From a virus (Duplodnaviria > Caudoviricetes): a DNA stretch of 64,000 nucleotides. Below, one piece after another: positions 1 through 64,000 of the stretch. The stretch is taken from IMG/VR virus record IMGVR_UViG_3300030055_000003; one strand, written 5' to 3'. Below the pieces are notes generated by a model that was not told the origin of the DNA, did no database searches, and saw only the letters and a list, made by a program, of their open reading frames with translations. The translations under genes were made by a program, and so were the position numbers. Numbering within the stretch: position 1 is the stretch's first letter; each line of letters opens with the position of its first letter.

Positions 1-249
1 TAAATTTAATTTTCCATTTTGAAATCCATCTACTTGAAATTTAACTAATTTGATGTCATCTAAATCAACATTGCCCTCAAGTTCTGCAATGAATTGCCAT
101 CCATCTGCGAGCTTTATTGTAACATCCTTGCCATCTCCCTTTGAAACTACTCTTCCCGTAAACTTTTCCCCTACTTCAAAAGTTAACTTGCTAGAAACTT
201 TCTTAGTATTTACATTATATCCATTATTTATATTATAAATTCCTGGCAT
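1..249 (-). CDS. Host gene, 5' part only (runs off the window): FliK-like (flagellar hook-length control-like) clostridial protein
   Basis: Not in the ORF track. ATG at 249 with RBS AGGGGAGAAG; open to position 1: MPGIYNINNGYNVNTKKVSSKLTFEVGEKFTGRVVSKGDGKDVTIKLADGWQFIAEL. Resembles, from memory, the N-terminus of clostridial chromosomal proteins annotated FliK-like; a sigma28-like promoter lies upstream. Confidence 0.6.
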   Translation of the reverse strand, partial: MPGIYNINNGYNVNTKKVSSKLTFEVGEKFTGRVVSKGDGKDVTIKLADGWQFIAELEGNVDLDDIKLVKFQVDGFQNGKLNL

Positions 250-296
250 ATTCTCTTCTCCCCTACTAACTTATACTTCACTCTACTCTAATATAT

Positions 297-323
297 TTAT
301 CGTATAAAAAAAGCATAAATTAA
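297..323 (-). promoter_or_regulatory. Putative sigma28 (SigD/FliA) promoter
   Basis: Minus strand TTAA-N15-TACGATAA versus consensus TAAA-N15-GCCGATAA, ~50 nt upstream of the FliK-like gene. Confidence 0.45.
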
Positions 324-390
324 CTTTAAAATATAATGTTGATAAATTATATTTTAATTGTGCCTTATATCAATGTTTTGTATACAAATT

Positions 391-449
391 TTAATTATAT
401 TCTTCACCATATTTATGGTAATATTCTTCTCCATAATCAAAAAATAAAA
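391..449 (-). pseudogene. 3' stub of a host gene cut by the IS
   Basis: Minus-strand frame LFFDYGEEYYHKYGEEYN* runs from the IS end (449) to TAA at 391-393; no matching 5' part on the other side of the IS. Confidence 0.5.
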
Positions 450-481
450 TGTACCCTTTGTCAAGGACGATTTAAAAAAGC

Positions 482-1333
482 CTAGGCTACATTGAGAAGA
501 TGATTTCTGTATTGGACAGGAGTCATCTTTTCTAAATCCCATTGATATCTATATTCGTTGTAATAAATCATGTATTGATTAACTTCTTCTTTTAGCGCAT
601 CTAAAGTTTCACATTGCTTTATATATGCCTCATCTTTAAAATGCCCGAAGAATGACTCTTGTGGAGCATTATCCCAACAATTACCTCGTCTAGACATAGA
701 TTGTCCTAATTTAGCATCTTTAACTACTTGTTGAAATTTAGGGCTAGTATAATGTACACCTTGATCAGAGTGGATAAATGCATCTTTATGTAATTCTATT
801 GATTTATTGTCTTTTAGATTCTGTATTGTATCAGTTACTATATCTAGTTTTAGACTCGATGATACATTATATGCTACTATTTCATTTGTGCTGGCATCTT
901 TAATTGTGGATAAGTATGCTTTTTGACCTTTACCATAAAATAAATATGTTATATCTGTTAGTAATATTTTACCTGGTATACCTTGTTTGAAATTTCTCTT
1001 TAGTAGATTTGGTAAAACAGTATGTTCTCTTGTTGCTTTCATCATTCTTCTATATGGATTTGCTTTTCTAATAGGACAAATGATACTATATTTTTTCATA
1101 ACTCTTCTAATACGCTTCAAGTTATATATAATTCCAAACTGACCTTCTAAAGTCATTTTAATTTGTCTAGCGCCCTTTTTACGATTTTTAAACTTATATG
1201 CCTTAATTATATTATCTCTAATCAACTCATCTTCTATATCTCTAGACTCTCTATATCCTTTAGATTTAGTTGAAAAATAATTATAGTACCCCGAACGTGA
1301 AACGCCTGCTAAATCACATAAATTGCTAATCAT
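482..1333 (-). CDS. IS3 OrfB transposase (HTH_21 + rve/DDE core)
   Basis: Motifs LLTDITY, HSDQGVHYTS, QSMSRRGNCWDNAPQESFFGHFKDE, YNEYR. Confidence 0.95.
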   Translation of the reverse strand: MISNLCDLAGVSRSGYYNYFSTKSKGYRESRDIEDELIRDNIIKAYKFKNRKKGARQIKMTLEGQFGIIYNLKRIRRVMKKYSIICPIRKANPYRRMMKATREHTVLPNLLKRNFKQGIPGKILLTDITYLFYGKGQKAYLSTIKDASTNEIVAYNVSSSLKLDIVTDTIQNLKDNKSIELHKDAFIHSDQGVHYTSPKFQQVVKDAKLGQSMSRRGNCWDNAPQESFFGHFKDEAYIKQCETLDALKEEVNQYMIYYNEYRYQWDLEKMTPVQYRNHLLNVA

Positions 1334-1398
1334 ATTGCTATGTTTATACTTTTCAATTACTGATTTTATGATGATAAATTTTTGATTAGCGCATAAAT

Positions 1399-1827
1399 TT
1401 ATTTGTTCTTTATCAGCCCCCTTTCTAGGAATTGTATTTTTTTTAGCAGTTCATTCTCTGCTTTCAATAAATTAATTTGAGCCTGAAGGCGTTCGTATTT
1501 AGTCTCTATGGACAACTCTTTCTTAGTTGGTCTTCCACTATTTAATTTTCTAGTATCATTTAGCCCTATAACACCATTTTCTTTATACGCTTTTTTCCAC
1601 CTCTTAGCAGCAGAACTTATTCTATACATGCCTATAATATTTATATCAAATCCACACTCAGTAAATATTATTCTTGGAATTTTTCCTTTGTCATGCTCTA
1701 TAATAAAGATATTTCTAAATTCTTCAGTATATGTAACACCTTTTGCGCTCACATTTTTTACATGTTTATTATTTGAAAGTATTTCAATCTCTTTATTTGT
1801 AAAAATCTTTTTACTCATAGTCTCCAC
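1399..1827 (-). CDS. IS3 OrfA (HTH DNA-binding protein)
   Basis: HTH-type N-terminus, C-terminal coiled coil ending LKAENELLKK; directly upstream of orfB. Confidence 0.9.
   Translation of the reverse strand: METMSKKIFTNKEIEILSNNKHVKNVSAKGVTYTEEFRNIFIIEHDKGKIPRIIFTECGFDINIIGMYRISSAAKRWKKAYKENGVIGLNDTRKLNSGRPTKKELSIETKYERLQAQINLLKAENELLKKIQFLERGLIKNK
1437..1444 (-). other. Programmed -1 frameshift site (A8) producing the OrfAB transposase
   Basis: CTA AAA AAA ATA at the end of orfA; the -1 frame (NTIPRKGADKEQINLCANQKF...) is open into orfB MISNL. Confidence 0.8.
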
Positions 1828-1971
1828 CTCTAATATTATTTATTTTATTATACACAAAAATACCCTATAGGTAGACTTTTTTAAACTGTCTACTCTATAG
1901 GGTACATTTTAATTTTTAATATTTAAATTTAGGTCTTTTTATTATGTCTAATTTAGAAAGGATGGTTAATT

Positions 1972-2148
1972 ATGAATAAATATTTTGCAATAAATCAAAA
2001 GAGTTTAGCGGATGCATTAGTATTTTTAGGATTTAATTATATGAAGTTTGATGATAAAAAATATGGAAAGATTTATTCTTTTGTAAATTCTGATAAGTTA
2101 CAAGAATCAATTCATGAATTTAATATATTAAAAAATAAATTAAAATAA
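1972..2148 (+). CDS. Small DUF5659-like protein (58 aa)
   Basis: Below the track cutoff. RBS AGAAAGGATG; MNKYFAINQKSLADALVFLGFNYMKFDDKKYGKIYSFVNSDKLQESIHEFNILKNKLK. Confidence 0.7.
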   Translation: MNKYFAINQKSLADALVFLGFNYMKFDDKKYGKIYSFVNSDKLQESIHEFNILKNKLK

Positions 2149-2171
2149 AATAATAAGGAGTGTGGATAATT

Positions 2172-3629
2172 ATGAAAGATACAAAAAGAATTATATATTC
2201 AGATAAATTACCTAGATATACAGAAGGTAGATATAGAAATAAAATAAATTGGAAAGAAAGTATAGGTTGTAAAGTACAATTTATATATGATGATATAACA
2301 GGATATGTTGAAATTATTGAATATAATAAGATTACTAAGGAATTAATAATAAAACATAACAATCTTGAGTCTATAATATTATGTGGAAATTTTTTAAAAT
2401 GTAAGTTAGGTACAATTTTAAAGAAATATACTTCGGAATTTAAACTCGAAATAGGAGATAGATTTCAAGACAATAAGAGAGATATAATTATTGTAGACAA
2501 AGAATATAGACTAAAATATGATAATAAAAACAAAAAGTATAACATGAAATATTATAAATACAAATGCAATAGATGTAGATATAATGAAGGTTGGATTGTA
2601 GAATATGATTTATTAAAAGGACATGGTTGCTCATGTTGTCATGGATTAACTACAGTATTAGGTATTAACACAATATGGGATACTGCTAGATGGATGTGTG
2701 ACTTGGGTGTGTCAGAAGAAGATGCTAAAACTCATACACATGGAAGCAATAATAAAGTAAGCGTCATATGTCCAGATTGTAAATTAGAAAAGATGGTAAA
2801 AATATGTGATTTATATACAAATCACTCAATATCATGTAAATGTGGGGATGGCTTTAGTTATGGTCATAAGTACATATTTAGTTTACTAACTCAATTAAAA
2901 CAAGATTTCATAGATAATTATACATTTGATTGGTGTAAATTCTATAATCTATATAAAGAAAAAGAAGTTTCAGGAGAATATGATTTTATTTTAGAAGATA
3001 AAAATATAATTATCGAAGTAGATGGAGGATTTCATAGAACAGATAATAATAGAAGTGGGCAGACGAAAGAAGAATCTATATTTTTAGACAATGAAAAGGA
3101 TAAACTGGCTCTAGATAATGGGTATAAAGTTATTAGAATAATTTATAACGATGATAATTTAAATATCAAACAAAATATAATATTAAATAAATATTTAAAC
3201 ATCTTATTTGACTTATCTAATATTGATTGGACTAAATGTGAAGAATTTGCGTTAAGTAACAGAGTTAAGGAAGCTTGTAAATTAAAAAATAATAACCTTG
3301 AAATGACAACTACTGAAATTGGATTAATCTTAAATATTAGTTCAGATTCAGTTAGAAATTATTTAAAAAAGGGAAATAAACTTGGTTGGTGTTACTACAA
3401 TGCTAAAGAAGAACAAATTAGAAATTCCATAAAAACAGGATACAAGGTAACAAAAAAAATAGAAGTATTTAAGAATGGAGAATCATTAGGAGTTTTTGAA
3501 TCTATAAAATGTTTAATTGATAAAAGCAAAAAAATATTAGAAGTACAATTATGTAGAAATGGAATAAGAGAACAAATAAAAAATAATACAGAGTCATATA
3601 AGGGATTTACCTTTAATATTTCAAGCTAA
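2172..3629 (+). CDS. Putative free-standing homing endonuclease: zinc-ribbon repeats + Vsr/DUF559-like PD-(D/E)XK nuclease + NUMOD1-like C-terminus
   Basis: CxxC pairs (KCNRC, CSCC, CPDC), YDFILEDKNIIIEVDGGFH, C-terminal VFKNGESLGVFESI...YKGFTF. Confidence 0.7.
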   Translation: MKDTKRIIYSDKLPRYTEGRYRNKINWKESIGCKVQFIYDDITGYVEIIEYNKITKELIIKHNNLESIILCGNFLKCKLGTILKKYTSEFKLEIGDRFQDNKRDIIIVDKEYRLKYDNKNKKYNMKYYKYKCNRCRYNEGWIVEYDLLKGHGCSCCHGLTTVLGINTIWDTARWMCDLGVSEEDAKTHTHGSNNKVSVICPDCKLEKMVKICDLYTNHSISCKCGDGFSYGHKYIFSLLTQLKQDFIDNYTFDWCKFYNLYKEKEVSGEYDFILEDKNIIIEVDGGFHRTDNNRSGQTKEESIFLDNEKDKLALDNGYKVIRIIYNDDNLNIKQNIILNKYLNILFDLSNIDWTKCEEFALSNRVKEACKLKNNNLEMTTTEIGLILNISSDSVRNYLKKGNKLGWCYYNAKEEQIRNSIKTGYKVTKKIEVFKNGESLGVFESIKCLIDKSKKILEVQLCRNGIREQIKNNTESYKGFTFNISS

Positions 3630-3780
3630 ATTGGATAGTATCAATGCTACATTGAATCAAGTTGTTAATTCAAATGTAAGTAATAATGTAACAGTTAGTG
3701 GAATTACAGTTAATAGCAATGATGCAACTAATATTATGAACAATGTAGTTGATACTGCTAATCAAACAGTATCACAATAA
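3622..3780 (+). pseudogene. Orphan 3' gene fragment (tape-measure/tail-like C-terminus)
   Basis: Open frame QAKLDSINATLNQVVNSNVSNNVTVSGITVNSNDATNIMNNVVDTANQTVSQ* overlapping the endonuclease stop; no RBS or credible start. Confidence 0.5.
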
Positions 3781-3830
3781 ATTAATATAATATAAAAAGA
3801 CAATAAATCAATTAATTTATTGGGATTTGA

Positions 3831-3862
3831 AAGGGCTTAGATGAAATACTCTAGGTCTTTTT
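3831..3862 (+). terminator. Rho-independent terminator
   Basis: AAGGGCTTAG...CTAGGTCTTT followed by a T-tract. Confidence 0.7.
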
Positions 3863-4067
3863 ATTATGAAAAACTTGTATGTTGTGATAGGGAGTATTCG
3901 CTCACTTCCTTTAGTTTGGAAATATATAAGATTGATGGGTTAGAGAGTAATTAACTCTAACCTTATTAGTTGTGAACCAAATTAATTAGAGTGGAAATTC
4001 GATTGGAATATATAAGAGAGTGAAATTATATAGTCCAAACTATAAAAAATGAAAGAGAGTGATTTTA

Positions 4068-4961
4068 ATGAACAAAGAACAATTAATTAAATTCAAAACA
4101 GGAGAATCTAAATTAGAATTATTAAATAAAGGAGGTGTTTATTTTATAAAAAATAATTCTAATAATCTTATTAAGATTGGAAAATCTAAAAACATTTATC
4201 AAAGAATGACACAATTATATTCAACTTTTAGACATATTGGAGAAGAGAAAGTAGACGTAGATTTAATAGGTTATATATTATGTGAAAATTATGATAAATT
4301 AGAAATAGATTTACATAAAAAATTTAAGAAAAATAAAATTGTAAATGAATGGTTTGATATTAATGAAGATAAAGTATCAAATGTAATTAAATTAATAAAT
4401 GCAAATGAATATAATAATTCTAAAGAAAAAGAATTAACAATAGAATCTCTATATAACGAGATAGATAAAATAAAGCATAACAAGGAAACATGGAATTTAC
4501 ATTTGTGTAGTTCAATTGTAAAAAGATGCAATGAGGAAGAATGTATATGTGATTTAGAAAAATGGGATGAAAATGAGGAAGATACAAAATATATTTATAA
4601 TATGCTATTAGAAAATATTAAGTATTTAGAAGAAATCGGAGAAATTGATAATTATAATGATTATAAAGAATATAAAATTGAAGCAGATAATAAAAATTAC
4701 AAAGCATTACAAGAATATATGATGGATTTAAATGGATGTGATTATCAATATTTTGCAATTAAAGATTTAATTTCAGAAAAGGAATTAGAATTAACAAAAA
4801 GAGTTTGTGGCATAACAGAAGTAATATATAATCCTTGGTTCGATTTATGGTGTAGAAATGCTGTTCAAGAATTAAAAGAAAAATTTTCAGAGTTTAAAAA
4901 CATTATAGAACAATATAAAGATGAATTGTTATATTGTTATCTTCCATATGGTGATAAATAA
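4068..4961 (+). CDS. GIY-YIG / T5orf172-domain protein
   Basis: GGVYFIKN...IKIGKSKNIYQR...LEIDLHKKFK...EWF. Confidence 0.8.
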   Translation: MNKEQLIKFKTGESKLELLNKGGVYFIKNNSNNLIKIGKSKNIYQRMTQLYSTFRHIGEEKVDVDLIGYILCENYDKLEIDLHKKFKKNKIVNEWFDINEDKVSNVIKLINANEYNNSKEKELTIESLYNEIDKIKHNKETWNLHLCSSIVKRCNEEECICDLEKWDENEEDTKYIYNMLLENIKYLEEIGEIDNYNDYKEYKIEADNKNYKALQEYMMDLNGCDYQYFAIKDLISEKELELTKRVCGITEVIYNPWFDLWCRNAVQELKEKFSEFKNIIEQYKDELLYCYLPYGDK

Positions 4962-6082
4962 TGAATATAGAAAATTTAGAATTAAAAGAATATAAAAATT
5001 ACAAAGAGTTATGCATAATAATAAATGAACCAATTAAAACAGGAAAGTCAAAACAATTACAATTGAAAGATTGGGAAAGATATTTTGAATATCATAAGGA
5101 AGGACAAAAAATAATCATTGATAAAGTTTTTAATGAGGTAAAGGAGAAAATTGATATGAGGGGAAAACAAGATAATAACACACCTAAATATGTTGAAAAT
5201 ATTGAATTGAATATCATTGGTGAATTGCTTACTAGAGGACAAAATAATAAATATGTTGTTGGTCGTGGAGTATTACTTAGAAATGTTGGCTTGACTAATA
5301 CTAATTATTCATATTGCAAAAGAAGGCAAGATAAATTAGCTTCATATCTAGAAGTAAAAAAAGAAGTAGTTAATGATTATTATACTTGTGTTGATTCTAT
5401 GATATTAGGCAATTTAGAAAAAGCTCTTAAAAATTTATCTAATAAAAAGATAATACAATTAAATAGTACATTATTGATTTGCAAAAATGTACTAACGGAT
5501 GTTACATATCAACATATTACTCAAGTAGATGAATTTGATGAAGAAATAGAAATAATCAAGCCAGTTGTACAATCAGATGTAATTTATGTACAAGCTACAG
5601 ATGAAGAAAGACTTCTTATTAATGTTTCAGAAAAGAAAGTGCTAACTGATATGGGATTTGAAAAATTAACAGATGTCTTTTTAAAGAATAAATTAAAACA
5701 ATATTACGACCAATGCTATAAAGAAATAAGAAGAGAAATGAAAGACTTAAACTTCTATTTTCAAGCTTATGATATAATTTATGATTTTGATATTCTAGCA
5801 AATGAATTAGAAAAGCGTGGATATGATGATTGGAGTAAAGAACTAAAAAAAGAACAGTCAGATATAATTAATAGTGGTGCTATGAATAGAATAATGGACA
5901 ATGCTGAAAAAAGAAAAGATAAAGCAACTCCTGATCTTGGAACACTATTAGAATCTGATAGGAAATATATTAGGACACAAGATGATTATATAGCAAATTA
6001 TAGTCAACTAAACAATAGTGTAATTAATGTGAATTCTAAAAACATTAAGGCTAATGTCAAGAAAACTAAAAATAAAAAATAG
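4961..6082 (+). CDS. Hypothetical protein (373 aa), possibly DNA-binding/Rep-like
   Basis: Long basic ORF coupled to the previous gene and followed by an inverted repeat; no diagnostic catalytic motif recognised. Confidence 0.5.
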   Translation: MNIENLELKEYKNYKELCIIINEPIKTGKSKQLQLKDWERYFEYHKEGQKIIIDKVFNEVKEKIDMRGKQDNNTPKYVENIELNIIGELLTRGQNNKYVVGRGVLLRNVGLTNTNYSYCKRRQDKLASYLEVKKEVVNDYYTCVDSMILGNLEKALKNLSNKKIIQLNSTLLICKNVLTDVTYQHITQVDEFDEEIEIIKPVVQSDVIYVQATDEERLLINVSEKKVLTDMGFEKLTDVFLKNKLKQYYDQCYKEIRREMKDLNFYFQAYDIIYDFDILANELEKRGYDDWSKELKKEQSDIINSGAMNRIMDNAEKRKDKATPDLGTLLESDRKYIRTQDDYIANYSQLNNSVINVNSKNIKANVKKTKNKK

Positions 6083-6155
6083 TCACTTTTAGAGTCTGTT
6101 ATATTGTATATAGGGGATTCATACAATCACTATTATAATGTTTTCTGAAAGTGAC
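6082..6155. repeat. Inverted repeat (13 bp, 11/13 match, 48-nt spacer) starting at the stop codon of the 373-aa gene
   Basis: GTCACTTTTAGAG (6082-6094) and TTCTGAAAGTGAC (6143-6155). Confidence 0.7.
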
Positions 6156-6336
6156 AAAATAAATTAAAAGTCAATTCTATTTGTGAGTCTGAAAGACGAA
6201 ACAAAAGAACAACCGACAGGGCGTTAGGTGTTGGCACTAAAGTTTGGGTGGATAAGAGTCTTGTAGCTAACGCTACGCTTTTCTTCCACCTACGGTGTCA
6301 GAGAATTATACTAATTGAATTATGGAGTGATTTAAA

Positions 6337-6639
6337 ATGAGTGGAGTATACATAATTAAAAATTTAAATAAATCTACTGAGGACAAGCTTTTCGTAAAAA
6401 TAGGTTGTTCAAAAGATATAGATAAAAGATTTTCACAGATTAAAAGTAGCCACAGATTTAATGGAAGTTTAGATGAATTAGAAATTTATAAAACTATTGA
6501 ATGTAAATCATATATGAAGTTAGAAAAAATAATCCATCAAATAATGAAAAGCAGACAACAAGTTAATGAATGGTATTTTACAGAACCAAACTTTTTGGAA
6601 GGTAGATTGGCGATGGTTGATTTAAACAGATATAATTAA
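6337..6639 (+). CDS. Small GIY-YIG / T5orf172-domain protein
   Basis: SGVYIIKN...FVKIGCSKDIDKRF...LEKIIHQIM...EWY. Confidence 0.8.
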   Translation: MSGVYIIKNLNKSTEDKLFVKIGCSKDIDKRFSQIKSSHRFNGSLDELEIYKTIECKSYMKLEKIIHQIMKSRQQVNEWYFTEPNFLEGRLAMVDLNRYN

Positions 6640-6661
6640 TAAATTAATAGAACAATAAAAG

Positions 6662-6693
6662 GAGATTAGGAAATAAAATCCTAGTCTCTTTTT
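6662..6693 (+). terminator. Rho-independent terminator
   Basis: GAGATTAGGA...TCCTAGTCTC followed by TTTTT. Confidence 0.75.
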
Positions 6694-6832
6694 AAAATAA
6701 ATTCCAATTCAAATTCATCATTTATCCACAGTTGTTTTTATAAGATTTATTTTAGATTAGTAAATCTTAAAAGATAATTTTTGCAAAGATTATTAACTGA
6801 ACAAATTATACAATAGAAAGGAATGATTGATA

Positions 6833-7135
6833 ATGTCTTTTATAAGCTACAACATAAAAAAAGGTAATGAATATAATCGTTTTACAAAAGAACTTGATTT
6901 TTTTACTGAAGATTCTGGAGTAACTACTAGTAATTTTAGTAATTATATGTCTAATAATTTTAGTAATTATGATGATGAGATTGGATTTATTCCACAAGGA
7001 ACTATAGGAATATTAACCACAATGACAGATATGTACGTTGCCAGATTTCTAGAAGATACGGGGAATATAAACCCAGAAAATAATTGGCATGAGGGAGTAT
7101 GGTTTTTACTTGCAAGTGTGCCTAGAGTTTTATAA
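6833..7135 (+). CDS. Hypothetical protein (first gene of the tail-fibre operon)
   Basis: RBS AGAAAGGAATG; contains a 16-bp direct repeat TAATTTTAGTAATTAT at 6931 and 6955. Confidence 0.6.
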   Translation: MSFISYNIKKGNEYNRFTKELDFFTEDSGVTTSNFSNYMSNNFSNYDDEIGFIPQGTIGILTTMTDMYVARFLEDTGNINPENNWHEGVWFLLASVPRVL

Positions 7136-7153
7136 GAAAGGAGGAAATAAATT

Positions 7154-10100
7154 ATGAATTTAGGTTTAGTAATAGCTTTAATTGAAGCATTAGGAAAACA
7201 AATATCATCAAAATATGAAAGTATTGGTATTATAGGAATAAACACTACAGATACAGGAATTAATTTTATACTGGCTGATGGAACTAATATACCTATATCT
7301 ATTTCAGGGTGGCACTCACTAACTGTAGACGAACAATATACACTTTCTCAGTTGGTGGCTTCTGCAAACGATAAAGGAAAAACTTACATTGGTGGGGATC
7401 TCAAAAAATATCCTATAAATTTTAATGAAACAAATGATAATAAATCATATAGTTTTACTATTGCTGATTGGACAAAAATATCAGATACAGAATATACATT
7501 GACAAAAATCCACAACTTAAATGATGATGTAATTCCATATATTAAAAATAGTGTGGGAAAAGCTGAAACATTAGGAATTGATACGAGTGATCCAAATAAA
7601 ATAGTATTGACGTCGACTAATGCTTTTGCTGGAATAATGCTTTTAAATTTTTCAAGTTCAAACGGAAATAGAATAAATAATATTGCAACAGTAAGTAGTT
7701 CATATATATTTAAAAGTATAACTGAAAGAGACACTTATTTTAGTGCAAATATGGGTTCTTTACAAAATGGGCTTGTGACTATAGTAAATAATGGAACTAT
7801 GGCAACATTATATACTTGGGGAGGAGCAGATAGTCCACAAGGATTATATGATTCAAGTTTATGGAATGACTCCACAGCATTAATCAAAGGTGAAAAAGGC
7901 ATCAATGGAGATAAACCTAAACATAAATTTGATAATAATAAACTATATTTTGAAAATCCTGATGGAAGTTATGATGAAGGGTTAACTTTATATGGAAATA
8001 TAGATAAGAGTAAATTTGTAGAATTTTTAAAGGATTTCGAGGGAAATAATTTGGACGACCTTACTTTGTACTTAGATAAACACAAAACTTTTCTTAATGG
8101 CTTGTTTATTGGTGATGAAAAAGTAGAAGGTTCTTTTAAAATAGTAACTAATAATAGTAAATTAGAATATCAAAGATTAGAAAATGGGGTATATAAAACT
8201 ATTGGTACAATTGGATCTTATACTACAGATGTAATTAATTTAGATTCAGCTTATAGTACAGTTAATTTCAAGACTCCTACGAGAGATTTAAATCTAGCAA
8301 GAATTACAACTGATGGTAATTCAGTACAAGTAGGAGATGTACGATTAGATAGATTAATATTATCTGGAAAAGAAGTATACTCACAAAAATTAGAAGATAC
8401 AAATACATCTTATAATTATATAGTTAATAATGATACTAGTATAACACAACCTATTACTGATTGGGATTTTACTATAAATATACCATCTCAAAACAATTAT
8501 AGTTATTATGCACTATATGCAGTTGATACAGACAATACTACTACTGGATATTACAAGTATACAATTACAGACGTGTTAACTGGAAATTTAGTATACTATA
8601 GTGGTTCACCTTTTGAGTTAAAACAAGGATTAACATATAAATTTATAACTACAGGATTACATACAGAAACTCTTCCTAAACTAGTACATTTAACTTGTGG
8701 AAGACAATATAAAATAACTTTTACAGCACAAAATTCAATTGGATTTAAAGGTGGCTTAATTGGAGGACAATTCAAGCCATATTGCGTTTTAAAATATTAT
8801 TTTGCTGAAGAAGATAAATTAATATCTAAAGGTGATGTAACAGATAGTGTGAGTTCAAATAGTTCTACGACTATAGCAAGTTCAAAAGCAGTTTATACTT
8901 TATCACAAGCTATAAATTCAATTTCAGGTGGCATGAGTCCAATTATTCCAATTTCGGTATCTGATTTTTCTGCTTTAAAAAGTGGTGTAAATGGAACTCA
9001 TTACATTTTGAGTAATGACGGTGCTATTTTAGGTGAAACTGTTCATAAATACGATAACATATTTATAGTTAATACATTTGGAGATACAGTTGCAACAGAA
9101 AGACCTATTTTATCTAGTGATTATGTTTTGATTTCTGCAAATAGTAATACAAAAGGTAATATATTTATAACCAATGTTGAACCTATTAATAGTAGTAAAA
9201 GTGTAATAAAGACAATGAATACTTATCCTGACAATGGCTCGATTTTATCTGTAGTGTCTGATGATAACAGTTATAAAATTACAGTTGAGTGGGACAGGGG
9301 TGAGGACTATGTAGGGTTGGTAAGCGTGAATGGAAAAGATGTGAAAGGAATAACCAATATAGGTGGAGGGTCATATACGGGTTATGTTGTTCTGAATTCT
9401 ACAGATATAAATTCTAATAAAATAACAGCAACCTTAAATTTAAATACTTATACTATAGCTTTTTCTGTAGTTTCGCCACCTTCAATATCGTCAATTACTT
9501 TTGGCAGTCTACCTAATAGCCAAACAGAATTAAAAAAAGGAGATTTTATAAATGTAACAATTGTTACAGATAAACCAATAGATACTGTAGAATTTCAAGA
9601 TATAGGTGCATTTCAACACCAAACAATATCTGCAACAAATAACACCACAGTAACAGTTTCAGGAACTATAGCAAATCGTGGTATTACTCTACAAAATTTA
9701 AAAGCGTCAATAAGAGTTAAAAGCACAGAAGGTTCTTGGAGTGATATAACTGAAAGTACAGATACCTTACCTTTAAATAATATAAAACCTAGTATCACAT
9801 TAATAAGTAAAACATTCTCTAATGGATTTAGTGCATTGAAAAATTCAGAAACATGTATAGTGCAAGTATCTTCAACAGATTGTGATACTTTGATTTCAAG
9901 TGCAATAGGAACAGAATTAAATGTTGATGCAATGGTCGGAAATGATTGCACAGTAACTAGATTAAATGGAGATTATAATGATTTAATTGCAAATTTAAAA
10001 ATAGAAGGAACTAGAGCAAATAATGGGGCTACTAATTATTTAGATATTTGTGTTGAAATTGCCAATGTACCACCTACAGTAACTAATACGTCTTCAGTTC

Positions 10101-10633
10101 CTAAAATTAGAACAGGTGAAAATAAGCCAGTATTATGTTCTTTTGACCAAAAAGTTAAAATAACGAATTGTGCAATAGCCTCACCAAATAAAGGTGCATT
10201 AGTTACTGGAACATTGCCTACATCTTCATATGATACAAGTTATTCACCTAATATTAGTGTGTTAGATGCTGATAATCATAGTAATAATAATTTAACTATG
10301 ACTTTAACAATTACAAATATGAGTGGATTATCTGCTGTAGTTGAAAAATATTATGTAATTTGTGGATTTATACAAAAACAAATAACAGTAAATTATCCAG
10401 CCACAGCAACAACTATTCCAACAATTATAAATTCAAATAGTTTAATTATATCAGGTGTTATTAATAGTAGTCAGCCTTATAATATTGTAACAAATTATAT
10501 TAATCCACCAATTTCAATAAGTGATTATTTTATAAATGGTAATATTTTAAATTTACCACCATTGGGAGTATTAGGTAGTTTTTACTATAGTGTATCTAAT
10601 CCAATAATTATAACAATTGAAGAAACAGTTTAG
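7154..10633 (+). CDS. Large tail fibre / virion structural protein (1159 aa)
   Basis: Ser/Thr/Asn/Gly-rich beta-type sequence, GEKGINGDKP collagen-like linker, Ig-like C-terminal segments, tail-operon context. Confidence 0.7.
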   Translation: MNLGLVIALIEALGKQISSKYESIGIIGINTTDTGINFILADGTNIPISISGWHSLTVDEQYTLSQLVASANDKGKTYIGGDLKKYPINFNETNDNKSYSFTIADWTKISDTEYTLTKIHNLNDDVIPYIKNSVGKAETLGIDTSDPNKIVLTSTNAFAGIMLLNFSSSNGNRINNIATVSSSYIFKSITERDTYFSANMGSLQNGLVTIVNNGTMATLYTWGGADSPQGLYDSSLWNDSTALIKGEKGINGDKPKHKFDNNKLYFENPDGSYDEGLTLYGNIDKSKFVEFLKDFEGNNLDDLTLYLDKHKTFLNGLFIGDEKVEGSFKIVTNNSKLEYQRLENGVYKTIGTIGSYTTDVINLDSAYSTVNFKTPTRDLNLARITTDGNSVQVGDVRLDRLILSGKEVYSQKLEDTNTSYNYIVNNDTSITQPITDWDFTINIPSQNNYSYYALYAVDTDNTTTGYYKYTITDVLTGNLVYYSGSPFELKQGLTYKFITTGLHTETLPKLVHLTCGRQYKITFTAQNSIGFKGGLIGGQFKPYCVLKYYFAEEDKLISKGDVTDSVSSNSSTTIASSKAVYTLSQAINSISGGMSPIIPISVSDFSALKSGVNGTHYILSNDGAILGETVHKYDNIFIVNTFGDTVATERPILSSDYVLISANSNTKGNIFITNVEPINSSKSVIKTMNTYPDNGSILSVVSDDNSYKITVEWDRGEDYVGLVSVNGKDVKGITNIGGGSYTGYVVLNSTDINSNKITATLNLNTYTIAFSVVSPPSISSITFGSLPNSQTELKKGDFINVTIVTDKPIDTVEFQDIGAFQHQTISATNNTTVTVSGTIANRGITLQNLKASIRVKSTEGSWSDITESTDTLPLNNIKPSITLISKTFSNGFSALKNSETCIVQVSSTDCDTLISSAIGTELNVDAMVGNDCTVTRLNGDYNDLIANLKIEGTRANNGATNYLDICVEIANVPPTVTNTSSVPKIRTGENKPVLCSFDQKVKITNCAIASPNKGALVTGTLPTSSYDTSYSPNISVLDADNHSNNNLTMTLTITNMSGLSAVVEKYYVICGFIQKQITVNYPATATTIPTIINSNSLIISGVINSSQPYNIVTNYINPPISISDYFINGNILNLPPLGVLGSFYYSVSNPIIITIEETV

Positions 10634-10691
10634 GGACTATGAAAATAGTCCTTTTTATATTTAAAAAATTTAGAAAGGACGTGATATATAG

Positions 10692-11924
10692 ATGTCATAT
10701 TTAGAAAAAGCATGGATAGATGAAAATTGGATGTCAAAAAGTAATTATGAAGAAGTTGTAACTGCTGGATTACCAAATGATAAACCAGCAGTTAATTTTT
10801 TAGTTAGATTTAGTTCTACTGATAAATGTGTTTATGTATTCCAAGGGGATGGAACGGGATTAAATGGTGTATGGTCGAAGGGTCTTGGGGGAAGTGGAAG
10901 TGGACTTACTCCTTTTTTTAAAAATAATTCGTTTTCAGCTAAGATAGGAGAACTTTATTTAACCGATGTGTCTACTCAATCTATTGCAGTGGATATGTCT
11001 AATACGTTAAAAAAAGATGATACTACGGGATTATATAGTATTAATTTAAAATCTGGAGATTATTTTGAAATATTTATAGTGAATGGAGATACTTCAAAAA
11101 ATACAGTAACCGTATCTTTGTCAACACTTCAAAATACACCATATAATATTACAGAAAAACTAGAAGGTCAAAGTGGTTCGGATTTTATATTTAATTCAAA
11201 TAGCTACTTTAGATTTACATATGTTAATGATTCTATAGGGTGGAAAGTAAGTTCAATGTCTGGGGCAACTCCCAATGAAGGAATAACGGGCAGTGTCATT
11301 CAATTTTCAGGGTTTGTTTCGCCAAGTGGATATTTCTTTGCGAATGGTGCAAGTACATCAAGAACGGATTATGCAAACTTATTTAATGTGTTAACTTTTA
11401 GAACAAATGGTGCTTTATCAAATGGAACTAAAAATGTTACAGTTGCAAGTACAAGTAATTTATATCTAAATGAAAGAATAGAGGGTACTGGAATACCAGA
11501 TGGAACAACTATTACAAGTATTACTGATGCCACTCATTTTGTAATAAGTAATAATGCAACAATAACAGGAACGACTAGTATATTAGTATTACCATATGGG
11601 TCAGTTTCTAATACTACTTTTAATTTGCCAAATTTTTGTGGAAGAGTGCCAGTTATGCCAGATGGAACAACTGAATTTAAAGCGTTGGGTATAACTGGAG
11701 GAGAAAAATCGCATCAATTAACACAAGCTGAAATGCCCTCACATCAACATTATATTTATGGATCTAAAGGCGTAGATGATAAAAACTTTGATGGAACTGG
11801 TGGAAGGGTTTCCGCTAGTGATACTCAAAATTCATGGAATCCAGTGACAGGTAGTGCAGGAAATGATTATGCACATAATAATATACAACCTTATATTGGT
11901 ATAAATATGATTATTAAGTATTAA
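10692..11924 (+). CDS. Tail fibre protein with phage tail-collar domain
   Basis: GSVIQFSGFVSPSGYFFANGASTSRTDYANLF...TFNLPNFCGRVP...GGEKSHQLTQAEMPSHQH...AHNNIQPYIGINMIIKY. Confidence 0.85.
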   Translation: MSYLEKAWIDENWMSKSNYEEVVTAGLPNDKPAVNFLVRFSSTDKCVYVFQGDGTGLNGVWSKGLGGSGSGLTPFFKNNSFSAKIGELYLTDVSTQSIAVDMSNTLKKDDTTGLYSINLKSGDYFEIFIVNGDTSKNTVTVSLSTLQNTPYNITEKLEGQSGSDFIFNSNSYFRFTYVNDSIGWKVSSMSGATPNEGITGSVIQFSGFVSPSGYFFANGASTSRTDYANLFNVLTFRTNGALSNGTKNVTVASTSNLYLNERIEGTGIPDGTTITSITDATHFVISNNATITGTTSILVLPYGSVSNTTFNLPNFCGRVPVMPDGTTEFKALGITGGEKSHQLTQAEMPSHQHYIYGSKGVDDKNFDGTGGRVSASDTQNSWNPVTGSAGNDYAHNNIQPYIGINMIIKY

Positions 11925-11956
11925 AAAATAAATTAAAATAAGAAAGGAGATAAAAG

Positions 11957-13489
11957 ATGAATATTTATTCTAAAGATTATTCTTTAAATTCAGATACAAA
12001 AATGGCAAAACTTCTAAATTCAACAGATAATGATATAGCTATTATTTCAAATAACTCAGTTGCAGATAGTGGAATCCAATACACGAATTTAGCAACTCTT
12101 ACTGGAACACAAATATTATCTAACAAATCATTATCTGATTCTACAACTTATATCGTAGACGATACTGATATAACAAAGAAAGCACAATTTGAAGCAAGTG
12201 GAATAACTACAGGTACAACTAAAACTTTAACGATTCCTAATAAATCTGGAACTTTAGCTTTATTAGATGATGCTAGAATGACAGATTGGGTATTGACAAA
12301 TAGTTATAAACAAAATGATAGATGTTATTGGAAGGGTATTCTTTGTCAAGCAAATAGTGATATTCTTGCTAATATTGCTTTCGCATGGGGAATAAATGGA
12401 GCAACATGGAGTCCAGTGATAGGATATGGATACACATGGAAAGGTATATTTTCTAACACTTCTACATATGCAGTAAATGATATTATTGTATCATCTACAA
12501 CTGGCACTATAATATATAGATGTGGAATTGCAATAATTGTAGCAAGTATAAATTATGAACCAGTGTCAGGAATTAATAGAAACTTTTTTATTCCAACATC
12601 ATTGGGAAGTATACAAGAATTCGTGGGGGCAACAAGTACCTCAAATGGACAAGCTGGGTTAATACCAGCTACAACTATTTCACAAGGATTAAATATTGTT
12701 ACTGGACAAGGGTTTAAGTCACAAAAAGACATAGTACCGACTTTTGCATCAGTTAATACTCCAGTAGATTTTTATATAGGTGATAGAGCTTTCTACTATG
12801 GAGTTCTAGTTGAAGCAACTGCAAATGTGATGAGTGGAACAGCATTGAATTGGAATTCATGGAAACCTGCTATATGCTCGGATGGGACGTTTAAATGGAG
12901 GGGAACATTTTTAGCAACATCAACTTATAACGTAAATGATATTGTCACTAAGAATGCAGTAGATACAACTTTTTATAGATGTATGACGGCAATAACCACT
13001 GCAAGTACTAATTTTGACCCTTCTACTGGTTTAAATAGACATTATTGGCAACCGATGACACAAGCAAATACAAATGTATTTTCTCCAGCAACAGCATCTT
13101 TAAATGGTCAATCAGGATTAGTTCCAGCACCATTAGTTGGTCAACAAAACGCTATTTTAAAAGGAAATGGATGGGGAATGTCTATATATAAAGGAACTGT
13201 AACTATTGGTGATGTAGGTGGGACAAGTGGTGTGTTACCTACATCTGGTGATATAACATCTGCGTCTGCAACTGCATCACCTACAATAGATATAACTATA
13301 AATCATCCTTCTGTATCTGCTAATGCGATATATAATATTACAATTGAAAATATGGGGAATGAATTATATGCTAATGATATAACCCAAGTAGAGTTTACAA
13401 GAATATCTACTAGTCAAATAAGAGTATATTTTGAAGAGACATCTTCATCGGTACAAAACATAAAATTAAATATTATGATATTCGATTAA
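11957..13489 (+). CDS. Tail fibre / carbohydrate-binding protein with a duplicated ~130-aa module
   Basis: Two copies of W(K/R)GxFxxTSTYxVNDI...YRCxxAI...GxNR...GATSTSNGQAGLIPA / PATASLNGQSGLVPA; aromatic CBM5/12-like motifs. Confidence 0.7.
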   Translation: MNIYSKDYSLNSDTKMAKLLNSTDNDIAIISNNSVADSGIQYTNLATLTGTQILSNKSLSDSTTYIVDDTDITKKAQFEASGITTGTTKTLTIPNKSGTLALLDDARMTDWVLTNSYKQNDRCYWKGILCQANSDILANIAFAWGINGATWSPVIGYGYTWKGIFSNTSTYAVNDIIVSSTTGTIIYRCGIAIIVASINYEPVSGINRNFFIPTSLGSIQEFVGATSTSNGQAGLIPATTISQGLNIVTGQGFKSQKDIVPTFASVNTPVDFYIGDRAFYYGVLVEATANVMSGTALNWNSWKPAICSDGTFKWRGTFLATSTYNVNDIVTKNAVDTTFYRCMTAITTASTNFDPSTGLNRHYWQPMTQANTNVFSPATASLNGQSGLVPAPLVGQQNAILKGNGWGMSIYKGTVTIGDVGGTSGVLPTSGDITSASATASPTIDITINHPSVSANAIYNITIENMGNELYANDITQVEFTRISTSQIRVYFEETSSSVQNIKLNIMIFD

Positions 13490-13527
13490 CAGAATAAAAC
13501 ACGTTAAAATAGCAAGTTTAATTTTGA

Positions 13528-13559
13528 AGACCTAGATAAAACAATTCTAGGTCTCTTTC
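13528..13559 (+). terminator. Rho-independent terminator
   Basis: AGACCTAGA...TCTAGGTCT followed by a T-rich tail. Confidence 0.65.
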
Positions 13560-13605
13560 TCATGTAACAAAAGATAAATATATAAAAAATGAAAGGAGTG
13601 GTCTT

Positions 13606-15612
13606 ATGGAAACAGGACAAGTTCTTACCACACTAGCTGAACTAGTTACCTCTAATACTACTATAGCTAATAAGCAAGATAAAACAGATAATACTTTGAA
13701 TACCACCGACAAAACTATTGTGGGTTCGATTAATGAAATAAATAATAAAGAATTATCAAATGAAACAAGTATTAATTCTCATGTGTCAGATATAACTAAT
13801 CCTCATAATACAAATTTATCTCAATTAAAGGATATTATAATTGCTAATCCTACAGATAAACAGGTGTTGGGTTATAATTTAGCTAGTTCAAAATTTATTA
13901 ATCAAGATAATGTTGATGAAAAAGTAAAAATAACTTCTACAAGTTCAAGTAAATATCTAGGTGAATGGTTAGATGGAGTTAGTATACAAAATATAGGTAG
14001 TAAATTAGTTTGTAAATCTTTAGATGGAATGGATATAACTCTTGTAGAATTGAACAGACTATCAGGAATTGACAAAAATATAATGGATTACTTGAATGCA
14101 ATTTCAAATCCTATGACCGTAAAAGCAGTAGTAAATACTTATACTGATTTAGCGTCTATTACATCTCTATCTAATGGAAATGTTGCAATAGTAAAATCGG
14201 ATGGAACTCATGACAATAAGCAGTGGACGTATATTTATATAAATAGTGCATGGAATTCAATTGCAGAAAATACTGTGAATGTTCGTGATTTTTCAGTAGA
14301 TAAGTTAGATTTAATATCTGAAGTGAAAAATAAATTGCCACAAGTAAATATTGATATGACTGACATTATTAAAACAACAGATTTGGCTAATTATTTAAAA
14401 GTAAATGACGCTTCGTCTACTTATGCAACTATAACACAAGTTGGATTAAAAGCAAATAACTCAGATATTTATACTCAAACACAAACAGATAATTTATTAA
14501 ATAATAAAGCTAACTCAACTCATACTCATGTAATCAGTGATGTTACTAATTTACAATCTACCTTAGATAACAAATTAAATGTAAGCAATATAAAATCTGG
14601 AACAAATGTTACTGTTGAAACAGACTCAAATAATAATATTACAATAAATTCTACTGCTACAGGTGGAAGCGGAACGTCAATTGATGATTCAAACATATCT
14701 ACATCAACTACATATTCATCTGATAAAATAAATTATAATTATGTTTCTAAGGTTATTGGAAAACAACTTAGTACAGAAGATTATACAACAGTAGAAAAAA
14801 CTAAATTAGCTAATATTACTGGAACTAACACAGGAGACGAAACTCAAACAACTATAAAAACAAAAATAGGAAGTGCATCAACTACTCAAGATGGTTGTTT
14901 GACAAGTATAGATTGGAATACTTTTAATAATAAACAAAATAAGATATTTATTCAATCTACACAACCAACAATTGCAACAGATAATATATGGATAGATAAT
15001 ACTAATCCTATAAGTTATGCTTTGAAAGTATGCAATAGTACAAGCTATATCCAAGTAGGTAATAGTTCTAGTGGTTCAGTTCAAGAAATAGTAATTCAAA
15101 ATACTCAACCTAGTGATACAACCATAAAATTATGGCTAGATACTTCATCAAATCCAGTATTAAAATGGTATAACGGTACTTCATGGATTAGTATTGGTTC
15201 AAGTTCTGGGCATGTAATTAAAGATAGTACGACGACTACTTTTACACAAAGAAAAAATTTAAAGTTTACAGGCTCGGTTACTATAACAGATAATCCAACA
15301 GATGATGCAACAATTATTGATGTAAATAATAATTTTAGTACACCAGTTGAACCAAAAGAATCAATAGCATTAGTAGATGGACAAGATACTTATGAAGTAA
15401 TAAGTCATACAGTGGGTAGTAAATATATGTTTATTCTTGTTGATGGAGTTAGGATACCTTATTCAGATTATACTGATGTAGATTCAACGCATATTCAATT
15501 AAAAACTAATATCACAACTGATATTAAAAAAGATATGGTCATAACTTCTTTTTCTATAATAATAGAAACGGTATTAAATAATTCATCTATTTTAAATGGT
15601 GGTGAATTTTAA
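13606..15612 (+). CDS. Tail fibre-like structural protein
   Basis: Fibre motifs LNTTDKTIVGSINEI, SHVSDITNPHNT, HTHVISDVTNLQSTLD, TTYSSDKI, DWNTFNNKQ. Confidence 0.75.
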   Translation: METGQVLTTLAELVTSNTTIANKQDKTDNTLNTTDKTIVGSINEINNKELSNETSINSHVSDITNPHNTNLSQLKDIIIANPTDKQVLGYNLASSKFINQDNVDEKVKITSTSSSKYLGEWLDGVSIQNIGSKLVCKSLDGMDITLVELNRLSGIDKNIMDYLNAISNPMTVKAVVNTYTDLASITSLSNGNVAIVKSDGTHDNKQWTYIYINSAWNSIAENTVNVRDFSVDKLDLISEVKNKLPQVNIDMTDIIKTTDLANYLKVNDASSTYATITQVGLKANNSDIYTQTQTDNLLNNKANSTHTHVISDVTNLQSTLDNKLNVSNIKSGTNVTVETDSNNNITINSTATGGSGTSIDDSNISTSTTYSSDKINYNYVSKVIGKQLSTEDYTTVEKTKLANITGTNTGDETQTTIKTKIGSASTTQDGCLTSIDWNTFNNKQNKIFIQSTQPTIATDNIWIDNTNPISYALKVCNSTSYIQVGNSSSGSVQEIVIQNTQPSDTTIKLWLDTSSNPVLKWYNGTSWISIGSSSGHVIKDSTTTTFTQRKNLKFTGSVTITDNPTDDATIIDVNNNFSTPVEPKESIALVDGQDTYEVISHTVGSKYMFILVDGVRIPYSDYTDVDSTHIQLKTNITTDIKKDMVITSFSIIIETVLNNSSILNGGEF

Positions 15613-15662
15613 TAAAACATATTGATAAAATATAAATTAACAAAAGAAAGGTGGAATTTTAA

Positions 15663-16604
15663 ATGGCACAAACTATACAACTAAAAAGAGGATTAAATGC
15701 AAATTTATCAAGCTTAACATTGCAAGCTGGAGAACCAGCCTTTACTACGGATACAGGAAAATTATATATAGGTGATGGAACAAATAATATATTGATTAAT
15801 TCTGATATTGCAAATGTAGCAACAGCAGACAAATTAACAAATGCTAGAACCATTTCATCATCTGGTGATGCAACAGGGTCAACGACTTTTGATGGTTCTT
15901 CTAATGTATCTATGGCTTTAACATTAGCTAATACTGGAGTAACTACAGGAACTTATACGAAATTTACAGTTGATGCGAAAGGTAGAATAACTAATGGAAC
16001 TACATTATTAGCAACCGATATTCCAATATTAACATTATCTAAAATAAGTGATGTTGGAACAGTAGCTTCAAAAAATACAGGAACAGCAAGTGGAAATATT
16101 CCTGTATTGGATTCAAATGGGAAATTAGATACAAATGTATTACCATCATTAACTATAAATAACACTTACGTAGTATCTACACAAATTGCAATGTTAGCAT
16201 TATCTGCAAACGTAGGTGACGTTGCAGTAAGAACAGATTTAAGTAAGTCATTTATATTAAAAATATCTGGTGCTAGCACATTAGCAAATTGGCAAGAATT
16301 ATTAACTCCTACAGATGTTGTTCAGAGTGTAGCAGGCAAAACAGGATCAGTTACACTTACTTCTAGTGATGTAGGATTAGGAAATGTAACAAATGAAAGT
16401 AAAGCCACTATGTTTACTAATCCTACTTTTACGGGTACAGCAACAGCTTCAATAAGCGGTAATGCTGGAACATCAACTAAACTTGCTACAGCAAGAACAA
16501 TAGCTATAAGTGGAGATGTAAATGGTTCAGCTACAAGTTTTGATGGTTCAGCCAATATAATAATCTCTGCAACTATATCTACAATAGACGGTGGAGTTTT
16601 TTAA
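15663..16604 (+). CDS. Tail fibre protein with Mtd-N/hyaluronidase-N-like N-terminus
   Basis: MAQTIQLKRG...LQAGEPAFTTDTGKLYIGDG; repeated KL(T/A)(N/T)ARTI...GD..GS..FDGS.N motifs. Confidence 0.8.
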   Translation: MAQTIQLKRGLNANLSSLTLQAGEPAFTTDTGKLYIGDGTNNILINSDIANVATADKLTNARTISSSGDATGSTTFDGSSNVSMALTLANTGVTTGTYTKFTVDAKGRITNGTTLLATDIPILTLSKISDVGTVASKNTGTASGNIPVLDSNGKLDTNVLPSLTINNTYVVSTQIAMLALSANVGDVAVRTDLSKSFILKISGASTLANWQELLTPTDVVQSVAGKTGSVTLTSSDVGLGNVTNESKATMFTNPTFTGTATASISGNAGTSTKLATARTIAISGDVNGSATSFDGSANIIISATISTIDGGVF

Positions 16605-16644
16605 TCAAATAATAAATTAATATAGCAAAAAGGAGAGTGAAAAA

Positions 16645-18381
16645 ATGTCTCAAAAGATACAGGTTAAAAGAGGTGTAAAAGCTAATTTACCCGTTCTAAG
16701 TGTAGGAGAACCTGCTTTTACTACTGATACAAATGAAATTTTTGTAGGTAATGGTACGACAAATATAGGATTGGCAAAAACAGATACAGCTACAACAACA
16801 TCAAATGGATTAATGAGTAATTTAGATAAAACTACAATAACTAATCTTCCAAATATTACAAAAGGTGCAACTATAAACTCTGTACAAGAGGGTAATACTT
16901 CAACAGCTAATGGAGACTATTCTCATGCAGAAGGTTTTGGTAATATAGCTAGTAGTAATTACTCACATGTTGAAGGTCTTTATAATCTAGCATGTAATGG
17001 TACTTCTCATAAAATAACAGCATTTAATGATTTAAATAAAACTATAACATTGGATAATACAACAGGATTAGTGGTAGGCTCTATGTTGTATATTAAAATT
17101 ACTGATGTCCTTACCTTATCAGGCATACGTGTAACAGCAATTAGTGGTCTAGTAGTAACCTTAAACACTACTGCAACAATAAATTCTAATTGGTTATTTG
17201 TTGTTGAAAACAATAACCAATATCCAACTCATGCAGAAGGTAATAATACAATAGCAAATGGAATATCATCTCATGCAGAAGGTAATAAAGCTAGAGCTGT
17301 AAACAATTACTCACATGCAGAAGGTGATACTACATTAGCTGGTGGAGTATCATCTCACTCAGAAGGTTATGTAACACGAGCCATTGGAACTAATTCTCAT
17401 GCAGAAGGGAATACTACACAAGCTAATAGTAACCAAGCGCATGCAGAAGGTTCTAACACAGTGGCTAGTGGAATTAATTCTCATGCAGAAGGTGATACTA
17501 CTACAGCTAGTGGTACTAGTTCACATGCAGAAGGTTTATCTACAACAGCCAAATATTTACAGCATGTTATGGGACAGTTTAATTCAAGTTCTGCTACAAC
17601 AGATACAGCCTATTTATCAACAGGAGAAGCCTTCATAATAGGAAATGGAACAAGTTCGTCAACTCTAGGTAATGCTTTTAAAGTAATGTTTGATGGTAAA
17701 ACCTATGCAGATGGTGCATATGCTTCTACTGGTGCGGATTATGCAGAATACTTTGAGTGGAGTGATGAAAATTCTAATAATGAGGATAGGGTAGGGTTTT
17801 TTGTTACATTGGATGGAGAGCATATTAGAAAAGCTAATTCTACTGATGATTATATTTTAGGAATTGTATCATCTACTCCATCGGTTATTGGTGATAACTA
17901 TGAAGCGTGGAAAGATAAATACGTAACTGATGTGTTTGGAAGAATACAATACCATGACGTAACTGTTCCTGCAATTTACATAACTAAACATCATGACGAT
18001 GCATATGAAAATAAAATTATTGAAGAAGTATCAGATGGTGAAGGTAATATTATAACTCCATATTCAACAGAGTCAATTTTAGTAAAAGAAGCATATGATG
18101 AACAAGTGATTGAACAAGACGAAAGAATAGAAGTACAACCTATTTACAACGCAAAGTGGGATTCTTCACAAGAATATATTACAAGAGAACGAAGACAAGA
18201 ATGGTCACCAATTGGTATGATGGGTAAATTATTGGTTAGAGATGATGGTACTTGTGAAGTAAATGGATATTGTAAATCAAATGATGAAGGTATTGCTACT
18301 AAATCTGATTCATCTGATTTAACAAAATATAAGGTTATGAAAAGAGTTAATGATAATATTATTTTAATATTAGTTAAATAA
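16645..18381 (+). CDS. Tail spike/fibre: Mtd-N-like N-terminus, YadA-like head repeats, peptidase G2 intramolecular chaperone C-terminus
   Basis: MSQKIQVKRG...VGEPAFTTDT; about ten SHAEG repeats; GADYAEYFEW...GIVSSTPSVIGD...EWSPIGMMGKLLVRDDGTC. Confidence 0.85.
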   Translation: MSQKIQVKRGVKANLPVLSVGEPAFTTDTNEIFVGNGTTNIGLAKTDTATTTSNGLMSNLDKTTITNLPNITKGATINSVQEGNTSTANGDYSHAEGFGNIASSNYSHVEGLYNLACNGTSHKITAFNDLNKTITLDNTTGLVVGSMLYIKITDVLTLSGIRVTAISGLVVTLNTTATINSNWLFVVENNNQYPTHAEGNNTIANGISSHAEGNKARAVNNYSHAEGDTTLAGGVSSHSEGYVTRAIGTNSHAEGNTTQANSNQAHAEGSNTVASGINSHAEGDTTTASGTSSHAEGLSTTAKYLQHVMGQFNSSSATTDTAYLSTGEAFIIGNGTSSSTLGNAFKVMFDGKTYADGAYASTGADYAEYFEWSDENSNNEDRVGFFVTLDGEHIRKANSTDDYILGIVSSTPSVIGDNYEAWKDKYVTDVFGRIQYHDVTVPAIYITKHHDDAYENKIIEEVSDGEGNIITPYSTESILVKEAYDEQVIEQDERIEVQPIYNAKWDSSQEYITRERRQEWSPIGMMGKLLVRDDGTCEVNGYCKSNDEGIATKSDSSDLTKYKVMKRVNDNIILILVK

Positions 18382-18520
18382 AGGGAAATAGAAATTATAA
18401 TACAAATATCGAAAGTAGAACAGATGAAAAGTATACATACGGGAATTTAGATTCCAATAACATTCCACAGTATACAGTAATGTCATAAATTAGTTAATAA
18501 AATAAATTAAAACAATACAA

Positions 18521-18553
18521 AAGGTTTGATTATTAATTTAATCGAGCCTTTTT
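18521..18553 (+). terminator. Rho-independent terminator
   Basis: AAGGTTTGATT...AATCGAGCCTT followed by TTT. Confidence 0.65.
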
Positions 18554-18589
18554 AGTTAAATTAATAATTAGAAAGGAGAGATTAAATTA

Positions 18590-20752
18590 ATGAATCAAAT
18601 ACTAAAAACAGTTAATCAAGTTAATGACACAATTGATTCAAGTGGTTTTTTAGATTTAAAAACATATTTGAATTCAATTCAAGGTTCATCAATAAAAAAA
18701 TGGGATAATACAAAATCATATACAAAAGATGAAATAGTAATATATAATGATTTATTTTATCAAAGCGTAGTAGCCAATTCTACATTAGGAACATTTATAA
18801 TTTCAGAATGGAAATCAATTGGAGGAAGTGGTTCAAGTTTTGAGGTAGTATCGTCTCTTCCTAGCAGTAATATAGATTCAAGTAAAATATACATTTTAGG
18901 AGATTTTTCATTAAATTATTATGATAGTTCATGGCATAAATTAGGTAATAACCAAATCTCAATTGGAATAATAGCACCGATAGATACAACAAAATTATTT
19001 TTAGACATAACCGATAAAACAAAACCTGTTTTAAAATGGTTTGACTCTACAACTACAAGTTGGATGAATGTTAGCAGTACGCAAATTCAAAGTGACTGGA
19101 CACAAACTGACAATACTAAAACAGATTATGTTAAAAATAAGCCTACTAATCTTTTAACTGCTAATAATATTAAACAAGGAACAAATGTCTCATTAACTAC
19201 TAGTGGAAATGATGTAACCATTAATGTAAATGGTGGTAATGCAACAAGTATAAATGGTATAAATGTAAATGATTCTAATAGAACTAATGGAACGGGGATA
19301 TTTTATAATAGTTCTACAGGAAAGTACGAGAATGCGACGGTTAATATTACAGGGATAGTGGGCAGTTCACAAATAACTACTATATCAGATACAATAATTC
19401 CAAGTGGTACTGAAGTGGTTTTTAATCATCCAATAAGTACAAATATAATTCCAAGTATAGAAGAACAAATTGCTGGTTCAAGTGTAACAGATACTCATGT
19501 AGATTTTAGTGATGCTAGCAAATATAGTTTACAAGACAGTGGAAAAATATTAGTTGGAAATAACAAAGCACAATTAGATATTTATACTAAATTGTTAATG
19601 CATATGGATGATTCTAGTTTTACTGATGTTTGTGGACATATTGTAACTAACAATGGAGTGGTTTTAAGTAACAGTATGGGATACTTTAATGGAAATGGAT
19701 ATTTTAATATTCCAACTAATACAAATTTTGATTTAAATAATAATAATTTTGAAATTAGATTTAAAATGAATATTCCAACAATTATATCATCTGCTGTAAT
19801 TTTATCTAGAGGTGGATGGGGCTTTGCAACCCCTAATAAAATAGGTTGGAGTATAAGAATTGCTTCTAGTACTTTAGAATTTTTAGCAATACAAACTGAT
19901 GGTTCTTCTACTGGTGTTTTATTTTCAGTTAATTATACTCAAAAGATAAATACTACGGTATATATTTCTATAATTAGAGTTGGTAACATCATGAGATTTT
20001 TTGAAAATGGTGTGCAAATAGGAAGCGATATTGCATTTTCAATTAATATACCTTCAACAACAAGTTATGGTATAAATATAGGTGCAGATTTATTAGGAGT
20101 AGGAAAATTTACTGGTTATATAGGTGAATTACAAATAATAAAAGGGTTATCTTTACATACATCAAATTATAGTAATTATAATCAAGTATTATCATCTCCA
20201 TATATAACAATAAACACTCCAACATATTTAAAAACAACAGGAACATCTAATTACAGTTTAACAACAATAGATACAATAACATCATTAACAATACCAGTAA
20301 CTTTACCAAGTGCTAATACAACTTGTAAGATTTTAACTTCATTTGATAATGGCGTAAATTGGTTATATAGGTCTAGTGGGGCATGGTATAAATATACAGG
20401 TGATTTAACGGTTGCATGGACAAGTAGTAATTTGAATACTGATTTGCAGACATATTTTGCTAATATAAGTTTGACAACTTTAACTAGTGAGTTGAGTAGT
20501 TTAGGTATAGTGCCTATTAGCTTAGATTTTGCCTTCCAACTTTTGACTGCTTCACTTTCAGAAACACCTTCAGTAAGTGCAATTACTATGATTTATGTAA
20601 ATAAAGCACATAATGAATTTGCAAGTTATGGAAATTATTCAAGTTCAAATGTTGAATTTGGAGTAAAAAGAGTATCAAATAGTCAATTAGCTATAAAGAA
20701 TTTACAAAGTACATCAAAAACTATTAAGGTTAATGTTGTTACATCAGTATAA
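18590..20752 (+). CDS. Tail protein with LamG/concanavalin-A-like lectin domain
   Basis: TKLLMHMDDSSFTD...FNGNGYFNI...FDLNNNNFEIRF...GKFTGYIGELQIIKG; N-terminal WDNTKSYTKDEIVIY CBM-like motif; QIQSDWTQTD. Confidence 0.8.
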   Translation: MNQILKTVNQVNDTIDSSGFLDLKTYLNSIQGSSIKKWDNTKSYTKDEIVIYNDLFYQSVVANSTLGTFIISEWKSIGGSGSSFEVVSSLPSSNIDSSKIYILGDFSLNYYDSSWHKLGNNQISIGIIAPIDTTKLFLDITDKTKPVLKWFDSTTTSWMNVSSTQIQSDWTQTDNTKTDYVKNKPTNLLTANNIKQGTNVSLTTSGNDVTINVNGGNATSINGINVNDSNRTNGTGIFYNSSTGKYENATVNITGIVGSSQITTISDTIIPSGTEVVFNHPISTNIIPSIEEQIAGSSVTDTHVDFSDASKYSLQDSGKILVGNNKAQLDIYTKLLMHMDDSSFTDVCGHIVTNNGVVLSNSMGYFNGNGYFNIPTNTNFDLNNNNFEIRFKMNIPTIISSAVILSRGGWGFATPNKIGWSIRIASSTLEFLAIQTDGSSTGVLFSVNYTQKINTTVYISIIRVGNIMRFFENGVQIGSDIAFSINIPSTTSYGINIGADLLGVGKFTGYIGELQIIKGLSLHTSNYSNYNQVLSSPYITINTPTYLKTTGTSNYSLTTIDTITSLTIPVTLPSANTTCKILTSFDNGVNWLYRSSGAWYKYTGDLTVAWTSSNLNTDLQTYFANISLTTLTSELSSLGIVPISLDFAFQLLTASLSETPSVSAITMIYVNKAHNEFASYGNYSSSNVEFGVKRVSNSQLAIKNLQSTSKTIKVNVVTSV

Positions 20753-20774
20753 AATAAATTAATAAAGATAGGAA

Positions 20775-21185
20775 GTGATAAATTTGGTTGGATATGTATA
20801 TTTTTCAGGAAGTTTAATTATTAATGGAAAAATAGATATTGTTGATTATATAGAAATTGATGATAATATCAAAAAAATAGTTGGTAGAGCAAGTGATAAT
20901 AGTCCAGAACAGATTTGTTTTGATGGAGGAAGCGATTATATCATTCTTCAAACTGATTCAATTTCAAAAAATATTGGTGATAATATTGTTCTTAATAATT
21001 TAATAGATTGTAGAGATTACTTTTTGAAAGGTGCTAATTATTGGTATCAAGAACAAATTAAAACATCAAATGAAACTATTAATAATTTAAAAAGTATGAA
21101 TGATATTTATGGTTCTACTTTAGATTATTTAATGTTCAATGTGCTACCTAGTTTAGTTGCTACTGAATCAAGTAGTAGCTCTTAA
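20775..21185 (+). CDS. Hypothetical tail-associated protein (XkdW-like position)
   Basis: ORF after the last fibre gene; likely start TTG at 20784; C-terminal coiled coil. Confidence 0.55.
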   Translation: MINLVGYVYFSGSLIINGKIDIVDYIEIDDNIKKIVGRASDNSPEQICFDGGSDYIILQTDSISKNIGDNIVLNNLIDCRDYFLKGANYWYQEQIKTSNETINNLKSMNDIYGSTLDYLMFNVLPSLVATESSSSS

Positions 21186-21233
21186 ATATAAAAACTATTC
21201 AATAGTAATTAAATAATAGAAGGAGGAAAGGAG

Positions 21234-21422
21234 ATGGATAATCATATGGCAACATTTATAGCATTACAAATTATGAAAGCTTATGACACAAATGGATTAG
21301 TAGCTGGACAAGCCAAATACAGAGGATATTTTATAACTACTAAATTATATTTAGGTTGTAAGTCAGATTGCGATACTATCCTAACTACAGATGGATATAG
21401 TCAAGTTATCGTAACTGTATAA
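21234..21422 (+). CDS. Small hypothetical phage protein (XkdX-like position)
   Basis: RBS GGAGGAAAGGAG; MATFIALQIMKA...GQAKYRGYF; last gene of the tail operon. Confidence 0.6.
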   Translation: MDNHMATFIALQIMKAYDTNGLVAGQAKYRGYFITTKLYLGCKSDCDTILTTDGYSQVIVTV

Positions 21423-21528
21423 CAAATTAATAAAACTAACATTTTATGGTAATATTGTATTTGAATAATGGAGTATTATCGAGTAAATGGAAGTAAAACA
21501 GAGTTTAAAAAATTGAATAAATTGATAA

Positions 21529-21562
21529 AAAGACTTAGAGATTAATTTCTTTAGGTCTTTTT
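21529..21562 (+). terminator. Rho-independent terminator ending the tail operon
   Basis: AAAGACTTAGAG...CTTTAGGTCTTT followed by TT. Confidence 0.7.
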
Positions 21563-21574
21563 GTTATAACTATA

Positions 21575-21760
21575 CTCTACGAGGTTTTCAGCTAAAGCTG
21601 ATTTATTATTTCAAATCAAATTTGTTAGGTTCATATTGAACTTTGCAAAAGGTAACTGAAAAGTTATCTTAATTTATCCTTTCGAGGAGAATTAGGATTA
21701 CGCCAATCCAGTTCTCTTTTGGAGAGTTTATTTACCTTATCGGCGTTTGGTAATTACTCT
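21575..21760 (+). ncRNA. Candidate structured RNA / leader (six or more adjacent hairpins)
   Basis: TCAGC-TAAA-GCTGA, GGTTCA-TAT-TGAACT, AAGGTAACT-GAAA-AGTTATCTT, TCCT-TTCG-AGGA, GGATT-ACGCC-AATCC, TCTC-TTTTG-GAGA, and AGAGT..TACC..GGTA..ACTCT. Confidence 0.5.
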
Positions 21761-21796
21761 TAATAAATTAAAAATAACAGAAAGGAAGGATGATTT

Positions 21797-22699
21797 ATGG
21801 CAGGAGAATATACTGCAAAGATTAGAGATTATGTCAACATAATGAAAAGCAATGGATTAATCACAGAAGATGGAGAACTTATAACTCCAAATATTAAAAA
21901 CTTAGAAAATATAGCAATGGACTTTATTAAAATGGAGGAACAAGGTAAGGAAAAGAAGTTAGATATATTACAAATGAAAGAAGATCAAACTGAATTTCAA
22001 CAATATTTATTAGGTTGTTATGGAAGTTTTTATTTCAATTTTTATAAAAGATTCGGAACTATTGAAGGTCAGTTTTTATTTAGATTTATATATTTAGCAA
22101 CCTTTATGAATTATGATAATCTATTGTCTAATGGAGTAAGATTAATAAAAGAAGAAGATTTGATGGAAATATTATTGCTAGGTAAAACAGAGTTTTATAA
22201 AACTAAGAAATATTTAATAGAAAATGATTTTATATCTATACAAGAAAATAAAACCATATTAGTTAATGATAGATATTGTAAAAAAGGAAAAATAAATAAA
22301 ACTAAATCAATTGAGGTGGTAAGAATGTTCAATAATGCAATTCAAGAATTATACATGAAATCAACACCAAAAGAACATAAGAAATTAGCTTTATTAATTG
22401 ATATATTGCCATGTATAAACCTAAAATTTAATGTCATTTGCAAGAATCCAACTTGTGAATATGAAGAAAATATTCAGCCTTATACAATGCCAGAATTATG
22501 TAGTAAATTAGGCTATGATAAAACTCACGCAAGTAGGCTGAAGAAGGACTTGTTTAAATTAAAAGTAAATAATGAAATGGTTATTGGAATATTTGAAAAA
22601 GAAAATGGGAAAGCAATATATGTAAATCCATCTGTATATTATAAAGGTGGTAAATTTGAAGATATTAAAAACTTACAATCAATGTTTAAGATTAAGTAA
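21797..22699 (+). CDS. RepL-like / tandem winged-helix putative replication or DNA-binding protein
   Basis: Two HTH-like halves (LMEILLLGKTEFYKTKKYLIE; ELCSKLGYDKTHASRLKKDL) and C-terminal IYVNPSVYYKG reminiscent of Firmicute RepL proteins. Confidence 0.5.
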   Translation: MAGEYTAKIRDYVNIMKSNGLITEDGELITPNIKNLENIAMDFIKMEEQGKEKKLDILQMKEDQTEFQQYLLGCYGSFYFNFYKRFGTIEGQFLFRFIYLATFMNYDNLLSNGVRLIKEEDLMEILLLGKTEFYKTKKYLIENDFISIQENKTILVNDRYCKKGKINKTKSIEVVRMFNNAIQELYMKSTPKEHKKLALLIDILPCINLKFNVICKNPTCEYEENIQPYTMPELCSKLGYDKTHASRLKKDLFKLKVNNEMVIGIFEKENGKAIYVNPSVYYKGGKFEDIKNLQSMFKIK

Positions 22700-23023
22700 A
22701 ATACCAAGAATATACATAAGTCTGAAAAGGGTTGATATCACTAGCTTATGTGAATATTGTAATTCATATAATGGCTAAAAATTAATATAAATAGTTCACA
22801 AAATGGCTAATTAATAAATATATGTTCTTGGAATGTAATAAATTACAAAAATAGAGCAATAAAATATCTATACGATACTTATTACCCTATTTCACAAGTT
22901 TAACAAATTAATATAATAAAAGAAGTTGATTAATTAAATGAAAAATTAAACAATCTTTATTACTATTTTAGTTTAACATAAATTAATGTGATTGTAAATA
23001 GGTTCTTAGAAATAAATTAATGT

Positions 23024-23275
23024 TTATTTGTTGTCAATTTTCTTTTCTATACTGTCAAGCTTATTTTGAATATCTAGCAATAAGAAAAATAATATCATAG
23101 CAACTGCAACTATTTGGAATAGCATCATAGTATCGAAAGACATTTTGTGTAATGCCCAATATAATACGTTTGAACCTAAGAATGTAAAAGCTGATAATAT
23201 GATTCCCAATATAGTAAAATTATTAATAAAAAATTTAGTGAACCAATTTACTTTAGTGTTTTCTTTTATTTCCAT
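23024..23275 (-). CDS. Small membrane protein (2 TM), lone counter-oriented gene
   Basis: RBS AAGGAGA; two hydrophobic segments and a C-terminal coiled coil. Confidence 0.7.
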   Translation of the reverse strand: MEIKENTKVNWFTKFFINNFTILGIILSAFTFLGSNVLYWALHKMSFDTMMLFQIVAVAMILFFLLLDIQNKLDSIEKKIDNK

Positions 23276-23749
23276 AATATAAAATCTCCTTTATTAGTTT
23301 TGGTTTTGTTGTTTTATATTATAACCAATTATATGGAAATTATACTTTTTACTTTTAAACTGAAATTGTTCACTAATACCGTTTGATTGTAAATTTGGAT
23401 ATAAACAAAGAGTAAAAGAATTTCGTGGGTAATTCTCCTACTCTTTACTTTGTTAAATTAAAATGCCATTATGTGCAATTTAGCATTAAATATTTATTAT
23501 ATCATAAGTTAGGTAAAAAGTAAACACAACAGAAAATTTTTATAAACAGATAGAATTATATAAGTGAGTAATTACTTTATAAATTTAAAAGTTGAATTTA
23601 AATTTTGCTTAGATTTGATGTATATATTTCTCTCGTCGGTTCTCGTTGTAGTTCGTCGGTTTAAATACGAACGATGGAGAACGATATGGTGCGAACGAGT
23701 GCAATGGAATTACTACTACACTTTGGGTTATGGAAAAGTTGGTTAAATA

Positions 23750-23777
23750 ATCTGACATAAGTAATATTATGTGATAT
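23750..23777. other. dif-like 28-bp tyrosine-recombinase site (11-6-11)
   Basis: ATCTGACATAA-GTAATA-TTATGTGATAT; arms 9/11 inverted-identical; inner CATAA/TTATG as in dif; ~35-40 bp upstream of a XerC-like gene. Confidence 0.65.
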
Positions 23778-23809
23778 TTCTAAATTATATGATATAATAT
23801 TCATATGAG

Positions 23810-24646
23810 GTGATTTTATTGAACACTATAAAACAATTTCAGGAGTTTTTATTAGAAAAAGACAAAAGTTCTAAAACAATTGAAGCCTATGTCAGAGATA
23901 TTCAGCAATTTTATAAATATTTAAGAACTAATAATATTAAAGAAATTCATAATGATACTTTAAAAAGCTACAAGAACTATTTATTACATGAAAGATTTCT
24001 TACTGCTACTACTGTCAATAGAAAATTAGTTGCATTACATCAATATTTATCTTTTAATGAAATTTCAGCTACAACTAATATCGTAAAAATACAATCTCAA
24101 AATTTTTTAGAGAATGTACTCGATAAATCTGAAGTTGATAAAATGGTTGATATAGCTAAACGTAAAAATGATTTAAGAGCTATTGCATTATTTAAAACAT
24201 TATCCAATACTGGAATGAGAATATCTGAAGCACTTTCCTTGACAATTAATGATATACATAAAGATTCAGTAGAAATAGTTGGTAAGGGAAATAAAAGGAG
24301 AATGGTGTTTATTCCAAAATCATTAAATAAGATTTGGTTACAATATTGTAGAAATGGCAGATATCATACTAAGTTAGATTATTTATTTGTCACTCAAAAA
24401 GGTAAAATGACAAGAGAAACGGCAGATAAAATAGTTAAAAAGTATGGTAATTTATGCAATATACCGATAGAAAAATGCCATTGCCACAGTTTTCGTCATA
24501 TGTACTGTAAGCGTCTAGGTGATAACCCCAATATAACAATTGATATTATAGCTGATTTAGCTGGACATCAAGATATTTCTGTTACAAGAAGATATTTGAG
24601 AAAGAGTAAAAGTGAATTACTTAGTATTATAGAAGATTTAGATTAG
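23810..24646 (+). CDS. Tyrosine recombinase (XerC/D-like), complete catalytic set
   Basis: TGMRISE, GKGNK, HSFRH, LAGH, TRRY; probable start TTG at 23819 after GAGGTG. Confidence 0.92.
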   Translation: MILLNTIKQFQEFLLEKDKSSKTIEAYVRDIQQFYKYLRTNNIKEIHNDTLKSYKNYLLHERFLTATTVNRKLVALHQYLSFNEISATTNIVKIQSQNFLENVLDKSEVDKMVDIAKRKNDLRAIALFKTLSNTGMRISEALSLTINDIHKDSVEIVGKGNKRRMVFIPKSLNKIWLQYCRNGRYHTKLDYLFVTQKGKMTRETADKIVKKYGNLCNIPIEKCHCHSFRHMYCKRLGDNPNITIDIIADLAGHQDISVTRRYLRKSKSELLSIIEDLD

Positions 24647-24674
24647 ATTTAAAATTAAATATAGAATTACATTT

Positions 24675-24704
24675 GAGTTTGTATAAATTGTACAAGCTCT
24701 TTTT
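24675..24704 (+). terminator. Rho-independent terminator
   Basis: GAGTTTGTA...TACAAGCTC followed by TTTTT. Confidence 0.7.
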
Positions 24705-24749
24705 GTTGCGTGAAAATATAGAAATTAAATATGAAAGATATGAAAGGAA

Positions 24750-25364
24750 TTGATAAATATTATGGAAGAAAAAGATTTAAGACAAAAAGATACTATATCA
24801 ATAGAGTTTAATCAAGAATTACTTGAAGAATGGACAAAGATTTATTTTAAAAAACATCCTAGAGCTAAAAATAAACCAATAAATTCTCCCGTTCATGAGA
24901 GTTTAAATATATGGACAATAATGAGAAGACCAATGGCAAATTCTTTGAAACAAAAATGGAAAGATTTTGGAAAGTTTGTTATAGAAAAAAATGGATTATT
25001 AGACTTAGGAATAAAAAAATGTAAATGTAAATACATAGCACATAAATCATATGTTAATTCAAAAAGAAGGATGGATTGTGATAATATAGTGCCTAAATTT
25101 ATTTTAGACTCACTTACATCAGAGTGTACAGGCGTATTGGTTGATGATTCTTGTGATTGTATAGAAGAATTAACTATTAAAATTATACAAGAAAAAAATA
25201 TAAAAGATTATAGCGAGATTATTTTATATGATTGTGAGTATGATAAAGAATTAATGTTCAAAACAAGAGAAATTGAACTTAATAAGATACGCAAAAAAGA
25301 ACAGACTATGGCTGAAAAGAAAACTAAGAAAAAGACAGTTAGTAAAAGTAAGAAGGTGAAATAA
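24750..25364 (+). CDS. RusA-like Holliday junction resolvase
   Basis: RRMDCDNIVPKFILDSL...GVLVDDSCDCI matches the RusA D-x-D-N...K...D...G...DD pattern. Confidence 0.65.
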   Translation: MINIMEEKDLRQKDTISIEFNQELLEEWTKIYFKKHPRAKNKPINSPVHESLNIWTIMRRPMANSLKQKWKDFGKFVIEKNGLLDLGIKKCKCKYIAHKSYVNSKRRMDCDNIVPKFILDSLTSECTGVLVDDSCDCIEELTIKIIQEKNIKDYSEIILYDCEYDKELMFKTREIELNKIRKKEQTMAEKKTKKKTVSKSKKVK

Positions 25365-25569
25365 ACAATTAATTCAAATAAACAGATTACTAGAGAATAC
25401 TTAGCTAATCCATTTAGTAATGTGTCTTACCATGAAAGATTAGTTATGGCTGGAGCAATTGATTTAACTGATAATTGCTTTGTTCAAGATTTAGGTAATG
25501 GTTATTGTAGGATGGTTGCTATAGATGAGAGTAAGTTAGTTAAATAATAAATTAAATGGAGTGAGAATT

Positions 25570-25746
25570 ATGAATAAGAAAATAGTACATAGCTATATTG
25601 ATGCAGACCGTCTTATGAAGGATGGTTTTATTTGCCATGGTGTAGATAGAGATATTAAAGATAATACAAAATTAGTGTTCTTCTTTGATTATGCAAATGA
25701 AGTAATTAATAAATTAAAAGAATACGAAACGAATAAAAAGTTTTAA
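25570..25746 (+). CDS. DUF5659-like small protein
   Basis: VHSYIDADRLMKDGF...DRDIKDNTKLVFFF. Confidence 0.7.
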   Translation: MNKKIVHSYIDADRLMKDGFICHGVDRDIKDNTKLVFFFDYANEVINKLKEYETNKKF

Positions 25747-25768
25747 AATTGAAAGGATGTAGATAGAA

Positions 25769-26845
25769 ATGGGAAAAAGATATCAAAAGGAAGAATTAAT
25801 ACAATTATTTAAACAATATGTTGATAAAAATGGAATACCTAAAAGAACAAAGGATGCTTTTAAAAGCAAAAATGGATTAGCATCATGGGATACATATCAA
25901 AAAATAGTAGGTATAAAAACAATATTAGAATTAGTAGACATATGTAATATTATAATCTCTGAAAAAGAAAGATTAGATTTATTGTTTCGAGGTGGTCAAG
26001 GTAGGAACTATACAAAAAATGAAGTTATTGAAAGAATTCATATACTACACAATAGATTAAATAGAGACTTATATTATGATGATTTTAGAAATCCACAACC
26101 TGATGAAATAGGAATAGCTACTATTAGAAGGCATTGGAAAACAATGAATGATATGAAAAAAGAGCTAAATCTAAATATTGTTCAAGAAAATATGATAGAA
26201 AAACATGTAGATTTTGAAGCAATAATAGAAGATATACAAAAAGTTGCAAATGAAATATATGAATCTGAAAATAGAAAATTGCTAATGATGAAAGATTTTA
26301 ATAAATTATCAATAGTTAATAGTAATACTATATGGAAACAATGCAAAGATAATAATACAACATTAGATAACGAGTTAAATAAAATAGGATTCAAATTACA
26401 AGATTGTGGTCGAGGAATGAATTTTAAATATAAAGATGGAGAAATGACAGCATCTAATTATGAATATTTATTTACTAATAAACTTAGGGCATTGGGATAT
26501 AACTATAATACCAACTATAAAAGAGATATAAAATATAGAGAATTTATAATAGATTATAATAATTTAATGAATTGTGATTATGTTATTACTATTAATAATA
26601 ATCTATTATATATAGAATTAGCTGGCATGTTAGAAGAATATGAAAAGGAGTATAAATCAGATAATATACTTAATATTAAAAGTAAATCTAAAAAATTATA
26701 TGCAGAGAAACTTAAACTAAAAGAAAATATGTTTATCGAAAATGGTCTAAATTATTTCATTTTATTTCCTAGTGATTTAAAAGAAGATAATTTAGATTTT
26801 TTATTTGAAAATAAATTAAATATACAACGAAAGGATGCGATTTAG
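25769..26845 (+). CDS. Putative homing endonuclease: N-terminal homing-endonuclease-associated repeats + PD-(D/E)XK domain
   Basis: Repeated Y(Q/T)K(E/N)E(L/V)I...; C-terminal CDYVITINNNLLYIELAGM. Confidence 0.65.
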   Translation: MGKRYQKEELIQLFKQYVDKNGIPKRTKDAFKSKNGLASWDTYQKIVGIKTILELVDICNIIISEKERLDLLFRGGQGRNYTKNEVIERIHILHNRLNRDLYYDDFRNPQPDEIGIATIRRHWKTMNDMKKELNLNIVQENMIEKHVDFEAIIEDIQKVANEIYESENRKLLMMKDFNKLSIVNSNTIWKQCKDNNTTLDNELNKIGFKLQDCGRGMNFKYKDGEMTASNYEYLFTNKLRALGYNYNTNYKRDIKYREFIIDYNNLMNCDYVITINNNLLYIELAGMLEEYEKEYKSDNILNIKSKSKKLYAEKLKLKENMFIENGLNYFILFPSDLKEDNLDFLFENKLNIQRKDAI

Positions 26846-26847
26846 TT

Positions 26848-27930
26848 ATGGCAAGAGAAACAATAAAAGTATTCACAACAAATGAAGAAGAAATAAAAGC
26901 TATTCTTCCTTCAAATTTAGAATTGATGGAGGATTTTTTAAATTACTTAGAGACAACTGACCATGCAGAAACAACTATAACGGTATATAAAAATAATTTA
27001 GACATTTTCTTTGTTTATTTAATGAAAAATGAGAAAAATATAGACTTTGTAAACTTGAAAAAGAGACATGTAATGAACTTTCAAAATTATATGGTTAAAA
27101 ACAATCTATCTCCATCACGTATTAAAAATATCAAAAGTACTTTATCTTCTCTAAGTTTATTTATTGAGAGCGTATTAGACGAAGAAACTAAGTGGGAAAA
27201 TTTTAGAAATATAATAAATAAGATTCCAGCACCAAATAAAAGAGAAGTCCGAGAAAAAACTATTCTTAGTGATGAAGAATGTCAAATTTTATTGGATTAT
27301 TTAATAGAAAATAAAAAATATCAACAAGCATGTGCTTTTGCTCTCGGATTTGCATCAGGAAGAAGAAAATCAGAACTCTTGCGTTTCAAAAGAAGCTATA
27401 TAACTGAAGATAATTTACAATTTGGTTCATTATATAAGTCTCCTGAAAAAATTAAAACTAAAGGAGCAGGTGTTGCAGGAAAACCACTTTTTGTTTATAT
27501 ACTTAAAACTAAATTCAAACCCTATTTTGATTTATGGATGGAAGAAAGAAAGAGACTAGGAGTTCCAGATGAAATTGATGAAATATTTGTAAATAAAAGA
27601 AAAGGTATTTGGTATCCAGCAAAAATATCTTTATTGGATTCATATGCTACTAATTTTACTAAATTATTAAATAAAGATTTCTATTTTCACTGCTTAAGAC
27701 ATCAATTTACAAGTTCACTTGAATCTAGTAAAATACCTGCTTCGGTCATAAAAGACATAATTGGCTGGGAAAATATTAGTATGGTATCACTTTATTCGGA
27801 CAATGATCTCAGTAGTAAATTAGGAGATTATTTTTCAAAAGATGGAATTAAAGAAGTCAAACAGGGTTCTTTAAGTGATTTAGGTAATGAAGAATCTGAA
27901 TCTAGTTCATTTGGTGGCAATAGATTCTAA
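26848..27930 (+). CDS. Tyrosine recombinase / phage integrase family (SPbeta YomM-like)
   Basis: SAM-like N-domain; SGRRKSE, KTKG, HCLRH, IIGW, VSLY. Confidence 0.9.
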   Translation: MARETIKVFTTNEEEIKAILPSNLELMEDFLNYLETTDHAETTITVYKNNLDIFFVYLMKNEKNIDFVNLKKRHVMNFQNYMVKNNLSPSRIKNIKSTLSSLSLFIESVLDEETKWENFRNIINKIPAPNKREVREKTILSDEECQILLDYLIENKKYQQACAFALGFASGRRKSELLRFKRSYITEDNLQFGSLYKSPEKIKTKGAGVAGKPLFVYILKTKFKPYFDLWMEERKRLGVPDEIDEIFVNKRKGIWYPAKISLLDSYATNFTKLLNKDFYFHCLRHQFTSSLESSKIPASVIKDIIGWENISMVSLYSDNDLSSKLGDYFSKDGIKEVKQGSLSDLGNEESESSSFGGNRF

Positions 27931-28276
27931 TTCCATTTGAAAAAAGTAGCATTAACGAGTATTCAAGAGTATAAGCGAGTTTAAAAATATAAAATCCAAA
28001 TTTATGCATATATAACTACATAAATTCAAATAATGCACTCTGAAATGCATAAATGAACATAAAACCAATCTCATAGTCAATCAAATGAGTCCAATAACAA
28101 CCTAGTAAAAAGACTATGAGATTAATTCCTACTAATTAAACAAAATAAAATATAAAAGGTAAAATATTGTAGAAATAAAATCAATGAAAAATATCTACAA
28201 TAATAATATAACCAAAACTAAAATAATCATACATAGTTATAATATTTAAAATCAAAAGAAAGGATGTGCTTTTTAA

Positions 28277-28486
28277 ATGATTGAAACAACTAATAAAGAT
28301 TTAATCCAATTATTAAAAACTCAAATAAGAATTAGAGATGATAAGAATATGCTACTTGAAAAAGATAAAGAAGAACTTTCAATTTCTCTGAATTCATGTA
28401 AACAAAAATATAAGAAAATAATAATAACTATTCTATCATTTACAATTCTTTCACTTATTTTAAACGCATATCTCTTACTATATTAA
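28277..28486 (+). CDS. Small coiled-coil protein with C-terminal TM helix
   Basis: RBS AGAAAGGATG; C-terminal IIITILSFTILSLILNAYLLLY. Confidence 0.6.
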   Translation: MIETTNKDLIQLLKTQIRIRDDKNMLLEKDKEELSISLNSCKQKYKKIIITILSFTILSLILNAYLLLY

Positions 28487-28568
28487 AAATCATAAAATAC
28501 TAAAGAAAAATAATCTTAAGAAAGGATAGTGATTAATCAAAATAAACAAGCGAAAGGAATGATTTACG

Positions 28569-28970
28569 ATGGATTTTGCAGGACTAAGTACTTTAATAAA
28601 TGAACATGGACTAGCAGTTGTATTACTATTATTATGTGTTTGGGGGATTTTTACAACAATATCTCCGTATATTAAAAATAAGTTAAATAAGAGAGTAGAA
28701 AATGATGATAAATTAGAAGATAATATACATAAAGAATATTTTAAAATGACAAAAGAAACAAAAGAAATGAATAAACAATTCATGTCAGAATTAAAGACAA
28801 TAAATATTACTAATCAACAGATTAGTGCAACCAATGAACTTTTGGCAAAAAGTAATAGTAAGCTATTAGAGTCATTAGATAGTAGAATATCTACTCTTGA
28901 AGATACTACTGATGAGATTGGAAAAACAGTTGAAAAGATTAATACTAAAGTTGATATAATGTTAAAATAA
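28569..28970 (+). CDS. Holin-like protein (N-terminal TM + coiled coil; BhlA/XhlA-like)
   Basis: LINEHGLAVVLLLLCVWGIF followed by heptad repeats; last gene of the + strand block. Confidence 0.55.
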   Translation: MDFAGLSTLINEHGLAVVLLLLCVWGIFTTISPYIKNKLNKRVENDDKLEDNIHKEYFKMTKETKEMNKQFMSELKTINITNQQISATNELLAKSNSKLLESLDSRISTLEDTTDEIGKTVEKINTKVDIMLK

Positions 28971-29086
28971 AAAGAAGTTAACTTTTATAAGCAAACTTCC
29001 CTCATAGGATATAAACAACAACCAAATACTAATTTATATCTCTAATTTAAATAATACCACTAAAGTAAATTAAAGTCAATATAAAT

Positions 29087-29122
29087 AAAAAAGAGTAACT
29101 TAAAACCAATAAAAGTTACTCT
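29087..29122 (-). terminator. Rho-independent terminator of the leftward transcripts
   Basis: AGAGTAACTT...AAGTTACTCT followed on the minus strand by TTTTTT. Confidence 0.75.
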
Positions 29123-29195
29123 AAATTCAATAATATATTAACCTGTGAGAAAAATATACTATTGATTAGTTCCAACTAAATTATATAACAAAGGT

Positions 29196-29296
29196 AATAA
29201 TAATTATACAGGTAAATAAATACAATTTATAAGGGGATATATCATATTTATTACACATTCATTTGTGTTTTGTTTTGATATATCCCCTTATTTTTT
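29196..29296 (+). ncRNA. Candidate antisense sRNA (type I antitoxin)
   Basis: Promoter TTGATT(29162)-N16-TATAAC(29184); 16-bp perfect stem ATAAGGGGATATATCA/TGATATATCCCCTTAT (29229-29291) plus T-run; lies in the 3' UTR of the opposite-strand peptide gene. The 5' end is an estimate. Confidence 0.45.
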
Positions 29297-29312
29297 CGCT
29301 TTTACAAAATAT

Positions 29313-29399
29313 TTAATGCTTAACAATATATAGGATAGTTCTTGAAGATTCTATAATAGCCATTATGGTTACTATTGTTAATATATAATATGCGTTCAT
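29313..29399 (-). CDS. 28-aa hydrophobic peptide, candidate type I toxin
   Basis: Strong RBS AAGGAGGAG; MNALYILTIVTIMAIIESSRTILYIVKH; own promoter TTTACC-N17-TATTGT. Confidence 0.55.
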   Translation of the reverse strand: MNAYYILTIVTIMAIIESSRTILYIVKH

Positions 29400-29470
29400 A
29401 TTCATTCTCCTCCTTATTTATACAATATAATTTATTAAATAGTTGGTAAAATTATCCTTTTAATTGGACT

Positions 29471-29692
29471 TTAATTTTCGTCTCCTAATCTACCTAAAGT
29501 TAATCCAGTATCGTTAGTTTCACCACAATGTGAACATATAACATATGGATAACCCATTTCTACTGAAGATGTTGATATTCTAGTTTCATTATATCCATTA
29601 CACTTACCACAAATATATTTTATCTTAGGTGATTTTCCAAATAACATTGATAAACTTACATTCAACATAGACAAATCTTTAACTTTAACCAT
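29471..29692 (-). CDS. Small zinc-finger protein
   Basis: CGKC...CSHC. Confidence 0.65.
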   Translation of the reverse strand: MVKVKDLSMLNVSLSMLFGKSPKIKYICGKCNGYNETRISTSSVEMGYPYVICSHCGETNDTGLTLGRLGDEN

Positions 29693-30291
29693 TATTTATC
29701 CTCCTTATCAATAACTATTTGTAATCTATCACCTATATAATCCTTACGCCATTGTTTATACTTAGGAGTATTGCATCTTCCAACTCCATTATTACAAGGT
29801 GTTATTTCTCTACAAAACCCAGAATAAACACATTCAGGAACACAATTATCATATAAAGGTCTATCTATCGTTTTTAATACTTTTAAAACATCATTCCATA
29901 CATCTTGTGCTTTTATATCTGCCTGTCCACAAATACGCTTTTTGCTTACATTTATAAATGCTTGAGCATTGAGTGTTATATCCATATTAACTAATTCACC
30001 CTGTCTTCTATCATCTCTATTGCCTTCATATTCTATTCTATCTTCTCGTTGTGTGCTTACATATGGAGTGTATCCTATACTATGACGTACAAAGTGAGTA
30101 GCCACCCAACTTCTTATTCCTCTGATTTGAATATTAAACCATTTATCTCTTATTGGACTATGTTCTGATTTATAAATATTTTCCATAAAAGTAACACTAG
30201 GTTCTTTTTCTAGACCTTCTTTCCAAACTGTGACTCTACATCTATTTAATACTTCTTGATTATTTGTTAGTTCTCTCACTGTTATATTCAT
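29692..30291 (-). CDS. thyX: FAD-dependent thymidylate synthase
   Basis: SEHSPIR, WVATHFVRHS...STQREDR (RHRx7SxR-like), PECVYSGFCRE. Confidence 0.85.
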   Translation of the reverse strand: MNITVRELTNNQEVLNRCRVTVWKEGLEKEPSVTFMENIYKSEHSPIRDKWFNIQIRGIRSWVATHFVRHSIGYTPYVSTQREDRIEYEGNRDDRRQGELVNMDITLNAQAFINVSKKRICGQADIKAQDVWNDVLKVLKTIDRPLYDNCVPECVYSGFCREITPCNNGVGRCNTPKYKQWRKDYIGDRLQIVIDKEDK

Positions 30292-30322
30292 ATTTTTAAT
30301 TCTCCATTCTTATATTAATTTA

Positions 30323-30625
30323 TTATACGAATTTCTTATTGTTTTCTACCATTGCATAACCTTTTACAACAATATCAAATTCTTCTTCAGTCCATCCACC
30401 CTCATTGTTGTTATTTGTAGTTTCTTTACTATTTTCATTTGATTTATTATGTAATTCATTTTTGTCATTTCTTAATTGTATAACTTCTTTTTGTAATTCT
30501 AATTTGTCTGCTTTAAGTAATTTATTTTCAAGCTTTAACCTATTAAGTTCTTTATATATCTCCATTAATGTTGGTTGTTCCTCTATTAATTTAAATTCCA
30601 TCTTTTCTTCGCATACATTACTCAT
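30323..30625 (-). CDS. Hypothetical coiled-coil protein
   Basis: ATG at 30625 after RBS GAGGGAGAG. Confidence 0.55.
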   Translation of the reverse strand: MSNVCEEKMEFKLIEEQPTLMEIYKELNRLKLENKLLKADKLELQKEVIQLRNDKNELHNKSNENSKETTNNNNEGGWTEEEFDIVVKGYAMVENNKKFV

Positions 30626-30678
30626 TTTATTCTCTCCCTCATAATTAATTATTTTTATTATTATTATATTAATTTGTC

Positions 30679-30987
30679 TTAGTCCCATAAATCACAATAA
30701 TATTCTGAAAATAAATTCATACCTTCTTCAAATCTTTTGTTTTCTTTATCTAAACTATTAGTGTTCCGATTATCTTTTAAATGGGCATCAAATGACCATA
30801 TCATTTTATCTATTATTTGATGCCATTCTTCCATTCCACTTAATCTACATGGATAACTCATTGTATTAATTTCTTTAAATTTTATTAATCTAGGCAATAT
30901 GAATTTTGACAACGTATAATCCAAACTCCATACTTCACTATTTTGTATTTTTGATACGCCTTTTTTCTTTCTTAATCTTTTATTCAC
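30679..30987 (-). CDS. Conserved phage hypothetical protein
   Basis: WSLDYTLSKFILPRL...EEWHQIIDKMIWSF...GMNLFSEYYCDLWD. Confidence 0.65.
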   Translation of the reverse strand: MNKRLRKKKGVSKIQNSEVWSLDYTLSKFILPRLIKFKEINTMSYPCRLSGMEEWHQIIDKMIWSFDAHLKDNRNTNSLDKENKRFEEGMNLFSEYYCDLWD

Positions 30988-31035
30988 TTATTTCACATCC
31001 TTTTAATATTTAACTTTTATGTTAATTTAATTTAT

Positions 31036-31203
31036 TTATTTTAGTCTAAACCAAGCTTTATAATAATTAATCTTACCCATATCTACTGGAACGTCATTCC
31101 ATGTAACTCCATCATCTAAACTATATTCCAAAGAGTTACAATCGTCATTATGTTGTTTATATACTGTTTGATATCCACCTTTATATATTTTATCTTTTTG
31201 CAT
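31036..31203 (-). CDS. Hypothetical protein (55 aa)
   Basis: Below the track cutoff; RBS AGAGGTGA; MQKDKIYKGGYQ...LEYSLDDGVTWNDV. Confidence 0.55.
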   Translation of the reverse strand: MQKDKIYKGGYQTVYKQHNDDCNSLEYSLDDGVTWNDVPVDMGKINYYKAWFRLK

Positions 31204-31214
31204 TAATATCACCT

Positions 31215-33263
31215 CTAATTACCTTTTATTATTTGTAAGAATTCATCTTCATTTATAATTGTTATATTACTTTTCCCACTTGCATTGTCATCCATAGCTT
31301 TCTTATCTTTGCCACTTTTAGACATATCATGTCCACAAATAAGGTACTGTAAAGATTTTTTGTAGCCCGTTTCCACTATAGCACCTAAACTTTCAAGTAG
31401 CTCTTTTAATTCTGCTTTCTTCATATTAAAACCACCAGTTGCATATAGTGTTTTACCTTGAAATGGTGTTTGTTGAGTTACAATAGTTTCTTTAGGTTTA
31501 TCTTCAATGAATGTCAAATAACTTATTATTTCATTTACTTTGTTAATAATATCTTTATCACCGAAGTATTCAACCATAGATTCTGATATTTTATCTCCAA
31601 CATCTTCAATTTTTAATAATTCATTTTCATTAGTTGATATGATATTATTTAAATTATTATTGAAGTGCAAACAGATATTCTTAGATGCTTTTTTACCTAC
31701 ATTTTCTATTCCAAGTGCGTATAAAAAACTACTTAATTTACATTCTTTACTTTTCTCAACAGCTTTAATTAAATTATCATACTTTTTAAGTCCAAACTTT
31801 GGTAATTTTATTAACTGTTCTTTATATTGTTCTAAGTTATAAATATCTTTAATTGATTTTATAAAGCCTTTATCTATAAATTGTCTTAAAGTTTCCTTAG
31901 AAAACCCTATGATGTTAATAGCTTCTTTTCCAACATAATGAGATAATGCTTGTATTAACCTATCAGGACAACTATCATTAGTGCAGAATAAGAATCTAGT
32001 TGTTTTAGGTTGTCTTATTTCAACTGGACTACCACAACATGTACAAATAGTAGGATATATTATATCTTTAATATCTTCATTATTTAAACTTTCATCAACG
32101 ATTCCTGTTACCTCTGGAATTACGTCATTGCTTCTTCTTATGAAAATTTCTGAGTTTATTTTAATTCTTTTTCTTTCAATATCATCAATATTATTTAAGG
32201 TTGCTTGTTTAACTGTAACTCCCATTAATTCTACTGGCTCTATTTTCGCTTTTGGGTTCAGTCTTCCATATCTAGAAACATTCCATTCTACATCTAAAAG
32301 TTTTGTAGTTGTCTCTTCTGCTTCGTACTTGTAAGCTAGAGAAAAACGTGGAAACTTTTCAGTATATCCCATTAAATTTCTTGTAGCTAAATCATTAATT
32401 GCAATTACGCAACCATCAATATCGTACGGAAGATTTAGTCTTTGTTCTTCTATATTATCTATAGCTTTAATAATATCTTCATATGTATTACAAACAGTAT
32501 AATCTGTTACTGGTAATCCTCTATAAGACATATAATCTAATTGTTGTTGATAAGTTTGAAAATCTTTTTCTATATTATTTAAATTATAAAAATATATCAT
32601 CAATTTTCTTTTAGCAGTTTCTTTAGTATCTAAATTTCTAATTGCACCAGCGACACTATTTCTGCAATTTTTTAATTGGTCTGTATATTTTTTATTGTAT
32701 TCTATAAGAGCTTTCTTTGGCATAATGCATTCTCCATGTGGAGATAAGGAATTTGTTAGTTTGTCATTATCTTTTAATTGTATAGGTAAGTTTATAATGG
32801 ATTTTGATTGTTCTGTAACATTTTCTCCAATTATTCCATCTTTGCCTCTTGTAGAACCTTGTACAAAATTAATATTATCATAATCAGTTTCAACAGTGAG
32901 TCCATCATATTTCTTAGTTAAAATGTATTTTAATTGCGGTAATTTATTAGTATGAGAACTATTATATTCTTTTATGAAATTTTCATTTTTAGTTAACCAA
33001 TATTTTATTTCTTCAAATGAATTTGATTTATCTAATGACCATAGTTTAGTTTTTCTTTCTACTTTTTCAAATCCTTCTAATATTTCACCACCTACTTTTT
33101 GAGTAGGACTGTTTGGTAATATATTTTTCATTTCTTTTTCTAGTTTAATTAATTTATCATATTCATCGTCCCATTCCTTATCACCTACTGATGGATTGTC
33201 TAAGCTGTAATACTCATAATTCCACCTGTTTAGTTTTTCAATAAGTTCTAACATCTCTTCCAT
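31215..33263 (-). CDS. ligA: NAD-dependent DNA ligase
   Basis: KYDG adenylation motif, DIDGCV, AYKY, VKQATLNN, Zn finger CTCCGS..C..C, HhH, C-terminal BRCT. Confidence 0.95.
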   Translation of the reverse strand: MEEMLELIEKLNRWNYEYYSLDNPSVGDKEWDDEYDKLIKLEKEMKNILPNSPTQKVGGEILEGFEKVERKTKLWSLDKSNSFEEIKYWLTKNENFIKEYNSSHTNKLPQLKYILTKKYDGLTVETDYDNINFVQGSTRGKDGIIGENVTEQSKSIINLPIQLKDNDKLTNSLSPHGECIMPKKALIEYNKKYTDQLKNCRNSVAGAIRNLDTKETAKRKLMIYFYNLNNIEKDFQTYQQQLDYMSYRGLPVTDYTVCNTYEDIIKAIDNIEEQRLNLPYDIDGCVIAINDLATRNLMGYTEKFPRFSLAYKYEAEETTTKLLDVEWNVSRYGRLNPKAKIEPVELMGVTVKQATLNNIDDIERKRIKINSEIFIRRSNDVIPEVTGIVDESLNNEDIKDIIYPTICTCCGSPVEIRQPKTTRFLFCTNDSCPDRLIQALSHYVGKEAINIIGFSKETLRQFIDKGFIKSIKDIYNLEQYKEQLIKLPKFGLKKYDNLIKAVEKSKECKLSSFLYALGIENVGKKASKNICLHFNNNLNNIISTNENELLKIEDVGDKISESMVEYFGDKDIINKVNEIISYLTFIEDKPKETIVTQQTPFQGKTLYATGGFNMKKAELKELLESLGAIVETGYKKSLQYLICGHDMSKSGKDKKAMDDNASGKSNITIINEDEFLQIIKGN

Positions 33264-33366
33264 TTTTCTCTATCTCCTTCATTATATTAATTTGTTAATA
33301 ATTGTATTATGTAATATAATCTGTAAGGGCTTGTACTATTTAGAATTTAATTTCCCTTACAAGACT

Positions 33367-33415
33367 ATCTTACTACTTTATGAATATAATGTCAAACTAT
33401 TTATGTTAATTTGTT
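33367..33415 (-). promoter_or_regulatory. sigmaA promoter with upstream AAYAAATTAA(T/C)A box
   Basis: AACAAATTAACA-N8-TTGACA-N17-TAAGAT. Confidence 0.7.
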
Positions 33416-33426
33416 TAAATATTAAT

Positions 33427-34998
33427 TTAACCTAATCTTAAATAGTTATTTGTACCACTAGTGATTCTTAATCCATCATATTCTTGTACTGTTAATCCAA
33501 AATCCTTGACTAATTTCTTTTCTGTCTCGTCCATATCTTCATATTTTTTAGTAGCAAAATCTGGGGGCAACCAATTCTTACCTTTTCCACTCAAAATATT
33601 GAAAATCTCGAGATGTTGTTTATTTTTGTATTTGATATGAATAGTTTGTTTTTGATAACAATCTAAAATGAAATGCTCAGTTTCTATATTCTTATCACAT
33701 CGTTTAATTGCTTCAACTATCTCATTTGTATCAATATTATATTTTGTTCCTTTTATATTGTTGAATATTATGTTCAAATCATTTAATGTATCAGGAACTC
33801 TATAAAGATAATTACCATAGTATCCTATGATTGATTTATTATTTATCTTGTAACAACTGTTAGTTTTCCACCCAGAGAAAAGATAAATATTTTTATTCCA
33901 CATTGTATCAGAATAATAGCTTTTATAAGTTAAATCATCAAATACTCTAGCTACAGTTTCTTCATAGCTTTTTGGTATAGCCTGTATTAATTCTTCATAG
34001 AAATATCTAACATTCTCTATTGTAAAAGCTATATTCTGTTGTTTTTCCATATTACACGAAAAATTATCTCTCAACTTAGTAGGTAGTTTCTTTTTAAATT
34101 CTGTTTCTTCAATAAATTTATTCCAATATTTTAGTGTTAAATGTGCTATAAATCCATTAACAGTTAATTTATCAGCATGAACTTTATCATCACATAATCT
34201 TATTACATTTTCAACACCAAAGCCTGAAAGCAATTTACTAACTCTCATTTGTTCTTTAAATAATTCAATAGAAGCATTTTTAGCAACGTTAAATTCAAAA
34301 ACTAACTTTTCTAATTTATTCATATTCGGTATTAGAGATTGCAGATTATTAATATGAATATTGGGATTTTCCCTTTTAAATTCTCTTTCAAACATAGTTT
34401 CAGTATTGGACATTGGAACATTTATATATACCATTGCAGTTTCTACATCTGTTTCTCTTTCTGATTCACTAAAAGCATTTTGTATGTATTCTATATCGCC
34501 ATCATATTGTTCTATAAGACTTATAAGCTTCTTTCTAGTATTATTATATGGATTTTTAAGAGTCTCTGCATTAAGTAAGCATAATACTCTTCCACCGACT
34601 CTTTCTTGTGTCTCTATAGCTTTTAAACAATGTTTATCTCCTTCAGAATAAGGAGGATTCATTATTATTAAGTCATAGAATTTAGGTGGATCGAATGTAA
34701 GAAAGTTATCCCATACAACATTATATTTCTGTCCTCTTAATAAATTATTTAAATTTTCATCAAATTCAATAACATCAAATTTTAAATAATCCTTTGCTTT
34801 CTTTCCATAGGAAATCATTCTTCTACAATTAGTTTCGTAGTATTCTTCATATGCCTGTACTATATCTCCTTTTCCGCATGAAGGCTCTAGAATATGTTGG
34901 ATTGAAGCAAGACTTAGTTGTTCTTCTTTAAGTTTATCTAACATTTTATATATTAATTTTTTTGGTGTTGGGTAAAAATCTTTATTTTCTGTAAACAT
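33427..34998 (-). CDS. SAM-dependent N6-adenine DNA methyltransferase with DUF4942-like C-terminus
   Basis: FYPTP, ILEPSCGKGDI (motif I), IIMNPPYS (motif IV). Confidence 0.85.
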   Translation of the reverse strand: MFTENKDFYPTPKKLIYKMLDKLKEEQLSLASIQHILEPSCGKGDIVQAYEEYYETNCRRMISYGKKAKDYLKFDVIEFDENLNNLLRGQKYNVVWDNFLTFDPPKFYDLIIMNPPYSEGDKHCLKAIETQERVGGRVLCLLNAETLKNPYNNTRKKLISLIEQYDGDIEYIQNAFSESERETDVETAMVYINVPMSNTETMFEREFKRENPNIHINNLQSLIPNMNKLEKLVFEFNVAKNASIELFKEQMRVSKLLSGFGVENVIRLCDDKVHADKLTVNGFIAHLTLKYWNKFIEETEFKKKLPTKLRDNFSCNMEKQQNIAFTIENVRYFYEELIQAIPKSYEETVARVFDDLTYKSYYSDTMWNKNIYLFSGWKTNSCYKINNKSIIGYYGNYLYRVPDTLNDLNIIFNNIKGTKYNIDTNEIVEAIKRCDKNIETEHFILDCYQKQTIHIKYKNKQHLEIFNILSGKGKNWLPPDFATKKYEDMDETEKKLVKDFGLTVQEYDGLRITSGTNNYLRLG

Positions 34999-35149
34999 CT
35001 TTTAAAATCTCCTTTTTATTATATTATATTAATTTATTAACCTCTTATTTATAATAGCATCTTTGGAATAATAATGCAATATGTTTATATTAATTTATTA
35101 ACTTGTTATAAAAGAAAAGACAGAACTTTTACATTCTGCCTAACTCAAT

Positions 35150-35374
35150 CTATTTTATCTCTTTATTATCGTGCTTATATATCTCAGCCATAAATCGGTT
35201 ATTTAATAATGCTAAAATAGTTCCTAATACGACTATTACACATGATATTGAAATGGTATCACATCCAATAAATAGTTTAAATAGTGTTGCAATAGTTAAT
35301 ACTGACCCGACTATATTAATAAATGCACTTAGCATACAACCTAGTGTTTTTAAAATACGTTTTAATACTTTCAT
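35150..35374 (-). CDS. Small membrane protein
   Basis: Two hydrophobic segments; RBS AGGAGAG. Confidence 0.6.
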   Translation of the reverse strand: MKVLKRILKTLGCMLSAFINIVGSVLTIATLFKLFIGCDTISISCVIVVLGTILALLNNRFMAEIYKHDNKEIK

Positions 35375-35490
35375 TATTTACTCTCCTTTTCTATTTCTTT
35401 TTTTAATTTATTTACAACCTTTTAAAAGTATGATTTTAACTGAATTTACCAACTTGGGAGGCTAGTAATAGCCCCATTTATAAATCCAAA

Positions 35491-35982
35491 TTATTCTAAA
35501 TCTACTTTATTTTCTGTAGTTATTGAACCTTTTGCGATATGTATGTTATATTTTTTATTAGCATCAGTCTTTTCTCCTAATAACCATTTAATAGTTCCAT
35601 TTGTATAGTATTCTGTGTATTCTTCTATTAAAGAATTACCATCCTCAGTTATTATAGTATCTGATTGTCGTGTTTCTATATATTTAGATTTATTATCTTC
35701 TGTATAAACTTTAAATTTATTATTGTCATTTTCGATTATCAAACTGTAATTATCTTTGTTATATATTTCATTCTCATATGTTTTAATATAGGTTTTATTT
35801 GAGAAAGCACCCATTATGGTTGTTAATATTACTAAGATAATAAATGTTACAATTGATAGAAAAATTCCAGCAACAAATAATTCTTTTATTGTTCCAAATT
35901 CAAAATTGTCTTCTTTAATAAAAAGGAATAAACCACCTCCAAATGTTAATAATCCAATTATCCAAACTAAATGCCAAATCAT
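35491..35982 (-). CDS. Membrane protein (2 N-terminal TM)
   Basis: Hydrophobic N-terminus, soluble C-terminal domain. Confidence 0.65.
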   Translation of the reverse strand: MIWHLVWIIGLLTFGGGLFLFIKEDNFEFGTIKELFVAGIFLSIVTFIILVILTTIMGAFSNKTYIKTYENEIYNKDNYSLIIENDNNKFKVYTEDNKSKYIETRQSDTIITEDGNSLIEEYTEYYTNGTIKWLLGEKTDANKKYNIHIAKGSITTENKVDLE

Positions 35983-35984
35983 AA

Positions 35985-36743
35985 TTATATCCCCCTATTA
36001 CTAGAACCATATGCACCAGTTCCTCTATCTGTTGTGTCAGTAAATTCATCTACTTCCTTCCAACTAATTTTAGGAACAAATCTTAATACTCCTTGACATA
36101 TTGCCTTACCTTTTTTGATTTCAATAGGTGTGTCTCCTATATTGTCACATATAACTCCTATATCACCTCTAAATCCTTCATCAATTGTAGATGGAGCATT
36201 AGCTATTCTTAGTTTAGTCTTTAATGAGTTCCCACTCTTAGGTCTAAGTTGTAATTCATAACATCTAGGTAATGCTATAGCTATTCCTGTTGGGATTGCA
36301 ACTGTTTCATGTGGTTGAATAATAACATCTTCCATTGCAAATATATCCATTCCACTATCTGTATCATGTGCGTATGTGGGAATAATAGCATCTTTATGTA
36401 ATTTCATAATCCTAACATCTACTATTTCTTCACCTCTATAAGTCCCATTCTTTACTATTCTTGATTCTACCATTGTTATATCTATTGTTGATTCTACCAT
36501 TGTTATATCTATTGTTGATTTACCATTAGTATTTCTAATCACATCATCTTTCTTCATGCTATTATTTATTAATTGTTGTAGGACTTCTTCTATTTCTTGT
36601 AAAGTTAATGTATCTAAGACCTCATAACTACTTCCTCCTTGCCCATATACTTCTATTATTTCAATTTCATTAGCTAATTCACTTATTGCATCCTCTTTTG
36701 TATATCCTTCAAATAGGTCTAAAACTTTTTCATAATTTGTCAT
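35985..36743 (-). CDS. dut: Trimeric dUTPase with ~110-aa N-terminal extension
   Basis: DSGMDI, RPKSG, TIDEGFRGDI, ICQG, RGTGAYGSS; ATG at 36743 after GAAGGAGAG. Confidence 0.9.
   Translation of the reverse strand: MTNYEKVLDLFEGYTKEDAISELANEIEIIEVYGQGGSSYEVLDTLTLQEIEEVLQQLINNSMKKDDVIRNTNGKSTIDITMVESTIDITMVESRIVKNGTYRGEEIVDVRIMKLHKDAIIPTYAHDTDSGMDIFAMEDVIIQPHETVAIPTGIAIALPRCYELQLRPKSGNSLKTKLRIANAPSTIDEGFRGDIGVICDNIGDTPIEIKKGKAICQGVLRFVPKISWKEVDEFTDTTDRGTGAYGSSNRGI
36465..36518. repeat. Perfect 27-bp tandem duplication in dut (STIDITMVE x2)
   Basis: TTCTACCATTGTTATATCTATTGTTGA at 36465 and 36492. Confidence 0.95.
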
Positions 36744-36826
36744 TATAAATCTCTCCTTCAATCTTTTATATTTTGTTAATTTATATATCCGTCTACATAA
36801 CTGCATTTGTGAATAACTGTAGATAC

Positions 36827-37078
36827 TTAGTTGTCTTTTGCTAAATCATTCCAATCATCATATGTATAAATCTTATCAAGTTCTTTTTGAATATCAACTA
36901 TTGTTTCTTCTATATTTCCTACAAGTTTATTTTCTTCTTCGGTATATTCATTTGACATTGATTCAGCATTAGCTAATATATCATTAGTGATTTTAGATAC
37001 ATTTTTTTCTAGTATCTCTTTTATCTTATCCATACTTTCTTTTAATCTTGTTAATTCTTCTAGCATAAATGAATTCAT
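36827..37078 (-). CDS. Hypothetical coiled-coil protein
   Basis: ORF with RBS; acidic, helical. Confidence 0.6.
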   Translation of the reverse strand: MNSFMLEELTRLKESMDKIKEILEKNVSKITNDILANAESMSNEYTEEENKLVGNIEETIVDIQKELDKIYTYDDWNDLAKDN

Positions 37079-37105
37079 TATTAGTTTTCACATCCTTAAT
37101 AATTA

Positions 37106-37675
37106 TTACGAATTTGTATATTTTCTCATATCGTAATGAGAACCTCTTTTTATTATGATTGGTTCTAATCCTAAGTGTCTCCATCTTATAGCAGTAGCAA
37201 TGCTTGAAACTACAGTTGGAGATATATCGTACATCTTAGCGACATCTTTATAAAGTATAGTACCTGATTTACATAAAGTATGTATTTCTTTAACTTTTTC
37301 GTCTGTTAATTTATTCATATAATTATTTGTACCACTTCTTTGTTGTAATTTTAATACTTCATGCTCTTGATTCTCTTTTTTAGTAACCCATTCTAAATTA
37401 CTATCATAATTGTGATACTTAATTCCATCAATATGATTAACTTCTTGTCCATCTTTTGGTTTACCTATGAACAAATAAGCGACTGCCCTATGTACACTTC
37501 CAGCATGAAATCCATCATTAAATGTTATACTGCATTGTAAATAGCCATCTTTATTAGGTTTACAATTTAATAATTTACCTTTCTTCCCTATAATCCTTCC
37601 CATATTTGATACTTCATAGCCATTGTTTATTATCCATACTTCGTTTTCTAAATCTTCTATATATTCTTTTCTCAT
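37106..37675 (-). CDS. Free-standing HNH homing endonuclease (NUMOD4-like + HNH_3 + HTH)
   Basis: YEVSNMGRI...VHRAVAYLF...VNHIDGIKYHNYDSNLEWVT. Confidence 0.9.
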   Translation of the reverse strand: MRKEYIEDLENEVWIINNGYEVSNMGRIIGKKGKLLNCKPNKDGYLQCSITFNDGFHAGSVHRAVAYLFIGKPKDGQEVNHIDGIKYHNYDSNLEWVTKKENQEHEVLKLQQRSGTNNYMNKLTDEKVKEIHTLCKSGTILYKDVAKMYDISPTVVSSIATAIRWRHLGLEPIIIKRGSHYDMRKYTNS

Positions 37676-37731
37676 TTAATTTATTTAACTCTCCTTTCTA
37701 AAAAGTCCATAACATGTAGTTTTTAACAGGT

Positions 37732-37938
37732 TTATTTTGCTTCATATATTGATATATGTGTGGGTTTATAATCATTTTCATCAACTTTATAAACCATATC
37801 GTTCCATTCAAAATATGGATATCCTGTTTGCTTTACTAATTCAAAGAAAATATTTATGTTCCCTATAAATATGTATTTGGATAATAATATTTCTTCCTTT
37901 TTAATATTTGTTTGTTGTTTTATATTCATTTTAATCAT
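37732..37938 (-). CDS. Hypothetical protein
   Basis: ORF with RBS in the early operon. Confidence 0.55.
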   Translation of the reverse strand: MIKMNIKQQTNIKKEEILLSKYIFIGNINIFFELVKQTGYPYFEWNDMVYKVDENDYKPTHISIYEAK

Positions 37939-37997
37939 CCTCGCTTTGTTTATATTAATTTATTAACTACCCTTAAAATATCTGCTTTATTGTGACT

Positions 37998-38417
37998 TTA
38001 ACCTATAGTAGCTTCTAATTTACTTCTAACGCCATCTTTTACTTGTGTATATTTGTAATGCGGAGCATTGTCTTCATTAATTAATGAGTTCATATATTCT
38101 CCAGTCATCTTTCGAGAAATACTTAATAGTAAATCATCGCAAGCTACATCATAAAAGATAATATAATCACTTGTAGTACCTTCAACTTGTGTCCAATATA
38201 CTAATAGGTTATCATTTGTATTCAGTTCATTAATCAAATAATCATAAGCCTTATCTCGTATTGCACCACATACACTATCTATATCACAAGTCTTATCATA
38301 TGAAAATATAATGGTATTATTGTTGTCTGTATTTCTATATACTGCAAATCTTCCTTTTGAGTTAATTAAATCTAATTCGTAATTTAAATTTCTTAATCCT
38401 AAAATCTTTTCTTTCAT
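37998..38417 (-). CDS. Hypothetical protein
   Basis: ORF with RBS GGGAGA. Confidence 0.6.
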   Translation of the reverse strand: MKEKILGLRNLNYELDLINSKGRFAVYRNTDNNNTIIFSYDKTCDIDSVCGAIRDKAYDYLINELNTNDNLLVYWTQVEGTTSDYIIFYDVACDDLLLSISRKMTGEYMNSLINEDNAPHYKYTQVKDGVRSKLEATIG

Positions 38418-38433
38418 TTTTACATATCTCCCT

Positions 38434-38760
38434 TTATTTTATAGTTTTCATTAAATCATCTAATATTATATTATTTGGTAATCCTTTTGATTTTAACTTT
38501 AAATAATAGTCTACATTTTCTTTCATATGGAATACTGTACATTTCTCACAAGCAAAAACTTCTTTATTATTTCCTTCGGCATCTATATATTGTAATAAGT
38601 ATCCACCCCATAAAGTATTTTGTATCTTACAACATTCTTCATATAAAGGACAGTAACACATTCTACAATCATACTTATTATCAGATATATTTGAATGACA
38701 TGGATACCAATAACAATTAGTTCTAAGATTTAAATTATTAGTATTGGTTTTAATCTTCAT
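38434..38760 (-). CDS. Cysteine-rich small domain protein (zf-like)
   Basis: NCYWYPCH...DCRMCYCPLY...GG...ACEKCTVFH. Confidence 0.75.
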   Translation of the reverse strand: MKIKTNTNNLNLRTNCYWYPCHSNISDNKYDCRMCYCPLYEECCKIQNTLWGGYLLQYIDAEGNNKEVFACEKCTVFHMKENVDYYLKLKSKGLPNNIILDDLMKTIK

Positions 38761-38956
38761 ATAGGAATTCCATTGCTTCTTCAAAAGTTTCAAATACATA
38801 ATCTTCGTTTATTAATACATGTTCTTTTAAATGGTTATCATATAGATTAATTATTGGGAGACAAGAGCTAGTAATTCTAACATAGCCCTTGAACACTCCT
38901 TCCTTAATCTTGAAATCACCATCTATATAATATATATCTTGGTTGCTTTCAAACAT
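38750..38956 (-). CDS. Hypothetical protein
   Basis: ORF directly downstream of nrdJ. Confidence 0.6.
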   Translation of the reverse strand: MFESNQDIYYIDGDFKIKEGVFKGYVRITSSCLPIINLYDNHLKEHVLINEDYVFETFEEAMEFLYED

Positions 38957-38967
38957 AATTTAATCTC

Positions 38968-40926
38968 CTATTCACATTTAGTAAAGCCACAATCTACACA
39001 ACTTATACATCCACCAGAATGTTCTAGTTCATGTCCACATTCGGGGCATTTATTAAATCTTAATGCAAATGCAATATCCCCATTATCTTTTTTAAACTTT
39101 AATTCTTCATCTGTAAAGTTTGCTTTAGTTTCTACCATTTGTTCATTTAATTTATTTATTACTTCTATGGTTTGATTTGATATTTCTTTTAAAAATGTTT
39201 TTATTTCTCTTAATATAGCAGTTCCACAACTATTACCTTGACTTAATTGTATTCCTTTTGCTCTTTGAGTTGAAAAACTATTGCATCCACCAACACCTTC
39301 AAAAGATTTCTCTATATTGAATAAGTTTCCTCCTAGTCTTAACATACCACTCATTGCTATAACCATTCCTTGAAGATTTCTTTCACATCCTCCAGATCCT
39401 GACCTAATTACATACATGTCTTGTATTGCTTGTTCTGTATTTGACCAACCTATCATTAATTTAAGTTTGCCACAACCTATTTTAACTTTTCTTTCGTAGT
39501 AAACTGTATCCTTAGCTTTTGGCTTCCATTGACCTCTTTCTAAAGTTGATATTAATTCATTAGCTTTTTCTTCTTCTGTTTTTTCAGTAATCATTATACC
39601 TTGTCTTATAGGATTCGGTCTAAATATAGTGCAACCTTTAATTCCATTTTCCCAACAGAATTCATAAACCTTTTTAACATCTTCAAATGGATACTCAGTG
39701 GGGATATTAATAGTTTTACTACATGACATATCTACGTGAAATGCTATAGTTTTAAGAACATCTAAGTGTGCTTGTACAGGTAAATTCATTGCAGTAACAA
39801 AAATATCTTCTTTTACAATACAATCTTTATTACCTTTAATTTCATTCCATACTTTGTAAGCATAATCCTCCATCTTAACTATCTTAATATCATCATCTGA
39901 CTGACCACCTAATTTTACCTTCCTATCATACGATAGACTAAATATAGGTTCTAAGCCAGAACTTGTATTGCTCCCAAAAGTTAATGACATTGTGCCCGTG
40001 GGAGCAACGCTCATAATCTTTGAATTTCTGATGCCATATTTTAATATATCATCAGCTAAATCTATCCATTCATTGTCTTTTTCCATATGTTTTTGAATAT
40101 ATCCACTTTTAATGTACTTTTCTCTATCTAAGAATGGGAAGCCACCTTTTTCTTTAGCTAACTGAACACTTGCCTTAAAGGCTTCTTTTGATATGAAGTT
40201 CATTATTTCATCAATGACTTCTAATGATTCTTTACTTCCGTAAACCATATTTAACATACATAAAGCATCTCCAAGCCCAGTAATTCCAAGCCCTATAGTT
40301 CTAAATGCTTCTTGATAGTTTCTATATATTTCATCTGGGAAGTTATTTATATCAATTATATTATCTAAAAATTTAACTGCACTATGAGTTGTTTCGCTTA
40401 ATTTTTTATAATCAATCTTTGCTTTAGATGTAAAAGGATTATCTATCATATTATGTAAGAATATACTTCCTAGATTACATGCACCACCATAATCGTTACG
40501 GTTTAATGGTTCTTTTGTAATAGGGTTGTTCCCATAAACTGTTCCTGCTAAATACTCAGCACAAGGATTACTACAAACAATATTTTCTATATACCATACT
40601 GTATTATCTTTATTCATGTTATCATAGAAGAAAATCCCTGGCTCTCCATTATCATAAGCTTTCTTCATAATTGAATCCCATAAATATCTTGCACTTATTT
40701 CTTTCTTATATTTCCATTGTGATTCATCTTTTAAGACATATCCTTTATCATCATATACTGGATAGTGTAAGAATATAGTTTCATCTTTTTTAACAGAATT
40801 CATAAAATCATTATCAACCATAACTGTTACATTAAAATGAACTAGTTTTCCTTCATCATAAGATTTTGCATTTATAAAATCTTCAATGTCCATATTATAT
40901 ATTGAGCATACGCCCATATTTGCTCC
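38968..40926 (-). CDS. nrdJ: Class II (B12-dependent) ribonucleotide reductase, exon 2
   Basis: GANMG, NPCAEY (thiyl Cys), GACNLGS, SVAPTGT, C-terminal TSCPD-like and CxxC...CxxC; no nrdB/F partner nearby. Confidence 0.92.
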   Translation of the reverse strand, partial: GANMGVCSIYNMDIEDFINAKSYDEGKLVHFNVTVMVDNDFMNSVKKDETIFLHYPVYDDKGYVLKDESQWKYKKEISARYLWDSIMKKAYDNGEPGIFFYDNMNKDNTVWYIENIVCSNPCAEYLAGTVYGNNPITKEPLNRNDYGGACNLGSIFLHNMIDNPFTSKAKIDYKKLSETTHSAVKFLDNIIDINNFPDEIYRNYQEAFRTIGLGITGLGDALCMLNMVYGSKESLEVIDEIMNFISKEAFKASVQLAKEKGGFPFLDREKYIKSGYIQKHMEKDNEWIDLADDILKYGIRNSKIMSVAPTGTMSLTFGSNTSSGLEPIFSLSYDRKVKLGGQSDDDIKIVKMEDYAYKVWNEIKGNKDCIVKEDIFVTAMNLPVQAHLDVLKTIAFHVDMSCSKTINIPTEYPFEDVKKVYEFCWENGIKGCTIFRPNPIRQGIMITEKTEEEKANELISTLERGQWKPKAKDTVYYERKVKIGCGKLKLMIGWSNTEQAIQDMYVIRSGSGGCERNLQGMVIAMSGMLRLGGNLFNIEKSFEGVGGCNSFSTQRAKGIQLSQGNSCGTAILREIKTFLKEISNQTIEVINKLNEQMVETKANFTDEELKFKKDNGDIAFALRFNKCPECGHELEHSGGCISCVDCGFTKCE

Positions 40927-41966
40927 CATACTGTAATCTTCTATTACTAGAAGTGTCGGACTATATCTTAATTTAATTTATTCAATTAAACCTTGGGTAC
41001 TATTGAGGTTATTAAAATATATTGCTATATCTCCTCTAGTCTCTACACCCTCCTACTCTGTAGGCACGGCTCGGTATTAACTTTTATTCAAAGCTTTCAC
41101 CGAATTCTCCCAATTCTAGACGCAGAGCTTCTGCCTTATTATACTTTCTGTTTAATATTATGAAATTATTATCTGGATATATGTAATGTAAAAATTCTAA
41201 TACTTGTTTTTTTGATGCCATTTCAATTACATAACATTTTTCATTGGCTTTAGGTCTTATTTTACTACTAATATCATTTTTATCTAATATGTTTTGAATT
41301 CCTTCCAACATATGGTATTGTGAAGTAAAACTTATTTTTTGCCAAATTCTATCTCTGTCTTTACGTTTGCCCCATGTTATACAACCTTCTGCATCAAAAA
41401 ACCCTTGAACAAGATATCTTTCTAATCTAGGCTTAATCATTGGAATATGTCTTTCTTCTTTTAATCGTCCACCAAATAGCATTTTTATATCTCTAACAAT
41501 ATGGTTTTCACCTATTTTAAAACCAATATGAGGGAATTGCTTTTTAGTTTTATCTAATTTGTTAGATATATTACTATGCCCTCCTATTTCACTTATCATA
41601 AAGTCTATAATTTCTCTATCATCTAATTGAACATCTATCTCAAATTTATCATCTTTAGATAGACAACCATCTCCTAATAAAAAACCTAATATATAAGCCT
41701 TTTCTTTGGTATCAATTTTATGAAAATAATCTATTTTATAATCAGCAACTTTTGCATATTTATTTAGGTCTTGCAATCCATATTGTTTAATATAATTTAT
41801 TACATTCCAATATTTAATTCCTGTGATTCCTTCTATTTTTCTACTTGAAAAACCTTGTTCTAAGTATTTTGTTAATATTTCCTTTGATAATTGATATTCC
41901 ATAATAAATCTCTCCTTACTCTTTTACGTATTTGTAATTTTCAAGATACTCGTATAATAACTATTT
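40927..41966 (-). ncRNA. Group I self-splicing intron (1040 nt) in nrdJ
   Basis: Exon 1 ends in U (CGU), intron ends in G; splicing restores Q-G-G-R-R-G-A-N-M-G. Core elements AAUUCGGUGAAA, AAUACCGAGCC, GUAGAGACUA, AAGAUAUAGUCC. IGS GCUCUGCGUCU at 41118-41128. Confidence 0.92.
41084..41902 (-). CDS. Intron-encoded double-motif LAGLIDADG homing endonuclease
   Basis: YILGFLLGDG and LVQGFFDAEG; N-terminal HTH. Confidence 0.92.
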   Translation of the reverse strand: MEYQLSKEILTKYLEQGFSSRKIEGITGIKYWNVINYIKQYGLQDLNKYAKVADYKIDYFHKIDTKEKAYILGFLLGDGCLSKDDKFEIDVQLDDREIIDFMISEIGGHSNISNKLDKTKKQFPHIGFKIGENHIVRDIKMLFGGRLKEERHIPMIKPRLERYLVQGFFDAEGCITWGKRKDRDRIWQKISFTSQYHMLEGIQNILDKNDISSKIRPKANEKCYVIEMASKKQVLEFLHYIYPDNNFIILNRKYNKAEALRLELGEFGESFE

Positions 41967-42407
41967 ACGTCTTCCACCTTGAAGTATTGTAGCAGTTTGT
42001 GCATTAAATACATCCATAAAGCTTACATTACCACTTGCTATAGCATCATTAGAAGTAGGAGTTCCTTTTGGTCTTAATTGCGAAAAATCGTAGCCTATTC
42101 CTCCTCCTTTTTGATGTGTTAAAGCTCCTAATTTTACTTTATTAAATATATCTTGTAAATCATCTTGTATTTGTGGGGCAACGAAACAATTATTTAATGT
42201 TAGGGATGTTCCTATTCCACTATTACTCATAGTTCTTCCTGCTGGATAAAATAATCCTTTATCTAATACATTATAAAATTCTTCTGCTTCTTTTTCATTA
42301 GTTGAACAGTAATCACTAACCCTATGTAAATTTTCATCAATTGATTCTCCGTTTTTAGAGTATCTATCTTCCCAAATTTTATAAAGTATTTCATTTTCGA
42401 TTTTCAT
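41967..42407 (-). CDS. nrdJ: Class II ribonucleotide reductase, exon 1
   Basis: IWEDRY, FYPAGR, LNNCFV, QKGGGIGYDFSQLRPKG, ASGNVSFM; 147 codons ending QGGRR. Confidence 0.92.
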
Positions 42408-42457
42408 ATCATTACCTCTTTCTTTCTATTAATTTATTATATAAACTATTTTCATAG

Positions 42458-42769
42458 TTATAATCTTATTGTCTTACATACATTTTTATATTTATCTAAA
42501 TTCGTATTTTTAATAGTCATTTGTTTAATGTCATCAAGCATTACATTACTTGCATCAGCAAATTGACTAAAGAAATCATTCTTTTCTAGTTCCTTATTCA
42601 CTTCTTCTGTAATTGTTTTAAATATTTTAGATTTATTACTTGAAAATCGTTTGTATACTTGCTTGCTATGTATTTTCTTACCTAAGTATGGAATCTTGTG
42701 ATACCATCTATCATTGATAGTAACCATGTCTCTTAATTCTTGTTCTTTATTTTTATCCATTTCAATCAC
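42458..42769 (-). CDS. Hypothetical protein
   Basis: ORF with RBS AGAAAGGTGA. Confidence 0.6.
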   Translation of the reverse strand: MIEMDKNKEQELRDMVTINDRWYHKIPYLGKKIHSKQVYKRFSSNKSKIFKTITEEVNKELEKNDFFSQFADASNVMLDDIKQMTIKNTNLDKYKNVCKTIRL

Positions 42770-42774
42770 CTTTC

Positions 42775-42915
42775 TTATTTAATTAAATATATTATTATCT
42801 TAGTGAAATAACTATATAAAGTCTCTTTTATGATAATAAGTTTCAATATAACTTTTTGATGCCATTTAAGTTTGCATCCTAGCCATGATTCTATGAAATT
42901 TATATCTGTAGTCAT
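42775..42915 (-). CDS. 46-aa mini-protein resembling a large-terminase N-terminal segment
   Basis: Below the track cutoff; RBS GGAGGA; MTTDINFIESWLGCKLKWHQKVILKLII. Confidence 0.45.
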   Translation of the reverse strand: MTTDINFIESWLGCKLKWHQKVILKLIIIKETLYSYFTKIIIYLIK

Positions 42916-42919
42916 TTTA

Positions 42920-43237
42920 TTAATCCTCCTTAACGAAACTAATATTTTCAATGTTTCCAGTTAATACAAATACATTACCTTCACACATTCCTACATCTAA
43001 ACACATTTTACCTTCAACTTCTTGACCTTCTATATCTGTTAATTGCATTGTCACAGGTGTATTTAAGAACTCTTCTAATTGTCCATGTTCTGCATGCCAT
43101 TTCTTATCTTCCTCCAATGTTTCCATTAAATCTTTAATTGTTGGATAGTCTCTAAATCCATTATCTTGTAAATATAATTTAACCTCAGTCACTTTATCTT
43201 TCTCTGCACCAATTACCTTTGCTTGTCTTACTTCCAT
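42920..43237 (-). CDS. Hypothetical protein
   Basis: ORF with RBS AGGAGAGTG. Confidence 0.6.
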   Translation of the reverse strand: MEVRQAKVIGAEKDKVTEVKLYLQDNGFRDYPTIKDLMETLEEDKKWHAEHGQLEEFLNTPVTMQLTDIEGQEVEGKMCLDVGMCEGNVFVLTGNIENISFVKED

Positions 43238-43357
43238 TTTTAATACACTCTCCTTTATTTATTGTTTTTATGTTCTATTAATTTATTAACTCTTGGTAAA
43301 ATCAGCAATTTATTTGAATATTCGACCTCTGTAAGCTAGTAATAGCCACATTGTTAA

Positions 43358-43891
43358 TTAATCAATTATCTTAATTTCAATATTTTTACCCTTTAATTCA
43401 TGAAATATGTCTTTAACATATAAATCTCCAACTATATAATCGTCTGCTCCATGTCCACCACAATAATCTTCAAATGAAACAGTACCTTTATATTCTTTTT
43501 GAATAGTTGGTATAAAATAATGTTGTTCTAATCGAATTATAAGTTCTTCTTTTGTTGGTATTTTCTCTTTACTTTCATATGGTACTTCTATCTTTTCAGA
43601 CATTGTATTATTAATTTTAGTATTTTCTATTTTAAATTCATATGTAATATCTCTTCCATAATAAGATTCCCAACATGCAGATATATCTATCTTTCTTATA
43701 TTTGATACACTATCATATTTTTTATCTAATTCATTTAATGCACAAGATAAGTTGAATTCAAAATCTTTTGCTAATGGTAGATGAGTTATTTCATGTTCCA
43801 CACAATCTTGCTTATAACTATAGTAATTTTCCTCATCAATTCTTTCTTCAAATACCTTTCCACAATATTCACATACGGCTTGTTTTTTCAT
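43358..43891 (-). CDS. Hypothetical protein (N-terminal C-x2-C motif)
   Basis: CEYCGK...CVEHE. Confidence 0.6.
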   Translation of the reverse strand: MKKQAVCEYCGKVFEERIDEENYYSYKQDCVEHEITHLPLAKDFEFNLSCALNELDKKYDSVSNIRKIDISACWESYYGRDITYEFKIENTKINNTMSEKIEVPYESKEKIPTKEELIIRLEQHYFIPTIQKEYKGTVSFEDYCGGHGADDYIVGDLYVKDIFHELKGKNIEIKIID

Positions 43892-43924
43892 AATTCATAT
43901 CTCCTCTATAATTTATTTAACTCT

Positions 43925-44158
43925 TTACATTATTTCCAATCCTTTAAGTGTTCGATATGTTTCATCATGTAACTTTTTTGCAATATATTTAATTCTTTCT
44001 TCATTTATGTATTTTGAATAATATTCTAGTTCTTTATCAATTTCTTCATTAGTCATCCTTTTTAATTTTTGTAAGGCTAAGGACATTACAAATAATTCTT
44101 CTGATGTCAGTTTAGTTTCTAACTCTACTGAAAATAAGTCTTTAATATTTACATTCAC
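43925..44158 (-). CDS. Hypothetical protein
   Basis: ORF with RBS AAGGAGTGG. Confidence 0.55.
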   Translation of the reverse strand: MNVNIKDLFSVELETKLTSEELFVMSLALQKLKRMTNEEIDKELEYYSKYINEERIKYIAKKLHDETYRTLKGLEIM

Positions 44159-44177
44159 TATTTAATCCACTCCTTAA

Positions 44178-44396
44178 TCATTTATATCTTTTCCCGTCAG
44201 GGAATAAACCACTTAAACTCTTTCGTTTACTTCCGAATAATCCACTAAGGCTCTCAGATTCAGTTTTAAATAATCCAGTAGATTCATAAACTTTTTCATA
44301 TTCTTCTTTTATCTTTTTGCTTTCAACTCCACAACTTGGACATCTTTTAAATATTTCATTAGTTATTAATCCACAATTGCATTTGTAAAATATCAT
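44178..44396 (-). CDS. Small zinc-ribbon protein
   Basis: KCNCG...RCPSCG. Confidence 0.6.
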   Translation of the reverse strand: MIFYKCNCGLITNEIFKRCPSCGVESKKIKEEYEKVYESTGLFKTESESLSGLFGSKRKSLSGLFPDGKRYK

Positions 44397-44710
44397 TTAA
44401 TCACTCCTTTTATTCTCCTTTTAAATTCATCATTGCCACATATTTCATCAATAAAATATAAGCCTTTCTCCCAACCATTACCTAATCTACTCATAAACTT
44501 ATAAATCAAATAATGCCCTTTATCTATAATCTTAGATATTTTAATTTCATCTTCACACTCGAATCCACTAATTGTATGTTTGTAAATGAGAATATCTCCT
44601 ATATTTGCAAGTGGCATTTCTTTTCCAATAGATTCACACTCTCTAGCTTTCTTTTCATGTCTGTGTAGATTATGGCATATTCCACATTGATAACATTTTA
44701 CCTCTCTCAT
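44393..44710 (-). CDS. Hypothetical protein (C-x2-C motif)
   Basis: YQCGICHNLH...ARECE. Confidence 0.6.
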   Translation of the reverse strand: MREVKCYQCGICHNLHRHEKKARECESIGKEMPLANIGDILIYKHTISGFECEDEIKISKIIDKGHYLIYKFMSRLGNGWEKGLYFIDEICGNDEFKRRIKGVIK

Positions 44711-44746
44711 TCTTTCACCTTCTTTTTATATTTAGCACATTTAATA

Positions 44747-45109
44747 CTATCTTCTTACATTTCCATATTCGTCATAACCTAATTCTTTAATTGTATTTTG
44801 TTTAGCATATTCTAATATTGTTAATGATTGTTCTTTATTTATTTCACCAATTTGTTTAATCCCTTGTTCTTCAAATTCATCATATATGTAAGTATCCATG
44901 TACTCATTGATGATTGATTTATTATATACGGGTATTACACTTCCAAAACTAAATTGCATTCCATCTGGAGTACAACTAGATTTTCTACAACTCCTATCTA
45001 TAACTAAGAAACCTATTCCTTCTATTTCAGCCTGAAATTCTCCACAATTACATCCATCACAATGCCATCCGTACTCAGTCGTTTCAAGTTCATTTGTCAC
45101 TCTCATCAT
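44747..45109 (-). CDS. Hypothetical protein
   Basis: ORF in the early gene array. Confidence 0.55.
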   Translation of the reverse strand: MMRVTNELETTEYGWHCDGCNCGEFQAEIEGIGFLVIDRSCRKSSCTPDGMQFSFGSVIPVYNKSIINEYMDTYIYDEFEEQGIKQIGEINKEQSLTILEYAKQNTIKELGYDEYGNVRR

Positions 45110-45174
45110 TTGATAATAATTGAGCGTTACTATATTTTCATTATAATTTTCAACATACTCTTCTTCACTTGTTT

Positions 45175-45687
45175 CTATATATATATATTCTTTAATAATA
45201 TTTTTCTAGCAATTTTCAAACCTCGTAATTCATTTATTTCGATAGGAAGTCTTTTATTTAAATAATATTGTCTATCTTTTAATTTTAAATAATCTTTATA
45301 TAATAATTTACTAGTCTCTAAATCTTTAAATTCATTTTTAATATTATTAGATTCCTCTGTTAACTTATTAATATTTCTTTTCTTACCATTGTATATAACA
45401 TCTATTTCTTCTAAAGCTTTGTTTGTTTTGTCGCATCTTTTAATTTCCATTAATTTATTGCTTTCTTCAGATGCATTTTTATATAATTCTTGGAAATTGT
45501 CATTTGAGTTTATAAACTCTTCAAAATTTTTATAACTATCGCTTTTTTCACTATTGTCCCACATCGTACAACCATTTTTAAATTCATATATTTTATCTTT
45601 TGTAAAACGTCCATTACCAGTAGTATAATATTTTCTATCGGTTTTTATAGCCTTAGTCTTAAAATTTATTTTATTCATTATAATCAC
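45175..45687 (-). CDS. Hypothetical protein
   Basis: ORF with RBS AAGGAGTGA. Confidence 0.6.
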   Translation of the reverse strand: MIIMNKINFKTKAIKTDRKYYTTGNGRFTKDKIYEFKNGCTMWDNSEKSDSYKNFEEFINSNDNFQELYKNASEESNKLMEIKRCDKTNKALEEIDVIYNGKKRNINKLTEESNNIKNEFKDLETSKLLYKDYLKLKDRQYYLNKRLPIEINELRGLKIARKILLKNIYI

Positions 45688-45759
45688 TCCTTTATTATTT
45701 TCTTAATTTATTAAAAACCCATTAAAACTATTCATTTATTTTGATGTCCGTATTATAAA

Positions 45760-46035
45760 TCAAGAATAATTTTCTATTAAATATTTTTCGATTGATGGTA
45801 TTATAATATCTTTTGCTTTAAATTCTCCCATAAATTCTAATTCCATTGATTCTAAGTCAAAATTGAATTTTTTATTAACAAATACAATTTCTTCATCAAA
45901 TTCATCATATACAATTAGACATATCTGTTTATTTTCAATATCATAATTTACCTCGCATTCAACCTCATCTTCAAAGATATTATATGCTATTCCATTTACT
46001 GCTCTATTAATTGAATCTTTTATTCTTTCCCACAT
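45760..46035 (-). CDS. Hypothetical acidic protein
   Basis: ATG at 46035 after GGAGGA. Confidence 0.6.
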   Translation of the reverse strand: MWERIKDSINRAVNGIAYNIFEDEVECEVNYDIENKQICLIVYDEFDEEIVFVNKKFNFDLESMELEFMGEFKAKDIIIPSIEKYLIENYS

Positions 46036-46056
46036 ATTATTTCCTCCTTGATTACT

Positions 46057-46105
46057 ATAATATACCAACTAATTTATAAAGTCAATATGTATCTATTAAT
46101 TTATT
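46057..46105 (-). promoter_or_regulatory. sigmaA promoter with upstream AATAAATTAATA box
   Basis: AATAAATTAATA-N8-TTGACT-N17-TATTAT. Confidence 0.7.
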
Positions 46106-46679
46106 TAACTATATATCCACGTAGTTTTTTTACGCCATATGAATTAGCTCTTTTCTTCCATTGTTCTCTAGTTTCCCCATCCCATCTTTCAACATACATA
46201 TCTATATGATTAGATGAATTAAAATTACTTCCACCTTTATCTGAGACAATACGAGTTCCATAATCTTTTTCTAGAAATATTTTAGTTCCTAATGGCAATA
46301 TATTATTTGCAATAACACCTCGTTCTAAAGGTCTACCCTTGCAATCAACATTTCCATGGATACTATTTTCTTCTTCAAGACCTGTATAAAAAGTAACTAT
46401 AAACTCTTGCCACTCAATATTATCATCTTCTTTTACATTTTTCAATTCATTTGTCTTTTGTTCTTTAGATTCCTTTTTCTCAAGTTCTAACTTATCTTTT
46501 TCAAATTGTATTTCAAAACTTTTTAATTTAAAATCTTGTACCATTTCAACATCAATTTGCTTTTCAATTGATTGCTCCGCTAGGCTATGAAACGGTGCTT
46601 GTACATTTGTTGGATAAGTAAATAATAAACTTGTACTTAACAAACATACAATCCTCTTTCCTCTTAGCAATGTCATCAT
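46101..46679 (-). CDS. Secreted 3D-domain (cell-wall-binding/lytic) protein
   Basis: Signal-peptide-like N-terminus; VTFYT...IANNILPLGTKI...VSDKGG...HIDMYV. Confidence 0.8.
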   Translation of the reverse strand: MMTLLRGKRIVCLLSTSLLFTYPTNVQAPFHSLAEQSIEKQIDVEMVQDFKLKSFEIQFEKDKLELEKKESKEQKTNELKNVKEDDNIEWQEFIVTFYTGLEEENSIHGNVDCKGRPLERGVIANNILPLGTKIFLEKDYGTRIVSDKGGSNFNSSNHIDMYVERWDGETREQWKKRANSYGVKKLRGYIVK

Positions 46680-46706
46680 TCCTTCCTATGTATATTGAAT
46701 TATATT

Positions 46707-47570
46707 TTACATATTTATTAAATTAGTAACTTTTTCTACGTTGTTTGCAATTTCTACAATATTAGTAGTTTGTTCTTGTATTCCAGCAGAAACTTCTTCC
46801 ATACCTGCTGATGTTTCAATCATACTAGTATTTATTTCTTCTATGTTAGAAATTCTAAATACACTACTTGCTTTTAACTTTGCACTATTTTCTTTTCCAG
46901 TTTCAGTTTTAATTAGTATAACACTAGTCATATTTTGGAGTTCTTTTATATTCTTACTTATCATTATGCTAAATCCTTTAGATTCTTCTGATAATTTTTT
47001 GATTTCATTTGCAACTACTGTGAACCCACGACCATATTCTCCTGCCCTTGCTGATTCAATACTAGCGTTTAATGATAATAAATTAGTTTGGTCTGCAATC
47101 CCTTTAATTGCTTCTGCTATTTTTGAAATATCTTTCATTTTAATATCTAACTCATTTGTGGAATTGTAAATATCTTCAATATCATTATTAAACGTATCCA
47201 TAATTCCACCATTGTTTTTAGCACCTTCATATGCCATGTCAACCCTTTCAGCTATACTAAATATAGTTGCATTGATTTCTTCTACTGTTGCGGTTAATTC
47301 CTCTGATATAGAAGCTTGTGATGAAACTGAAGTGTTAATATTATTAATGTCTTTTGACAATGTTAGTTTTGTATCATTTACTTCTTCTTTGATTTTATTT
47401 AATAGGTTGTCTTTTTCAATTAATTCTGTATGTAGTTCATCATTTTGTGCCTCTAGTTCTTTGATTTTATTATCACTTTCAATTCTTAAAGATTCTAGTT
47501 TATCATTCATTTCCTTTTCTAAAGATTTTCTTAGTTTATTTAACTCTTTTTCATTTTTAAATATTTTCAT
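46707..47570 (-). CDS. Soluble methyl-accepting chemotaxis protein (signalling domain only)
   Basis: [40 protein letters not shown]; methylation-type helices [10 protein letters not shown] and [13 protein letters not shown]; no TM or sensor domain. Confidence 0.92.
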
Positions 47571-47659
47571 GTTGATACACTCCTTCTTATTTTAAATTTT
47601 ATTCTTTCTGTTTTTAATAGCTTATATATTGTATCATCTTTCATTATTAGTTTCTCCTT

Positions 47660-47920
47660 TTATATTTTAATTTCTGTTACTTCATCTTTAATTTCTATTT
47701 CTTTATCCTTATTAAAATCGTAATGTGTTGTGCTATTCATTGTAATTTTACTTTGAAAATAGAATTTTTCATTACAATTATCTGTTAAACATCTAGCTAC
47801 AAATTCTACATATTTTTGACTTTCTATTTCTACTAACTTGTAATCATTAGTTAATTGATAGTTGCATTGTTCACATCTTGGACAGTAGATTTTGTTTTCT
47901 TTTAGAATTGCTTTAAACAT
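47660..47920 (-). CDS. Zinc-ribbon protein
   Basis: CPRC...C....C. Confidence 0.6.
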   Translation of the reverse strand: MFKAILKENKIYCPRCEQCNYQLTNDYKLVEIESQKYVEFVARCLTDNCNEKFYFQSKITMNSTTHYDFNKDKEIEIKDEVTEIKI

Positions 47921-47941
47921 TTTGTTTTGCTTCCTTCTTTC

Positions 47942-48148
47942 TTAACTACATAATAATGTAACTGTAAGTTGCTTACCTTGATTATTTCTATAATAGTAAT
48001 AGGTATTTAAATAATCTATTTCTACATTGTATTCTTCAAATCCTAAGTCTTGTAATTCTTTAAATTTTAAGTTCATTTCTTTTATACTTTCTTCTTCCCA
48101 ATCACGGTATATGTAATCACCTTTATTTTGATCTATGAAAATATTCAT
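47942..48148 (-). CDS. Hypothetical protein
   Basis: ORF with RBS AAGGAGA. Confidence 0.55.
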   Translation of the reverse strand: MNIFIDQNKGDYIYRDWEEESIKEMNLKFKELQDLGFEEYNVEIDYLNTYYYYRNNQGKQLTVTLLCS

Positions 48149-48179
48149 TTATTAATTTATCTCCTTTATTCTTTATTTT

Positions 48180-48335
48180 TTAAACTATAGTGGGTTGTTC
48201 ATTTATTGTAAACATAACATCAGATAACATATCATGTTTTGCTAACTTTTCATCATCTGATATTGCTTGATACAACACCATGTCATAATATTTTCTTAAT
48301 TCATCTTTAAGTTTATCTGCATCTATTAATCTCAT
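48180..48335 (-). CDS. Small phage protein of the MRLIDAD type (51 aa)
   Basis: Below the track cutoff; MRLIDADKLK...INEQPTIV; RBS AAGGAGA. Confidence 0.65.
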   Translation of the reverse strand: MRLIDADKLKDELRKYYDMVLYQAISDDEKLAKHDMLSDVMFTINEQPTIV

Positions 48336-48399
48336 TCTATATTTTTCTCCTTTTTATATATTATTTAATTTATTTAACTAGTTAAAATTCGACATTTAA

Positions 48400-48603
48400 C
48401 TAGATTTGTTCAGATTCAATTAATGTCTTACATATCTTTCTTATTTCCAATTCTAAACCTTTTTCATTATTTATCTTTTCATAAAATTGTTCTTTATTAA
48501 TTTTTAATTCTTCCAACAGAATATTTTCAAATATTATATGTATATCATTTGTTTTAGTATCCAAGTACACTTCAAATAGTTTAACTTTATTTTCTTGTAA
48601 CAT
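48400..48603 (-). CDS. Hypothetical protein
   Basis: ORF with RBS AAGGAGA. Confidence 0.55.
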   Translation of the reverse strand: MLQENKVKLFEVYLDTKTNDIHIIFENILLEELKINKEQFYEKINNEKGLELEIRKICKTLIESEQI

Positions 48604-48635
48604 CTTTTATTTCTCCTTTAATTATATTAATTTAT

Positions 48636-48938
48636 TTACTTTTTTATGTATCCACAGTCACAACCATATTTATACATGGTTTCATATACTTCTCTTCCTT
48701 GCATCTCTCCTCTTGGCTCGTCCCATTTATCAAGAAGAATTAAGCTTTCGCCACAGCTAGGACATCTATCAGTTCTGTCAGCTAGTGAGTTCTTATCTTC
48801 TTCTAATTTATCGGCTAGTTCTTTAGGATTTTTACGAATATCTGAAACTAATATATTCAAATCTTGTATTGTTTCACTTACTTCATGATTATTCCTATTT
48901 ATCATTTGTATTAATTCATATGTATCTGTATTTATCAA
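48636..48938 (-). CDS. Hypothetical protein with C-terminal zinc ribbon
   Basis: RCPSCG...CDCG. Confidence 0.6.
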   Translation of the reverse strand: MINTDTYELIQMINRNNHEVSETIQDLNILVSDIRKNPKELADKLEEDKNSLADRTDRCPSCGESLILLDKWDEPRGEMQGREVYETMYKYGCDCGYIKK

Positions 48939-48973
48939 TTTCTTATCACCTCTTTCCTTTATTGGTTAATCTT

Positions 48974-49022
48974 AGTTTACTACTTACAAAGTTATTTGTC
49001 AACTTAATTCTATTAATTTATT
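48974..49022 (-). promoter_or_regulatory. sigmaA promoter with upstream AATAAATTAATA box
   Basis: AATAAATTAATA-N8-TTGACA-N17-TAAACT. Confidence 0.7.
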
Positions 49023-49038
49023 TAAGTTTATATAATTT

Positions 49039-49070
49039 AAGCTAACAAGATTTTGTTTCCTGTTAGCTTT
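49039..49070 (-). terminator. Terminator after the topoisomerase operon
   Basis: AAGCTAACA...TGTTAGCTT stem. Confidence 0.6.
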
Positions 49071-49124
49071 AATATTAGCATTATTGGATTGTTATGTCAA
49101 TAGTTTGTTTATAGTTTTGTTAAT

Positions 49125-51194
49125 TTATTGTTTAATTGATAGAACTTTTGCTGAGGTTACTTTCCAGTTCTCCTTTTTTGATTTAAAAACTGTAACCCCT
49201 TGGGTTGAACGTGATGATTTTGCATTTACATTAGATGTATTAATGACTTTCACTTTGTTAAATGAATCAGTTAATTCTATTTCTACATCATCTGTTATTT
49301 GAACAATCAATAAAGGTAATCCATTCTCACTACTAGTCAAACAATTGGACAACTTAGTTCTATTGGTTTTCGTCTCATAACTTGAAAGATTAACCTTAGC
49401 TATTTTACCTGAATCATAGACTATAACTACATAGCCTTTATAATTATTTGTACATAACATTCCTATAATTGATTCATCATTAGATAGTCCTAACATAGTA
49501 GGAAGATATATGCCTAATTGTGATGGCTTAGATTCAGATATATCTGATAAGTTTAACATATAAGCATCACCTTTATTTGATATAAATATTACCTTACCTT
49601 TATTTGAGCATTGAATGGTACTAATGACTTCATCGTTTTCTTTTAATTTTTGATTATCTGCATCTGCAAATCTTCTTGTTTTCTTATAATACATACTATT
49701 TGTTAAAATATTTGTAGTTGTAAAATCTTCAATTAAATCCCTATTATCTATTTTAATGACTTTATCTTCATATAGGATATCTGTTTTTCTAGTTTGATTA
49801 TACTTCTTTTTAACTTCGTCAAGTTGTTCAATGATAATGTTATTTATATTTTCTTCTAAAGATAAGGTACTAGATATATTTTCTATTTCTTTAGATATAT
49901 TATCAACATCTTTTATTCTATTATTTATATAACCTTTATTAATATTTAATAATTTAATAGATACAACATATTCTGCTTGTTCTTTATCTAAATTAAATTC
50001 ATGCATAACATTATTAGTTGCGTCATCATCATTTTTTGAATTTCTTATCACCTCTAAAACTCTATCTAAATCTACCAATATTGATTTCAAGCCAGTCAAT
50101 TTATGTAATCTATCATTTAATTTATCATAATCAAATTGTAATTCGTTTTTAATACATACTTGTCTATGATAAATCCATTTATTAAAAATATCTTGTAATG
50201 ATACTAATACTGGAGTTTTTCCATCTAAGTCAAGTATTGTAAAATTACAAGCAAACTTACTTTCATAGGATGTAAATTTTCTTAATTTTTGAATTACTGT
50301 CTCAATATCTGCATTCTTTTTTAAATATAATTCTAGTTTTAGACCATCTTTATCTGAACCATTGTGATAATCAGTTAATTCTTTAGAGAATTTGTCTATG
50401 TTATTTTCTAGTTCATCTTCTATATTTTCAATATAAGTAGTATAAGGAATTTCATAAATTGTAATTGTATTAGTATCTTTGTCATATTTATATTTTCCAA
50501 GTATAGTAAATGACCCATTTCCAGTTGTATAAATTTTATCAAATATGTTTTTGTCATAAATAATTTGACCACCACTAGGTAAATCAGGGACTTTTATTAA
50601 CTCAATTGATTTATTTATATCTTTTGTTTTTATATATGATGTTATACTACTACAAACATCTTCCATATTATGAGAAGGCATTCTATTTGCTTCTGCAACT
50701 GCAATACTTATTCTCAAATTGGTTAGTATATTAGGTATTTTAGATGGTAGGAATACGGGTTCTTTTTCAGTGGCATCATAATTCCATTTCATTGGAACTG
50801 CATTTTTATTTATCCCTTCCAACATGTTTTCAGCATATGTATCTAGCTTGCATTCTATATATCTAGGAGCTGAACCTTTACCATCTCTAGAATTCTTATT
50901 TCCATAACTTCCTTTAGGGACTAAATATTTGTTTAATGAATAATTATTTCCTAGATTCTTCATAACTCCATAAAGCGGAGCATCTCCTAATGTATAATAA
51001 TTAAATATAGCACCACCAGCTTTTAACATTTTATAAAATTGTTTATCGCTTGTCATTCCTGCTTTTTTCATCCCCCAAATAACTTGTCTCTGAGAAACTA
51101 ATAATCCATCTATTGATGGCAAATTATTAATTATTACAGGTGCAGTAAAATCTAACATTTCGGTTTGTAAAACTTCTACTATTCCTTTTTTCAT
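49125..51194 (-). CDS. gyrA: Type IIA topoisomerase subunit A (GyrA/ParC-like)
   Basis: LPSIDGL, GDAPLY, SAPRY (catalytic Tyr), EPVFLPS, PDLPSGG, IYEIPY; reduced C-terminal pinwheel repeats. Gyrase versus topo IV activity cannot be assigned. Confidence 0.85.
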   Translation of the reverse strand: MKKGIVEVLQTEMLDFTAPVIINNLPSIDGLLVSQRQVIWGMKKAGMTSDKQFYKMLKAGGAIFNYYTLGDAPLYGVMKNLGNNYSLNKYLVPKGSYGNKNSRDGKGSAPRYIECKLDTYAENMLEGINKNAVPMKWNYDATEKEPVFLPSKIPNILTNLRISIAVAEANRMPSHNMEDVCSSITSYIKTKDINKSIELIKVPDLPSGGQIIYDKNIFDKIYTTGNGSFTILGKYKYDKDTNTITIYEIPYTTYIENIEDELENNIDKFSKELTDYHNGSDKDGLKLELYLKKNADIETVIQKLRKFTSYESKFACNFTILDLDGKTPVLVSLQDIFNKWIYHRQVCIKNELQFDYDKLNDRLHKLTGLKSILVDLDRVLEVIRNSKNDDDATNNVMHEFNLDKEQAEYVVSIKLLNINKGYINNRIKDVDNISKEIENISSTLSLEENINNIIIEQLDEVKKKYNQTRKTDILYEDKVIKIDNRDLIEDFTTTNILTNSMYYKKTRRFADADNQKLKENDEVISTIQCSNKGKVIFISNKGDAYMLNLSDISESKPSQLGIYLPTMLGLSNDESIIGMLCTNNYKGYVVIVYDSGKIAKVNLSSYETKTNRTKLSNCLTSSENGLPLLIVQITDDVEIELTDSFNKVKVINTSNVNAKSSRSTQGVTVFKSKKENWKVTSAKVLSIKQ

Positions 51195-51207
51195 TTTATA
51201 ATTCCTC

Positions 51208-53208
51208 CTAATTAATTTCTTCTAAGTTTACATTTGTTATAAATTCTTTAACGAATTCCTTTCTTGGCTGAGTATTCTCTCCCATATAATCTTCAAAATA
51301 CTTAGCTACAATTTCATCAAAATTATCATATGTAACTTGAATAAATGTCTTCTCTCTAACTTCTGGACACAATACCTTTTCCCAAAAATCATCGGCATTT
51401 ATTTCTCCGATTCCTTTCACTATTCCTATATTGTATATATCATTAGTGTCTATTGTCTTCATTAATTCTTCTTTTTCTCTGTCATTATATGCATATATCA
51501 TTTCTCCACTTTTCATTTTAATTTCATATCTTGGAGAAATTATTATATAAACTCTATCTTCTTTTAATAAAGTTGGTAAATATTTATATATAAAAGTTAA
51601 TAAGGCAAGACGAATTCCTGACCCCCAGCAATCAGCATCTGTAAGTATTCCTATATTTCCATATCTTAAATTGTTCTTATCAAATGTTTTTATATCTTTG
51701 AATGCTTTCCTTTCTTCATATGGAATTTCTATACCACAACCTAATGCAGATATTAAAGTAAACGCAGGAACATTATTTAAAACTCTATCTACAGTGGTTT
51801 TTAAACAGGAAATAAATCTTCCTTTCAAACCAACAGCTCCCATCGTATTATTATCATAACTATCAACTACTGTAGATTTAGCAGAAAGCCCTTCCACAAC
51901 TAATAAAAATCTTTCATCTAATGCACTTTTCTTCATATTGCAATCTGTCAAACCCTCTATTTTAACTCTTCCGCTTTTATTTGCTTCTTCAAGTTTCTTT
52001 TTTATGTTCTTTTTAGCAACTTCTCCATGTTCTCGTACTCTTTTATTAATTAATATTTGATTGCTTATAAGTGAACCAATTAATGGATTCTCAGTAAAAA
52101 AGATATATAATTTCTCTCTTAAAAAATCAGTTACATGAGATTGCATAAATTTAGATTTAATCTTTTTCTTAGCTTGATCTGTATATAATGAAATAGTTGA
52201 ATATGTATCACTAATTATTACTAAACTGTCTTGAATATCGTCAAATGTCACTTTCTTTTCTTTGTTTTTATATAAATTTTTTTCAGTTATGTATTTGTCA
52301 ATAGCATAAGTAAATCCATTTTTAATAAAGTCTTGGGGCGTTCCCCCATTTTCAAGAAAGGAAGAATTGTGATAGTACTGAATTAAATTAATATCATTAT
52401 TAAAGGCAAAAGTGATATTAGACTTAATGACGAATATCTCATCATCTTTATTTTCTCGACCTTCTCCTTCAGTTGTCCATTTAATTATATCTGTTAAAGA
52501 TGATTGTTTAGTATCTAATTCTTTAATATAATCAATAGTTCCATTTTCATAATAAAAAACTAATTCTTCATCTGTATTTTCATCTTTATAAGTAAATTTC
52601 AAGTCATCATTTATAATTGCTTGTTGTTGCAATATATCAATTATAAATTCTTTTGTTATATCATTATCGCCTTTAAATACTTCTTTAGATGGTATCCAAT
52701 GTATGATAGTTCCAGTAGAATCAAAATTATGAGTAGTTTCTTCAAACTCACCAACTTGAATTCCTTTTTCATACCTTACATGATATTTTATATTGTTAGG
52801 TGCAAATGCAGTAGCCTCTAAAAAATCAGCAGTCGCCGAGCTACCAAAATTTCCCATTCCATTTGTGCCACATGACCATTTATAATTACCATTTTTAGTT
52901 TTTGAATTGTTTTCATATTTTCCACCAGACCACATTTCTTCAAATATCTTTTTATAAGCATATTCCCCTTGTGAATTTTTAGCCATTGGTAACGAACGTC
53001 CAAAATCTTGAATAGAAATAGAATTATCTTTATATTTTGTTACTATGATTTGTTTTCCATATCCTTCTCTATATTCATCAATAGCATTCATTAGTATTTC
53101 TATGAATGTATGTGAATGAGATTCAAGTCCTATTGACGCAGGTTTTGCACGTACTCCACCTAAAATACCTAATGATTGTATTGAGTCTGTATTATATGTG
53201 TTGCTCAT
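51208..53208 (-). CDS. gyrB: Type IIA topoisomerase subunit B (GyrB/ParE-like)
   Basis: GHKL ATPase EILMNAIDE, DFGRSLP, GGKY, NGMG; TOPRIM VEGLSA, TDADCWG, KGIGEIN. Confidence 0.88.
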   Translation of the reverse strand: MSNTYNTDSIQSLGILGGVRAKPASIGLESHSHTFIEILMNAIDEYREGYGKQIIVTKYKDNSISIQDFGRSLPMAKNSQGEYAYKKIFEEMWSGGKYENNSKTKNGNYKWSCGTNGMGNFGSSATADFLEATAFAPNNIKYHVRYEKGIQVGEFEETTHNFDSTGTIIHWIPSKEVFKGDNDITKEFIIDILQQQAIINDDLKFTYKDENTDEELVFYYENGTIDYIKELDTKQSSLTDIIKWTTEGEGRENKDDEIFVIKSNITFAFNNDINLIQYYHNSSFLENGGTPQDFIKNGFTYAIDKYITEKNLYKNKEKKVTFDDIQDSLVIISDTYSTISLYTDQAKKKIKSKFMQSHVTDFLREKLYIFFTENPLIGSLISNQILINKRVREHGEVAKKNIKKKLEEANKSGRVKIEGLTDCNMKKSALDERFLLVVEGLSAKSTVVDSYDNNTMGAVGLKGRFISCLKTTVDRVLNNVPAFTLISALGCGIEIPYEERKAFKDIKTFDKNNLRYGNIGILTDADCWGSGIRLALLTFIYKYLPTLLKEDRVYIIISPRYEIKMKSGEMIYAYNDREKEELMKTIDTNDIYNIGIVKGIGEINADDFWEKVLCPEVREKTFIQVTYDNFDEIVAKYFEDYMGENTQPRKEFVKEFITNVNLEEIN

Positions 53209-53286
53209 TATGATATTACCTCCTGTAAGTTTAAATTTTTAAATTGTTCTTTTACCTCTCTTTTAATTATATTAATTTATTTAAAT

Positions 53287-53520
53287 CTAATATGTAAGTT
53301 TGTAAATATCATAGTCAATATCAGTAAGACTCTCATATTCCAATAGTTTTACATCTTCATCATATTCTTCTTTTAATTTAGTCAGTAAGATATCTCTGAT
53401 AGTCTCATCTCTTTCAAAATCATCAACTATATCAATATCTTCCTCAATAGTCATAACTGTATCTGTATGTATTTCATGACCATCTCTATAAAGTTCTATT
53501 AAACATTTGTAATCTATCAT
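53287..53520 (-). CDS. Hypothetical acidic protein
   Basis: ORF in the early array. Confidence 0.55.
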   Translation of the reverse strand: MIDYKCLIELYRDGHEIHTDTVMTIEEDIDIVDDFERDETIRDILLTKLKEEYDEDVKLLEYESLTDIDYDIYKLTY

Positions 53521-53823
53521 CTATACTTCCTCACTTTCTAAATCAATTTTAAATTCAAATTTATATGGTAAGTCTGAATTATTAAATGTTAAAAAATCAT
53601 TAAAGTTAGCAACAAACTTCTCTATTCTATCATCTATTCCAACTTCTTCAACCATTAAATCTTGAAAGCAAGTAGTATTACCTTTTTCATTAGTGATATA
53701 ATACCAAACGTCATATGCACAGTAATCACCACTAATTTCAACTTTATTTACTTCATATTCTTTTTGAGTCTCAAACCCATTTTCTATATCTTGTTCAAAC
53801 AAGCCATTTAATTTAATCTTCAT
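53521..53823 (-). CDS. Hypothetical protein
   Basis: ORF with RBS AAGGAGA. Confidence 0.55.
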   Translation of the reverse strand: MKIKLNGLFEQDIENGFETQKEYEVNKVEISGDYCAYDVWYYITNEKGNTTCFQDLMVEEVGIDDRIEKFVANFNDFLTFNNSDLPYKFEFKIDLESEEV

Positions 53824-53886
53824 TTCAATATCTCCTTACATCTATTAATTTATTAATACCCTTTAAAATTTCTCTTTTAAGACCAT

Positions 53887-54570
53887 CTAATTAAAATAAC
53901 TTTGCTTATACCAGTAACAGTCAAAAGCATTATCAACACAAAAATGTTCATCATGATAGTCTTTATCTTTAAACTCATGAAAATATCCAAATTTCAATAT
54001 TCGTTTTTCTGTCTCATCTAATTGTTGATCTTCATCAATTTTCTTGTGAACACCTTCAATAGTATCTGATAAATACATTCCCTCTCTGCCATCACAACAA
54101 CCAAAGAATATCTTATATGTATATAGTAATTCAGCAGTATTTAATAAGATTTGTTTTACATCATTATCATATCCAAATCTTTCTTGATTAAAATTAATAC
54201 TTCTAATTAAATCACCATCATTATGCCTCAAAGTTGCAGACTTCAAATCAGCTAATAATTCCATAATATCAATTAAAGTCATGCCTTGTATTCCATTTCT
54301 AAAGTGTTCTGGATGATGTCTATTTGAATTATAATGATGACTTAATGCTACTTGCATTTCTTTAAGGAATTCCTTATATTCATCACTTCCATATGTACTT
54401 CCAACTAATTTAGGAGTATATTCACAAAATATTTCTACTTCAGGACTTTCTAATTTACTTTTATCATGAAGTTTACCTCTTTGTTCTAAGTCTAAACTCC
54501 ATTTGTTCAATATATTCTTTACATTGTCAATATGTTTCTGAGTTTCTTTTCTACATTCTTTAATATTCAT
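53887..54570 (-). CDS. DUF5662-family HD-like protein
   Basis: HIDNV...LHDKSKL...HHYNSNRHHPEH...IMELLADL; ATG at 54570 after GGAGGA. Confidence 0.7.
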   Translation of the reverse strand: MNIKECRKETQKHIDNVKNILNKWSLDLEQRGKLHDKSKLESPEVEIFCEYTPKLVGSTYGSDEYKEFLKEMQVALSHHYNSNRHHPEHFRNGIQGMTLIDIMELLADLKSATLRHNDGDLIRSINFNQERFGYDNDVKQILLNTAELLYTYKIFFGCCDGREGMYLSDTIEGVHKKIDEDQQLDETEKRILKFGYFHEFKDKDYHDEHFCVDNAFDCYWYKQSYFN

Positions 54571-54929
54571 TCTTATTTGTCCTCCTTTTAATACAATTGT
54601 TCTTTTACATTCTTTAATATATCTTGGGACTCTTTCATCCACAATCCCACTTATCATTTATTAATCCTTCTTTTAACATTTCTTAAATCCAACCTTGTAC
54701 TGTATTTAATCTGTAGTATAAAGCTTTTCTTTCCTCATATTCAAAGCATCTTAAATCCTTTGGCATTTAAATTCTACCACCTTTCTATATTAATTTATTA
54801 TATTCTTATAAAATGCGAATTTGATTTAAATTTAGTTCTATAATATTCGTATTACTATTATATTTTATCGTAATTTTTATCACTTCTGAACTTTTCTAAG
54901 TTACATCATTCGTATTTTATATTTGTAAT

Positions 54930-55268
54930 TTATATGAATTTGATTTTTAGAAAATTCTCTAAATAGTAACAATATTTATTATAAAGTTCTTCTGATACAT
55001 TTTCTAATTGTATATTTGTCTTTTTCAATTCTTTTTCTTTGAACCCACAAATCCAGTGTTTGTTTGATTTTTCATCATAACTTAATACATATACATAATT
55101 ATCTATTCCAGACCAATTTTTAATTATCCCTATTTGCTCTTTATCCATTTCATCTTTTGGAACTATTACTACTTCGCCAATATGAAAATCATGTTTGTTG
55201 TTACTATAATATTCTTCATGTTTTTTAACATAATAAATAAATTCTTCTTCTGATAATGTTTTTCTCAT
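54930..55268 (-). CDS. Hypothetical protein (SH3-like barrel possible)
   Basis: FHIGEVVIVP...GIIK...VYV...FKEKELKK. Confidence 0.55.
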   Translation of the reverse strand: MRKTLSEEEFIYYVKKHEEYYSNNKHDFHIGEVVIVPKDEMDKEQIGIIKNWSGIDNYVYVLSYDEKSNKHWICGFKEKELKKTNIQLENVSEELYNKYCYYLENFLKIKFI

Positions 55269-55597
55269 AATCTCACCTCTTTACTTTTCATCCACATATT
55301 AAACCTGTTAAATTGTGCCTCAACCATATAACATAAATCTTTTAATTCTGATTCTATATCCTTTTTGACTAAAACATTTTCTTCATCAATTAGTTCTTCA
55401 ACTGATTTAACTAAAGATTTTGTTATAATAGAAAATCTATCAACTTGTTTTTTAATATCTTGAATGCCATCTTCTCTTCCTTTAAAGTATTCTCCTCTAA
55501 ACAATAATATGAACACTTGTCTTTGTTCTTTGGATATCTTATTTCCTTCAATTAATTCGTCCACTAACTTTTCAATTTCTTTATCTTCCTTACTCAT
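55265..55597 (-). CDS. Hypothetical protein
   Basis: ORF with RBS AGAGGTGA. Confidence 0.55.
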   Translation of the reverse strand: MSKEDKEIEKLVDELIEGNKISKEQRQVFILLFRGEYFKGREDGIQDIKKQVDRFSIITKSLVKSVEELIDEENVLVKKDIESELKDLCYMVEAQFNRFNMWMKSKEVRL

Positions 55598-55648
55598 AAT
55601 TTCACCTCTTTTACTTCTATTAATTTATTTCCAAATAAAACAAGCTTT

Positions 55649-56083
55649 TTAAAACGATGTAGTATAATCCGTGTTGCAATTATTTATAGCTTTTTCAGGA
55701 TTTTCAAAAATATTTCCTATGATTTCAATGTCTTCATTACATTCTAATTCAGACCAAGATTCAAAATTATCTCTTTGTAAATACCATCCTGCATTCATAC
55801 CTAATCCATCATGTAAATTTGCTAAATATGTAACTACGTAGCCAGAACTATCAATATATCCTTCATAGATTTCTTTGTTGTTTTTATCTTTAAATCCTAC
55901 ATATTCTAAAAGTATATATCTTTCAGATACATCTATTTTTTCTAAATGTTCCATTCCCCAGTAACCTTTTAGACTTACTTCATATATTTTTCCATCAGCT
56001 AAATACAAATCATATCCATCAAGTTCATCCATACAATTATTAACTTTATCCCAAACTTTATATTTATGTTTTCTACTCATCAA
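55649..56083 (-). CDS. YopX-family protein
   Basis: HKYKVWDK...LLEYVGFKDKNNKEIYEG...IEIIGNIFENPE. Confidence 0.9.
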   Translation of the reverse strand: MMSRKHKYKVWDKVNNCMDELDGYDLYLADGKIYEVSLKGYWGMEHLEKIDVSERYILLEYVGFKDKNNKEIYEGYIDSSGYVVTYLANLHDGLGMNAGWYLQRDNFESWSELECNEDIEIIGNIFENPEKAINNCNTDYTTSF

Positions 56084-56312
56084 TTTCGCTCTCCAATCTA
56101 TCTATTTTTCTTTCTAGTTCGTCATTATAACTATTAGCATCGTCTAGTTCAGCTTCAAGTTCCTCTATTCTAATAACACTTCCATCTACATTATTAAAAC
56201 TATCTTCAAGCAACTCAAATATTTCTTTATCTATGTACTCTTTAATTTGTGGCAATATATTTTGCTTTTCATAAATTGTAACTGTTTGTCCATTCTCCAA
56301 TGTTATAACCAT
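56073..56312 (-). CDS. Hypothetical coiled-coil protein
   Basis: RBS AAGGAGGG. Confidence 0.6.
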   Translation of the reverse strand: MVITLENGQTVTIYEKQNILPQIKEYIDKEIFELLEDSFNNVDGSVIRIEELEAELDDANSYNDELERKIDRLESEIDE

Positions 56313-56314
56313 AT

Positions 56315-56473
56315 TTACTCGCCCTCCTTATTTTTAACTATTGGTCGTTCTTTAAATATATCATTTAACATTTGTGTGGCTTCTTCATATGAATAATTAT
56401 ATTCTCTACACCACTTATAGATAACTTCGTTTAATTCATTTATTAATTCTTCTTTGCTAGTTCTATATTTCAT
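56315..56473 (-). CDS. Hypothetical protein (52 aa)
   Basis: Below the track cutoff; RBS GAGGAGGG; MKYRTSKEELINELNEVIYKWCREY. Confidence 0.55.
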   Translation of the reverse strand: MKYRTSKEELINELNEVIYKWCREYNYSYEEATQMLNDIFKERPIVKNKEGE

Positions 56474-56690
56474 TATTACCCTCCTCACTTATTTTTCTGA
56501 TACCTAAATCATTGTTTTCTTTTATAAATTCAGATTTACCACCTAATAATATCGCTCCTGTATATATTTGACCTTTTAATAAGTCATCTATCATATTTTC
56601 TATTCTATTAATAACTTCTTTATGATCTTCATCATTAGTAAATCCAAAATTTAAACTTAAATTAAATCCTATTATTTTGTTGTTATTCAT
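56463..56690 (-). CDS. Hypothetical protein
   Basis: RBS AAGGAGA. Confidence 0.55.
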   Translation of the reverse strand: MNNNKIIGFNLSLNFGFTNDEDHKEVINRIENMIDDLLKGQIYTGAILLGGKSEFIKENNDLGIRKISEEGNNEI

Positions 56691-56697
56691 TTGTGTA

Positions 56698-56913
56698 TCA
56701 TCTCCTTAATATTACAATTTCTTTAACATCATCAAAATCGATTTCCATTTCTGAATTTTCTCTATTCAAATAAATTGTACTTTCATCTGAAAAGTTATAG
56801 TCACCAATTAATATTTCATCATTATGTAAGTATATTTTTATGGTATCTCCTTCGTTAATAATTAAATCATTAAATTTTAAAGTCCATATTGTTTTTAAAT
56901 TCATTATTACCAA
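56698..56913 (-). CDS. Hypothetical protein
   Basis: ORF in the early array. Confidence 0.55.
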   Translation of the reverse strand: MVIMNLKTIWTLKFNDLIINEGDTIKIYLHNDEILIGDYNFSDESTIYLNRENSEMEIDFDDVKEIVILRR

Positions 56914-56920
56914 TCCTTCC

Positions 56921-57373
56921 TTATATTCTATTTTTGATATCTTTTAATTCTTCTTCTATAAATTTTACTCTTGCTTGTAAGTTTTCTTTTCTCTTTTGTT
57001 CAGAATATACAATAGATAAGTTATGAGCCTCCAATTCTGATTGCTTAAATTCATCTACTAAAATTTTATCAATTCCTTCTGATATGTAAAACTCACTATC
57101 ACAACAATTGCAGATTGCACAATGTTTTTGAAAGTCGTCATATAATACCGTTTCATCTTCTATACCTTTGTATTTGTTTATTTTATAATTATTAAATTTT
57201 ATACCTTCTTCTATACTTTGAACCAACTTGTTTTTATACTTTTCTTTAAATATTGTATGATTTAATTTATCTTTAATTTTAAAGCTAATATCTACTAATA
57301 ATATTGGAATAAATATTATTAAAATCATGAATATAATCATAAATAATATTATCAGTAATTCATTCATATTCAA
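56921..57373 (-). CDS. Membrane-anchored hypothetical protein
   Basis: N-terminal TM; CAICNCC motif. Confidence 0.6.
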   Translation of the reverse strand: MNMNELLIILFMIIFMILIIFIPILLVDISFKIKDKLNHTIFKEKYKNKLVQSIEEGIKFNNYKINKYKGIEDETVLYDDFQKHCAICNCCDSEFYISEGIDKILVDEFKQSELEAHNLSIVYSEQKRKENLQARVKFIEEELKDIKNRI

Positions 57374-57436
57374 TTATCACCCTTTCTTAATTACATTAAT
57401 TCGTTATATTCATTTAAAATCCAAGTTTTATTTGGA

Positions 57437-57724
57437 CTATGGTTTATCTTTAAAATCATCACAAGTAAAACCCCACCCACATGAACATTTATGTAATTTA
57501 CACCAACCACCCTCTATATAATATGGATAATTTTTAATAAAATTTTTACATCCTTCACATTCTCCTTCAAAACCTTGTAATGGTTCTGAAACATATATCC
57601 CATCATGTGTCTTTATTAGATTAATATTTTCCTTTTTAGGTAATGGATTATCTTCTAACCATTTAGCTTGAGTTTCTTTTTCTTCTTTAGTTGAAAAAAA
57701 TGCTTTTCTAAAATTTGCAAACAT
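57437..57724 (-). CDS. Hypothetical Cys-rich protein
   Basis: CEGCKNF...GWCKLH...FTCDDF. Confidence 0.6.
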   Translation of the reverse strand: MFANFRKAFFSTKEEKETQAKWLEDNPLPKKENINLIKTHDGIYVSEPLQGFEGECEGCKNFIKNYPYYIEGGWCKLHKCSCGWGFTCDDFKDKP

Positions 57725-57792
57725 AATTTCACTTCCTTCCATAAAATTATCTTACCATAGATTTTTAATTAATTCAATATGTTTCTATTAAT

Positions 57793-58047
57793 TTATTTAG
57801 ATTTATATAAGATCTTTATAACAATTTTATAATATAATCTAATGAAAAATCCCACTATATCATCAAAGAACCATTGTATTTTAGTAATAATCTTTTTATA
57901 CCAAGGTAAACTATTATAATATTCATAAATTAAATCCCATGCAGATTTCATATTATTTAATTGTTCTTGCCCTCTTTTACTTCTAGTAACTTCACTAGTA
58001 TCTATAGTTTCAATTGTTGAGCCATTTTTGAGTTCTATTTTATTCAT
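57793..58047 (-). CDS. Small protein with a terminase-like IxFxNGSxI motif
   Basis: MNKIELKNGSTIETIDTSEVTRSKRG; ATG at 58047 after GGAGAGTG. Confidence 0.55.
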   Translation of the reverse strand: MNKIELKNGSTIETIDTSEVTRSKRGQEQLNNMKSAWDLIYEYYNSLPWYKKIITKIQWFFDDIVGFFIRLYYKIVIKILYKSK

Positions 58048-58597
58048 TATTTTCACTCTCCATTCTAAATATTTCATTGTAAATATTAACATTATCATTA
58101 CACGTAAATACATCTATAATTTTGCTCTCGCCATTACTAAATTTAACTCTCATTTGATTAAATTTAAAATCATAACCTTCATAAATTTCAATAGGTAATC
58201 CATACATTGTATTAGGATAACTTTTAAATTTAGTATTATCAATAGTAGGTATTTTCTCCAATAATACTTTTAATGCAAATGTCCCTATTTCTATTTTATT
58301 GGCTACTGGCGGTAATTGATTTAACTTTTCTGCCAATTTATCTAAATCATCTAATGTTATTGGTTTTGACATTGAAGTACAACTAGCAAACTTATTTTTT
58401 CCTGTAAGAATTGCTTTTGCTAATATATCTTTTATTTGTGATTCATTTAATTCTTCAGATTCAGTATTAAAATAATAATTAGGTTTATAACCTTTAAAGA
58501 AAGAATTAGTATATTCTTCATCATCGCCTAAAATATATTTATAAGCTTCTATTCTATCTTCTTTAGTTAATGCAATCTTATTTAAATCTTTATTCAT
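58040..58597 (-). CDS. Hypothetical protein
   Basis: ORF coupled to its neighbours. Confidence 0.6.
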   Translation of the reverse strand: MNKDLNKIALTKEDRIEAYKYILGDDEEYTNSFFKGYKPNYYFNTESEELNESQIKDILAKAILTGKNKFASCTSMSKPITLDDLDKLAEKLNQLPPVANKIEIGTFALKVLLEKIPTIDNTKFKSYPNTMYGLPIEIYEGYDFKFNQMRVKFSNGESKIIDVFTCNDNVNIYNEIFRMESENNE

Positions 58598-58791
58598 TAT
58601 TTATCAACTCCCTTAAAGTAACTGTATTCTTCAAATATTTTATCAGATTCTATTCTTTTACCATCTACAAATAATCCACCTTTTCCCTTTTCTACTTTTT
58701 CATATTTGAAATTACATTCTTTTAAAATATCTTCGAAATCTTCATCAGTTAAATTGTTAAATATACTTTTATATTTTTCATTATCATCCAT
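58597..58791 (-). CDS. Hypothetical protein
   Basis: RBS AAGGGGA. Confidence 0.55.
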   Translation of the reverse strand: MDDNEKYKSIFNNLTDEDFEDILKECNFKYEKVEKGKGGLFVDGKRIESDKIFEEYSYFKGVDK

Positions 58792-58898
58792 TTTTTACAT
58801 CCCCTTTAATTATATTATATTCTATTAATTTATTAACTCCTGTTAAAATCATGTTTTTATGTGGTTTTTAACCTAGTATTCATGCCATTTACAAGGTG

Positions 58899-59255
58899 CT
58901 ATTTTTGTATGTAATAATTATTAATTGTCACATTAGACTTACTTTCTTCTTTAACCACTTTTACATTGTCTAAATTTAATATCAAATCAATTGAATCTCT
59001 TATCTGTATTAAATCTTCTTCTTTTAAAAATGAAAGTTGTCCCATTTTATATTCGCCATCTACACCATCGTTTCTAATAACTAATGTAAAACTTCTATCT
59101 TGTACTGGAGACTTTGGATTAATTCTTTGTTCTGATATTATAATATTGCTCCTCGTTGTTCTCATTCTACCTAATGTTCCACTACACTTTCTGCTTAATT
59201 TAATCATTGGCTTTCCATTTTCTTTAATTTTAATTTCTCTTTCAAATTTATTCAT
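58899..59255 (-). CDS. Hypothetical protein
   Basis: RBS AAGGAGA. Confidence 0.6.
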   Translation of the reverse strand: MNKFEREIKIKENGKPMIKLSRKCSGTLGRMRTTRSNIIISEQRINPKSPVQDRSFTLVIRNDGVDGEYKMGQLSFLKEEDLIQIRDSIDLILNLDNVKVVKEESKSNVTINNYYIQK

Positions 59256-59279
59256 TTTAATAATCTCCTTTTTATTAAT

Positions 59280-59540
59280 TTATTTATCTTTTAACATATT
59301 TTTATAAATTGCTATACTTCTTTTACAACAATTAATATCACAATTCAAATCTTTAGAATTTCCATATTCATTATGACATTTTGCAACGTCCATTATTGTA
59401 TGAGGTTTTGAAAACATTTCTTTACTTCTTAGTAATGCAGTATTATATTGATTTTGTAATTCTTTAATTTCTCGTTCTAGTCTTTTTATATTTAATCTCA
59501 ATTCATCACTTGTATATTCAGGTTTTTTAAATAAAGCCAT
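59280..59540 (-). CDS. Hypothetical coiled-coil protein
   Basis: RBS AAGGAGG. Confidence 0.6.
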   Translation of the reverse strand: MALFKKPEYTSDELRLNIKRLEREIKELQNQYNTALLRSKEMFSKPHTIMDVAKCHNEYGNSKDLNCDINCCKRSIAIYKNMLKDK

Positions 59541-59597
59541 ATATAATTTCCTCCTTAAATAAAAATAAGATACAAGATTTTCTTATCCTATATCTTT

Positions 59598-59646
59598 ATT
59601 CTATATCTATTCAGTTTCAAAGTCAAGTTATTTCTATTAATTTGTT
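59598..59646 (-). promoter_or_regulatory. sigmaA promoter with upstream AACAAATTAATA box
   Basis: AACAAATTAATA-N8-TTGACT-N17-TAGAAT. Confidence 0.7.
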
Positions 59647-60170
59647 TTTAACTTATTTCTTAAATAATAGTAAAAGGTATTATAAATATATTTTCCACTA
59701 TGTTCTTTATCTGTAAAAAAGAATGGGCAATTATATTGTTCTTGAAAAGAATGTAATGAGCCAACAAAAGATTCTTTAGGAAAATCAGTTTTATATTTAC
59801 CATCACAGACATTAGAGTAATTAGTATCTTCTATTAATAACCTTAATGCTCCATTACTTCTTTCAAACTCCCTTTTAAACCTTTCTCTTCCTTGTGTAAA
59901 ATTGCCACTAATTTCTTCAGCATGAGCCTTTCGTTCAATAGCTATTTCGTCAGTAAAATATAAATCTTCAAGAATATCTAATGATTCATTCTGTGGTATC
60001 ATAAATGAATAATCCCCAAATGATAAAGTATAATCTATATAATTTATTTTATTAGATTTTAACCACATTTTAATGTGCGAGTTAACCTTTTCCCTGCTGT
60101 CTACTAATACAGTTATTGAGTTAAGAATTTGTTTTACTTCTTTATCTTTATATACTCTATTAAATTTCAT
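59637..60170 (-). CDS. ERCC4 (XPF/Mus81-like) structure-specific nuclease
   Basis: VLVDSRE...LSFGDY...IAIERK...RERFKREFER. Confidence 0.85.
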   Translation of the reverse strand: MKFNRVYKDKEVKQILNSITVLVDSREKVNSHIKMWLKSNKINYIDYTLSFGDYSFMIPQNESLDILEDLYFTDEIAIERKAHAEEISGNFTQGRERFKREFERSNGALRLLIEDTNYSNVCDGKYKTDFPKESFVGSLHSFQEQYNCPFFFTDKEHSGKYIYNTFYYYLRNKLKTN

Positions 60171-63100
60171 CTAGCACTTCCTCCATACTTGGTATTACTG
60201 AATAATTTGTAATATGCCACTCGATTTTATTCTCATCGATTTCAAACACTGGTTTTACATTACCCTTTTTATCAGTCTTTTCTCCAACCTTTTTCCATCC
60301 AAATTTCTTTTCCATAGAATGAATATAGATTACATCATTAACATTTAATTCACCATCATTATTCCATAACTTCTTATTAATTTTACATTTACATGTAACA
60401 CCATTATTTAAGCAGTATGTATTTACTATGGGAGTGTATTTAGTATTAATATCAGTAATCAAAGCATATCTTTTTTCGATTTTTTCATTTTTATAATCTA
60501 TATAACCTAAAATTTCGTTTTGGAAAGCAAGTTTTTCTTTAAAACTGATATCTGTATTAGGGATATTGACTACTTGATCTACTAATAATTTATAAGTATC
60601 AACTTCTTTAAATACCTTTTCTGTCTCTTTGTTTGCATACTTTCTAATTAAATCTATATTTTCATTGCTTAATTTGCTTTTGTTAAACTGTTTTTTGCCA
60701 TATAACTTATTATATAAATTAACTATAGTTAATAACTTTTGTGATTTGCCAAAGCAATCAAAATAATCTAATTTAATAAGTATTTCTAATTGACGTGAGT
60801 TGCAAGATGTATTTTCTTTAATATCTAATAATAAATCTAAAAAACTATTATACTTATTATTTTGAGATAATTCATATACCTCATCTGCCACCTTATTATT
60901 AAGATTTTTAATTGAGCCTACTCCTTTATATATACTATTTGTTTCCTTTGACATGAAATAACTAGCTTTCGCATAACCAAACTTAGGTGATGATATACTT
61001 ATTCCTTTACTATTAGCATATTTGATTATACTGATAGTCTTCTCTTCTTTATCTTTATTAATATTTAATGCTGTAGTTATAAATTCTAATGGATGATAAT
61101 ATCTTAGGTATCCAGCAATATATCCAATATATGTATATGGAACAGCATGATTTTCACTAAAAAGATAATCCGATGCGTCAGTTATTACTTGTATAAAATT
61201 TATAATTAATTTTTTAGATTCTTCTTCGTCTACATTGTATTTTTCTTTCATAGTTTTAATGAAACCACTTGTAATTTTAGGAATAAATTTTTCTGTACCT
61301 GTTTTCTTAGCAAATCCACGCCTTACAATATCAGCCTCACCCATTGTATATCCACAAAATTCATGTAAGAAATTCATAATTTGTTCCTGATATACTAAGT
61401 AACCCATTGTTGGTGCTAAAAATTTATTTAATGCTTCATGTCCATTATCCCTAAATTCACCATTAGATAATGCATTACGATAACTTGCACCAGCAGGTCT
61501 AATAGCACCATTTCCCATTGAAACTAAATCTACATATCTAAAATTTGGATTAAATTGTTTTATTTTATTTAATGTTTTTTCACTCAATAATGTTTTTATA
61601 AAAGCACCTGCACTATCTGATTCCCATTGAAATATCAAAGTATTATCTTTAGCCATTGATTGCCACACATCTTCTTCGTCTGGTGTATTTTCGGGTGTTA
61701 ATCTTTCTATATCAGCCAATTCACAAGTTTCATTTATTATTTGTATATTGTCTAACCCTAATAAATCTAACTTGACAAAGTTTTGTGCATCAATAGCCTT
61801 CATACTTATCATTGATACTGGATGTGAACAAGTTGATATGCTACATAATCCGACTGAACTATCTAATGGGATAGGGCTACAAATTTGACCACAAGGATGT
61901 GTCCCTATAGAAACTATAGTACCATTAATTATATCAACATATTCGAATACTTTTGGATATTCTTTCCTCATTTTATCTTCATTATCTTCTATATTTTCAC
62001 ATATATAATTAGAAATTTTTAAATAATCATCCATATAGTCATGAACTTTTTTACTAGTACTATCTGTTAAAGTCCCATACCCTTCAACATCTCTATTACT
62101 AGCTTCTTCCAATTCTTTAGGTAAATCTTTTTTATATATAGCTCTGCATACATCTCTGATACTACCTTTTAAAGCAACCGTATTAAATGTTATTATGTCT
62201 GCACAATATAAGTCTTTTTTACTATATATATAATTTTTTACTAGTTCTCTGTGATTTGGAGACCAATCTGTATCTATATCTGCTAAACTTACTCTTTCAG
62301 TATTCATAAATCTTTCAAAATTCATTTTATGTTTAATTGAATCTATATCAGTAATACCTATTAAATAAGCTATTTCACTTCCAGAACATGAACCTCTTGA
62401 ATACCCAGCAAATATATTATTACTTCTAGCCCATGTTTTAATGTTTTCATCTAATAATAAAAAGTCTACTGCACCATTATGTATGTATGTTTCTAACTCG
62501 TGTTGTATTCTAGGAATGTATTCAGTTTTATAATTAGGTAATTTATTTATTCCTTTTGATAATGTACCCTCATTGATTTTTTGTTTTAATACATCTAAAG
62601 AATTATCATATAATTTAGGATATTTATATGATTTATCAATTTTAAATTCTTCAACTCTATCATATAATCTATTAGTATTTTCTAAAGCTTCATATATTTC
62701 TTCGCCTGACATTATATTTTGCTTTTTAAATAATTCAACTAATTCGTCATATGATTTTAATGTTAAATCCCAACCGTCTTCATTATCGAAGAAAATGCCT
62801 TTTGATTTTTGTAATATTTCTCTACCTTTTGCATGTTTGCTGTTTAATGCGTGAGTATCAGTAGCTACAAGTAATGGAATATTATATTTTTTATGTAAAT
62901 CACAAAGATATTTATTATAAGAAATTTGATCTTTTACTAAGTGGTGCTGAATCTCTAAATAGCATCTATTTGAATTATCAACTAAAAATTCAATAAATCT
63001 ATCTTTTAATTTATCATTTCCTTTACTTAATATTCCACCTAAACACGCTGTACTAACTAATATTTTACTACTTGTACTTATTAACTCTTCAAATGTTATC

Positions 63101-63474
63101 CTTGGTGTATAGTAAAAATGTCCATCTTCTCTATTAAAAGCTTTTGAAACTAAACTATTTAATTCTTCAAATGATTCATAATCAGTAGCATATAAGCAAA
63201 CATGGTAATTATCTCTGATTTTTTCATCTAAAGACTCTGTAACATATGCTTCTATAGAGTGAACATATTTGAAGCCATTGTCTTCACATTCACATTTCTT
63301 TTTATACCATTCAAATGTTGAACCATGCTCTGTAAAACAAATTCCTTGTATCCCTAATGCTTTATCATTTTTAATTTGTTTTATGTAATCTGAATATTTT
63401 GTTACTGAATCTATATTAGTTATCCCATTACTATACATTGTGTGACAATGAGTTAATGTATATGTGTTACTCAT
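60160..63474 (-). CDS. dnaE: DNA polymerase III alpha subunit (family C, DnaE-type)
   Basis: PHP domain (HCHT, TEHG, TDTH), SRGS, LADIDTD, THPCG, KLDLLGL, FQWES, YQEQIM, C-terminal OB-like domain; no intein seen. Confidence 0.95.
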   Translation of the reverse strand: MSNTYTLTHCHTMYSNGITNIDSVTKYSDYIKQIKNDKALGIQGICFTEHGSTFEWYKKKCECEDNGFKYVHSIEAYVTESLDEKIRDNYHVCLYATDYESFEELNSLVSKAFNREDGHFYYTPRITFEELISTSSKILVSTACLGGILSKGNDKLKDRFIEFLVDNSNRCYLEIQHHLVKDQISYNKYLCDLHKKYNIPLLVATDTHALNSKHAKGREILQKSKGIFFDNEDGWDLTLKSYDELVELFKKQNIMSGEEIYEALENTNRLYDRVEEFKIDKSYKYPKLYDNSLDVLKQKINEGTLSKGINKLPNYKTEYIPRIQHELETYIHNGAVDFLLLDENIKTWARSNNIFAGYSRGSCSGSEIAYLIGITDIDSIKHKMNFERFMNTERVSLADIDTDWSPNHRELVKNYIYSKKDLYCADIITFNTVALKGSIRDVCRAIYKKDLPKELEEASNRDVEGYGTLTDSTSKKVHDYMDDYLKISNYICENIEDNEDKMRKEYPKVFEYVDIINGTIVSIGTHPCGQICSPIPLDSSVGLCSISTCSHPVSMISMKAIDAQNFVKLDLLGLDNIQIINETCELADIERLTPENTPDEEDVWQSMAKDNTLIFQWESDSAGAFIKTLLSEKTLNKIKQFNPNFRYVDLVSMGNGAIRPAGASYRNALSNGEFRDNGHEALNKFLAPTMGYLVYQEQIMNFLHEFCGYTMGEADIVRRGFAKKTGTEKFIPKITSGFIKTMKEKYNVDEEESKKLIINFIQVITDASDYLFSENHAVPYTYIGYIAGYLRYYHPLEFITTALNINKDKEEKTISIIKYANSKGISISSPKFGYAKASYFMSKETNSIYKGVGSIKNLNNKVADEVYELSQNNKYNSFLDLLLDIKENTSCNSRQLEILIKLDYFDCFGKSQKLLTIVNLYNKLYGKKQFNKSKLSNENIDLIRKYANKETEKVFKEVDTYKLLVDQVVNIPNTDISFKEKLAFQNEILGYIDYKNEKIEKRYALITDINTKYTPIVNTYCLNNGVTCKCKINKKLWNNDGELNVNDVIYIHSMEKKFGWKKVGEKTDKKGNVKPVFEIDENKIEWHITNYSVIPSMEEVLDEI

Positions 63475-64000
63475 TTATTTTCCTCCCTATCATTCATAAA
63501 GTTTATTATTTCTTCCCCATCTTTCAGCCTATATCTTTTAATTGCATAATGTATGTATTGATAATTAAAAGATAGAATATCACAAAAATCTTTTAACAAT
63601 ATATCATTGTTATTATAATTTATATAAAATCTAAATTGTTCTTGTTTTATTTTATCATTTTCTATTATTTTACATTTTATTATATCTAAATTATTTGGAA
63701 TAATAGATGTTATAATTTCATCTAATTTCCTTGATGATTTTGCCGTAAATCTCATATATCTTTTATCGCTATTTTCTACAATTCCATCTAAATCAAACCT
63801 ATTCTTCATAATATCTATAAAGTGATATCTATCCTTTAATGGTATATCAGCTAAACATATTTCCCAATTTGAATCACCTCTATAACCATCATCTAATGCA
63901 AATATACTTAATGAAAATTCATTGAGATTATCAATTAAATTACGTTTAGACATTTCTCTATATTGTATAAAACAATTATGTATTCTAGAAGATATTCTAT
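63471..64000 (-). CDS. LAGLIDADG homing endonuclease (3' part; frame open to the window edge)
   Basis: LNEFSLSIFALDDG motif; frame open upstream of ATG 63953 to position 64000; no intein C-terminal HN. Confidence 0.7.
   Translation of the reverse strand, partial: RISSRIHNCFIQYREMSKRNLIDNLNEFSLSIFALDDGYRGDSNWEICLADIPLKDRYHFIDIMKNRFDLDGIVENSDKRYMRFTAKSSRKLDEIITSIIPNNLDIIKCKIIENDKIKQEQFRFYINYNNNDILLKDFCDILSFNYQYIHYAIKRYRLKDGEEIINFMNDREENK

Follow-up and report, generated by a model that had tools for sequence, protein, structure and literature searches.

A ~38-bp pattern recurs between genes in 64 kb of viral DNA (the window, i.e. the whole stretch presented here, which forms part of the 120,845-bp, ~121-kb contig that we analysed), and raises the question of whether it is an operator, a promoter, or a crossover site for gene exchange. 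The phage that hosts the element is large, SPbeta-like, and of Clostridium type. A sequence-only reading had described 11 composites of a dyad and an AT-rich box, 6-10 nt apart, at early-gene boundaries.

Two adjoining sites in one repeated element

All 11 composites are present, and on the transcribed (-) strand each reads (W)TAAA(N)-N6-TTTTA, spacer, AATAAATTAATA-type box, RBS. The box is exact in 6 of the 11 sites and carries 1-3 mismatches in the remaining 5.

58823..58859, - strand: dyad 58844-58859, centre ACATGA; 9-nt spacer; exact box 58823-58834; then RBS
57394..57430, - strand: dyad 57415-57430, centre CTTGGA; 9-nt spacer; box variant, 3 mismatches
55618..55651, - strand: dyad 55636-55651, centre AGCTTG, its own TAA doubling as stop codon of the upstream gene; 6-nt spacer; exact box 55618-55629
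54788..54824, - strand: partial dyad TCAAA..TTTTA at 54809; 9-nt spacer; exact box 54788-54799
53843..53879, - strand: dyad 53864-53879, centre GAGAAA; 9-nt spacer; exact box 53843-53854
48363..48398, - strand: dyad 48383-48398, centre GTCGAA; 8-nt spacer; box variant, 2 mismatches
45701..45738, - strand: dyad 45723-45738, centre GAATAG; 10-nt spacer; box, 1 mismatch
43276..43312, - strand: dyad 43297-43312, centre TTGCTG; 9-nt spacer; exact box 43276-43287
37953..37989, - strand: dyad 37974-37989, centre CAGATA; 9-nt spacer; exact box 37953-37964
35401..35438, - strand: dyad 35423-35438, centre TCATAC; 10-nt spacer; box, 1 mismatch
29425..29462, - strand: dyad 29447-29462, centre GGATAA; 10-nt spacer; box variant, 3 mismatches; last junction of the - arm

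The repeated ~38-bp element is real and is composed of two adjoining DNA sites, an AT box and a small palindrome (the dyad). Of 80 boxes, 11 have a TTTTA that ends 9-10 nt upstream, compared with 0.76% of control positions (p = 3e-11), and the strict composite TTTTA-N9-box occurs seven times in the phage contig and not once in a 3.2-Mb AT-rich Clostridium MAG. In the + arm upstream of the window the order is reversed, box then dyad (contig 1800, 9886, and 23836). RNA folding of the element was not better than that of shuffles, which argues that the element acts at the DNA level.

The AT box: distribution and relation to promoters

The exact 12-mer AATAAATTAATA occurs 31 times in the contig, where 1.1-1.4 copies are expected (Markov orders 1-3); with up to one mismatch, the window holds 55 copies versus 15.0 ± 4.1 in shuffles. 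Its consensus is (T)TAATAAATTAATA(G/T)AA. All 31 exact copies, in both arms, and 80 of the 88 copies with ≤1 mismatch are oriented with local transcription. The frequency of the box is far lower in the Clostridium MAG, at 7 per Mb (about the same as for a reversed-pattern control there) against 256 per Mb in the phage contig. The sequence-only reading had captured a part only of this pattern, most box copies having no dyad. Its placement at early-gene boundaries is too narrow for the box, with ~20 exact copies dyad-free and 15 on the + strand, 4 of these in the window's + (tail-fibre) arm.

Boxes recur in three placements: just before an RBS, 8-9 nt ahead of a TTGACA -35, and, in some cases, flanking a promoter. 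About 19 of the 31 exact copies occupy the gap that separates a stop codon from the following RBS, 2-20 nt ahead of the latter.

30313..30324, - strand: exact dyad-free box between stop codon and next RBS
42427-42438, 48625-48636, 53270-53281, and 59273-59284: exact dyad-free boxes of the same stop-to-RBS class
57786..57797, - strand: exact box that includes the upstream stop codon; TTGAAT 8 nt further on
3776..3787, + strand: exact box at tail-fibre genes of the + arm, oriented with them
6638-6649, 16611-16622, and 20753-20764, + strand: further exact boxes of the + arm

This position before RBSs, together with the same-strand polarity, would suit an RNA-level signal, in which the box, AAUAAAUUAAUAGAA in mRNA, acts as a translation enhancer or processing site upstream of the Shine-Dalgarno sequence. 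Such a role is very unlikely, however, given that boxes 8-9 nt upstream of a -35 fall outside the transcript of that promoter, that structure is no higher than in shuffles, and that whole-box replacement by lineage (see below) argues for a specific trans-acting partner. Boxes at sigmaA-type promoters are as follows.

35027..35099, - strand: promoter between two exact boxes; box 35088-35099, 8 nt, TTGCAT..TATTAT, box 35027-35038, RBS
46057..46105, - strand: exact box 46094-46105, 8 nt, TTGACT-17-TATTAT
48974..49129, - strand: tandem box-promoter units; unit 1, box variant 49118-49129, 17 nt, TTGACA-17-TAATAT; unit 2, exact box 49011-49022, 8 nt, TTGACA-17-TAAACT
33285..33421, - strand: box variant, 8 nt, TTGACA-17-TAAGAT, leader, box variant 33285-33296 immediately 5' of the ligase gene RBS
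59598..59646, - strand: box with 1 mismatch 59635-59646, 8 nt, TTGACT-17-TAGAAT

Among 13 strong promoter matches judged by eye to be intergenic, 9 have a box, which in 6 cases lies 8-9 nt from the -35; the 4 box-free matches adjoin opposite-strand or unplaced genes. Promoter-like matches as a whole were not above shuffles in scans (173 vs 155; 150 vs 158). The composite had itself been read as a weak sigmaA promoter, TTTAnn-N17-TAnAAn, with the right dyad arm as -35. The spacer does put exactly 17 bp between TTTA and TA(G/T)AA, and a scan gives TTAACA-16-TAGAAT at 58844. Nevertheless, the last T of the -10 is present, by inspection, in only ~10 of the 31 boxes and in fewer than half of the 11 composites, the -35 matches at 3/6 positions, the scans equal shuffles, and the real sigmaA promoters of the phage are near-consensus and sit downstream of boxes, so that this reading is extremely improbable.

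The box could instead be the promoter of an RNA polymerase or sigma-like factor that is specific to the phage and so far unrecognised, with transcription beginning close to the G/T that follows the box; differences in box between lineages would then mirror lineage-specific polymerases, as for T7, T3, and SP6. In agreement with this idea, the box is a contiguous, highly conserved block of ~15 nt, always oriented with the genes and placed right before RBSs in both the early and the late arm, and two boxes are swapped jointly at an orthologous site (see below), though any trans-acting factor explains the swap. We nonetheless consider it unlikely. Neither sigma-70 region 2 nor a T7-type RNAP was found in G001 or G004, two near-complete relatives, and a search of G000, G001, and G002 (a G004-lineage fragment) gave no YonO homologue; SPbeta YonO itself has a single late promoter (PMC5467207). 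Furthermore, the 8-9 nt spacing to the sigmaA -35 and the double-box promoters are hard to fit to independent promoters, some boxes stop just 2-5 nt ahead of the Shine-Dalgarno sequence, and the putative start position is T as often as purine.

Lineage-specific boxes and a candidate repressor

The complete 196-kb relative G001 has the same box, with 59 exact copies versus 3 for the reversed-pattern control. Alternative boxes occupy equivalent places in other relatives, AAATAAAATATA in G004 and L011 and TAATAATATAAA in L012. A conserved 12-mer beside sroE/F-like genes has a box on either side: two of AACAAATTAATA type in G001 as well as in L022, and two AAATAAAATATA copies in G004. G001 codes for a pair made up of an SroE and an MrpR/SroF-like protein; after its YopQ/SroE homologue (E 9e-17 in a genome search; 28% identity, E 1e-19 by BLASTP) comes a 385-aa ORF with a match that reaches the cut-off for Pfam MrpR_N_CB. 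Our contig is a fragment without the repressor region, so the MrpR-like gene is seen in relatives only.

In SPbeta, the repeat SPBRE (..ACAAATACAAAWAATATGTATATA, derived from the SPbeta record) is bound by MrpR in ChAP-seq and EMSA (PMC10516654), and each SroF monomer recognises an asymmetric, AT-rich box of 26 bp, such boxes being scattered genome-wide (bioRxiv 10.1101/2025.11.27.690993). Like SPBRE and Phi3TRE (PMC10516654; bioRxiv 10.1101/2025.11.27.690993), our box is an asymmetric AT-rich intergenic repeat of an SPbeta-like phage, with a sequence that varies among related phages. SPBRE also shares its placement, lying directly before the RBS of yopM and yopV, a few nt upstream of the -35 of aimR and yonX, and on both sides of the yonX promoter, a layout matched by the double-box promoter at 35027..35099 (compare boxes at 35099/35038). 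As in the SPBRE system, the MrpR-like gene adjoins the YopQ/SroE-like gene in the same-box relative. In contrast to SPBRE, the box is strictly oriented with transcription and is joined to a dyad at fixed spacing in 11-12 sites; the two lack sequence similarity, and protein binding to the box is putative. The box also has 3-5 times more copies per kb, structural genes included, whereas SPbeta has only ~10-13 SPBRE copies, almost none in the late operon, and we count this difference against our best explanation. A further departure is that, in the sequences compared, box type does not strictly follow the SroF-like tree: L024 codes for a clade-II SroF-like protein, 30% identical to that of G001 and 48% to that of G004, yet has the AATAAATTAATA box. 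Cross-immunity between different SroF proteins has been reported (PMC13220667), which softens this mismatch, though it does not remove it.

The stoperators of cluster A mycobacteriophages (L5 gp71 type; PMC6550527, PMC9283540) are likewise dozens of short asymmetric sites in both arms, mostly in one orientation to transcription and in short intergenic gaps, with a motif that differs among related phages; their repressor binds DNA in monomeric form, which has been reported for SroF too. The repressor fold and the motif are unrelated, however, and an elongation block is putative for the box.

Our best reading, which we regard as an even call, is that a stoperator-like repressor operator abuts a junction site, the latter maybe a tyrosine-recombinase crossover point. 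Statistics, positions, orientation, lineage-specific box swaps, conserved dyad centres, and protein presence are directly established; what binds the box or dyad, repression, and recombination are steps that we infer. The AT box would be a strand-polarised, lineage-specific counterpart of SPBRE (SPbeta) and Phi3TRE (phi3T), bound by a trans-acting phage repressor, most likely an MrpR/SroF-type master repressor of tyrosine-recombinase fold. From 8-9 bp upstream of the -35, or from either side of a promoter, this repressor would shut sigmaA promoters, and a ~26-bp footprint, as solved for SroF, would extend to the -35. At the ~19 of 31 exact boxes between stop codon and RBS it may form an orientation-dependent roadblock, as for mycobacteriophage stoperators, and all box sites jointly could silence both arms in the prophage.

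The dyad at gene junctions

The dyad is a separate site, family-wide in SPbeta-like phages, with 34 strict copies of TAAAA-N6-TTTTA in SPbeta; the loose pattern by itself is barely enriched (39 vs 27 ± 5). None of these 34 dyads coincides with one of the ten MrpR ChAP-seq peaks (PMC10516654) unless an SPBRE is close by. The proposed SPBRE/MrpR analogy is thus upheld for the AT box, which shares the position classes, but does not extend to the dyad.

Within one genome the 5-bp arms are constant and the 6-bp centre is unlike at each junction, whereas at syntenic junctions across three lineages the centres are identical, often between non-homologous flanking genes. The 16-bp dyad at 55636 is identical to that at L011:2625, centre GAGAAA (dyad 53864) recurs in G001 (L013:932) and at L011:5561 alongside unrelated genes, TCATAC (dyad 35423) at the syntenic G001 site L013:16608, and GAATAG (dyad 45723) at the matching G001 position L013:9820. 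For the latter junction, a dyad-like stretch containing GAATAG was seen by eye in L011 at ~14620. Over five syntenic pairs (GAGAAA, AGCTTG, and TCATAC identical; GAATAG common with a 1-nt indel) centre identity is ~29-30/30 positions, depending on how that indel is aligned, while the adjacent spacer drifts to ~55-60% identity. At orthologous L011 junctions the 16-bp dyad is unchanged and the box is changed. The flanks show no symmetry past the 5-bp arms beyond the consensus contribution; this and the shortness of the arms weigh against our best explanation.

These data bear on a purely regulatory two-protein operator, in which the dyad would bind a dimeric regulator (e.g. a helix-turn-helix protein or a second repressor of the sro module) and the box the master repressor, cooperatively or competitively. 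Half-sites 11 bp apart, centre to centre, suit a dimer, the 9-10 nt spacing to the box is fixed, and SPbeta-like phages reportedly require a second repressor, SroE (bioRxiv 10.1101/2025.11.27.690993). Junction homology runs from the dyad via box and RBS to the ATG, and mosaic boundaries would arise only from conserved patches serving as short homology, as has been suggested for PeSL cassettes in T4-type phages (PMC2839356, PMC4122927). Those cassettes also have a composite conserved intergenic motif round small variable genes, and their junction motifs persist while the genes between differ among relatives; PeSL is, however, a strong sigma-70 promoter plus a true stem-loop terminator, whereas our composites have no consensus promoter and the palindrome does not fold as RNA. 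We consider the two-protein operator possible but doubtful, as a dimer reading the arms leaves unexplained both the identical junction-specific centres beside a drifting spacer and the L011 junctions that keep the dyad with a replaced box.

In our preferred reading, the dyad would mark gene junctions for position-specific exchange, although the dyad-to-start-codon homology, which involves a conserved patch, fits ordinary homologous exchange just as well as it does crossover in the 6-bp centre. The dif and pdif sites of XerC/XerD have a 28-bp layout with 11-bp arms, a 6-bp centre, and palindromic inner arm bases. The dyad resembles them in the palindromic inner 5 bp that border its 6-bp centre at either end, in conserved, non-symmetric outer flanks, and in a centre conserved between copies able to pair. 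It differs in that strong conservation is confined to the 5-bp arms and the centre differs at every site per genome; dyad recombination is putative. In a further parallel, the phage codes for two tyrosine recombinases, one XerD-like.

23798..24646, + strand: tyrosine recombinase of 282 aa, XerD-like; full catalytic set of R, K, HxxR, H, and Y
26848..27930, + strand: the other tyrosine recombinase, of 360 aa and with 27% identity to SPbeta YomM; retains R, K, HxxR, W, and Y

One or both of these intact enzymes are candidates for dyad exchange, and both could equally act in integration or multimer resolution. For the dyad, the earlier cassette-crossover proposal is strengthened by comparison, with centres kept in three lineages amid non-homologous genes; nothing points to a system of integron type. 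Boxes of the replication arm begin 9 (6-10) nt past the dyad, so each dyad-to-dyad unit would open with its own operator and RBS.

The phage and its gene content

The window corresponds to bases 56494-120493 of an IMG/VR virus contig, a linear record of 120,845 bp with 26.7% G+C and a completeness of 49% as estimated by CheckV, and DNA of the window is present in at least 24 peat metagenome runs; among the public runs containing this DNA there was no RNA run. The + arm of the contig carries tail, tape-measure, and tail-fibre genes, and the replication arm, on the - strand from 64000 down to 29471 of the window, encodes Pol III alpha, GyrB/GyrA, ribonucleotide reductase, NAD ligase, dUTPase, and a Dam-like methylase. 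The terminase is 37% identical to YonF of SPbeta and Pol III alpha shares 56% identity with its counterpart in Clostridioides phage pCD1602_4, similarities from which we conclude that this is a large SPbeta-like phage with a clostridial host. A megablast search with 20 kb against GenBank phages gave zero matches. Several further genes deserve mention.

Further genes of the window
482-1450, - strand: IS-type transposase (rve, HTH_21), in opposite orientation inside the + arm
15663-18381, + strand: two neighbouring tail-fibre-like proteins, both opening with an Mtd N-terminal domain (major tropism determinant)
38968-41902, - strand: ribonucleotide reductase large-subunit gene, beginning at Pfam profile position 78
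46707-47570, - strand: phage gene encoding a signalling domain of methyl-accepting chemotaxis proteins (102 bits)

Upstream of the ribonucleotide reductase large-subunit gene lie a LAGLIDADG endonuclease gene and a 154-nt gap, richer in G+C, and the locus looks like an intron- or intein-type interruption, comparable to bnrdE of SPbeta. The chemotaxis-domain gene is kept in two relatives, at 54% identity in G001, a near-complete genome, and at 47% in L011, the locus of a second relative (G004).

A polar box on both arms and its dyad-bearing subset

A 12-nt AT-rich site, AATAAATTAATA (the box), occurs in 31 exact copies in the contig, against about 1.3 expected, and all 31 are oriented in the direction in which the local genes are transcribed (16 on the - arm, 15 on the + arm). 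When one mismatch is allowed, 88 boxes are found; 80 of these run with transcription, and 63 of the 80 are located outside rough gene calls. The conserved block is about 15-17 nt long and reads (T)TAATAAATTAATA(G/T)AA.

Position classes of the 31 exact boxes were assigned by eye. About 19 fall in the gap from a stop codon to the following Shine-Dalgarno sequence, the upstream stop codon being inside the box at no fewer than 8 junctions of the - arm, and 5-6 precede a near-consensus TTGACA-17-TATAAT promoter by 8-9 nt. Taking the promoters as the starting point, a box with at most two mismatches lies upstream of 9 of the 13 strong promoter matches that were judged intergenic by eye (6 of them at 8-9 nt), and the four strong promoters noted as box-less are all by opposite-strand or unplaced genes. 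At three places on the - strand, promoters occur with paired boxes.

Promoters with paired boxes (window positions)
35099/35038, - strand: promoter flanked by two boxes
33421/33296, - strand: promoter flanked by two boxes
49129/49022 (window 48974-49129), - strand: two box-plus-promoter units in tandem

The upstream unit of the tandem pair would transcribe just a short hairpin (AGCTAACAGG..CTTGTTAGCT) ahead of the second promoter, a transcript that might act as a small RNA or as an attenuator.

The sequence-only reading had listed 11 composite sites, in which a 16-bp palindrome, TAAAA-N6-TTTTA (the dyad), precedes the box at a fixed distance. All 11 are present on the - strand; along transcription, (W)TAAA(N)-N6-TTTTA is followed by a 9-nt (6-10) spacer, a AATAAATTAATA-type box, and an RBS. 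The geometry is far from random: a TTTTA end is found 9-10 nt upstream of 11 out of 80 boxes, compared with 0.76% of control positions (p = 3e-11). Seven strict composites are present in the contig and none in a 3.2-Mb AT-rich Clostridium MAG, the sole one from two scans of bacterial genomes, which served only as AT-rich background. The loose dyad pattern by itself is hardly enriched (39 vs 27 ± 5). Since the box is abundant and mostly dyad-free (about 20 of the 31 exact copies), the sites first listed represent the dyad-bearing subset of a far larger box family. Four exact boxes, all on the + arm upstream of the window, show the reverse order, box then dyad. The TTTTA need not belong to a dyad for the 9-nt geometry to arise: on the - strand (window 35118-35141 and 35088-35113), one supplied by the T-tract of a predicted intrinsic terminator precedes an exact box by exactly 9 nt.

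The suggestion that the composite itself forms a sigmaA promoter fared poorly, as promoter scans stayed within shuffle level and the composites possess no consensus promoter. We also rejected the idea that the dyad is an RNA hairpin or a terminator, because six folds had energies no better than those of shuffles (z from -0.87 to +1.41).

In the Clostridium MAG, the top repeated 12-mer forms a tandem array with a period of about 65 bp rather than a dispersed box. A Clostridium MAG contig bearing an SroF-like gene, L027 (G006 contig C7:75095-75628), has seven copies of a 12-mer, mostly at a spacing of about 65 bp with two gaps near 130 bp, in a CRISPR-like or iteron-like arrangement.

Likeness to MrpR/SroF operators and box exchange among relatives

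In SPbeta, the master repressor MrpR/SroF binds the operator SPBRE, and MrpR ChAP-seq peaks are known at ten genes (PMC10516654). From the DNA upstream of these ten genes we derived SPBRE as ..ACAAATACAAAWAATATGTATATA; it lies immediately ahead of the RBS at yopM and yopV, 4 nt upstream of the -35 hexamer at aimR and yonX, and on both sides of a promoter at yonX. These are the same position classes as those of the box, including the double-flanked promoter. Like SPBRE and Phi3TRE, its counterpart in phi3T, the box is an asymmetric intergenic repeat of at least 15 bp in an SPbeta-like phage, found far above chance and at or beside sigmaA promoters of lytic genes. Its density and polarity are like those of stoperators (PMC6550527), with many asymmetric sites on both arms in a single orientation relative to transcription. 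In phi3T, the protein contacts 24 bp of its asymmetric AT-rich box of 26 bp, to which it binds as a monomer, and the box sequence differs from phage to phage (bioRxiv 10.1101/2025.11.27.690993). A repressor footprint of 26 bp on the box described here would extend to the -35 hexamer 8 nt downstream.

Judged from its sequence, the composite is best read as a putative operator of the SPBRE kind, present at stoperator-like density and polarity, which in the replication arm follows, at a distance of 9 nt, a family-wide junction palindrome, itself a possible position-specific crossover site. The analogy with SPBRE and MrpR, already proposed for the whole element, is right in kind for the box but not for the dyad. 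Of the 34 strict TAAAA-N6-TTTTA copies in SPbeta, most lie in the gap from a stop codon to the following RBS, and the copies are not MrpR peaks. If the box is indeed an operator of the MrpR/SroF type, non-CI repression would reach from Bacillus to large clostridial peat phages, where it would act at a stoperator-like density over early and late genes.

The relative G001 (196 kb, terminal repeats), with a GyrA 68% identical to that of this phage, has 59 copies of the same exact box, versus 3 for a reversed-pattern control. In G004, whose GyrA is 70% identical, AAATAAAATATA is found in place of AATAAATTAATA, and at L012, a locus of a further relative, the box is TAATAATATAAA. We did not find an MrpR/SroF-type gene in the 121-kb contig, which is a fragment. 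In G001, a YopQ/SroE homologue is followed, at L016:2882-4039, by a 385-aa ORF reaching the Pfam cut-off for the MrpR N-terminal domain (MrpR_N_CB, 27.3 bits). This gene was reached solely via its YopQ-like neighbour; direct YopR and YonO searches in G000, in G001, and in G002 (a fragment of the G004 lineage) returned nothing usable, and no YonO homologue was found in any of the three. Sigma-70 region 2 was absent from the search results for G000, G001, and G004, as was a T7-type RNAP for G001 and G004, the latter being a weak blank because the family matched no control genome either.

A conserved 12-mer beside the sroE/F-like genes has a box on either side; in G001 and L022 the two boxes match the AACAAATTAATA type, whereas in G004 the pair is AAATAAAATATA. 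This paired box swap at an orthologous control region is what one would expect from a lineage-specific trans-acting protein.

Conserved features beside sroE/F-like genes of relatives
L019:8040-8110, - strand: 12-mer TTGTCTACATTT between two lineage-specific boxes
L022:8050-8110, - strand: the same arrangement
L023:8100-8150, - strand: the same arrangement
L019:7406-7705, - strand: 99-aa ORF

The TTGTCTACATTT 12-mer probably represents the principal promoter under control or else an additional binding site. The 99-aa ORF, kept at 36-47% identity in 5 out of 5 relatives examined, is a candidate for a small antirepressor of the Sar kind.

Box type was also compared with the clades of the SroF-like proteins. 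Clade I is found with AATAAATTAATA and G004 with AAATAAAATATA, but L024, a clade II locus, has AATAAATTAATA as well; its SroF-like protein is merely 30% identical to that of G001, yet the box is the same. Different SroF proteins are reported to show cross-immunity (PMC13220667), so this mismatch weakens the assignment of the box to the repressor without removing it. Within the 20-kb neighbourhoods, no neighbour protein tracks the box type, i.e. with high identity in L024 and low identity in L023. Through the lineage-specific boxes, immunity groups of uncultured phages can be approached directly by computation.

Dyad centres and possible exchange at gene junctions

Most small genes of the - arm have no homologue in G001 or L011. 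Similarity to these relatives includes short colinear islands, several of which are exactly the junction elements. In five syntenic junction pairs the dyads match in their 6-bp centre, whereas their upstream flanks are unrelated and their spacers only about 55-60% identical.

Dyad centres matching at syntenic junctions
GAGAAA: this phage, G001, and L011; two syntenic pairs
AGCTTG: this phage and L011; one syntenic pair
TCATAC: this phage and G001; one syntenic pair
GAATAG: this phage and G001; one syntenic pair, with a 1-nt indel

At two junctions of L011 the 16-bp dyad is identical although the box has been replaced. A rough estimate from base composition puts the probability that a site matches one of the ~8 centres at all 6 positions by chance at 0.005. 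No centre is common to the window dyads and the 34 SPbeta dyads, so the window lends no support to centre conservation reaching SPbeta. The flanks of the SPbeta dyads are conserved without symmetry, and an extended 11-6-11 palindrome was dropped, as its outer-flank complementarity did not exceed that of a shuffled-partner control (0.42 vs 0.45 in SPbeta, 0.35 vs 0.37 here).

Two tyrosine recombinases are encoded near the end of the + arm, one XerD-like (282 aa) and the other, of 360 aa, 27% identical to SPbeta YomM; both retain the catalytic R, K, HxxR, H/W, and Y. As a candidate Xer/dif-like site, the dyad has a 5-6-5 core with conserved flanks, but its flank symmetry is not above the shuffled-partner control; recombinases with intact catalytic residues are encoded by the same phage. 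Exchange by tyrosine recombinases requires identical overlap regions in both partners. Centres that are specific to a junction yet conserved are unexplained by a protein that reads only the arms, and would be explained by such an exchange. We consider it possible, albeit rather unlikely, that the dyads are addressed crossover sites, having common arms and a junction-specific 6-bp overlap kept across lineages, with segments swappable only at the same position. One or both phage recombinases could then exchange an inter-dyad segment only with the same position of a co-infecting relative, and dyad-to-dyad exchange would amount to naturally occurring recombinase-mediated cassette exchange. As each swappable unit in this lineage would open with its own repressor operator and RBS, imported genes would arrive already wired into prophage silencing.

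A live rival is ordinary homologous exchange at a conserved junction patch, as proposed for PeSLs (PMC2839356). Junction homology continues as far as the start codon, and one pair with similar centres (43297 vs L011:12775) is not colinear, indicating that the order of centres is not strictly kept; both observations keep this explanation in play. A PeSL cassette, however, unites a strong sigma-70 promoter and a stem-loop terminator, whereas the composites have neither a consensus promoter nor a stable fold. Integrons, for their part, are characterized by an IntI-type integrase, attI with Pc, and attC sites of 57-141 bp that fold as single strands. An attC array was rejected for an element of 16 bp lacking a stable fold, and an integron integrase for a recombinase whose best structural relative is XerD, IntI4 being far weaker. 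The cassette shuffling originally put forward as an alternative survives for the dyad, given the identical centres at syntenic junctions, but not in its integron-type form. Contigs from four peat DNA runs compared with 42000-61999 yielded only joints with sides of ~20 nt at box copies, which are assembly-graph branches at a repeat and carry no information on recombination.

With the fusion of box and palindrome and its position-specific conserved centres, the clean mosaic breaks at gene borders become a testable question, and dyads with the same or different centres could be compared using the two cloned recombinases.

At L011:14620-14680, a degenerate dyad whose centre is GAATAG is followed by two boxes in tandem, the resident G004-type one and a AATAAATTAATA box; this arrangement could be the trace of a junction imported from a phage of the other box type.

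Follow-up and report, generated by a model that had tools for sequence, protein, structure and literature searches.

What use could a bacteriophage make of a chemoreceptor that has no recognisable means of sensing anything? The question is raised by a gene in a 64,000-nucleotide stretch of tailed-phage DNA (referred to here as the window), which encodes a small soluble MCP, hereafter the mini-MCP. An original prediction, made from the sequence alone, had proposed that this protein, made early in infection, joins the receptor arrays of the host to bias its swimming or to serve as a dominant-negative decoy, a possible hijack of host chemotaxis. The reading favoured here, to which we give a probability of about 0.45, is that the mini-MCP engages the CheW and CheA of the host and uncouples kinase output from the environment.

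The gene is an intact minus-strand ORF with an ATG start and a product of 287 residues (Table 1). The only Pfam domain in this product is MCPsignal (PF00015), matched at residues 111-284 (E 4.7e-29; 101.9 bits against a cut-off of 34.6) over profile positions 5-171 of 172. No second Pfam domain reached threshold, HAMP, PAS and other sensor domains were not found, and the protein is without a hydrophobic or transmembrane segment, its best 19-residue Kyte-Doolittle mean being 0.74. A search of NCBIfam gave sub-threshold matches to MCP models only. The profile PHROG 8572 also matches (E 3.6e-33), and since the match is confined to positions 255-502 of 533, the sensor half is absent from the mini-MCP. 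The phage-encoded, sensor-less MCP of the original prediction is thereby borne out. An SMC-like or DNA-related role was considered and rejected, as the sole SMC signal (E 9e-4) amounts to coiled-coil similarity, and the defence-system models of PADLOC matched neither the mini-MCP nor its downstream neighbour nor the long paralogue described below.

Table 1. Features of the mini-MCP gene and its product, with the downstream gene and the long form found in other phages. Positions are those of the window unless a contig is named.
Feature	Position	Strand	Basis or remark
Mini-MCP coding sequence (P0001)	46707..47570	-	Stop codon included; ORF list, translation, Pfam MCPsignal, PHROG 8572
Ribosome-binding site AAGGAG	47580..47585	-	9 nt before the ATG; read from the sequence
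Residues 1-20, phage-family-specific N-terminal motif, consensus M..LFKNEKGL.ELR	47511..47570	-	Alignment of orthologues
Residues 21-85, variable N-terminal helix	47316..47510	-	AF2 helix; least conserved segment
Residues 86-102, two heptad-spaced methylation-consensus motifs (EE 90/91, 97/98)	47265..47315	-	Motif scan, Tsr alignment
Residues 155-197, hairpin tip	46980..47108	-	Most conserved segment; near the T. maritima TM1143 tip
Residues 254-263, C-arm methylation-consensus motif (EE 258/259)	46782..46811	-	Motif scan
192-aa downstream gene, possibly 3D/YuiC-like	46101..46679	-	Signal-peptide-like N-terminus, Lys/Glu-rich linker, C-terminal domain
Long form	L180:6001-7287 (P0051); also P0052-P0055, P0273, P0324		C-terminal domain without Pfam match

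An AF2 model of the mini-MCP, built on 27 orthologues, has a pLDDT of 90 and is helical over residues 7-286. Foldseek aligned this model with the cytoplasmic hairpin of Tsr (3zx6_B; TM 0.74, rmsd 1.5 A) and with Tsr in the E. coli core signalling unit 8c5v (8c5v_I; TM 0.71), and gave further matches to 1qu7 and 3g67. Judged by these models, the mini-MCP is predicted to adopt the long antiparallel helical hairpin of the MCP signalling family. About 65 N-terminal residues fall outside the Tsr superposition. With an N-arm of 178 aa and a C-arm of 109 aa (about 15.6 heptads), the first ~70 residues are left with no partner helix in the same chain. Conservation across the alignment is highest in the tip (residues 141-215), next highest in residues 1-20 and in the first methylation helix, and lowest in residues 21-85. 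Within the N-terminal motif, F4, N6 and K8 are invariant across the 27 orthologues, and the pattern F[KN]NxK occurs in the first 15 residues of 44 of 240 collected proteins, every one of them a family member or a long paralogue.

In characterised receptors, the tip of the MCP hairpin binds CheW and CheA and makes the trimer contacts. Here, the tip motif N-L-L-A/S-L-N-A-x-I-E-x-A-R-A-G-E-x-G-R/K-G-F-x-V-V-A-x-E at residues 163-189 is invariant or nearly so in the 27 orthologues, and residues 155-198 of the alignment contain 20 invariant columns. E178 corresponds to Tsr E391, and at the equivalents of the trimer and CheW contact sites of Tsr the mini-MCP matches TM1143. The tip is of the Thermotoga/Firmicute type, with an Asp at position 160 where Tsr has F373. 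Serines that replace alanines in the tip (S166, S170 and S173) were examined as a phage-specific feature and rejected, being present in cellular MCPs of Lachnospiraceae and Bacillus as well.

A scan with the methylation consensus [ASTG][ASTG]xx[EQ][EQ]xx[ASTG][ASTG] found three putative sites in the mini-MCP, at residues 86-95, 93-102 and 254-263, the first two of which fall at Tsr positions E304 and Q311 in a gapless alignment to Tsr 279-481. Pair 90/91 is EE in 47 of 47 family members and pair 97/98 is EE or QE in all 47, while the C-arm pair 258/259 is EQ or EE in 42. Even in the broad clade, at 29-31% identity, A94 and E98 are invariant. In solved receptors, such Glu/Gln pairs are exposed on the bundle surface, and their conservation here argues that host CheR, CheB and CheD would still recognise the mini-MCP. 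A C-terminal pentapeptide tether is absent, the protein ending in ...NLINM. The canonical tip and the three consensus motifs agree with the intact tip and methylation-type helices originally read from the sequence.

The length of the bundle was compared with that of known receptor classes. In the scheme of Alexander and Zhulin, the 36H class has 18 heptads per arm and no indels relative to Tsr and Tar. Tsr and Tar are 36H receptors, and those of B. subtilis and T. maritima are 44H. Alignments pair mini-MCP residues 66-268 with Tsr 279-481 and residues 26-267 with Tar 237-478, at zero net indel in either case, but the C-arm, at about 15.6 heptads, falls short of 18 and ends about 17 residues before that of Tsr. 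Against the 44H receptor TM1143, the alignment requires two 7-residue gaps in the N-arm, with a further 7-residue gap and smaller offsets in the C-arm, so the bundle of the mini-MCP is the shorter one.

The phage that carries this gene is evidently large. The window comes from an IMG/VR virus record of 120,845 bp whose completeness is put at 49%, and because an identical copy of the mini-MCP lies on contigs of 248 and 284 kb, the source is a jumbo phage. Its GC content is about 26%, and the full stretch is present in 24 peat metagenome runs, with no RNA run among those listed. The plus-strand half of the window holds a phiKZ-like tail sheath gene with other tail and head genes, and the minus-strand half holds Pol III alpha, topoisomerase II, RNR, NAD ligase and dUTPase, with the mini-MCP gene between topoisomerase II and RNR. 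No tRNA was found within the window, and a megablast search of 15 kb against cultured-phage records gave zero matches. The nearest relative of its Pol III alpha is that of Clostridioides phage pCD1602_4 (56%), and the nearest of its topoisomerase A is that of Clostridium phage c-st (45%). These relationships, together with the 26% GC, make a Clostridia-like Firmicute a plausible host.

The window has several further features. The RNR large-subunit gene (38968-42407, minus strand) is split into pieces at about 41961-42407 and 38968-40929, between which lies a free-standing LAGLIDADG endonuclease gene (41084-41902), an arrangement that resembles an intron or homing-element insertion. An rve-type transposase gene occurs near the start of the window (482-1333, minus strand), and a 523-aa protein with a Dam-like adenine methyltransferase region and DUF4942 is encoded at 33427-34998 (minus strand). 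A tyrosine recombinase gene (26848-27930, plus strand) lies at the junction of the structural and replication blocks. The presence of this recombinase makes a carrier or lysogenic state possible; together with the transposase, it may point to a temperate or plasmid-like jumbo phage, or to one that resolves dimers.

The immediate neighbours of the gene are conserved in related loci. The downstream gene starts 27 nt past the mini-MCP stop codon with no terminator between them, and in 13 of 16 loci the gene that follows the MCP directly is of this kind (29-77% identity). It had been described as an adjacent secreted 3D-domain gene, and the adjacency (here found to be conserved) and a signal-peptide-like N-terminus hold good; the 3D assignment itself is only weakly supported by the profile matches. 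The product scores 16.5 bits against Pfam 3D, under the cut-off of 23.8 (E 0.0099), with better values for YuiC (E 0.002, profile) and SpsC (1.3e-7), and 5 of 10 orthologues match Pfam 3D, at a best E of 5e-4. D147 and D160 are invariant, and the presumed first of the three Asp positions of the 3D domain reads Ala-Asn-Asn. Directly upstream of the MCP gene, at 47660-47920 (minus strand), lies an 86-aa Cys-rich ORF (CxxC, zinc-ribbon-like) whose conservation across four related loci is 68-76% and which matches no known family. Further upstream, topoisomerase II (49125-53208, minus strand) is only 26-40% identical to its counterparts on contigs L006, L010, L011 and L172, whose adjacent MCPs are 57-73% identical, and in L006 the two topoisomerase II subunits are fused in one protein of 1348 aa. 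The far greater divergence of topoisomerase II than of the adjoining MCP suggests that the topoisomerase genes have been replaced in some phage lineages.

Relatives of the mini-MCP are numerous and of uniform length. A word-indexed search of 5.8 billion proteins recovered ~50 full-length orthologues of 287-295 aa at 45-81% identity, beyond which similarity to other MCPs falls abruptly. Among viral contigs, a single-sequence scan found no relatives, and an alignment-based scan found them. The gene order in every long contig examined is topoisomerase II, a few small ORFs, the MCP, the 3D-like gene and RNR, and each of five related phage records contains exactly one MCP, one of these records being rated 100% complete and another having terminal repeats. 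In another related contig (L176, IMGVR_UViG_3300014827_000173; topoisomerase A 57%, B 60%), no MCP occurs in the 7 kb downstream of the topoisomerase, so the gene is not universal at that position in the wider group.

This distribution bears on another explanation, namely that the gene is a functionless fragment captured from a host and carried along passively by the phage. Truncated host genes are indeed found in phages, and here the signalling module alone is present. Nevertheless, dN/dS is 0.12-0.25 (Nei-Gojobori, least saturated pairs), and several pairs of genomes show more conservation in the MCP than in topoisomerase II. The orthologues are intact and alike in length over many samples and phage types, frequent disruption was not seen among them, and synteny is kept in related phages. 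Composition likewise argues against capture, GC3 (0.153) being like that of other genes of the phage and codon usage broadly similar (r 0.84, with other phage genes at 0.93-0.99). No close cellular parent was found either: in a scan of 185,579 prokaryote species, each represented by a single genome, the best relatives among the matches listed reach at most ~41% identity and over part of the length only. A recent, decaying host fragment, which the original prediction had set as its own counter-case, is contradicted by these data and is extremely improbable. Selection and synteny mark the mini-MCP as a maintained phage gene under purifying selection and not debris.

The cellular searches also delimit the family. 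Among the matches listed in the same species scan, there was no orthologue of the mini-MCP, and the best match among longer proteins shares 39% identity over 47% of the query. An exhaustive HMMER search of 1.84 billion representatives returned 217,412 MCP-domain proteins, only 19 of them at E<=1e-30, and the matches that run end to end are 273-304 aa long. A tblastn search of plasmids gave ordinary cellular MCPs only, at no more than 31% identity, and the BFVD library of viral structures contained no comparable model, only generic coiled-coil matches at 8-16% identity. A phylogeny against host receptors had been proposed as a check, and when they are placed in a tree alongside 89 cellular MCPs, the phage-type forms, with the long form described below among them, all fall into one clade (SH-aLRT 98). 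In the first tree, the nearest named cellular neighbours were HAMP-containing MCPs of Lachnospiraceae, whose alignment with the phage protein is free of gaps.

Family members with this architecture also occur farther afield, at 36-39% identity, on other types of phage contig. Two of them (L184:7001-7864 and L185:5431-6315) lie between RecU and SSB on contigs of 36-60 kb, where Phage_rep_org_N and DnaC-like genes belong to the same replication modules, and another sits amid small ORFs on a contig with a DNA methyltransferase. Contigs of this size show that the family is not a speciality of jumbo phages. Some phages encode a long form of 419-434 aa, in which the same N-terminal motif and core are followed by a C-terminal domain. 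This domain is modelled (pLDDT 82) with a STAS fold like that of SpoIIAA or RsbS (Foldseek E 1e-4, TMt 0.62-0.68), and the long-form sequences read do not conserve the site of the SpoIIAA phospho-serine motif. In one phage, a long form is found ~40 kb from the short form, between alpha-amylase-like and KAS III-like genes. Taken together, the trees and searches describe what appears to be a phage-restricted, monophyletic clade of soluble mini-MCPs that spans jumbo and mid-size phages. Both the breadth of this family and its STAS-fused form had escaped the original prediction.

How might such a protein act? CheW, the CheA dimerisation domain, CheR and Response_reg are absent from the record that contains the window and from four related phage records, in line with the earlier remark that no che genes lie nearby. 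In the phage records thus lacking CheW and CheA of their own, the mini-MCP has to work with host partners. We infer the course of events that would follow, from partner binding to array formation and a change in motility. The phage would make a soluble, input-less receptor, probably together with its replication genes; the one pointer to early expression is the place of the gene in the replication-gene block. The mini-MCP would fold as the usual MCP helical hairpin and dimerise, and its canonical tip of the Firmicute/Thermotoga type would bind host CheW and CheA. The dimers could then enter the receptor arrays of the host or build cytoplasmic double-layer arrays of their own. Since the mini-MCP has no sensor, captured CheA would be uncoupled from the environment and cease to report it, and the navigation of an infected or phage-carrying cell would be jammed or locked at a fixed output.

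The binding step was modelled with two copies of the tip (residues 120-236) and CheW of B. subtilis as a stand-in for that of the host. The complex scored 0.55, against 0.01 for the best control, with at least 96% contact agreement between runs and a partner pLDDT of at least 77. The mark that this score passes is reached by 58 of 80 solved complexes and by 2 of 110 mismatched pairs, and scores of 0.60 or less account for only 7 of the 80 solved complexes and for both of the mismatches that passed. The pass may reflect only a likeness to solved receptor-CheW structures. The modelled complex, which had been suggested as a check, therefore lends weak support to the binding of CheW by the tip dimer. 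As for arrays, cytoplasmic fragments of transmembrane E. coli receptors are known to form CheA/CheW sandwich arrays (PMC3964821). A mismatch in bundle length between the mini-MCP, which aligns to 36H receptors without heptad indels, and the 44H receptors of B. subtilis and T. maritima could keep the protein out of membrane arrays.

Some features of the mini-MCP would be needless in a pure plug, namely the conserved methylation sites, the N-terminal motif and the extra helix of 70 residues, and these hint at an input or at another partner. The protein could conceivably be a working receptor with a cryptic cytoplasmic input, received through the FKNxK motif and helix or through the signalling bundle, and would then confer a new tactic response in place of jamming. 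The input might be a host metabolite, a phage protein or a signal of the state of infection. The motif is specific to the family and conserved, three of its residues being invariant; conserved methylation sites are the hallmark of receptors that adapt; and the long paralogues add a STAS-like domain, as if the scaffold took input modules. Soluble cellular MCPs such as YfmS and HemAT of B. subtilis do exist, and the signalling domain of McpB directly senses ethanol (PMC7542364). Against this, the mini-MCP has no recognisable ligand-binding domain, the helix that would receive the input is the least conserved part of the protein, and no candidate ligand or partner has been identified, which together make a cryptic input rather unlikely. 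The same methylation sites would serve an abundant substrate that titrates CheR, CheB or CheD off the host receptors and so disables adaptation instead of kinase coupling. Such a sink would profit from the first site being EE throughout the family and from A94 and E98 being invariant across the broad clade, and Gln at some sites implies that recognition by the deamidase is retained. It would have no need of a tip, which is nevertheless more conserved than the methylation helices, and it would be served poorly by a protein without the pentapeptide tether; a sink is accordingly very improbable.

Chemotaxis may also be beside the point, the MCP tip or coiled coil serving as an address or scaffold (for the cell pole, for arrays or for a higher-order lattice), or feeding another pathway such as partner switching. 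Replication or recombination genes always surround this gene, which lies between topoisomerase II and RNR in jumbo phages and between RecU and SSB in mid-size ones, and it is tightly paired with the gene of a secreted 3D-like wall protein. The SpoIIAA/RsbS-like fold of the long form fits as well, and the STAS fusion in related phages points to signalling beyond chemotaxis. Yet the position of a phage gene is weak evidence of its function, the defence-system models gave zero matches, and the similarity to SMC proteins is coiled-coil noise. Moreover, the invariant residues are those of the CheW/CheA/trimer tip and of the CheR/CheB sites, for which a generic scaffold would have no need, and we regard this explanation as quite unlikely. 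Uncoupling of host CheA from the environment is the reading favoured here; the conserved N-terminal motif and the STAS-fused paralogues leave some probability to a sensor or a non-chemotactic role. A broader version of the favoured reading, which we hold to be on the doubtful side, is that phage-only mini-receptors serve Firmicute phages, from temperate-type ones of 40 kb to jumbo phages of 250 kb, as a general means of takeover, by which CheA/CheW arrays are seized and a cell that is infected or carries the phage is steered; a coupling to the state of infection might run through the N-terminal motif or the STAS domain.

A conserved family confined to phages suggests that phages with a mini-MCP may interfere with the steering of their hosts, and there is a rationale for doing so. 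The course of phage epidemics is shaped by chemotactic migration. Work on migrating bacterial fronts has shown that they can outrun phage (PMC13674483) and that they can shed infected cells, a process called migratory culling (PMC11648663). As chemotactic migration lets bacteria escape or cull phage in these ways, a phage gene that alters host navigation could be favoured by selection. A phage gene that rewires host navigation would be a viral countermove to chemotactic escape, of which no characterised example was found. If true, it would mean that a virus manipulates bacterial behaviour directly at the chemosensory array, which would be a first. The members of the family are small, soluble, easily expressed and conserved in many phages, and the partners CheW, CheA, CheR, CheB and CheD are well understood, so that a steering or paralysis of hosts is directly testable. 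For chemotaxis research, the mini-MCP offers a natural minimal receptor, trimmed by evolution to what array binding and adaptation need.

Phage MCPs as such are not new. Phage MCP genes have been annotated before, including in a survey of phages of ammonia oxidisers, and soluble sensor-less MCPs are known from cells (YfmS, Tm14). Our literature searches found such genome-survey mentions and no functional study of any phage MCP, in keeping with the original view that this is not a characterised phage function. What is new is that half-size receptors, soluble and sensor-less, form a monophyletic clade confined to phages; they have an N-terminal motif of their own, are found in very different phages and include a STAS-fused variant. 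PHROG 8572, Vibrio phage vB_VmeM-Yong (290 kb) and Microcystis phage MaAM05 share MCP signalling domains with the mini-MCP, and it is mostly jumbo phages that carry such genes without the rest of the pathway, as is the case here. The profile of PHROG 8572 has 533 positions, though, and the MaAM05 ORF has 508 aa, whereas the mini-MCP is about half that size.

Among cellular receptors, Tsr and Tar of E. coli (36H; 1QU7, 3ZX6, 6S1K, 8C5V) share with the mini-MCP the hairpin fold, the positions of the methylation motifs and the canonical tip motif. They also have a periplasmic sensor, transmembrane helices, a HAMP domain and the NWETF tether, all of which the mini-MCP lacks, whereas the mini-MCP has an extra N-terminal helix with a phage-specific motif and is encoded by a phage without che genes. 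Its best sequence match in the PDB is TM1143 of T. maritima (44H; 2CH7; E 7e-23), with 28 of 36 tip residues alike from Q161 to E196, and Tm14 (3G67, 3UR1) resembles it in being soluble; both are cellular proteins that work with their own CheA and CheW, in contrast to the phage-encoded mini-MCP. YfmS of B. subtilis, a soluble MCP of 286 aa (PMC7542364; integrative model 9A72), is of nearly equal size and likewise possesses the MCP signalling domain only. It is the nearest architectural analogue in a Firmicute, although a close sequence relationship was not found, and it is chromosomal and part of the host's own system. In a Bacillus MCP of 288 aa (P0117), the tip lies near residue 130, which is the reverse of the arm asymmetry of the mini-MCP (178/109). 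Cytoplasmic receptors of the YfmS and Tm14 type sit in cells with a che pathway of their own, whereas the phages with a mini-MCP are without CheW, CheA, CheR and receiver domains. The behaviour proposed for the mini-MCP has a precedent in engineered E. coli receptor fragments and natural cytoplasmic arrays, where sensor-less hairpins with CheA and CheW form hexagonal double-layer arrays (Briegel et al. 2014, PMC3964821); those systems are laboratory constructs or host-encoded receptors, whereas the mini-MCP is a natural, selected phage gene.
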